32,000 nt of DNA from Schaalia odontolytica (GCF_005696695.1 NZ_CP040006.1:300001-332000), one strand, 5' to 3'. Shown: positions 1 to 32,000, counted from the stretch's first letter. Program-made: numbers and translations. The notes: generated by a model not told the origin, from the sequence alone.

Positions 1-78
1 GGCACAGGCTGAGCTTCGACTGAAACCGGCATCGCCTTTGCGGGTGAGAATTGGGTGCTTTTGGCGCGTTTTTCGGTT

Positions 79-183
79 GCATTGGTGTTGCCGGTTTCAA
101 TGGGTGTTGTTCAGGGGCGAGCATTGGTGATGGTGGTTTCACGCTGGCCTGTATCAGTGGTTGCAGAGGTGTCATTGGTTTCA
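79..183. repeat. Degenerate direct repeats in non-coding DNA: GCATTGGTG(T/A)TG..GGTTTCA at 79-99 and 121-141, plus a shortened copy GTCATTGGTTTCA at 171-183
   Basis: Read directly from the sequence. No credible ORF covers them; the overlapping track ORFs have non-protein-like composition. Confidence 0.5.
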
Positions 184-209
184 AAGTCGCCACGGGCCGG
201 GTCCTGCGC

Positions 210-368
210 GTGAAAAAGTTCGCCCAGCACGGCCTGATTGTGGGTGTGAGCGTGAAAAAGTTCGCCCTGCGCGCTCGAAACACCCCAAATTTGACGTTTT
301 TAAGGTTGCTGGGCGAACTTTGTCACGGGTTGAGTGGGGGAGAGGGCGTGCTGGGCGAATTATGTCAC
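210..368. repeat. Four copies of an 18-nt element. Two are forward (GTGAAAAAGTTCGCCCAG at 210-227, GTGAAAAAGTTCGCCCTG at 252-269). Two are inverted (CTGGGCGAACTTTGTCAC at 309-326, CTGGGCGAATTATGTCAC at 351-368). REP/MITE-like intergenic inverted repeats.
   Basis: Direct reading. The forward and inverted copies are near-perfect reverse complements and can form nested hairpins. A GGCCCGCCACTGCC direct duplication follows at about 376-415. Confidence 0.7.
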
Positions 369-689
369 GCCTGCCGGCCCGCCACTGCCACCAGCCCCGG
401 CCCGCCACTGCCTGCCGGCCCCACGGCCAGGCCTTGCGGTGCCTACGGCACCCTCCACATCGGTGACGGTGGGGGGTGTGCGCGACACGAAGCCTTCTAG
501 CAGTGTGTCGTCGGTGTGTCGGACCCCCGTGTCGTGCAATTCCCCTGTTTGGCGGGTGTGAGTTTATGGCTTGGAGGACCCACGTGCGGATTGGCGGGTT
601 AACGTGCGCGATCAGCCCGATGCGAGTCGAGGCCGTACCCTGATAACCAGTCGACGCCGCGAGGCGTCGCCACAAATGGGGAGGAACGC

Positions 690-1238
690 ATGGAGTACGT
701 GGCGCTGCTGCGCGGCATCAACGTCGGTGGCAAGAACAAGGTCGTCATGAGCGAGCTGCGCGAACAGATCGCCGCCGAAGGCTTCATAAACGTGCGCACC
801 TACATCAACAGCGGCAACCTCCTCTTTGAGGCCGGGGCCGACGCCCCGCGCGATAACGTGGCCCAGGTGGTCGAGGACCTCCTGGCTCGCCGATACGACT
901 TCCCGATCCGACTGGCCCTCCTGACGGTGCAGGACTACCTCGCGGAGCTGCACAGTCTCCCCGACTGGTGGCACGGTGAGGTCGCCCGCCGCGACGCGCT
1001 CTTCTACACACGAGGCCTGGACCGCTCCCACGTGCGTGAGCGCATCGAGGCGATGGAGCTCGGAGACGAGGCCGTACACTTCGGCGAGCACGCCGTGTTC
1101 TGGGGCAAGTTCGACGAGAAGAACTTCCTGAGGACCGCCTACCACAAGCGCCTCCTGCGCGAGGACTTCTATCGTCAGGTGACGATACGCTCCGGTTCGA
1201 CGGTCGAGAAGATCGCAGCCATGCTGTCGCAGGGCTGA
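690..1238 (+). CDS. DUF1697 domain-containing protein
   Basis: The N-terminus MEYVALLRGINVGGKNKVVMSELR...YINSGNLLF matches the characteristic DUF1697 start (LLRGINVGG.N...M..L). GGGGAGG RBS lies 5 nt upstream of the ATG. Strong GC3 codon bias. Confidence 0.85.
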   Translation: MEYVALLRGINVGGKNKVVMSELREQIAAEGFINVRTYINSGNLLFEAGADAPRDNVAQVVEDLLARRYDFPIRLALLTVQDYLAELHSLPDWWHGEVARRDALFYTRGLDRSHVRERIEAMELGDEAVHFGEHAVFWGKFDEKNFLRTAYHKRLLREDFYRQVTIRSGSTVEKIAAMLSQG

Positions 1239-1347
1239 GGCTCGCCCCGCCCAATCGTGATTTTGGCCCCCGCGCGCGCCCCTGCGGCCCCGATGCAGCC
1301 CAAAACCCGTACGCTTGTGTCAGTTCACGAGAAAACGAGGAGACACC

Positions 1348-2325
1348 ATGGCCTCACACAGCGGGCGCCCCGGCGCCATCCGTAAGAAGGGCACCAAGAA
1401 GGGCGCGCAGGTCGGCACCGGCGGCCACTCGCGCCGCCGCCTCGAAGGCAAGGGCCCGACCCCCAAGGCCGAGGATCGCACCTACCATCCCGCCCACAAG
1501 CGCAAGGTCAAGCGCGAGGCCCGCGAGGCCCAGGAGGCCGCGATCGCGCGCGCCCGCGCCAAGTCGTCGATCCGCGTCAAGCCCGGCCACGAGCTGATCG
1601 CCGGCCGTAACCCGGTCGCCGAGGCCGCCCGCGCCTCGGTCCCGATCGAGCGCGTATTCGTCCTCGACAACGTGAAGGACGACCGCGTGGAGGAGGTTGT
1701 GCGCCTCGCCTCGGCCATGGGCGCCCCCGTTTACGAGGTCACCCGCCGCGACCTGGATGTCGCGACCGACGGTGCCGTCCACCAGGGCGTCGCCATCGAG
1801 GTGCGCGGCTACGAGTACGCCGATGCCTCGGATCTGATCGCGGGCTCTCTGCAGCAGCTGGGCCACCCGCTCCTCGTCGCCCTCGATCAGGTGACGGACC
1901 CCCACAACCTGGGCGCTGTCCTGCGTAGTGCGGGCGCGTTCGGTGCGGACGGCGTCATCATCCCCGAGCGTCGTAGCGCGGGCGTCAACACGACCGCATG
2001 GAAGGTGTCGGCCGGTGCGGCCGCCCGCGTGCCCGTGGCTCGCGCGACGAACCTCGTGCGCGCCCTCGAGGAGGCCAAGCAGGCTGGCTACTTCGTGGTC
2101 GGCCTGGACGGCGGAGGCGATGCGCCCCTGCGTGGCCTGTCGCTGGCGGATGGCCCCCTCGTCGTCGTGACCGGTGCCGAGGGTGCGGGCCTGTCCCGCC
2201 TCGTCCGTGAGACCTGCGATCAGATCGTGTCAATCCCGATCGCCTCGACCGTTGAGTCCCTCAACGCGGCCGTTGCTACGGGCATCGCCCTGTACGAGGT
2301 GGCCTCCCTGCGCGCGCAGGGCTGA
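1348..2325 (+). CDS. rlmB: TrmH/SpoU-family RNA 2'-O-methyltransferase, RlmB-like (23S rRNA Gm2251 type), with a basic N-terminal tail
   Basis: SpoU_sub_bind-like segment (ELIAGRNPVAEA) precedes SpoU methylase motifs (LDQVTDPHNLGAVLRSA, GAEGAGLS, IPIASTVESLNAAVATGIALYE). ATG 1348 follows a GAGGAG RBS. The track ORF begins at an upstream TTG (1315), which I consider less likely. Confidence 0.85.
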   Translation: MASHSGRPGAIRKKGTKKGAQVGTGGHSRRRLEGKGPTPKAEDRTYHPAHKRKVKREAREAQEAAIARARAKSSIRVKPGHELIAGRNPVAEAARASVPIERVFVLDNVKDDRVEEVVRLASAMGAPVYEVTRRDLDVATDGAVHQGVAIEVRGYEYADASDLIAGSLQQLGHPLLVALDQVTDPHNLGAVLRSAGAFGADGVIIPERRSAGVNTTAWKVSAGAAARVPVARATNLVRALEEAKQAGYFVVGLDGGGDAPLRGLSLADGPLVVVTGAEGAGLSRLVRETCDQIVSIPIASTVESLNAAVATGIALYEVASLRAQG

Positions 2326-2344
2326 GCCTTCCGAACCATCTGTT

Positions 2345-2380
2345 GTCTCGCCGTGGGTGCGCGCTAGCGCCCGCGGCGAG
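2345..2380. terminator. Hairpin (GTCTCGCCG ... CGGCGAGAC) followed by TCTTTTTT. Probable terminator for rlmB that overlaps the 3' end of the convergent gene 2364-2969.
   Basis: 9-bp stem at 2345-2353 and 2364-2372, T-tract at 2373-2380, located between convergent genes. Confidence 0.5.
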
Positions 2381-2969
2381 ACTCTTTTTTGGCGGCTTGG
2401 CGCATTGCGATCACGCTCCGTCCTGCGAAGAGGTGGTCTGTTGGTAGATCGCCCTCGAAGAGGAGTTCTGGCTGCGCGAGCAGTAGCTCATCGAGCTGCA
2501 GCGTGACGGCGAGGTCCTGGAGGTAGTGGCCGACGTCTTCCTTGGTGGTGGGGGTGTTGCGCTGGCTTACCCGGGTGTCGAAGCACCACACTTCGCTCGC
2601 GGGACGCCCTTCGGCCGACCAGGGCCGCGCTGCGATGAGGATCCGCGACGTCTGATAGCGAGCGGTTGCGGCAGGCTGAGAGGCAGGCTGCGAGGCAGAC
2701 TGGGGGAACAGGTCGCTGCGCGCAATCGCGTCAGTCACGGTGGAGAATAGCCCGCCCAACGTATCGAGGCCGTCCGCGATCTCGGTGCCAACCCACCCAT
2801 GCTGGGCGAGCTGCTCGCGCATCCCTGGCGTCTCCACCGGGGTGCTTCTCCACCTCGACGCCCAGTAGTTGATGCAGTGAGTGACCGCCTCGTGCGGATC
2901 GGTTGTGACGAGCGCGTGCAGATACCTGCGACGGAAGACCATCCGGCGCAGTGAGAAACCGGGGGTCAT
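2364..2969 (-). CDS. Hypothetical cytoplasmic protein, paralogue A of a tandem pair (family not recognised)
   Basis: 201-aa ORF. Shares blocks with the upstream gene: GWVGTEI/GWSGTEV, RILIAARPWSAEGRPASEVWCF/RIIIAARPMPDAEQARTELWCF, LLLAQPELLFEGDLPTDH/ILLAPPRLVDGEELPEDH. Its start overlaps the stop of the upstream gene (ATGA). Confidence 0.7.
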   Translation of the reverse strand: MTPGFSLRRMVFRRRYLHALVTTDPHEAVTHCINYWASRWRSTPVETPGMREQLAQHGWVGTEIADGLDTLGGLFSTVTDAIARSDLFPQSASQPASQPAATARYQTSRILIAARPWSAEGRPASEVWCFDTRVSQRNTPTTKEDVGHYLQDLAVTLQLDELLLAQPELLFEGDLPTDHLFAGRSVIAMRQAAKKESRRGR

Positions 2970-3616
2970 GATCGCTCCTTCGATGGGAGGAACTTGGCGA
3001 CGGGGTCGAGGAAGCTGCCCCGCATCTGGGTGATGTTGGCGGGGGAGAGGGGGTGGTCCTCGGGCAGTTCCTCACCGTCGACGAGGCGCGGGGGAGCCAG
3101 GAGGATGCCCTGCTGGTGCAGGGCCGTGTGCAGGTACTCAAAGACGCGGGCGAAGGGATCTTTGCCGGGGCGGGCGCGCTGAATCGTCGTGTCCCAGGGG
3201 AAACACCACAGCTCGGTGCGGGCCTGTTCGGCGTCCGGCATCGGGCGAGCAGCGATGATGATGCGGGTCTTATTGAGGTGGCGCAGCTGCGTGCGCACCG
3301 CCTTCGACGTCAGGTAGACGGCGAGGCCTCCCAAGAAGAGGCCCGGTGCGATCTCGCCAAGCTCCAGGAACGTGTCGTCGAAGCGTCTGCGCGAGGTCGT
3401 GGTCTGCTCGGGCATGACCGTGACCTCTGTGCCTGACCAGCCGATGTCCGCGAAACGCTTGCACATCGTGGTCGACTCGCGCTTGATGCCGATGAACCGC
3501 CAGAACTGTGCGCAGCGCGCGACGGCCTCCGCCGGCGGACACGACACGGTGTACACCGTCATGGGGCGCCTCTTCAGGAGGGAGTCCAGCGGCAGGCGCG
3601 GGGGAGTGATATCCAT
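2966..3616 (-). CDS. Hypothetical cytoplasmic protein, paralogue B of a tandem pair
   Basis: This is the 3' part of track ORF 2966-4276. I place the start at ATG 3616 (MDITPPRLPL...), which has an AGGAG RBS 5 nt upstream. An alternative start is ATG 3562 (MTVYTV). The rest of the 436-aa ORF is antisense to the DUF456 gene and looks non-coding. Confidence 0.7.
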   Translation of the reverse strand: MDITPPRLPLDSLLKRRPMTVYTVSCPPAEAVARCAQFWRFIGIKRESTTMCKRFADIGWSGTEVTVMPEQTTTSRRRFDDTFLELGEIAPGLFLGGLAVYLTSKAVRTQLRHLNKTRIIIAARPMPDAEQARTELWCFPWDTTIQRARPGKDPFARVFEYLHTALHQQGILLAPPRLVDGEELPEDHPLSPANITQMRGSFLDPVAKFLPSKERS

Positions 3617-3701
3617 CAGCACTCCTGGGGATCGGGGTAACGAGGCCAGGCTATCAGCGTGAGCGTCATCGCACGAAACCCGGAGACGATACGATGAGGC
3701 C

Positions 3702-4196
3702 ATGAGCGTCCTGGGAACCGTCATCGTTGGCATCGTCATCCTCATCGGAGTGATCGGCGCGGTCGTGCAGATCTGGCCCTCCGCACCCGTCGTCGGAGGC
3801 GCGATCCTCGTGTGGTCGTGGATGACCGGCACCCGCGCCGCGTGGATTATTTTCGCCATCGTAGCGTTCGTCCTGATCCTCGGAACCGTGCTCAAATATG
3901 TGATCCCCGCCCGCGGCATGAACAAGGCGGGGATCCCCCAATCCACGCTCGTGTGGTGCGCCGTCGGTGGCGTCGTCGGATGGTTCATCGGCCTGCCCCT
4001 CGGTCTCGTCCTCGGCATGGTCGCGGCCATCTTCCTCGTCGAATACCTGCGCAGCCGCGACACCGCCAGCGCCTGGACAGCCACCCTCCAGGCCCTCAAG
4101 GCCTTCGGCTGGACGATCGCCATCGAGCTGATCGCCGCCCTCACAAGCGCCACGCTGTGGGGCGTCGGCGTCGCCCTGGTTGCCGCCGGAAACTGA
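3702..4196 (+). CDS. DUF456 domain-containing membrane protein
   Basis: 164 aa with four hydrophobic helices and layout typical of DUF456 (LKYVIPARG...GIP..., GLPLGLVLG). TACGAT -10-like hexamer at 3690-3695 lies 6 nt before the ATG, so the mRNA may be leaderless. Confidence 0.8.
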   Translation: MSVLGTVIVGIVILIGVIGAVVQIWPSAPVVGGAILVWSWMTGTRAAWIIFAIVAFVLILGTVLKYVIPARGMNKAGIPQSTLVWCAVGGVVGWFIGLPLGLVLGMVAAIFLVEYLRSRDTASAWTATLQALKAFGWTIAIELIAALTSATLWGVGVALVAAGN

Positions 4197-4280
4197 CGCG
4201 ACCAGACAGGGTGCCCCGGCCTCGTCGTTCCTCCGGTAGGATGGGTCTGTTGCGCGCGCCCGCGTAACAGACCCAACTAA

Positions 4281-5573
<1,293 letters not shown>

Positions 5574-5590
5574 CGGTTTGCTGAGACGAT

Positions 5591-5629
5591 AGTGGGGGCC
5601 GGTGCTGCAACGCAGCACCGGCCCCCACT
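5591..5629 (+). terminator. Intrinsic-type terminator hairpin downstream of purA
   Basis: Perfect 18-bp stem AGTGGGGGCCGGTGCTGC / GCAGCACCGGCCCCCACT with a 3-nt loop, followed by CGTTTCAC. Confidence 0.75.
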
Positions 5630-5940
5630 CGTTTCACGCGCCACCGTCGGCGCGCATGTACGACAAAGCACGCCGAACCGAATGCGCCTGTCGGCGCGAA
5701 GGCCGCTCGTAGCGGCAGAGTTTGGAGCCCGGGGCATACCGGTCCGGCGTGCCCCACAACTGTACGACCAGTCAACGCCCGCGCGCATCCCGTGGCGGCG
5801 TGCATCAACCCACACGGGGCGTGCGCCACAGCCCGCCCCTCATCGCCGAGGCCGTGGCATCGTGAAGCGGGACTGACACCCGGCCCCGTGCCCGGGAGAG
5901 CCGACCCGCGCGAGCGGCTCCTGCCTCGTGAGGGGCGCAC

Positions 5941-6882
5941 ATGTGGGACCATGGAAGCGTGATGACTTCGACCCCGCCCACGCGACCCCGAACCCGCCCG
6001 AACCGCGGGCGTCGCCGCGAGACCCTGGCGACCCGGCACGTGCCCAACGGAATCGGTACCCTCACCGTCACCCTGCTGGCCGTGGCGACCATCGTCGCCT
6101 GGTGGCTGCCCGGTTCGCGTTGGAGCGTCGGACCCGTCGTCGCCGTCGCGTCCTTCCTGCTGGCTCTCGGCTGGCCGACGCTGGCGCGCCTGCACATGCC
6201 GTGGCTCGCGCAGGCGGTCCTCGCCCTGGGTGGCGCGCTGACCCCCATGGGCGTTGCCTACTGGAAGAACCTCGACATCGCCGTACCCTTGACGGGCATC
6301 ACCCTGGTCGCCCTGGTCGCCGCCACGATCCTGGACGCGCCCGCGCCCCGCGACCACTCCGTGGGCCACACGAGCGAGCACTGGGGGTCCACCTCGCTGA
6401 CTGCCGCCCTCGCCTCGTCGGTGACCGGGCTCCTCATCGTCACCTCCGGGTCCATGTGGGTCTCCCTCACCGTCCACGAGCGCTGGTCCGTGATCGTCCC
6501 CATGGCCGCCCTCATCGCGATTATCGCGGCGGCGTCGGCGCGCTCGGGACGCAGCGCGAAGGCGGGCGTCATCTACGCGATGCTGACCGGCATCGTCGCT
6601 GGTCTCGTCGCCGCGTCAATCGCGTGGATTCTCGGACAGACATCGGACCTCCTGCCCGTCGTCTTCCCCTTCATCACCAAGCGTTTCGGCGACTTCGCCG
6701 CCTTCCTGACCCTCGGTGGCGTCACCGGCTTCGGCGTTGGCTTCGCGGTCTCCGTCGTCGACGCGCTGCTGGGCGAGCGCGCCGCCTCCGCGCAGCTCGC
6801 CAACGTTCTGGGCCGAGGCGCCGCGAAGTTCCTCGTCGCCGCCCTGCCCGTCTACGCGATGATCCGCATCGGCGGAATCTGA
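5941..6882 (+). CDS. Polytopic integral membrane protein, function unknown
   Basis: Arg/Pro-rich cytoplasmic N-terminus followed by about 8 hydrophobic segments and high GC3. The start is uncertain (ATG 5941, or ATG 5962 with a GGAAG RBS). The overlapping ORF 5928-6992 is Arg-rich shadow. Confidence 0.65.
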   Translation: MWDHGSVMTSTPPTRPRTRPNRGRRRETLATRHVPNGIGTLTVTLLAVATIVAWWLPGSRWSVGPVVAVASFLLALGWPTLARLHMPWLAQAVLALGGALTPMGVAYWKNLDIAVPLTGITLVALVAATILDAPAPRDHSVGHTSEHWGSTSLTAALASSVTGLLIVTSGSMWVSLTVHERWSVIVPMAALIAIIAAASARSGRSAKAGVIYAMLTGIVAGLVAASIAWILGQTSDLLPVVFPFITKRFGDFAAFLTLGGVTGFGVGFAVSVVDALLGERAASAQLANVLGRGAAKFLVAALPVYAMIRIGGI

Positions 6883-7001
6883 GACCCCGCGGCGGTCGGG
6901 TCTCCGCGTGGCCGGGCCCCGGCCTCATCCCTATTTCGCTGCCAGCTGCGCGCGTCCCTGCTCGCGCGGTGAGCGTCCACCCGAGGCGTTAGGCTGGAGT
7001 C

Positions 7002-7664
7002 ATGATGGTGATACCTGCTGACCTGCCCGCACTCGTCGCTCCCGTCGCGTGGATGCTTGGAACCTGGGAGGGGTGGGGCATGTACGCCGCCCCCGCCGCC
7101 CCCGGCCAGGAAGAACCTGCCGAGGATTCCCCCGTTATCGAGGAGATCCGCGGCGATGTCGTCGGCGAGCAGATGCGCCTGGTGACCCGCGTGTACGCGG
7201 GCGTCGCCTCCGAGCCGATCGACCCCACGTGGGACGCGGCGAAGGGCCTGTCCGCAATCAAGAAGGGCGACCTGATCAGCGAAGAGACCGTGTACGTCTC
7301 CGTGGCCCCCTCCGACGCGCCGCTGCCGCCCCCGGGCCAGTACAACTCCCGCGAGTTCACGGCGACCTCTGCGTCCACCGAGGGCCACAGCGCCGTGTGG
7401 GACGGCGTCAGCGTCGGTCCGCGCGTGCAGATGGTCTCCGACGCGATCGCGCTCGGCGTGGGCGCCACCCGCGTCACGCACCTGGGTCGCATGTTCGGCC
7501 TGGTCGCGGGCGAGCTCATGTGGACGCAGGAGCGCACGCTCGACGGCGAGGATGAGGCCGACGTCGAGATCTCCGGCCGCCTGCACCGCACCGCGCAGGC
7601 CTCGACCGAGTCCGGCGAGGTCATCGAAGGCATCGACGACTCCCAGGATGGCTTCCTTGTCTGA
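7002..7664 (+). CDS. FABP-family / nitrobindin-like (DUF1794) protein
   Basis: The N-terminal motif LVAPVAWMLGTWEGWG matches the actinobacterial nitrobindin signature (L..L.WL.G.W.G.G). It lies directly upstream of ygfZ, an arrangement I recall from other actinobacteria. At 220 aa it is longer than typical family members. Confidence 0.7.
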   Translation: MMVIPADLPALVAPVAWMLGTWEGWGMYAAPAAPGQEEPAEDSPVIEEIRGDVVGEQMRLVTRVYAGVASEPIDPTWDAAKGLSAIKKGDLISEETVYVSVAPSDAPLPPPGQYNSREFTATSASTEGHSAVWDGVSVGPRVQMVSDAIALGVGATRVTHLGRMFGLVAGELMWTQERTLDGEDEADVEISGRLHRTAQASTESGEVIEGIDDSQDGFLV

Positions 7665-8826
7665 GTCTGCGCTCGATTCCGAGTTCGTCGACGAGGCCGT
7701 GGCCTCCTTCGGCGCGACCCCGCACTTCGGGGACCCGTCGGGGGAGCAGTGGGCCCTCGAGGGTGGTCGTGCGCTGGTGCGCCGCCCGGACCTGGCGGTC
7801 ATTTCCGTGTCGGGGGCCGATCGGCTGACGTGGCTGACGTCGCTGGCCTCCCAGATCGTCACCGACCTCGTGCCCGGCGCGAGCCGCGAGCTGCTGATCC
7901 TCTCGCCCGAGGGGCGCGTCGAGCACTGGGCCGGCGCCAGCGACGACGGGGAGACGCTGCACCTGATCGTGGAACGCTCGGACCTGTCGGGGTTCGTGGA
8001 GTTCCTCGAGTCGATGCGTTTCGCGCTGCGCGTCGCCGTCTCAGAGAGCGACGTCGTCGTGTTCTCCTCGGTCCGCACGTGCGCGAATACGCCCGAGTCC
8101 GTGGCCGACCTGCCCGGACACCTGTGGACCTGGGAGGACCCGTGGCCCGGCGTCGTGGAAGGCGGGGCCGCCTACTTCCAGGGCGAGCGTCATCCCGGCG
8201 CGCGCACCCCGATGATGTTTCACGCTGTTTCACGCGAGGCTGCGGACGAGTTTGAGGCCGCGTGGCTGTCTGCGTGCCCCGAGGCCGGCTCGCGCCGCCG
8301 CGCCGGATACCTGGCGTGGGAGGCCATGCGCATTGCCGCGTGGAAGCCGCGCCTGGGCCGCGAGACCGACGCCCGCGCGATCCCGCCCGAGGTGGACTGG
8401 CTACGCAGCGCCGTCCACACGACGAAGGGCTGCTACCGCGGGCAGGAGACCATCGCCCGCGTCCTCAACCTCGGACGGCCCCCGCGCCGCCTCACCTACC
8501 TGCAGCTGGATGGTTCGCGCGGCGACCTGCCCGCGCCCGGCACACCCATCGAGGTGGGCGGGCGCCAGGTCGGCGTCATCACCTCCTCGGCCCGCCACGC
8601 GGACGAGGGGCCGATCGCCCTCGCGCTGATCGCCCGCGCCGTGCCCGTCACGACCGTCTTCGACATCGACGGCGTCGCCGCCGCCCAGGAGGAGATCGTG
8701 CCCGTCCATGGCAAGTCCTCCGTGTCGCCCGTGACCCGTCCGGGCGCCGACCTCTCGCGCGAGGCTGGCCAGCGCGGCGGTTCCACGGGCTTCGGCGGCC
8801 TCGGCTCGGCCCTGGGGTCGCGCTGA
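7648..8826 (+). CDS. ygfZ: Folate-binding YgfZ / GcvT-like tRNA-modification (Fe-S cluster repair) protein
   Basis: Signature TKGCYRGQETIARV (K-G-C-Y/F-x-G-Q-E) and GcvT-like N-terminal part (VISVSGADRLTWL). I choose ATG 7648 (MASLSESAL) rather than the track start 7552. It overlaps the upstream stop by 17 nt. Confidence 0.8.
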   Translation: MASLSESALDSEFVDEAVASFGATPHFGDPSGEQWALEGGRALVRRPDLAVISVSGADRLTWLTSLASQIVTDLVPGASRELLILSPEGRVEHWAGASDDGETLHLIVERSDLSGFVEFLESMRFALRVAVSESDVVVFSSVRTCANTPESVADLPGHLWTWEDPWPGVVEGGAAYFQGERHPGARTPMMFHAVSREAADEFEAAWLSACPEAGSRRRAGYLAWEAMRIAAWKPRLGRETDARAIPPEVDWLRSAVHTTKGCYRGQETIARVLNLGRPPRRLTYLQLDGSRGDLPAPGTPIEVGGRQVGVITSSARHADEGPIALALIARAVPVTTVFDIDGVAAAQEEIVPVHGKSSVSPVTRPGADLSREAGQRGGSTGFGGLGSALGSR

Positions 8827-9278
8827 TGCGCGCCGTCATCCAGCGCGCCACCTCGGGCGAGGTCCGCGTTGACGGCACCGTCGTCGGCCGCCTCGCCATC
8901 GATCCGCACGAGGCGGGGGAGAAGCGCCAGGGCCTCGTCGTCCTCCTGGGCGTCCAGCGTGGCGACGGCCCGGAGCAGGTGGCCACGGTTGCCCGCAAGA
9001 TTGCCGAGCTGCGCATCCTCGACGACGAGCGTTCCGCGCTCGACGCGGGCGCCCCGATCCTCGTGATCTCGCAGTTCACCCTGTACGGGGACACCCGCAA
9101 GGGGCGCCGTCCCTCGTGGGCGCACGCCGCCCCCGGCGAGGAGGCCGAGCCCCTCGTTGACGCGGTCGTCGCCGACCTGCGAGGCCGGGGCCTGCACGTC
9201 GAAACCGGCCAGTTCGGGGCGATGATGGAGGTCTCGCTGGTCAACGACGGGCCCTTCACTGTCCTCGTCGAGGCGTAG
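8826..9278 (+). CDS. dtd: D-aminoacyl-tRNA deacylase
   Basis: MRAVIQRATSGEVRVDG...ISQFTLYGDTRKGRRPS...GQFGAMMEVSLVNDGPFTVLVE are classic Dtd motifs (SQFTL, NDGPVT). The ATG overlaps the ygfZ stop (TGATG). Taken from the internal part of track ORF 8262-9278. Confidence 0.93.
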   Translation: MRAVIQRATSGEVRVDGTVVGRLAIDPHEAGEKRQGLVVLLGVQRGDGPEQVATVARKIAELRILDDERSALDAGAPILVISQFTLYGDTRKGRRPSWAHAAPGEEAEPLVDAVVADLRGRGLHVETGQFGAMMEVSLVNDGPFTVLVEA

Positions 9279-9377
9279 TCGCGGGGGCTGCCCGCCGCGA
9301 CTGTGCTTGCGTGAGAGTCGTGCTGTGACGCTGCGGACCAGTGCGGCCGAGCAAAACCGCGCTCGCACTTGTTACCG

Positions 9378-9600
9378 ATGGGGTGTTGCACCTGATCGGT
9401 AAGCTTCAACCCCTTCTGATCGGGTTGAATCTTCCCGATCGGGTTGAATCCTGCCGATAGCTCCGCGTTTGTACTTGTTGTCGAGGGGCCATGCACCCGA
9501 TCAGTAGGCATTACACCCTTTCTGATCGGGTGTAATGCCCCTTAACGGGTGTCATGCTCGTTAACGGGTGTAATGCCCCCTAACTGGTGCATCGCTGCGC
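9378..9600. repeat. Two blocks of degenerate direct repeats with exact 19-nt periodicity. Units start at 9419/9438/9457 (ATCGGGTTGAATC...) and 9525/9544/9563/9582 (A[T/A]CGGGTG[T/C]..ATGC...).
   Basis: Direct reading. Units: ATCGGGTGTAATGCCCCTT, AACGGGTGTCATGCTCGTT, AACGGGTGTAATGCCCCCT, AACTGGTGCATCGCTGCGC. Non-coding region between dtd and clpC. Confidence 0.6.
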
Positions 9601-9892
9601 TCAGCTGCGTGCAGTGTCTCTTGTGGGGCTAGCTGCATGGAATCTGCGTGTGGCCACAGAGCATGGTTTCTCCCCAATCTCGCACGTAATTCCCATGGCA
9701 ACCTTTCATGCATTGAAAAATGCTCGTTGGAATTGCAACGTTTATGGGCTGTCTCGAAAAGTGACCGAGGGGAACTACGTGCGACTTTTGGGTGAGGCTC
9801 TCAGAGAGACATGCCGATAGTTCATGCCGTGCCTCGGCCTCGGCCTCGCGCCTGGCCCGCCGCCGTGCCCCGGCCTCGTGCCGCACAGGCCC

Positions 9893-9986
9893 CGTGACCC
9901 GACCCCGGCCCTGCGTCGACGAGGCCCCGTGACCCGACCCCGGCCCTGCGTCGACGAGGCACCGTGACCCGACCCCGGCCCTGCGC
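9893..9986. repeat. 35-bp tandem repeat, 2.7 copies (CGTGACCCGACCCCGGCCCTGCGTCGACGAGGCCC)
   Basis: Unit starts at 9893, 9928 and 9963. Copies 1 and 2 differ at 1 position. Lies in the clpC upstream region. Confidence 0.85.
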
Positions 9987-10100
9987 CCAGGGCGAAAGCG
10001 CGCGCACGCCGCCCCTGCTTTCCGTAGGCTGTAACCAGTCAACTGGGACGGGTGTACGCCGTGCTCGGCGAAGTGCCTGTCCTGTGAAACGAGGAGAGGC

Positions 10101-12569
10101 ATGTTCGAACGCTTTACCGACCGCGCTCGCCGGGTCGTCGTGCTCGCGCAGGACGAGGCTCGCGGTCTCAAGCACAACTACATCGGCACGGAGCACCTGC
10201 TGCTCGGCCTGATCTCCGAGGGTGAAGGCGTCGCCGCCAAGGCCCTGGAGACCATGGAGATCAAGGGCGAGGCCGTGCGCGCCTCCGTCATCGAGATCAT
10301 CGGCGAGGGAGAGAAGCCGGTCGAGGGCCACATTCCCTTCACCCCGCGCGCCAAGCGCGTCTTCGAGCTGAGCCTGCGCGAGGCCCTGCAGCTGGGCCAC
10401 AACTACATCGGCACGGAGCACCTGCTGCTTGGCCTCCTCAAGGAGGGCGAGGGCGTGGCCGCCCAGGTCCTGACCAAGCAGGGCGCGGACCTGGCGCAGG
10501 TGCGACAGACCGTCATCCAGATGCTCAGCGGCTACCAGCGCGGCGACGACGAGGGTCGCGAGTCAGTCGGCGCGGGTGTGGGCGGCTCGGGTGGTCCCGA
10601 GCGCTCCAACTCCGCGATCCTCGAGCAGTTCGGCCGCAACCTGACGCAGGCCGCGCGCGAGAACAAGCTGGACCCCGTGATCGGCCGCCGCGTCGAGATG
10701 GAGCGCGTCATGCAGGTCCTCTCGCGCCGCACGAAGAACAACCCGGTGCTGATCGGTGAGCCCGGCGTCGGTAAGACCGCGGTCGTCGAGGGCCTCGCTC
10801 AGGCGATCGTGCACGGCGACGTGCCCGAGACGATCAAGGACAAGCAGATCTACAGCCTCGACATGGGGTCGCTGGTCGCCGGCTCGCGCTACCGTGGCGA
10901 CTTCGAGGAGCGCCTGAAGAAGGTCCTCAAGGAGATCCGCACGCGCGGCGACATCATCCTGTTCATCGACGAGATCCACACCCTCGTGGGTGCGGGTGCC
11001 GCCGAGGGCTCGATCGACGCAGCCCAGATGCTCAAGCCCATGCTGGCGCGCGGCGAGCTCCAGACGATCGGCGCCACCACGAACGACGAGTATCGCAAGT
11101 ACATCGAGAAGGACGCGGCCCTCGAGCGCCGCTTCCAGCCGGTGAAGGTCGAGGAGCCCAGCGTCGACGAGACGGTGGAGATCCTCAAGGGCCTGCGCGA
11201 CCGCTACGAGGCGCACCACCGCGTCATCATCACGGACGCTGCGATCCAGGCTGCCGCCGAGCTGGCGGACCGCTACATTTCGGATCGTTTCCTCCCCGAC
11301 AAGGCCATCGACCTGGTCGACGAGGCCGGCGCGCGCTTGCGCATCCGCCGCATGACCGCTCCGCCCGAGCTGCGCGAGCTGGACGAGAAGATCGCCGAGG
11401 TGCGCCGCAACAAGGAGGCGGCCATCGACGATCAGGACTTCGAGAAGGCCGCGTCGCTGCGCGATGAGGAGTCGAAGCTCTCCGAGGAGCGCAAGGCGAA
11501 GGAAGAGGCCTGGAAGGGCGGCGAGTCCGACGAGATCGCCGAGGTCGGGGATCAGGAGATCGCCGAGGTCCTGGCCATGTCGACCGGTATCCCGGTCGTG
11601 CGCCTCACCCAGACCGAGACCGCGAAGCTGCTCAAGATGGAAGACGAGCTGCACAAGCGCGTCATCGGCCAGGACGAGGCCGTCAAGGCTCTCGCTCAGT
11701 CGATCCGTCGTACGCGCTCGGGTCTGAAGGATCCGAACCGTCCCGGTGGCTCGTTCATCTTCGCCGGCCCGACCGGCGTGGGTAAGACCGAGCTGGCGAA
11801 GGCCCTCGCGGAGTTCCTCTTCGGCGACGAGGATGCCCTCATTCAGCTGGATATGTCCGAGTTCTCGGAGAAGCACACGGCCTCGCGCCTCTTTGGTGCT
11901 CCTCCCGGCTACGTCGGCTACGACGAGGGTGGTCAGCTCACGGAGAAGGTCCGCCGCAAGCCGTTCTCGGTCGTCCTCTTCGACGAGGTCGAGAAGGCTC
12001 ACCCGGACATCTTCAACTCGCTGCTCCAGATCCTCGAAGAGGGTCGCCTGACGGACTCGCAGGGCCGCAAGGTGGACTTCAAGAACACCGTCATCATCAT
12101 GACGACGAACCTGGGTACCCGCGACATCAACAAGGGTGTCCTCACGGGCTTCCAGACCGCGGACAACTCGACGCACGACTACGGCCGCATGAAGGCGAAG
12201 GTCGCGGAGGAGCTCAAGCAGCACTTCCGTCCCGAGTTCCTCAACCGTGTCGACGACACGATCGTGTTCCCGCCGCTGACCAAGCCCGAGATTGCGCGCA
12301 TCGTCGACCTGATGATCGCCAAGCTGGCCAAGCGTATGGAGGCTCAGGACATGCGCCTGCAGCTGACGGACGAGGCTCGCGAGCTGCTCGCGGACGTGGG
12401 CTTCGACCCGGTCCTGGGTGCGCGCCCGCTGCGTCGTGCGATCCAGCGTGAGATCGAGGATGCGCTGTCTGAGCGCATCCTGTTCGGAGAACTGCAACCC
12501 GGTCAGGTTGTTACCGTTGGCGTCACCGGAGAGGGTAAGGACCGCAAGTTCACCTTCAACGGAGAGTGA
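10101..12569 (+). CDS. clpC: ATP-dependent Clp protease ATP-binding subunit ClpC (ClpC1-type)
   Basis: Duplicated Clp_N repeats ([13 protein letters not shown] twice), two AAA+ modules ([16 protein letters not shown] and [19 protein letters not shown]), UVR-like linker ([12 protein letters not shown]), GARPLRR sensor motif. GAGGAGAGG RBS. Confidence 0.97.
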
Positions 12570-12611
12570 TTTACTCGCCAATTATCTGCGGCTGACAAAC
12601 CAGTCGCTTCG

Positions 12612-12648
12612 AGAGGGCGGCCCGTCGTACTGCGACGGGCCGCCCTCT
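12612..12648 (+). terminator. Terminator hairpin downstream of clpC
   Basis: Perfect 16-bp stem AGAGGGCGGCCCGTCG / CGACGGGCCGCCCTCT with a 5-nt loop, 43 nt after the clpC stop. Confidence 0.75.
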
Positions 12649-12650
12649 AG

Positions 12651-12679
12651 TTGTCAAGTAATCGCACATCTGATAGATT
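12651..12679 (+). promoter_or_regulatory. Candidate sigma70/SigA-type promoter for the giant-protein operon: TTGTCA, 17-nt spacer, TAGATT
   Basis: -35 at 12651-12656 and -10 at 12674-12679 with a 17-nt spacer, in a locally AT-rich stretch just after the clpC terminator and about 77 nt upstream of ATG 12756. Motif match only; no expression data. Confidence 0.45.
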
Positions 12680-12755
12680 CTCGTTAACTATTAGTATGCG
12701 GTGTAGTCGTGCCACACTATTTCTGGGGTATTGCTCACCGATCGAGAGAGGCCAT

Positions 12756-14630
12756 ATGTCCGCGAAAACGCGACACAATCGGATCAGTGCGAGGCGCCGT
12801 CTGCCGGCGTTCATCCTCGTGCTGCTCGTTGTTGCGCTCTGCGTCGCGGGTGTCATCTACAAGGGCGCCGAGGTGACCCAGGTCAACGTCAATGACGGCG
12901 GCATCTGGGTGACCAACAAGTCCAAGCAGATGGTTGGCCACCTCGACTACGAGGCCCGTATCCTCGACGGCGCGCTGCGCACCGAGGCCACCAACTTCGA
13001 CGTCGGCCAGGCGGGGGAGACCGTCACCGTCTCCGACCTCACCTCTTCGACGGTTGCGCCCGTCAACGTCACCCAGGTTTCCCTCGGCTCTCCGACGGCC
13101 CTGCCCGCGGGTTCCGCGGTCATGCAGGGCGGCGATGTCCTCGGCGTCCTCAATGGCTCCGACGGCACCCTCTGGACGACCTCCGCCGTGAACCCCAGCC
13201 CCTTGAACCTTTCCGAGGGGGCGGCCATCTCCTCGAACATGGGCGCCAGCGCCTTCGTGACCGGTTTGGACGGCTCCGTCTACACTCTTGCCGCCTCGGG
13301 CACGCTGACGACCGTCAAGCGTCAGGGCGCGGTCGATCAGGCCCAGACCTCGACCGTTGAGGGCATCCCCGCGGACGCGCGACTGAGCATGACCGTCGTC
13401 GGCGACCAGGTCGTCGCCCTCGACGGCGAGTCCAACACGCTCTTCCTGCCCGACAACAAGCGGATCGATCTGAGCGCTGCCGGCGTCGAGACCGGCGGCG
13501 TCCTCCAGCAGGCCGGCCCCAAGGCCGATTTTGTCCTGCTCGCCACGCCCACCTCGCTGGTGACGATCCCGCTGGCGGGCGGCGCCCCGACGATCACGGC
13601 CTCCACCGAGGGCGGCGTCAGCGGCACCCCGGCCGCTCCCGTGCGTCACGAAGGCTGCGCGTATGGCGCGTGGACCGGAAGCGGCGCGTACATGCGCGCC
13701 TGCGACGATCCTTCGGCGAACAAGCAGATGGTCGTCGATACGCTGACGACCGCGCGTGAGATCGTGTTCCGCACGAACCGCAAGGCCATCGTCCTCAACG
13801 ACGTCGCCGAGGGCAGCGTGTGGCTGCCCGACTCGAACATGGTCCTCATGGACAACTGGGACGAGGTTGAAAACGAGCTCGAGGAAAACGAGGACGAGCA
13901 GGACAGCCCCGAGCTGACGAACGAGGTCGCGGACCCGCAGCAGCGCGAGGAAAACACCCCGCCCGAGGCCGAGGACGACGAGTTCGGCATTCGCCCGGGA
14001 CGCTCGACCATCCTGCCCGTCCTCGACAACGACTCCGATCTCGACGGCGACGTGCTGACCGCAGCGCCGGTCAAGCAGCCCGAGTGGGGCGTCGTGACCG
14101 TCGCGCGCGGCGGACGAGCCCTGCAGATCAGCGGAGTGTCGGCCTCGCAGGTCGGCTCGACGACGTTTACCTACGCGGCTTCCGACGGCCAGGCTTCGGC
14201 CGAGGCCAACGTGCGCGTCACCATTCACCCCTTCGATCAGAACGAGGGGCCTGCGCAGCTGCGCGTCCCGACCGTCAAGATCGGCGCGGGCGCCCAGATC
14301 CAGTACGAGGCTCTGAGCGATTGGCGCGATCCCGACGGCGACCCGATCTACCTGAAGAACGCCGAGGCCCCCGAGGGGCTGAAGGTCTCCTTCACCGAGG
14401 ACGGCTCCGTCACCATTAACGAGGAGGGCGGCGCAGCCGGCCCGAAGTCCATCGTTCTCACGGTCGCCGACGACCAGGGCGCGGAGACCCGCGGTGAGCT
14501 GATCGTCGACGTTCAGGAGGCCGGAAACCTGCCGCCGTCGGCGAACGGCGACCTGTTCCAGGCGCATCCGGCGAGACCGTCACGCTCGACCCTCTCAAGA
14601 ATGACACCGACCCCAACGGTGACCAGCTGA
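12756..14630 (+). CDS. Giant surface protein, N-terminal reading-frame segment: signal-anchor TM, about 380-aa non-repeat head, acidic linker and the first cadherin/Ig-like repeats. Terminates prematurely after an apparent frameshift near 14568-14572.
   Basis: ATG 12756 with a GAGAGAGG RBS. MSAKTRHNRISARRRLPAFILVLLVVALCVAGVIY is an N-terminal anchor. The repeats carry the V..VLDNDSDLDGD motif. The last 20 codons (PARPSRSTLSRMTPTPTVTS) look out of frame. Confidence 0.8.
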   Translation: MSAKTRHNRISARRRLPAFILVLLVVALCVAGVIYKGAEVTQVNVNDGGIWVTNKSKQMVGHLDYEARILDGALRTEATNFDVGQAGETVTVSDLTSSTVAPVNVTQVSLGSPTALPAGSAVMQGGDVLGVLNGSDGTLWTTSAVNPSPLNLSEGAAISSNMGASAFVTGLDGSVYTLAASGTLTTVKRQGAVDQAQTSTVEGIPADARLSMTVVGDQVVALDGESNTLFLPDNKRIDLSAAGVETGGVLQQAGPKADFVLLATPTSLVTIPLAGGAPTITASTEGGVSGTPAAPVRHEGCAYGAWTGSGAYMRACDDPSANKQMVVDTLTTAREIVFRTNRKAIVLNDVAEGSVWLPDSNMVLMDNWDEVENELEENEDEQDSPELTNEVADPQQREENTPPEAEDDEFGIRPGRSTILPVLDNDSDLDGDVLTAAPVKQPEWGVVTVARGGRALQISGVSASQVGSTTFTYAASDGQASAEANVRVTIHPFDQNEGPAQLRVPTVKIGAGAQIQYEALSDWRDPDGDPIYLKNAEAPEGLKVSFTEDGSVTINEEGGAAGPKSIVLTVADDQGAETRGELIVDVQEAGNLPPSANGDLFQAHPARPSRSTLSRMTPTPTVTS

Positions 14631-14743
14631 CCCTGGCGGCCGTCTCCGGTGCGCCCGCCGGCGCCTCGATCCAGCCCGACCTGGATCACGGAACCATCGA
14701 CTTTAGGGCGACCGAGCCGGGCTCCTACTCCTTCGCCTACACC

Positions 14744-17700
14744 GTGTCCGACGGCATTGCGACGACCCTGGGCATTATCCGCGTCGAGGTCATGGCGCCC
14801 TCGAGCGAGCCCCCCGTCGCCGAAAATGACACGGCGGTCCTGCCGCAGGGTGGCTCCGTCCTCGTCGCGCCCCTGAACAACGACTACGACCCCTCCGGCG
14901 GCCTGCTGTCGATCGTCTCCGTGGATGCCTCGAACACCCCCGAGATCGAAGTTGCCCTCATCGATCGTCACCTGCTGCGCGTCACCGCGCCCGCTGGCCT
15001 GGACCGCACGGTGCAGTTCAGCTACACCGTGTCCAACGGCGTCGGCGAGGCCACGGCCGACGTGATGGTCATCCCCGGAGCGGCGGACCGCTCGGACCTG
15101 CCGCCCATCCTCAAGCCCGACCACGTCAAGGTGCGCGTCGGTGACGTGGGTACCGTGTCGGTCCTGGCGAACGATCGCTCGCCCGCAGGCCTGAACCTGC
15201 AGGTCGAGTCGACCCTCGAATACGACCAGGGTTCCGCGCTGGGAACCCCCTTCGTCACGGGCAACCAGGTGCGCCTTGAGGCTGGGCAGACCCCCGGCCT
15301 CATGGACGTGACCTACTCGGTCATCGACTCCGCGGGCAACCGCGCCTCGAGCACCGTCACCTTCGAGGTGATGGGTGCCTCCGATCAGAACCAGGAGCCG
15401 CGTCCTCGCGACATCACCGCCTGGGCGGCCGCGGGGCAGACCACCCGTATCGCAGTGCCCCTGGACGGCATCGACCCCGACGGTGACTCCGTGACCCTCA
15501 GCGGTCTCGGCTCGTCCCCGCAGCTGGGTAACGCGACCGTCGGCCCGACGTGGATCGACTACACGCCGAACCAGAACGCCTCGGGCACCGACTCCTTCAC
15601 CTACACGGTCGAGGACCGCCAGGGCGGACATGCTTCCGCTCGCGTGCGCGTCGCAATCTCGGCCGCGCCCACGCTGAACCAGAACCCGGTCGCCGTCCCC
15701 GACACGGTCCTGACCCGCCCGGACCGCATGGTGACCGTCAACGTCCTGTCGAACGACGTGGACCCCGACGGCGATCCGCTCGCGCTGGAGGAGGGCAGCC
15801 TCGAGACGGCCACGCCCGAGCTCGACCCGCAGGCTCTGTCCTCCTCGACCATCCAGGTGCACACGCCCTCGCAGGCCGGCACCTACCTCGTGTCCTACGC
15901 GGTGAGCGACGGCCGCGGTGGCTCCGCCCGAGGCACTGTCACCGTTTATGTGCAGGACGACGCACCGCTGAAGGCTCCCATCGCCCGCGATGATTTCGTG
16001 TCCTACGAGGAGCTGCCTACCGACGGCTCGGCCGTGCGCGTGAAGGTCCTCGATAACGACGAGGATCCCGACGGCAGCATCAACGAGCTGACCGTCACGA
16101 GCGCCGAATCCGGCGTGACCGTGGAGGGCTCCGACGTGCTCATCCCGGTGACGGACAGCATGCGCCTGGTCGTCTACACGATTACGGACCGTGACGGCCT
16201 GACCAACTCCGCCGTCGTGACCGTGCCCGGCCGCGACACGACCGCGCCCTTCCTCAACACCGCGGGCCTGCCCATCGAGATGGATGCGGGCACCTCGCGC
16301 ACGATCAACCTGTCGGATTACGTGGTGACGCGCTCGGGCCGCAGCCCGCGCCTCGTGGACGACTCCTCGCCGGTCGCGCAGACCGGCCTGGACTCGGTCG
16401 TCGCCGACTCGTCGACGCAGCTGACGCTGACCGCGAATGCCTCCTTCGGCGGCAACTCGGCGTTCCTCATCCAGGTCGCGGACGGCGACGCCTCCGACTC
16501 GGGCACGCTCACCGCGTCCCTGTCGCTGCCCGTGCGCATCAAGGCGACCCAGAACCAGCCGCCCACCTTCGCCCCGACCGCGATCCGCGTCGAGGCCGGC
16601 GGCGCCGCCGTCACGCAGGATCTCAGGCTCGGCGTGCGCGACCCCGAGGGCACGGACGTCTCGACCTTCACCTACGCGATGGGCTCGGCCCCCGACACGA
16701 TCTCCGCGTCGCTGTCGGGCACCGTCCTGACCGTGTCGGCGCCCGAGAACGCCCCCGCCGGCTCCGCCGGTGCCATCGCCGTGAGCGTCACGGATGAGCA
16801 GGGCAACACCGTCAACGGCTCGATCCCCGTCGAGGTCGTCGGCACCACGAAGCCACGCATCCAGCTCCCGGCATACTCGCGGCAGACCTCGGTGAACAAC
16901 CCCGTGAGCATCGACGTGGCCTCGGAGGCGATCAACCCCTTCCCGGACACGCCGATCTCCCTTGAGGGCGCCGCCATCTCACTCGGGGATGCGACCACGT
17001 CGACCTCCGGCACGGTTGTGACTATCACCCCGAAGTCGGCGGGTACCATCTCCGTCGCCTACCGCGTGAACGACAAGCTCAAGGACCCCTCACGCGTCGT
17101 CCAGGGCACCATCACGGTCACCGTGAAGGGCCCGCCCGACGCGCCCACCGGCGTGGTGGCCCGGGCCAAGGGCCCGACGGGCGCCACCGTGTCCTTCCAT
17201 GCTCCGGCCTCCAACGGCGAACGCATCACCGAATACCGCATCTTCAACGGTAACGACCAGGTTGCGACCTGCACCGAGACCGTGTGCGAGGTGAACGGCC
17301 TGACGACTGGCCGCAGCTACACCTTCACCGTGAAGGCGGTGAATGCCTCCGGCGAGTCTGAAGGCGCGACGTCGAACTCCGTGACCCCCTCCGGCGTCCC
17401 GGATCGCCCGGGCGGCCCGACCGTCACTGCCGGTGACGGCGAACTCGCGGTGCGGTGGGATGCGCCCAACAACAACGGGTCGCGCATCACCTCGTACACC
17501 GTGTACGCGACGACCGCGGGTTCTGTGGCGAGCAGCTGCACGACCAACGGCGAGCAGACGTGCACCATCAAGGGCCTCAAGAATGGCCAGCCGTATGTCG
17601 TCACGGTTGTCGCCACGAATGCGAACGGCAATTCCCAGGCGTCCCCGGGCGTGACGGGCACCCCGAAGGCCACGATCCAGCCCCCGGACAAGCCCGTTAT

Positions 17701-18880
17701 CTCGAAGGCCGAGCCCAAGCAGGTCGGTCAATCCATGGTCCTCGACCTGTCGTGGGTCCTGGGCAAGTCCGGCTCCAGCGGCTGGGGAACGACGACCATT
17801 CAGGTCGGCAGTGAGCCTGTAACGGTCGCGGGTGGTTCGACGTATCGCCAGGTTTCCGTGACTCCGGGCACTACCGTCAACGTGACCGTGACCGTGACCA
17901 ACCTGCAGGGCGAGAGCGCGATATCCGACACGCGTACCGTCACTATTCCCGCCCTCACGCCCGTGCGCGAGCCCAAGGGGGAAGTGCCGAGACCGGACGC
18001 CCCCGGCCTGCACACCCCTCCGGATAACTCCGTGGGTAACATCCAGGTGTCGAATGCTCGACTGCGTGAAGGAAACGGCTACAAGGCCGCCGACCTGAAG
18101 CTCTTCTACGGAGATACCCCGGAGAAGTGCAAGGCGCCCGGTAACCTCGTGAACTTCAACAACGGAGACCGCGCCGACTTCAATATCGGCCCGCTCACCC
18201 CGGGCGCCACGGTGACCTACTACTTCTGCCAGCAGGGCCAGAAGGACGACGGCTCGTACGCCTGGAGTGAAACCGTGGCGGTCACGGGCGTCGTAGGCAA
18301 CGGCCAACGCAGCCGTGATGACGATGACCCCATCCCGACCTTCGAGGTCCAAGCAACCGCGTCCTACGTCCAGAAGAATCGATCCTGGGGTGTGGCTGCT
18401 TCGTGGTCCAATCCGAGCGGAGTGGAGATCACGCAGACCAATACCTGGATCGAGGGACTGAAAGACTCGACCAAGCAGAGTTGGACAGGCCCGCTCACCA
18501 ACTGGTGGGCCGAGGACCTGGCGCCCGGCCACGAGTACACGATCGTCGTCGAGGTCATCGGAAACAACGGTCAGCACCGCGAGGTGAGGACCACCGTGAA
18601 GACCGGAGACTTGGCCGATAACGTGAAGGCAACCTTCGAAGATGCGGTCACCTGCCCGAATGGGCAGCCGTGCGGCTCGATGACGCTGCGTGCCGTCAAC
18701 GCCTCGAACTATTCGTCCGGCGTGACGCTCGTGTGCCGCGTGAAGACCGGACGCCCCTCAGCGATCACCGAGTTCCGTTTCTCGCGGGATAACCCTCAGA
18801 TTACGGGTATCCTGACCGAGGCCACGACGGGACCAGAGCTTCTCGCGAAGCCCCCCGTCGTCGACTGTCGCGCTGAATAG
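14744..18880 (+). CDS. Giant surface protein, C-terminal reading-frame segment: the remaining cadherin/Ig-like 95-aa repeats, 3 clear plus 2 probable FN3 modules, and a Cys-containing terminal domain. The frame is open from 14498, and the repeat sequence continues in this frame from about 14570.
   Basis: The frame-2 translation from 14570 reads GETVTLDPLKNDTDPNGDQLTLAAVSG..., continuing repeat 3 begun in the upstream frame. Recurrent motifs are P.A..D...V..VL.ND.DPDGD and ..Y.V.D..G. FN3 modules show the pattern PDAPTGV...ITEYRI...GLTTGRSYTFTVKAVNASGES. No LPXTG motif or C-terminal TM. The 14744 GTG is only the first start codon in the open frame, probably not a real initiation site. Confidence 0.8.
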   Translation: MSDGIATTLGIIRVEVMAPSSEPPVAENDTAVLPQGGSVLVAPLNNDYDPSGGLLSIVSVDASNTPEIEVALIDRHLLRVTAPAGLDRTVQFSYTVSNGVGEATADVMVIPGAADRSDLPPILKPDHVKVRVGDVGTVSVLANDRSPAGLNLQVESTLEYDQGSALGTPFVTGNQVRLEAGQTPGLMDVTYSVIDSAGNRASSTVTFEVMGASDQNQEPRPRDITAWAAAGQTTRIAVPLDGIDPDGDSVTLSGLGSSPQLGNATVGPTWIDYTPNQNASGTDSFTYTVEDRQGGHASARVRVAISAAPTLNQNPVAVPDTVLTRPDRMVTVNVLSNDVDPDGDPLALEEGSLETATPELDPQALSSSTIQVHTPSQAGTYLVSYAVSDGRGGSARGTVTVYVQDDAPLKAPIARDDFVSYEELPTDGSAVRVKVLDNDEDPDGSINELTVTSAESGVTVEGSDVLIPVTDSMRLVVYTITDRDGLTNSAVVTVPGRDTTAPFLNTAGLPIEMDAGTSRTINLSDYVVTRSGRSPRLVDDSSPVAQTGLDSVVADSSTQLTLTANASFGGNSAFLIQVADGDASDSGTLTASLSLPVRIKATQNQPPTFAPTAIRVEAGGAAVTQDLRLGVRDPEGTDVSTFTYAMGSAPDTISASLSGTVLTVSAPENAPAGSAGAIAVSVTDEQGNTVNGSIPVEVVGTTKPRIQLPAYSRQTSVNNPVSIDVASEAINPFPDTPISLEGAAISLGDATTSTSGTVVTITPKSAGTISVAYRVNDKLKDPSRVVQGTITVTVKGPPDAPTGVVARAKGPTGATVSFHAPASNGERITEYRIFNGNDQVATCTETVCEVNGLTTGRSYTFTVKAVNASGESEGATSNSVTPSGVPDRPGGPTVTAGDGELAVRWDAPNNNGSRITSYTVYATTAGSVASSCTTNGEQTCTIKGLKNGQPYVVTVVATNANGNSQASPGVTGTPKATIQPPDKPVISKAEPKQVGQSMVLDLSWVLGKSGSSGWGTTTIQVGSEPVTVAGGSTYRQVSVTPGTTVNVTVTVTNLQGESAISDTRTVTIPALTPVREPKGEVPRPDAPGLHTPPDNSVGNIQVSNARLREGNGYKAADLKLFYGDTPEKCKAPGNLVNFNNGDRADFNIGPLTPGATVTYYFCQQGQKDDGSYAWSETVAVTGVVGNGQRSRDDDDPIPTFEVQATASYVQKNRSWGVAASWSNPSGVEITQTNTWIEGLKDSTKQSWTGPLTNWWAEDLAPGHEYTIVVEVIGNNGQHREVRTTVKTGDLADNVKATFEDAVTCPNGQPCGSMTLRAVNASNYSSGVTLVCRVKTGRPSAITEFRFSRDNPQITGILTEATTGPELLAKPPVVDCRAE

Positions 18881-18912
18881 ACCACCCCCCGCCACACAAC
18901 AAAGGTAGAAAC

Positions 18913-19878
18913 ATGACCCTTTCCATTGAGGATGCAACCAGGTTCGCCCAGGTCTTCAAGGGCCTCGTCGACGGCGTGTCCGTGGCGGTCCTGGACAAGC
19001 GCCAGGCCGTGCGACTCGCGCTCACGACGATGTTCGCGGGCGGACACCTCCTGCTCGAGGACGCCCCCGGCACCGGTAAGACCGCGCTGGCGCGCGCCAT
19101 CAGCGCCGTCATCGACGGCACGCACTCGCGCATCCAGTTCACCCCGGACCTGCTGCCCTCGGACATCACCGGCGTCAACATGTTCAACCAGAAGACGGGC
19201 GAGTGGGTCTTCCACGCCGGCCCCGTCTTCGCGGAGATCGTCCTGGCAGACGAGATCAACCGTGCGTCGCCCAAGACCCAGTCCGCCCTCCTGGAGGTGA
19301 TGGAAGAGGCCCAGGTGACGGTTGACGGCGTGCGCCGCCCCGCCCCCCAGCCCTTCATGGTCATCGCGACCCAGAACCCCGTCGAGCAGGCAGGCACCTA
19401 CCCGCTGCCCGAGGCCCAGCTGGACCGCTTCCTCATGAAGACCTCGATCGGCTACCCCTCGCGCTCCGCGATGATTGACGTCCTCGACGGCTCGGCCTCG
19501 CCCGACCGCTCGAAGAACCTCAAGCCCCTGCTGTCGGGCAAGGACATCGTCGCCTGGGCGGCCCTGGCCTCGGCGAACCACACCGACCGTGCCGTTCTCG
19601 ACTACGTGGCCGCGCTGGCGGAGGCGACCCGCGAGGACGAGTCCTCGCTGCTGGGCGTGTCCACCCGTGGCGCCATCGGCATGGTGCGCTGCGCACGCGT
19701 GTGGGCGGCCGCGCAGGGACGTAACTTCGTCCTGCCCGACGACATCAAGGCCCTCGCGGTGCCCGTGTGGGCGCACCGTGTCATCGTCGACCCCGACGCC
19801 GCGTTCTCGGGAGCGACCGCCGAGGGCGTCATCCAGCGTGCCCTGACGTCGGTGCCCGCACCGGCCGTCGGCGCGTAA
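18913..19878 (+). CDS. MoxR-family AAA+ ATPase
   Basis: Walker [16 protein letters not shown], Walker [24 protein letters not shown], sensor/Arg-finger region [22 protein letters not shown]. 321 aa, typical MoxR size. Starts 32 nt after the giant gene stop with no intervening terminator. Confidence 0.93.
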
Positions 19879-19897
19879 GGAAACGCCGGATACAACG

Positions 19898-21124
19898 ATG
19901 GAAGGGATGCGAACGGACACCCCCACGATGGTCTCGCCCAAACGGGCGCAGGCCGTTCGTTCGCATCCCCTCAAAGCCCTCGTGGGCGCGGTCACCCCGA
20001 CCGGGTGGGCGGTCATCACGCTCGTCATCGTGGGCCTTGCGCTCGCGGTGGCCTTCCAGTGGGTCGAGGCCCTGGCGTGCGCTCTCGCGGGCGTCGTGGC
20101 CCTGGTGCTCGCCGCGATGCGCGTCGCGTGGCGTCCCCCGCACGTCGTGTCGATCCGCGTCCCCAACGAGCGCATCGTGGCCGGCCAGACCGCCGTTGGC
20201 GAGATTTCGGTGCGCAACGAGCGGGCGCGTTCCGTGCGCTCGGGCATCATCGAGCTGCCGATCGGCACGGGCACGGGCGAGTTCGTCGTGCCCCCGCTGG
20301 GCGCTCACGAGACCTGGGACGAGATGTTCCTGATTTCCTCGCGTCACCGAGGCCTCATCAACGTCGGCCCCGCGCGCGCCGTGCGCTCTGACGCGCTCGG
20401 CCTGCTGCGCCGCGTACGCATGTGGGACGAGCCCGTCCTCCTGCACGTGCACCCGCGCACCGTGCGTGTTCCCTTCGACGCGACCGGCTTCCAGCTGGAC
20501 GTCGAGGGCGTGGCCACGGGCAAGCTCTCCAGCTCCGACGTGTCCTTCCACGCGCTGCGCGACTACGAGCCGGGCGACGACCGCCGCGCCGTGCACTGGC
20601 AGTCGACCGCGCGCCTGGGCAAGCTCATCGTGCGCCAGTACGAGGAGACGCACCGCTCCCACCACGTCATCGTCCTCGATACGTCCCGCGACGCGTGGGA
20701 CCACGACACCTTCGAGACCGCGGTCTCCGTTGCCGGCTCCTTGGGCCTGGCAAACCTGCGCGAATCACGCCCCGTGTCGCTGTCCACGACCGAGGGCTGG
20801 CTGCCGTCGGGCGTCGCCATGCGCATGCTGGACGCCCTCTCCGAGGTGAAGGCGCGTTCCTTCGGCGACCTGTCGCGCCGCGTGCGCGAGGCCGTGGCCC
20901 AGCGTCCCGGCGTCTCCGCCCTCACCCTCATCGTCGGTCCGAACGTGACGGACATCGAGGCCGCCCACCTGGCGCGCCTGGCCCCGATCGACGTTCCGGT
21001 CTCCATTATTCGTATCGGTGCGGAGGGCGTGCGAGCCCGCCGTGACCTCGGCCGTGGTGTGCTCCTGGATTGCTCGACGCTGGACGACCTGCCGCGCATT
21101 ATCGTCGCCGGAGGCCTCGCATGA
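19898..21124 (+). CDS. DUF58 domain-containing protein (vWA-like partner of MoxR) with two N-terminal TM helices
   Basis: DUF58 signature FHALRDYEPGDDRRAVHWQSTARLGKLIVRQYEE and an N-terminal TM hairpin (WAVITLVIVGLALAV / LACALAGVVALVLAAM). An alternative start is ATG 19907 (GGAAGGG RBS). Confidence 0.9.
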   Translation: MEGMRTDTPTMVSPKRAQAVRSHPLKALVGAVTPTGWAVITLVIVGLALAVAFQWVEALACALAGVVALVLAAMRVAWRPPHVVSIRVPNERIVAGQTAVGEISVRNERARSVRSGIIELPIGTGTGEFVVPPLGAHETWDEMFLISSRHRGLINVGPARAVRSDALGLLRRVRMWDEPVLLHVHPRTVRVPFDATGFQLDVEGVATGKLSSSDVSFHALRDYEPGDDRRAVHWQSTARLGKLIVRQYEETHRSHHVIVLDTSRDAWDHDTFETAVSVAGSLGLANLRESRPVSLSTTEGWLPSGVAMRMLDALSEVKARSFGDLSRRVREAVAQRPGVSALTLIVGPNVTDIEAAHLARLAPIDVPVSIIRIGAEGVRARRDLGRGVLLDCSTLDDLPRIIVAGGLA

Positions 21125-23784
21125 GCAAGAACGTCAACACCAAGCCCCGCGCTCAGCGCATCGATTCCCAGGACGAGGCCGCGGCCTCGTCCCTGGAGGC
21201 GACCGAGCAGCACGAGGCCACAGCCCAGGACCGGGCGCCCGCCGCCGCGGGCGAGTCGCCGGCGCCCAAGCCCAGGACCACTCGTAACCGTCTGCTGACG
21301 ATCACGCAGCGCTTCGCGACGTTCCGCACGCGCCTGCCGATCTGGTCGCTGCTCGTCCTCGCCCTGCTGTTCGCCGGACCGGTCGCGGCCTTCGAGCCCG
21401 TCTTCGGCGGGGGAGCGGGCGCGATCGCCGCGGGTGCGGGCGTGGCCTGCGGCCTCTTGATCGCCGCCGCCTCGACGCGTTGGCGCTGGGACGCGCTGAC
21501 GACTGTCCTGAGCGTCGTCGTTACGTACTTCCTGCTGGGCAGTGCGGCCGCCCTGCGCGCCGAGGCCCTCTACGGGTTCCTGCCCACGGGTAAGACCCTG
21601 CAGGTCATGGTGCTGGGTTCCTTCCGCGCGTGGAAGGACCTGCTCACCCTGACGGCTCCCGTGTCCGTCTACTCGGGTCCGGCCCTCGTGCCGTGGATGT
21701 GCGGCCTCGTGTGCGCTGTTCTCGCGGGCCTGATCACTGCCCGCTCCGGACGTGCGGTCCTTGGGTCGATCCCGCTCGTCGTCATGGGCGTCATTTCGGT
21801 TTTCTTTGGCCTGTCTCACCATGCGCTGCCCGTGTGGGCCGTGCTGGCCTGGTGGGCACTCCTGGCCGCCTGGTGGGCGCTGGCCGCCCAGTACCAGCGC
21901 ATCACGCTGGGACAGGACGTCCTCGTGGGTCGCTCCGCCTCGGGCGGCGGCGAGGCGACGGCCGCGCGCCAGTCGCGTTCGACCGTGTACGTCGGCACGC
22001 GCCTGCTGGGCGCCCTCGCCGTCCTCGCGGTGTCCGTCGGCGTCGCGCTGCCCGCTGCGGCGTTCCTCGGCGCGGGCGGGACGCGCATCGTGGGCCGCGA
22101 CCTGGTCCAGCCGCCCCTCGACATTCAGGCCTACCCCTCGCCCCTGTCCTCCTTCCGCCACTACACGACGGACCTGCAGGACGAAACCCTCCTGACCGTC
22201 TCCGACCTGCCGGAGAACCAGCGCGTGCGCATCGCCGCGATGGACGTGTACGACGGCACGACCTTCGGTATGTCCAATAAGCGCGGCGACGGACACACGG
22301 GCTACATTCCCGTGGAGTCCACGATCCCCGGCCGCGCCGAGGGCAACTCCCTCGTGACCGTGACGACGAATGGCCTGTCGGGCCCGTGGGTGCCGGTGCT
22401 CGGCAACCCCTCGGAGATCGCCTTCACGGGTGCGAATTCGGCTGCCCAGAAGGACGGCCTCTACGTGGACACGTGGGCGAACGCCGCGCTGACGACCGGC
22501 CCGGCCGGAACAATGACCTACAACGTGCGCACGTCCTTCGCCGAGCCAGTGCGCGACGAGGACCTGGCGTCCCTGTCGGTCGTGCCGCTGTCTGCAACGG
22601 ACAAGAACGTTCCCGAGGGCCTGGCGACGAAGGTCTCTGAGATCACCCAGAACGCCTCCACGGCTCTGTCCGCCGCGCGCGCGATCGAGCACTACCTGGC
22701 GAACAACGGCTACTACCTGAACGAGAACACGCAGTTCTCGCGTCCGGGTGTGCGCACGGACCGTCTGGAGCGCATGCTGAGCGGCGACGAGCGGCTCATC
22801 GGCGACGACCAGCAGTATTCGGCGCTGATGGCGCTCATGCTGCACCAGCTGGGCATCAACGCCCGCGTGGTCATGGGCGCCTACCCCGAGGGCGGCTCCC
22901 AGGGCGGTCCCGCGACCCTGCACGGCTCGGATATCCGCGCGTGGGTTGAGGTCGAGTTCGAGGGCGGCGTTTGGGCCGTCTTCGATCCCACGCCCCCGCG
23001 CGACCACACGCCGCAGACCCAGGTCCCCAAGCCTCGGAGCGTCCCGCGCCCGCAGGTGCTCCAGCCCCCGGAGCCCCCGGAGGCTCCCGCCGAGCTGCCG
23101 CCGACGACGCGCGACCAGAACGCCGATCCGATGGAGCCCCCGGCCGAGCCCTTCCCGTGGGGTCTCGTCGCCGGCATCTCGGGTGGCATCCTGTTGATTC
23201 TTCTGCCGCCGCTGATGGTCCTGCTGTTCAAGGCGGGACGCCGCAGGCGTCGGCGCCGCGCCGCCGCCGTGGGCGCGCTGGTCGGCTCGTGGGACGAGGT
23301 CGTGGACCTCGCCGCCGACTCTGGCCTGCGCATCGACGTGGGGCGTACGCGCCAGGAGACCGCCTGGTCGCTGGCCTCCCAGTGGGAGCTCGGCGAGGAC
23401 CCGGGCGACCCCTTTACCCTGGTCACGGGCGAGGTGCGCCACGGCGACAACGGTTCGACGGACTCGGTGGAGGTCGACGAGGCCGAGGCCGGCAAGGGCC
23501 GTTACATCATCGACGGCTGGAGTCGCTTCGGTGACGACGTGCCCGCCCCCGTGGTGATCGCACGCTACGCGGATATCGCGAGCTTCGCTTCGAACGGTGC
23601 CTCGCGTGACCGTGCGCGTGACGCGTGGGCCCAAGTGCGTTCCCTGCGTACCCAGGTGAGCAAGAAGGCCGGCTTCCTGGCGCGCGTGCGCCGCGCGCTG
23701 TCCCTGCGAAGCCTGCGCATGCGCCGCAAGTTGCGACTGAGCGCGTCGATTGCGCGCACGATGGATGAGGAGAAGAAGGCGTGA
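21121..23784 (+). CDS. TgpA-like polytopic membrane protein with transglutaminase-core fold (DUF3488-like TM region, TGase core, C-terminal TM and DUF4129-like tail). The catalytic triad appears substituted.
   Basis: ATG 21121 overlaps the DUF58 stop (ATGA). About 6 N-terminal TM helices. Core segment GDDQQYSALMALMLHQLGINARVV...DIRAWVEVEFEGGVWAVFDPTP aligns to the TGase-core pattern G.C..FA......R..GIPAR.V.G...HAW.EV...GW..FDPT. Late TM WGLVAGISGGILLILLPPLMVLLF is followed by RRRRRRR. Confidence 0.85.
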   Translation: MSKNVNTKPRAQRIDSQDEAAASSLEATEQHEATAQDRAPAAAGESPAPKPRTTRNRLLTITQRFATFRTRLPIWSLLVLALLFAGPVAAFEPVFGGGAGAIAAGAGVACGLLIAAASTRWRWDALTTVLSVVVTYFLLGSAAALRAEALYGFLPTGKTLQVMVLGSFRAWKDLLTLTAPVSVYSGPALVPWMCGLVCAVLAGLITARSGRAVLGSIPLVVMGVISVFFGLSHHALPVWAVLAWWALLAAWWALAAQYQRITLGQDVLVGRSASGGGEATAARQSRSTVYVGTRLLGALAVLAVSVGVALPAAAFLGAGGTRIVGRDLVQPPLDIQAYPSPLSSFRHYTTDLQDETLLTVSDLPENQRVRIAAMDVYDGTTFGMSNKRGDGHTGYIPVESTIPGRAEGNSLVTVTTNGLSGPWVPVLGNPSEIAFTGANSAAQKDGLYVDTWANAALTTGPAGTMTYNVRTSFAEPVRDEDLASLSVVPLSATDKNVPEGLATKVSEITQNASTALSAARAIEHYLANNGYYLNENTQFSRPGVRTDRLERMLSGDERLIGDDQQYSALMALMLHQLGINARVVMGAYPEGGSQGGPATLHGSDIRAWVEVEFEGGVWAVFDPTPPRDHTPQTQVPKPRSVPRPQVLQPPEPPEAPAELPPTTRDQNADPMEPPAEPFPWGLVAGISGGILLILLPPLMVLLFKAGRRRRRRRAAAVGALVGSWDEVVDLAADSGLRIDVGRTRQETAWSLASQWELGEDPGDPFTLVTGEVRHGDNGSTDSVEVDEAEAGKGRYIIDGWSRFGDDVPAPVVIARYADIASFASNGASRDRARDAWAQVRSLRTQVSKKAGFLARVRRALSLRSLRMRRKLRLSASIARTMDEEKKA

Positions 23785-25316
23785 CGCCAGCGGTTGCGGG
23801 TATGAGGGGCCCGGAGATTCCCGGTTTCCGGTGGGTGCGCCCGCTGGGCCAGGGTGGCTTCGCCGACGTCTTCCTGTACCGTCAGGAGCTGCCGAGCCGC
23901 GAGGTCGCCATCAAGGTCGTGCGTACGCAGGGCGATGAGCGGGGCACGAAGGAACTGCACCGCGAGGCTGACGCCATGACGCTGCTGGCCGGTCACCCCG
24001 CGGTTGTCGAGCTGCACGGCGTGGGTACGACGGCCGACGGCCGCGCCTACCTGGTGATGGAATATTGCCCGGTGGCTGACCTGCTCACGCAGGTGCGTGC
24101 GCGCCCGATGGACCTGGAGAAGGCCCTCGACACGATGATCAAGGTGTGCGGCGGCGTGGAAATGTTCCACCGCCAGGGTTACGTGCACCGCGATATCAAG
24201 CCGTCCAACATCATGCTGGACGCCTACGGCAAGCCGGTGCTCGCCGACTTTGGCGTGGCCTCGAAGATCGGGCAGCTGGAGGTCGGCGCGTTCGACGGCT
24301 TCTCGGTGCTGTGGGCGCCTCCGGAGCAGCAGGACGTGAATTCCCCCGCCTCGCCCCTGCAGGACGTGTGGGCGCTGGCCTCAACGACGTGGACCTTCGT
24401 GACGGGCCGCAGCCCCTTCGAGGACCCGATCGGCGACAATTCTGCCGCGTCGATCGCGAACCGCGTGCAGCGCGGCCGCATGCGTGGCCTGGGCCGCGCG
24501 GATGCGCCGGCGGAACTCGAGCGCGTGCTGCGTGCGGCCATGGCGATCGACCCGCAGGAGCGCACGCAGAGCGCGATGGAGTTCGGTCAGGGGCTGCAGC
24601 GCGTCCAGAAGGAGCTGGGCCTGCCGCGCACGGAGATGGAGATCAAGGAGAAGCGCTCCAAGGCCTCTACGACCGTCTCGGGGGACCAGAAGACGCGCCT
24701 GCGCGGCGCGCCCGTCATCGACCCGGATAAGACGCGCCTGCGCTCCTCGGCCTCGTACTCCTTCGAGGGTGGGGCGGGCTCCGGCGGCGTTGAGGCCGTC
24801 GCGGATTCATGGAAGATCGAGCGTTCCTCGGACGTGGACGAGGACTCGATCGGTCGAGTGGTCGAGGATTCCTCGGGCGCCAAGCGGGGCATCTCGCCCG
24901 TCGTGGGTGTGCTCCTGGCGCTGGTGGCCGCAGTGATCGCGGCCGGCCTGGTCGTGGGCATGCTGCGCGGCGAAGGCTCCTTTACTCGCATTTCTCCCGC
25001 CCCCGAGACGACGAGTGCGTCTCCCGCCCCCGGGGATGCCGTGGGGTCGGCCCCGCCGCAGGCGTCCGGCCTGGCGGGGGAGTACGCCGACGGCGTGGTG
25101 ACGTGGACGTGGACGGCGCCGACGGGCCCGGCCCCCTCCGACATCGTCTACGCCTACGAGGCCACGGGTCCGGCAGGCACGTCGCGCGGCCGCGTGGAGA
25201 CCACGACGGCGATGGTGGACGGCGCCAGCGGCGAGAATTGCATGGAGATCACGACGGTGTCCCGCTCGTCAGGGCGCATGTCCGAGCCGCTGCGCGCGTG
25301 TGTGGATGTGCCGTGA
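23781..25316 (+). CDS. Hanks-type Ser/Thr protein kinase, single-pass membrane protein with a small extracytoplasmic FN3-like domain
   Basis: LGQGGFADV (Gly loop), VAIKVV (Lys), HRDIKPSNIML (catalytic loop), ADFGVA (DFG), WAPPEQ (APE-like). TM ISPVVGVLLALVAAVIAAGLVVGML. GTG 23781 overlaps the upstream stop (GTGA) and follows GAGGAGAAGAAGG. An alternative start is ATG 23811. Confidence 0.92.
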   Translation: MTPAVAGMRGPEIPGFRWVRPLGQGGFADVFLYRQELPSREVAIKVVRTQGDERGTKELHREADAMTLLAGHPAVVELHGVGTTADGRAYLVMEYCPVADLLTQVRARPMDLEKALDTMIKVCGGVEMFHRQGYVHRDIKPSNIMLDAYGKPVLADFGVASKIGQLEVGAFDGFSVLWAPPEQQDVNSPASPLQDVWALASTTWTFVTGRSPFEDPIGDNSAASIANRVQRGRMRGLGRADAPAELERVLRAAMAIDPQERTQSAMEFGQGLQRVQKELGLPRTEMEIKEKRSKASTTVSGDQKTRLRGAPVIDPDKTRLRSSASYSFEGGAGSGGVEAVADSWKIERSSDVDEDSIGRVVEDSSGAKRGISPVVGVLLALVAAVIAAGLVVGMLRGEGSFTRISPAPETTSASPAPGDAVGSAPPQASGLAGEYADGVVTWTWTAPTGPAPSDIVYAYEATGPAGTSRGRVETTTAMVDGASGENCMEITTVSRSSGRMSEPLRACVDVP

Positions 25317-25392
25317 TGCGGATCATGCAATCGGTTCAGTTGTACGCATCGCGACCCATCGCTTCTCAACGAGGCGCTGGTCACGTCGCGTG

Positions 25393-25398
25393 TAGAAT
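25393..25398 (+). promoter_or_regulatory. Candidate -10 hexamer TAGAAT (preceded by GTG) in the 136-nt (25317-25452) kinase/PP2C spacer; possible internal promoter for the PP2C and FHA genes
   Basis: TAGAAT fits the actinobacterial TANNNT -10. It lies 55 nt upstream of ATG 25453 in a locally lower-GC spacer. No convincing -35. Motif match only. Confidence 0.3.
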
Positions 25399-25452
25399 GG
25401 TCAGTATCGCGCGTGATCCCTCGCGCTCAACGCAGCTAAAGGATGAAGGCAC

Positions 25453-26325
25453 ATGTCTCTGAATGAACATGCGGAACGTCCCGCAGTTCGATGGGGCGCC
25501 TCGACCGACATCGGTCCGGTCCGCTCCGAAAACGAGGATTCATGGCTGGCTGTCCCTCCCGTTTTCGCCGTCGCAGATGGGATGGGTGGTCACCTGGGTG
25601 GTGCCCAGGCCTCGTCGAGTGCCGTCATTACCCTCCAGGAGTTCCTGAGCCCCGATCGTCTGGGCAACCGCCCCGTCGACCTGGTGGACCTGTCTGTCGC
25701 GATCGACGCGGCGGCGACGGCCGTCGCCTCGCTGGCCCCGATCGATAATCCGTCAAGCGCCCCGGGCACGACCCTGTCGGGCGTTATGGTGCTGCGCACC
25801 GCCGAGGGACCGTACTGGCTCTCATTTAACGTGGGCGACTCGCGTGTGTATGTCGTGGGCGGCGGGGGTATCCGTCAGCTCACCCATGACCACTCCGCAC
25901 TGCAGGAGGCGCGCGACCTCGCGGCCACCTCCGGAGCGCCCCGTGTGATCCCTCCCGCAAACGTTGTGACAAAGGCGCTGGGTGCCGGGCAGACCGGAAG
26001 TGTGAAAGCCGACTACACAATCATGCCGCTGGAAGAAGGCGATCGGGCGGTCATCTGTACAGACGGCGTGCACGGCGTCCTGCGCGATTCGCAGATTCAT
26101 GCGGTTGTTGCGGCTGGTGACGGTCCTCAGGGGACCGCGGATACGCTTGTGCGCGCGTCGCTGGAATCGGGCACGCGGGACAATACGACCGCCGTTGTAG
26201 TTTACGCAGGAACCAAATCACGAGTAACATTGACATCGAATGTCATGAATCGGATGATTCAACCAGTACGTCCGGCGTCGATCGAGACCGCTCGCCGGGT
26301 TCCTCGTAGAGAAGGCAGTAACTGA
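25453..26325 (+). CDS. PP2C-family (PPM) Ser/Thr protein phosphatase
   Basis: PPM motifs RSENEDS, FAVADGMGGHLGG, LSGV..., CTDGVHGVL, GTRDNTTAVVV. An AAGGATGAAGG region upstream could serve as RBS. The last 40 or so codons are unusually A/T-ending. Confidence 0.9.
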   Translation: MSLNEHAERPAVRWGASTDIGPVRSENEDSWLAVPPVFAVADGMGGHLGGAQASSSAVITLQEFLSPDRLGNRPVDLVDLSVAIDAAATAVASLAPIDNPSSAPGTTLSGVMVLRTAEGPYWLSFNVGDSRVYVVGGGGIRQLTHDHSALQEARDLAATSGAPRVIPPANVVTKALGAGQTGSVKADYTIMPLEEGDRAVICTDGVHGVLRDSQIHAVVAAGDGPQGTADTLVRASLESGTRDNTTAVVVYAGTKSRVTLTSNVMNRMIQPVRPASIETARRVPRREGSN

Positions 26326-27638
26326 TGCTTCAGATTGGACGCTTCCTGTGCCGCGGGCAGGGCGCGATGCTCGTCACGGGCCCCCTCGGTGCGGCGCTGG
26401 TTCCGCTCGACTTCGCAGACTCTGCGGCCGACGTGGTCTGGGGTCGTGCTGACACCCAGGCGTGGCTGTCTCACGTTCAGGCCGAAAAGGGCGACGCCCT
26501 CCTCCTGGACTGCGCGGGCGAGCAGCCCTACCTGACCGTGCTGGGTAACATCCAGCTGCGCATGCGCGCCGCCGGCCAGATCACCGAGCAGGTGTGGACC
26601 GACCCGATCTGGGCGTGGCCCTTCAACCCCGGCGAGTGGCAGACCTTCGAGGCCACCATCATCGACGGCGACGAGGTCACCTGGATGGTGCCCGCCGCCG
26701 ACCGCGTCGAGGCCGGCGAGATCCGCATCGGCCGCGCGCTCGACGAGGTCGAGGCCCTCGCCTCGATGCCCGTCGACACCATGGGCTTCCTCATCAACCC
26801 CGACATCCCGGATCACGAGCGTCGCGCCCGCCGCGAGGCCCGCGAGGAACTGCCGGAGCCGACCATGCACACCGCCTCCGTGGACCTGGCTGCCGTCGAG
26901 GCCCAGTTCCTCGCCGCGACCAGCAACGGTCCCGTGTCGCTGAGCTCCGCTTCCCGCACCCCCGAGGAGGTCACCGAGGAGTCGGACGAGCAGATCGAAG
27001 ACGAGTCACACGAGGAGGCGCCCGCGAAGGACGCCGAGCAGCCCTCGGGTGAGCTCTACGTCGTCGCCGACGCGGAGGAACCGCCGGTCGACACGGCGGA
27101 GTCCGCCGAGCGCGCCGGTGGTTTCGGCGAGTCCGGTACCCCGGCCTCGTCCGAGGTCGTCGCTGAGGCTCCCGTCGCTGAGCCTCCCGCCGCCCCCGAG
27201 GCCATGAGCGCCGAGGGCCTGGCCGACCTGGGTGCCGAGACCGACACCGAGGCGACGATCCTGCGCCTGGCCCCCACGAACTCGGGCCCCGCCGCGCCCG
27301 TCGCGTTCCTGATTCACGGCGGCACCGTGCCCGTCGAGGTTTCCCGCGACGTCGTCATCGGCCGCGACCCCGACGCCCGTGCGCTGACCGGCCGCCCCGT
27401 CGCGACCGTCCTGCGCGTGCCCAGCCCGCAGACCGAGATCTCCCGTTCGCACTGCGCCGTCATGATGACGACCCCCGGCTCCTGGGCCCTCATGGACCTG
27501 GGCAGCGCGAACGGCACCGTCCTGCGTCACGCCGACGGCTCGTTCCAGGACGTCACCCCCATGGTGACGATCGCCCTGAACGACGGCGACCTCATCGACG
27601 TGGGCGAGGGAACCACCATCGAGTTCCGCGTGCGCTGA
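26325..27638 (+). CDS. FHA domain-containing protein: unrecognised N-terminal domain of about 170 aa, an acidic/Pro-Ala-rich linker, and a C-terminal FHA domain
   Basis: The C-terminal segment VVIGRDPDA...EISRSHCAVMMTTPGSWALMDLGSANGTVLRH...LNDGDLIDVGEGTTIEFRV carries the FHA hallmarks (GR, SR.H, DLGS.NGT). The ATG overlaps the PP2C stop (TGATG). Confidence 0.88.
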   Translation: MLQIGRFLCRGQGAMLVTGPLGAALVPLDFADSAADVVWGRADTQAWLSHVQAEKGDALLLDCAGEQPYLTVLGNIQLRMRAAGQITEQVWTDPIWAWPFNPGEWQTFEATIIDGDEVTWMVPAADRVEAGEIRIGRALDEVEALASMPVDTMGFLINPDIPDHERRARREAREELPEPTMHTASVDLAAVEAQFLAATSNGPVSLSSASRTPEEVTEESDEQIEDESHEEAPAKDAEQPSGELYVVADAEEPPVDTAESAERAGGFGESGTPASSEVVAEAPVAEPPAAPEAMSAEGLADLGAETDTEATILRLAPTNSGPAAPVAFLIHGGTVPVEVSRDVVIGRDPDARALTGRPVATVLRVPSPQTEISRSHCAVMMTTPGSWALMDLGSANGTVLRHADGSFQDVTPMVTIALNDGDLIDVGEGTTIEFRVR

Positions 27639-27652
27639 TTGACTCAAACGCT

Positions 27653-27688
27653 GCAGGTGGGGCGGGCCTTCGGGCTCGCCCCACCTGC
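27653..27688 (+). terminator. Strong terminator hairpin ending the operon
   Basis: Perfect 12-bp GC-rich stem GCAGGTGGGGCG / CGCCCCACCTGC with a 12-nt loop, followed by GTTTGTATT. Begins 15 nt after the FHA gene stop. Confidence 0.8.
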
Positions 27689-27768
27689 GTTTGTATTAGC
27701 CTGGTGTGCGTCACCGCCCCGGCCTAGGCGGAGCGGTATGCCCCTCAACCAGCGGAAGGTCAGTCCCG

Positions 27769-28755
27769 ATGAGTCGTCGATCGTGGTTCATCCTCGTCCT
27801 CGTGTGCGTCGTTGCGTTGGGGGCGATCGCAGGTGTTGCCTATCAAAGCAACACGGAAAAGAGCGTCGAGGAGGCGGCGCGCTACTACGCCGATGCGATC
27901 GCTGAAGGGCGCGTGAATGACGCTCTTGAGGTCGAGTCGGGGGACAGCTTCGGGGAAGCGACGAAGAGTGCAGATCGGGCATTTGATCTTCGTGGCGCCA
28001 AGACCGTGGAACCTGCGCGGGTCAAGGAGGTGCGCCTGCACAATCAGCCTGACCTGCACGGGCGTCAGGGAGCCGTCATCGAGTTCATAGTCGGTGAGGA
28101 CTCTGTCAATCGCGAAATCTACCTGGAGCGCGTGAAGGAGCCCCTGAAACCAGTGGGCTACTGGCGCGTTGTCAGCAGTGCCGCGCGCGCCGTACGCATC
28201 GATACGGAGGGGTACGGCAGGGATGTGACCATCGGTGGGGTCTCCATCGGGCCCCTTGGGCGGACAGCCTATGATGAGAACAAGGCGAAATATCTGCCCG
28301 ATGACTATCTGTGGTACCGCGCCAGTCAAGAAGTCACGGTTTACGCGTACCCGGGCATCTACGAAGCCGTCGTCGATACTGCCTCTGAACACGTCAATCT
28401 GACGGTGGACAAGGCGACCTCGAGAACGACCATGGATCTGAGCAAAGATGTTGACGAGCATGAGATCAAGGCGGTTGTCGATACCGATGCCGCGTTGTGG
28501 CTGAAACGCAATGCGGAGGCGTATCTGACAGAGTGCCTCCGGGGCGGCACGCCGGATCGCACATTCTGTCCCCCTGAACGACTGTCGGATGTGCAGCAGG
28601 TGAGCATTGGGTCGACGTCGGGGGGCTATTCCACGGGAATCCGCCTGTCGGATGTCGTTGTGCGTACCTCGAGCGAGGAACGCACGCTCAACCTGATGGG
28701 CGAGGTCGTCTTTGATCCCTCGAACGGCCTCCACATGCTGCTCAAGCCGCTATAG
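27769..28755 (+). CDS. Hypothetical N-terminally membrane-anchored extracytoplasmic protein with atypical codon usage
   Basis: ATG 27769 gives MSRRSWFILVLVCVVALGAIAGVAYQS, a signal-anchor. I prefer this to the track start 27706 and to the antisense ORF 27760-28734. It uses many GAT/AAT/TAT/GAA codons, unlike neighbouring genes. No family recognised. Confidence 0.65.
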   Translation: MSRRSWFILVLVCVVALGAIAGVAYQSNTEKSVEEAARYYADAIAEGRVNDALEVESGDSFGEATKSADRAFDLRGAKTVEPARVKEVRLHNQPDLHGRQGAVIEFIVGEDSVNREIYLERVKEPLKPVGYWRVVSSAARAVRIDTEGYGRDVTIGGVSIGPLGRTAYDENKAKYLPDDYLWYRASQEVTVYAYPGIYEAVVDTASEHVNLTVDKATSRTTMDLSKDVDEHEIKAVVDTDAALWLKRNAEAYLTECLRGGTPDRTFCPPERLSDVQQVSIGSTSGGYSTGIRLSDVVVRTSSEERTLNLMGEVVFDPSNGLHMLLKPL

Positions 28756-29012
28756 GTCGCGGCACCGCCCGGCTGTCGCGCGGTCGTGCCTTCGAGGGGG
28801 AAGGTTGTGACGTTGCCGCTGATCGGATGACTTTCTCATCCCGTGCGCCCGGTGAGGAAAGATGAGGGGGCTGTCCCGGCCTCGTCTATGTAAGGACAAT
28901 CATACTCTCGCGCGCCTTGAGGTGACCTAGGTCCCTTGAAGCGTGTATCCTTACCCCTGGTAGCGACCCGCTGGTGGGTCGGTCATCGCAAACACGGAAG
29001 TTGAGGACCACG

Positions 29013-31730
<2,718 letters not shown>

Positions 31731-31772
31731 TCGCTGGCGCTTGCTCTGCTGAGTAGCGCTGATTGAGCGCGG

Positions 31773-31810
31773 CGAGGCCGCGGCCGGGAAACCGGTCGCG
31801 GCCTCGTTTC
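31773..31810 (+). terminator. Terminator hairpin downstream of ppdK
   Basis: 15-bp stem with one mismatch (CGAGGCCGCGGCCGG / CCGGTCGCGGCCTCG), GAAA loop, followed by TTTCGTTGT. Confidence 0.7.
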
Positions 31811-32000
31811 GTTGTGGGTGCTGTGTGGTGTTGCTTGTGGCCCCACGGGTGTTCCGGGCGCCGGAGGGCCCGGCCGCCCGCGAGGCTAGGCGGCCTCACT
31901 TCGTTCGGCGCCGCGCCTCGAAGCCCGCCCGTGCCCTCCGGTCCCTCCGGCGCCCTCCACACCAGTGGTTCCTGGCCGCTGATGTGTGGCTTGGCGCGTT

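Follow-up and report, generated by a model that had tools for sequence, protein, structure and literature searches.

A PFNA-type esrA-G cluster in Schaalia odontolytica XH001, probably the Esr1 locus, has a frameshifted head gene

Organization of the locus

The window, which is the whole 32,000-nucleotide stretch of DNA that was analysed, contains seven co-directional genes on the + strand. Using Pfam, we assigned their products to a giant Big_9/cadherin/fn3 protein, a MoxR AAA_3 protein, a DUF58 protein, a TgpA_N plus Transglut_core protein, a Pkinase, a PP2C_2 protein and an FHA protein, which confirms all domains given in a preliminary description of this DNA. The gene names used here follow esrA1-esrG1 of strain F0309 of the same species (Wang et al., bioRxiv, Sept 2026; PMC13622651). 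Those genes make up Esr1, for 'epibiont sensing and response', through which oral Actinobacteria detect parasitic Saccharibacteria. Over window positions 11121-32000 (20,880 nt) the sequence is 100% identical to LLVT01000001.1, the draft genome of S. odontolytica XH001 from 2015 (PMC4742689). The organism is a human oral commensal (PMC4742689). XH001 is the classic laboratory host of the epibiont TM7x, one of the parasitic Saccharibacteria. The features of the locus are listed below.

12613-12647, +, GC-rich perfect hairpin 3' of clpC, upstream boundary (fold -40.3 kcal/mol)
12651-12679, +, putative promoter-like site TTGTCA-17-TAGATT upstream of esrA (consensus scan, 9/12 matches, TG before the second hexamer)
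12756-14630, +, esrA1 5' fragment, ORF A, 624 aa (ORF listing, Pfam Big_9; deposited as WP_316043223.1)
14570-14572, +, site of the 1-nt deletion in esrA1, GGG to GG, codon ~604 (alignment to intact relatives)
14573-18880, +, esrA1 3' part in the shifted frame, with Ig/cadherin-like repeats, two fn3 and a variable C-terminal region (WP_316043224.1)
18913-19878, +, esrB, MoxR-family AAA+ ATPase (Pfam AAA_3, AAA_lid_2, bpMoxR)
19898-21124, +, esrC, DUF58 (vWA-like) protein, membrane hairpin at the N-terminus (Pfam DUF58, TM-like segment)
21121-23784, +, esrD, TgpA-like protein, polytopic, its transglutaminase core degenerate (Pfam TgpA_N, Transglut_core)
23781-25316, +, esrE, Hanks-type Ser/Thr kinase, single TM segment, small C-terminal domain outside the cytoplasm (Pfam Pkinase)
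25390-25399, +, -10-like box GTGTAGAATG, candidate internal promoter in the esrE-esrF spacer (conserved across 11 loci)
25453-26325, +, esrF, PP2C phosphatase with intact catalytic motifs (Pfam PP2C_2)
26325-27638, +, esrG, FHA protein (Pfam FHA; WP_060566263.1)
27652-27689, +, intrinsic terminator closing the cluster (17-bp stem, 13 GC pairs, T-rich tail; fold -42.1 kcal/mol)

The flanks hold purA, SpoU, clpC and PPDK, with the locus lying between clpC and PPDK, and their inspection revealed no esx genes beside it. At the upstream end, where a terminator plus promoter had been described, the hairpin and the promoter-like site are both present; the hairpin has no T-run and is hence not listed by the terminator scan. 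The strong terminator reported downstream was found as well. The junctions are as tight as first reported, with 32 nt from esrA to the MoxR gene, 19 nt from the MoxR to the DUF58 gene, and ATGA, GTGA and TGATG overlaps for DUF58/TgpA-like, TgpA-like/kinase and PP2C/FHA, respectively. The one loose junction, of 136 nt, separates the kinase from the PP2C gene and holds the -10-like box; the preliminary description does not list it. Hydrophobic TM-like segments occur in four products, in line with the four membrane-type proteins expected.

Conservation of the cluster

All fetched genomic loci of sufficient length show the order esrA-MoxR-DUF58-TG-kinase, and the arrangement is therefore not due to chance. 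The co-occurrence of all seven genes, which had been proposed for checking, holds only in part. The five-gene core is broadly conserved, and PP2C and FHA genes follow it in about 25 fetched loci; among the fetched loci this linkage is found only in the S. odontolytica/meyeri/georgiae/hongkongensis group. Each genome has a second, paralogous locus of ~49% identity, which lacks the PP2C and FHA genes and is followed by Peptidase_S8 (subtilase) genes. This copy lies in a group of mycosin-like genes beside esx and resembles the esx-linked Esr2, whereas the locus described here stands alone and includes the phosphatase gene esrF, matching the features that distinguish Esr1 from Esr2.

Within the otherwise variable esrE-esrF spacer, the -10-like box forms an invariant island in the 11 loci of the S. 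odontolytica/meyeri clade, which suggests a second promoter before the PP2C gene. In B. longum, the PFNA operon has a second mapped transcription start, 58-61 bp ahead of prpC (PMC8430577). The esrF and esrG genes thus probably have their own promoter besides read-through from esrA. The tight coupling proposed earlier is borne out, but given the conserved box 'one transcription unit' is probably too simple.

Predicted properties of EsrB, EsrC, EsrE, EsrF and EsrG

EsrB matches AAA_3 (5e-62), AAA_lid_2 and bpMoxR (PF20030; 2e-11, 43.7 bits against a cut-off of 27), and contains a P-loop, APGTGKT, and a Walker B motif, IVLADE. EsrC has a TM-like segment at residues 27-79 and a MIDAS-like DTSRD at residue 261. 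The VAIK, HRD and DFG motifs are present in EsrE (Pkinase 8e-37), followed by a TM-like segment at 367-399, and EsrF carries the motifs DGMGG, DGV and RDN.

EsrG comprises an N-domain, an acidic linker and an FHA domain at 344-427 with GR, SRSH and NGT motifs, a layout kept in 10/10 distant homologs. Its residue 152 is a threonine, within the motif SMPVD-T-MGFLI that is invariant in 12 orthologs. The N-domain was modelled with a pLDDT of 86.6, and confidence drops after residue 140. A Foldseek search with this domain gave no match at E<=1e-3; six of the seven best-ranked distinct PDB entries belong to the PP2C family, with E values of 0.09-1 and TM scores of ~0.3-0.4. Comparison with the PP2C of the operon by hhalign gave a probability of 0.1%, and no DGxGG motif is visible in the EsrG translation. 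The 'pseudophosphatase' nature given for the N-domain in the Esr1 pathway (PMC13622651) is thus weakly supported here.

EsrD lacks the canonical transglutaminase triad

EsrD shares with P. aeruginosa TgpA (PDB 6G49/6G4H) a polytopic TgpA_N domain, an extracytoplasmic Transglut_core and adjoining MoxR and DUF58 genes. The two proteins align in the helix that follows the nucleophile position, as well as in the WVE and DPT motifs. The catalytic triad of TgpA is presumably Cys404, His448 and Asp464, whose 44- and 60-residue spacings fit the alignment. This defining triad is missing from EsrD: in the alignment to 6G49, Cys corresponds to D563 (codon 22807-22809), His to R606 (22936-22938) and Asp to D622 (22984-22986). 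Among EsrD homologs, the Cys position is Asp in 178/178 and the His position is Arg in 95, His in 81 and Gln in two, the Esr1 clade of S. odontolytica having Arg. EsrD has just three cysteines, at 110, 194 and 198, all of them in the N-terminal membrane region.

In the anchoring step that the Esr preprint proposes (PMC13622651), EsrD would be a genuine transglutaminase and attach EsrA covalently to a component of the cell surface. Pfam does recognise a Transglut_core (8e-15), and the third triad residue, Asp, is invariant among the homologs. However, the loss of the nucleophile and the position of the remaining cysteines speak against such an activity, and loss of a non-covalent anchor would explain equally well why the deletion mutant releases EsrA. 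We consider covalent linkage unlikely. As judged from the alignments, EsrD cannot be a canonical Cys-His-Asp transglutaminase, which argues against anchoring by canonical chemistry. Because the triad is missing, we infer that EsrD would retain EsrA as a scaffold or by way of other chemistry.

EsrA architecture and the frameshift in XH001

EsrA begins with a hydrophobic segment at residues 10-41, in which a helix at 13-34 of the AF2 model is a candidate N-terminal secretion signal, either cleaved or a signal-anchor. The ORF A model (pLDDT 83.6) is all-beta from 50 to 365, with about 28 strands. A structure search with it gave 746 matches in the PDB (E<=1e-3), with beta-propellers throughout the top ranks (YVTN, BamB, cd1 nitrite reductase, LRP6). 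The N-terminal domain of EsrA is accordingly modelled as a beta-propeller. After the helix and the propeller, ORF A continues with two Ig repeats and ends in an out-of-frame tail of ~20 residues. Over its whole length EsrA has nine strong and two weak Big_9-type repeats and two fn3, at least 13 Ig-like or fn3 domains in total, compared with 14 Ig-like domains in EsrA of F0309 (PMC13622651). A further ~400 C-terminal residues lie beyond the repeats. A motif search found no LPXTG in EsrA, and no TM-like segment is present in the esrA1 3' part.

The giant gene, first taken to be intact and to encode ~2040 aa, consists of two ORFs in different frames (12651-14630 and 14744-18880 in the ORF listing) that encode 624 and 1378 aa. 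The second is called from GTG 14744 and has no signal sequence. The lesion is one missing base, the window reading CATCC-GGCGAG where relatives have CACCCGGGTGAG, and insertion of one G restores an ORF of 2041 aa with no other stop. The identical deletion is present in LLVT01000001.1 and in 10/10 run assemblies that were checked out of 18 contigs carrying the fragment, these being separately assembled and from two SRA series. It is absent from loci L001, L002, L007 and L097. In 56 of the 59 related loci where the site could be checked, esrA is a single ORF across it, and an intact esrA of 2047 aa accompanies an identical EsrD on a metagenome scaffold. The GenBank draft record has no protein called at the frame break, and RefSeq deposits the two fragments.

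From its sequence, esrA1 of XH001 is a frameshifted pseudogene, predicted to yield an EsrA cut after residue ~604, with the propeller and two Ig domains left and the remaining ~1440 residues devoid of an export signal. Because of this truncation and the missing export signal, we infer that XH001 has lost the Esr1 input or retains it in severely crippled form. It is quite unlikely that the break has no consequence and Esr1 is fully active, whether through a systematic sequencing error or because the fragments, or a ribosomal -1 slip, still yield a working sensor. The lesion falls in a short C/G run, the rest of esrA has no further stop, so that any decay would be very recent, and ORF A retains the export helix and the whole propeller. 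Nevertheless, a sequencing error is hard to reconcile with a deletion shared by the 2015 draft and the separately assembled runs and with both fragments in RefSeq. Direct reading shows that the site, T CCG GCG, does not conform to the X XXY YYZ pattern of a slippery heptamer, and ORF B has neither a signal nor a TM segment. The 624-aa fragment, with its helix and propeller, might keep some activity, and the paralogous Esr2, outside the window, might compensate. The assemblies bearing the deletion probably represent one laboratory lineage, and the deletion could therefore be laboratory-acquired rather than a feature of the original isolate.

Identity of the cluster and relation to known systems

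EsrG, EsrD and both esrA fragments match S. odontolytica RefSeq proteins exactly (WP_060566263.1 for EsrG). We identify the cluster, with a probability of roughly 0.85, as the PFNA-type Esr1 locus esrA-G with its sensor gene frameshifted in XH001. The case for orthology with F0309 relies on the shared species and architecture, on residue numbering and on domain boundaries rather than on direct alignment. The two loci share the species, the seven genes and their order, and an EsrA with an N-terminal export helix, a beta-propeller, a long Ig-like series and no LPXTG. Neither is esx-adjacent, and a second, esx-linked paralog occurs in related genomes. They differ in the 1-nt deletion that interrupts esrA1 of XH001.

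The PFNA operon of Bifidobacterium, pkb2-fn3-aaa_atp-duf58-tgm with or without prpC, hyp and fha (PMC8430577, PMC6803598), likewise joins the same protein families in one co-directional cluster, with a five-gene core and optional PP2C and FHA. It too has a second transcription start before the phosphatase gene, mapped in B. longum and represented here by a candidate box, and its proteins are also highly divergent between species. In contrast, the kinase gene comes first in PFNA and after the TGase-like gene here, a comparison of families rather than of sequences. The combined architecture had been thought to lack functional characterisation, but PFNA (PMC8430577) and the esrA-G genes of F0309 (PMC13622651) were already described, so that the literature already holds an account of this module, an outcome that the preliminary description had itself named as refuting its proposal.

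The locus is also reminiscent of the MoxR-vWA-beta-propeller ternary conflict systems (Kaur, Burroughs, Iyer and Aravind, eLife 2020, PMC7159879) in its bpMoxR-matching MoxR, vWA-like partner, beta-propeller sensor and kinase and FHA signalling parts. Here, however, the propeller would sit at the tip of a surface filament of ~2040 aa built from Ig repeats, and the cluster additionally includes a polytopic TgpA-like protein and contains neither a toxin nor an effector domain. The 2020 survey missed the Esr loci, as stated in the Esr preprint (PMC13622651).

Proposed mechanism

The model comes from experiments on F0309, based on deletion mutants, secretomics and phosphoproteomics (PMC13622651). 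EsrA would be exported to form a filament of Ig-like domains whose N-terminal beta-propeller detects a Saccharibacterium on the cell surface, and the polytopic EsrD would keep it on the cell. EsrB (MoxR) and EsrC (DUF58/vWA-like) may assemble or remodel the EsrA/EsrD complex. Activation of the membrane kinase EsrE would lead to phosphorylation of Thr152 in the disordered linker of EsrG, whose C-terminal FHA presumably reads the phosphothreonine. The ensuing transcriptional defence (PMC13622651) would involve Esx secretion and cell-wall polysaccharide genes, and the PP2C EsrF would reset the signal. The preliminary description foresaw an envelope assembly that includes a MoxR/vWA-like module and is controlled by Thr phosphorylation, and this general idea fits the Esr1 experiments on the orthologous locus.

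MoxR-vWA pairs act in a chaperone-like manner in other systems. With four membrane-associated products, the cluster might then be a generic quality-control or assembly module for envelope proteins, in which a MoxR chaperone and a vWA-like adaptor mature an adhesin and the kinase, PP2C and FHA proteins are housekeeping. This is highly doubtful, as the F0309 experiments connect the module with epibiont sensing (PMC13622651), EsrB matches the bpMoxR family of the conflict systems, and the paralogous copy sits beside esx. It is very improbable that the cluster is a host-signal sensor of the kind PFNA is read as, in which the FN3 surface protein is a receptor for cytokines of the host, for example TNF-alpha, and the kinase/MoxR module relays host immune signals or mediates adhesion: the gene set, including optional prpC and fha and the second start before prpC (PMC8430577), and the oral habitat would fit, but in the same species a Saccharibacterium no longer elicited the response once esrA1 was deleted, and phosphorylation of T152 was specific to the epibiont (PMC13622651), the kinase gene is placed differently, and the cytokine-receptor motifs of PFNA FN3 domains (WS-PS, DG-EG etc.) are not seen as such in EsrA, where a motif search found no DGxEG/EA/VS and, as a single WSxPS-like match, WSNPS at residue 1884, which does not fall within the fn3 domains called by Pfam.

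Implications for XH001

In F0309, whose epibiont is TM7-008, Esr1 signalling raises the cell-wall polysaccharide genes (PMC13622651), whereas in XH001 TM7x lowers expression of the cell-wall polysaccharide cluster (PMC11032452). This opposite regulation is consistent with a lost Esr1 input, but could equally stem from the different epibiont, TM7x versus TM7-008, or from growth conditions. The loss of the EsrD nucleophile and the promoter-like box of esrF-esrG were not found in the main text of the Esr preprint (PMC13622651). The cluster is an already described system with a moderately interesting strain-specific defect, and three points go beyond the literature examined: the esrA1 frameshift in XH001, an EsrD without the transglutaminase nucleophile, and the -10-like box before the PP2C gene.

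Identity and layout of the cluster

The seven genes lie between clpC and a pyruvate phosphate dikinase (PPDK) gene, in DNA of ~63-72% GC (2-kb windows). This gene content and the domain calls, as proposed in the preliminary description, were all borne out by Pfam.

Genes of the esr cluster and its neighbours (window coordinates, strand, product and Pfam domains)
10101-12569, clpC, 5' neighbour
12756-18880, +, esrA, giant protein, in two fragments; Big_9/cadherin-like repeats and two fn3 domains
18913-19878, +, esrB, MoxR ATPase; AAA_3, AAA_lid_2, bpMoxR
19898-21124, +, esrC; DUF58
21121-23784, +, esrD, TgpA-like protein; TgpA_N and Transglut_core
23781-25316, +, esrE, kinase; Pkinase
25453-26325, +, esrF, phosphatase; PP2C_2
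26325-27638, +, esrG; FHA
28974-31730, PPDK gene, 3' neighbour

The claimed junctions (32 nt, 19 nt, ATGA, GTGA and TGATG) are exact in the sequence, and TM-like segments are found in four products, in line with the four membrane-type proteins proposed. Intact catalytic or binding motifs were found in the kinase, PP2C, MoxR (Walker B) and FHA (phosphothreonine-binding) products, and the MoxR translation also contains the P-loop APGTGKT. The kinase and PP2C genes are separated by a 136-nt spacer, which departs from the earlier account. The giant gene, previously read as one ORF, is instead split into 12651/12756-14630 (ORF A) and, in another frame, 14573/14744-18880 (ORF B).

The strong terminator 3' of the cluster was confirmed at 27652-27689, with a 17-bp stem and a fold of -42.1 kcal/mol. 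At the 5' boundary, described as a terminator plus promoter, a promoter-like site (12651-12679) and a perfect hairpin (12613-12647, -40.3 kcal/mol) are present, but the hairpin has no T-run. In one contig (L076, run assembly SRR26142724) clpC is joined to esrA and 77 bp are missing relative to window 12621-12697, a stretch that takes in the promoter-like site and the 3' side of the hairpin. In most of the other run contigs the sequence begins near 12657. The gap is probably an artefact of the de Bruijn graph collapsing at this perfect palindrome and not a real deletion. In the interval from the esr terminator to the PPDK gene, 27706-28755 encodes a 349-residue protein (annotated at 328 aa) that has a TM segment at its N-terminus and matches no Pfam family. 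The gene is absent from nearly all close relatives (~45 bp at this place in the related locus L001 versus ~1.19 kb here), and only L016 has a counterpart, 35% identical; it looks like a strain-specific insertion.

Over window positions 11121-32000 the sequence matches LLVT01000001.1 (assembly GCA_001462375.1) at 20,880/20,880 nt (100% identity). The accession LLVT00000000 belongs to the draft genome of XH001, a strain of Actinomyces (now Schaalia) odontolytica subsp. actinosynbacter that hosts the Saccharibacterium TM7x (PMC4742689). Exact matches among S. odontolytica RefSeq proteins were found for the FHA protein (WP_060566263.1), the TgpA-like protein (WP_187348960.1) and both giant-gene fragments (WP_316043223.1, WP_316043224.1).

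The preliminary description was right that this is a real conserved module. It also held that the combined architecture lacked functional characterization; this does not stand, the architecture having been published twice, so the module had already been described. In bifidobacteria it is known as the PFNA cluster, with the core pkb2-fn3-aaa_atp-duf58-tgm, to which some species add prpC, a hypothetical gene and fha (PMC8430577). Mechanistic work on the Esr (epibiont sensing and response) pathway dates from September 2026, when a preprint described two esr clusters in strain F0309 of the same species (PMC13622651). There, Esr2 sits within esx genes (PMC13622651). The cluster studied here is flanked by housekeeping genes without esx genes, and is therefore an Esr1-type locus; we infer that it is the strict ortholog of F0309 esr1.

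A frameshift in the sensor gene of XH001

In F0309, EsrA1 has a sec signal, an N-terminal β-propeller, 14 Ig-like domains and no LPXTG, and in an esrA1 deletion mutant both the proteomic and the transcriptomic response to the epibiont TM7-008 are lost (PMC13622651). In the window, one G is missing at 14570-14572, where CAT CCG G-C GAG stands against CAC CCG GGT GAG in intact relatives. ORF A consequently keeps ~604 native residues, followed by a ~20-residue out-of-frame tail; this fragment still has the export helix, the propeller and two Ig repeats. The remainder, 3' of the break, has neither a signal nor a TM segment. A single inserted base restores an esrA ORF of 2041 aa with no other stop, and the lesion is therefore single and recent.

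We conclude that the XH001 lineage truly carries this break. Phase variation is an unlikely explanation, the tract being merely GG/GGG and its state identical in every assembly. A programmed frameshift is ruled out by the lack of a slippery heptamer at T CCG GCG and by the single frame in relatives, where esrA is one ORF across the break site in 56 of the 59 related loci that could be checked. A one-off assembly error is ruled out by the presence of the same deletion in the 2015 draft genome, in which no protein was called, and in 10/10 run assemblies checked. The latter come from 18 contigs carrying the fragment, from runs SRR26142723-30 and SRR26748254-62; by their nine-run count and deposit date, the second set appears to be the XH001 RNA-seq project PRJNA1037312. 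The only other shortened esrA ORFs (1351-1692 codons, in L027, L032 and L067) come from two MAGs of one sample (DRR214959). DUF58 or MoxR matches are also displaced in these loci, a pattern more suggestive of error-prone assembly than of true pseudogenes. A metagenome scaffold with an identical EsrD carries an intact esrA of 2047 aa.

We infer that this frameshift removes or cripples the input to Esr1 in XH001. In that strain, association with TM7x reduces expression of the cell-wall polysaccharide cluster (PMC11032452), whereas Esr1 signalling raises cell-wall polysaccharide genes in F0309 (PMC13622651). The XH001 data thus agree with a blinded Esr1 and do not prove it. In Bor et al. 2018 (PMC6275545), mutations in TM7x-exposed XH001n populations include a gene with a single-nucleotide deletion (frameshift) and a mutated "putative secreted protein" gene. 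The main text of the esr preprint (PMC13622651) contains neither "frameshift" nor "pseudogene" and mentions XH001 once in passing, and a literature search for XH001 together with frameshift returned nothing relevant.

With the frame repaired in silico, EsrA comprises nine strong and two weak Big_9-type repeats and two fn3 domains, with no LPXTG. Residues 1-425 were modelled confidently with AlphaFold2 from a 35-sequence alignment (pLDDT 83.6, pTM 0.76) as a helix (13-34) and an all-β domain (50-365), and PDB matches of this model are all β-propellers. Among close relatives, the C-terminal third (residues ~1300-1900, window ~16650-18450) is the most variable part, with 60-89% identity per 100 residues and a minimum at ~1700-1800, against 95-100% in the propeller. 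DNA identity to the scaffold L097 is ~95% in the esrA region and ~99% in esrB-esrG. This pattern suggests that, at the scale of close relatives, it is the filament, not the propeller, that undergoes recombination or diversifying selection.

EsrD departs from the transglutaminase triad

The catalytic triad of Pseudomonas aeruginosa TgpA (6G49) is Cys404, His448 and Asp464; the spacings of 44 and 60 residues fit this numbering. When EsrD is aligned to TgpA on that numbering, the triad positions are occupied by Asp563, Arg606 and Asp622. We compared 178 sequences of the EsrD family (43-100% identity), from the Esr1 and the Esr2 type alike. Asp occupies the Cys position in 178/178 and the Asp position in 178/178; at the His position, 95 sequences have Arg, 81 have His and 2 have Gln. 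EsrD itself has cysteines only at 110, 194 and 198, all in the N-terminal membrane region. Asp at the Cys position and the confinement of cysteines to the membrane region thus leave thioester chemistry unavailable to EsrD. To judge from its sequence, EsrD is not a canonical transglutaminase.

This invariant loss of the Cys bears directly on covalent anchoring, a putative step of the published model. That EsrD retains EsrA was demonstrated in F0309, where deletion of esrD releases EsrA (PMC13622651). Loss of a non-covalent anchor or scaffold would explain this release equally well. Non-canonical catalysis by EsrD is the alternative; we consider a non-covalent anchor or scaffold for EsrA somewhat more probable. 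EsrB and EsrC would assemble or remodel the EsrA-EsrD complex.

Transcription of the cluster

The cluster had been described as one transcription unit without an internal terminator. No credible terminator is indeed present inside it, the plus-strand matches being 5-6-bp stems in coding sequence, but transcription is likely bipartite, with a conserved box in the 136-nt spacer. Between species this esrE-esrF spacer varies strongly, and only three of its elements are conserved.

Conserved elements of the esrE-esrF spacer
25390-25399, +, -10-like box GTGTA(G/A)AATG, invariant
25408-25427, just 3' of the -10-like box, GC-rich palindrome CGCGCGTGATCCCTCGCGC, kept across the S. odontolytica/meyeri clade
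third element, ribosome-binding site

The palindrome could be an operator or a 5'-UTR structure. The PFNA cluster of B. longum GT15 is a demonstrated operon and has a second transcription start, which lies 58-61 bp upstream of prpC (PMC8430577). Because of the conserved spacer elements and this start before prpC, we propose a candidate second promoter for esrF-esrG, besides read-through.

Conservation of the cluster and of EsrG

We scanned one genome per species with the TGase (EsrD-type) alignment. This revealed 71 loci, all named as Actinomycetes and mostly as Schaalia, Pauljensenia or Actinomyces, with one Propionibacteriaceae MAG. The few that carry names such as Xylanimonas, Sanguibacter or Trueperella include five (L006, L025, L040, L047, L063) titled Xylanimonas cellulosilytica 352_XCEL, Sanguibacter keddieii 250_SKED or Trueperella pyogenes 331_TPYO. 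Their TGases are 95-98% or 44-50% identical to the Schaalia protein, and the high-identity loci are fully Schaalia-syntenic; such records are probably mislabelled or contaminated assemblies.

The order esrA-MoxR-DUF58-TGase-kinase is kept in every locus with a long enough contig. PP2C and FHA genes directly follow the kinase in the S. odontolytica/meyeri/georgiae/hongkongensis group; none was detected within 10 kb of more distant clpC-linked loci (e.g. Actinomyces sp. ph3, S. vaccimaxillae). This five-gene core with optional PP2C and FHA mirrors the PFNA core with optional prpC and fha. In L026 (14281-20232) and L019, from A. bouchesdurhonensis and Pauljensenia sp. 20925_1_34, what comes immediately after the kinase gene is a second giant EsrA-like ORF (1983 aa; Big_9, cadherin, fn3) instead of PP2C and FHA; such loci may represent tandem or rearranged esr clusters.

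A second esr copy, with ~49% TGase identity, is present in many genomes. These Esr2-like loci (L034-L049 and similar, e.g. L046:2633-16550) read esrA2-DUF58-TGase-kinase with radA upstream, then at least three Peptidase_S8 (mycosin-like) genes; no MoxR, PP2C or FHA was detected within 10 kb. The second copy with its Peptidase_S8 genes fits the esx-linked Esr2.

Phosphorylation of T152, and the requirement for it, were demonstrated in F0309, where T152A phenocopies deletion of esrA1 (PMC13622651). Residue 152 of EsrG is likewise Thr in the window, within SMPVD-T-MGFLI, and the motif is invariant in 12 EsrG orthologs, down to 62% identity. The N-domain of EsrG belongs to a narrow family: an exhaustive representative search of 1.8 billion proteins gave 43 clusters at 50% identity, and 10/10 distant members tested end in an FHA domain. 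The label of pseudophosphatase for this N-domain was not confirmed: comparison of the N-domain with the PP2C of the cluster by hhalign found nothing. Its model is confident (pLDDT 86.6) and has no PDB match at E<=1e-3; the best sub-threshold matches are nearly all PP2C phosphatases.

Implications for the XH001/TM7x model

What remains of interest in this already known module is threefold: the broken sensor gene of a model host in wide use, the status of EsrD as a pseudo-enzyme and the likely bipartite transcription. Our joint reading, to which we give a probability of roughly one in three, is that XH001 is a natural loss-of-function mutant of the Esr1 sensor and that EsrD is a conserved pseudo-transglutaminase holding the EsrA filament non-covalently. 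If so, MoxR and the vWA-like protein would load EsrD-held EsrA, with no wall cross-linking by EsrD. A blind Esr1 would help explain both the recovery of XH001 in stable co-culture with TM7x and the lowering, instead of raising, of its cell-wall polysaccharide genes by TM7x, and results from XH001 and F0309 would not be directly comparable. XH001 has been the reference host of TM7x, the first cultivated Saccharibacterium, for about a decade. If the break is functional, much of the known XH001/TM7x physiology would come from a host unable to mount the Esr1 response.
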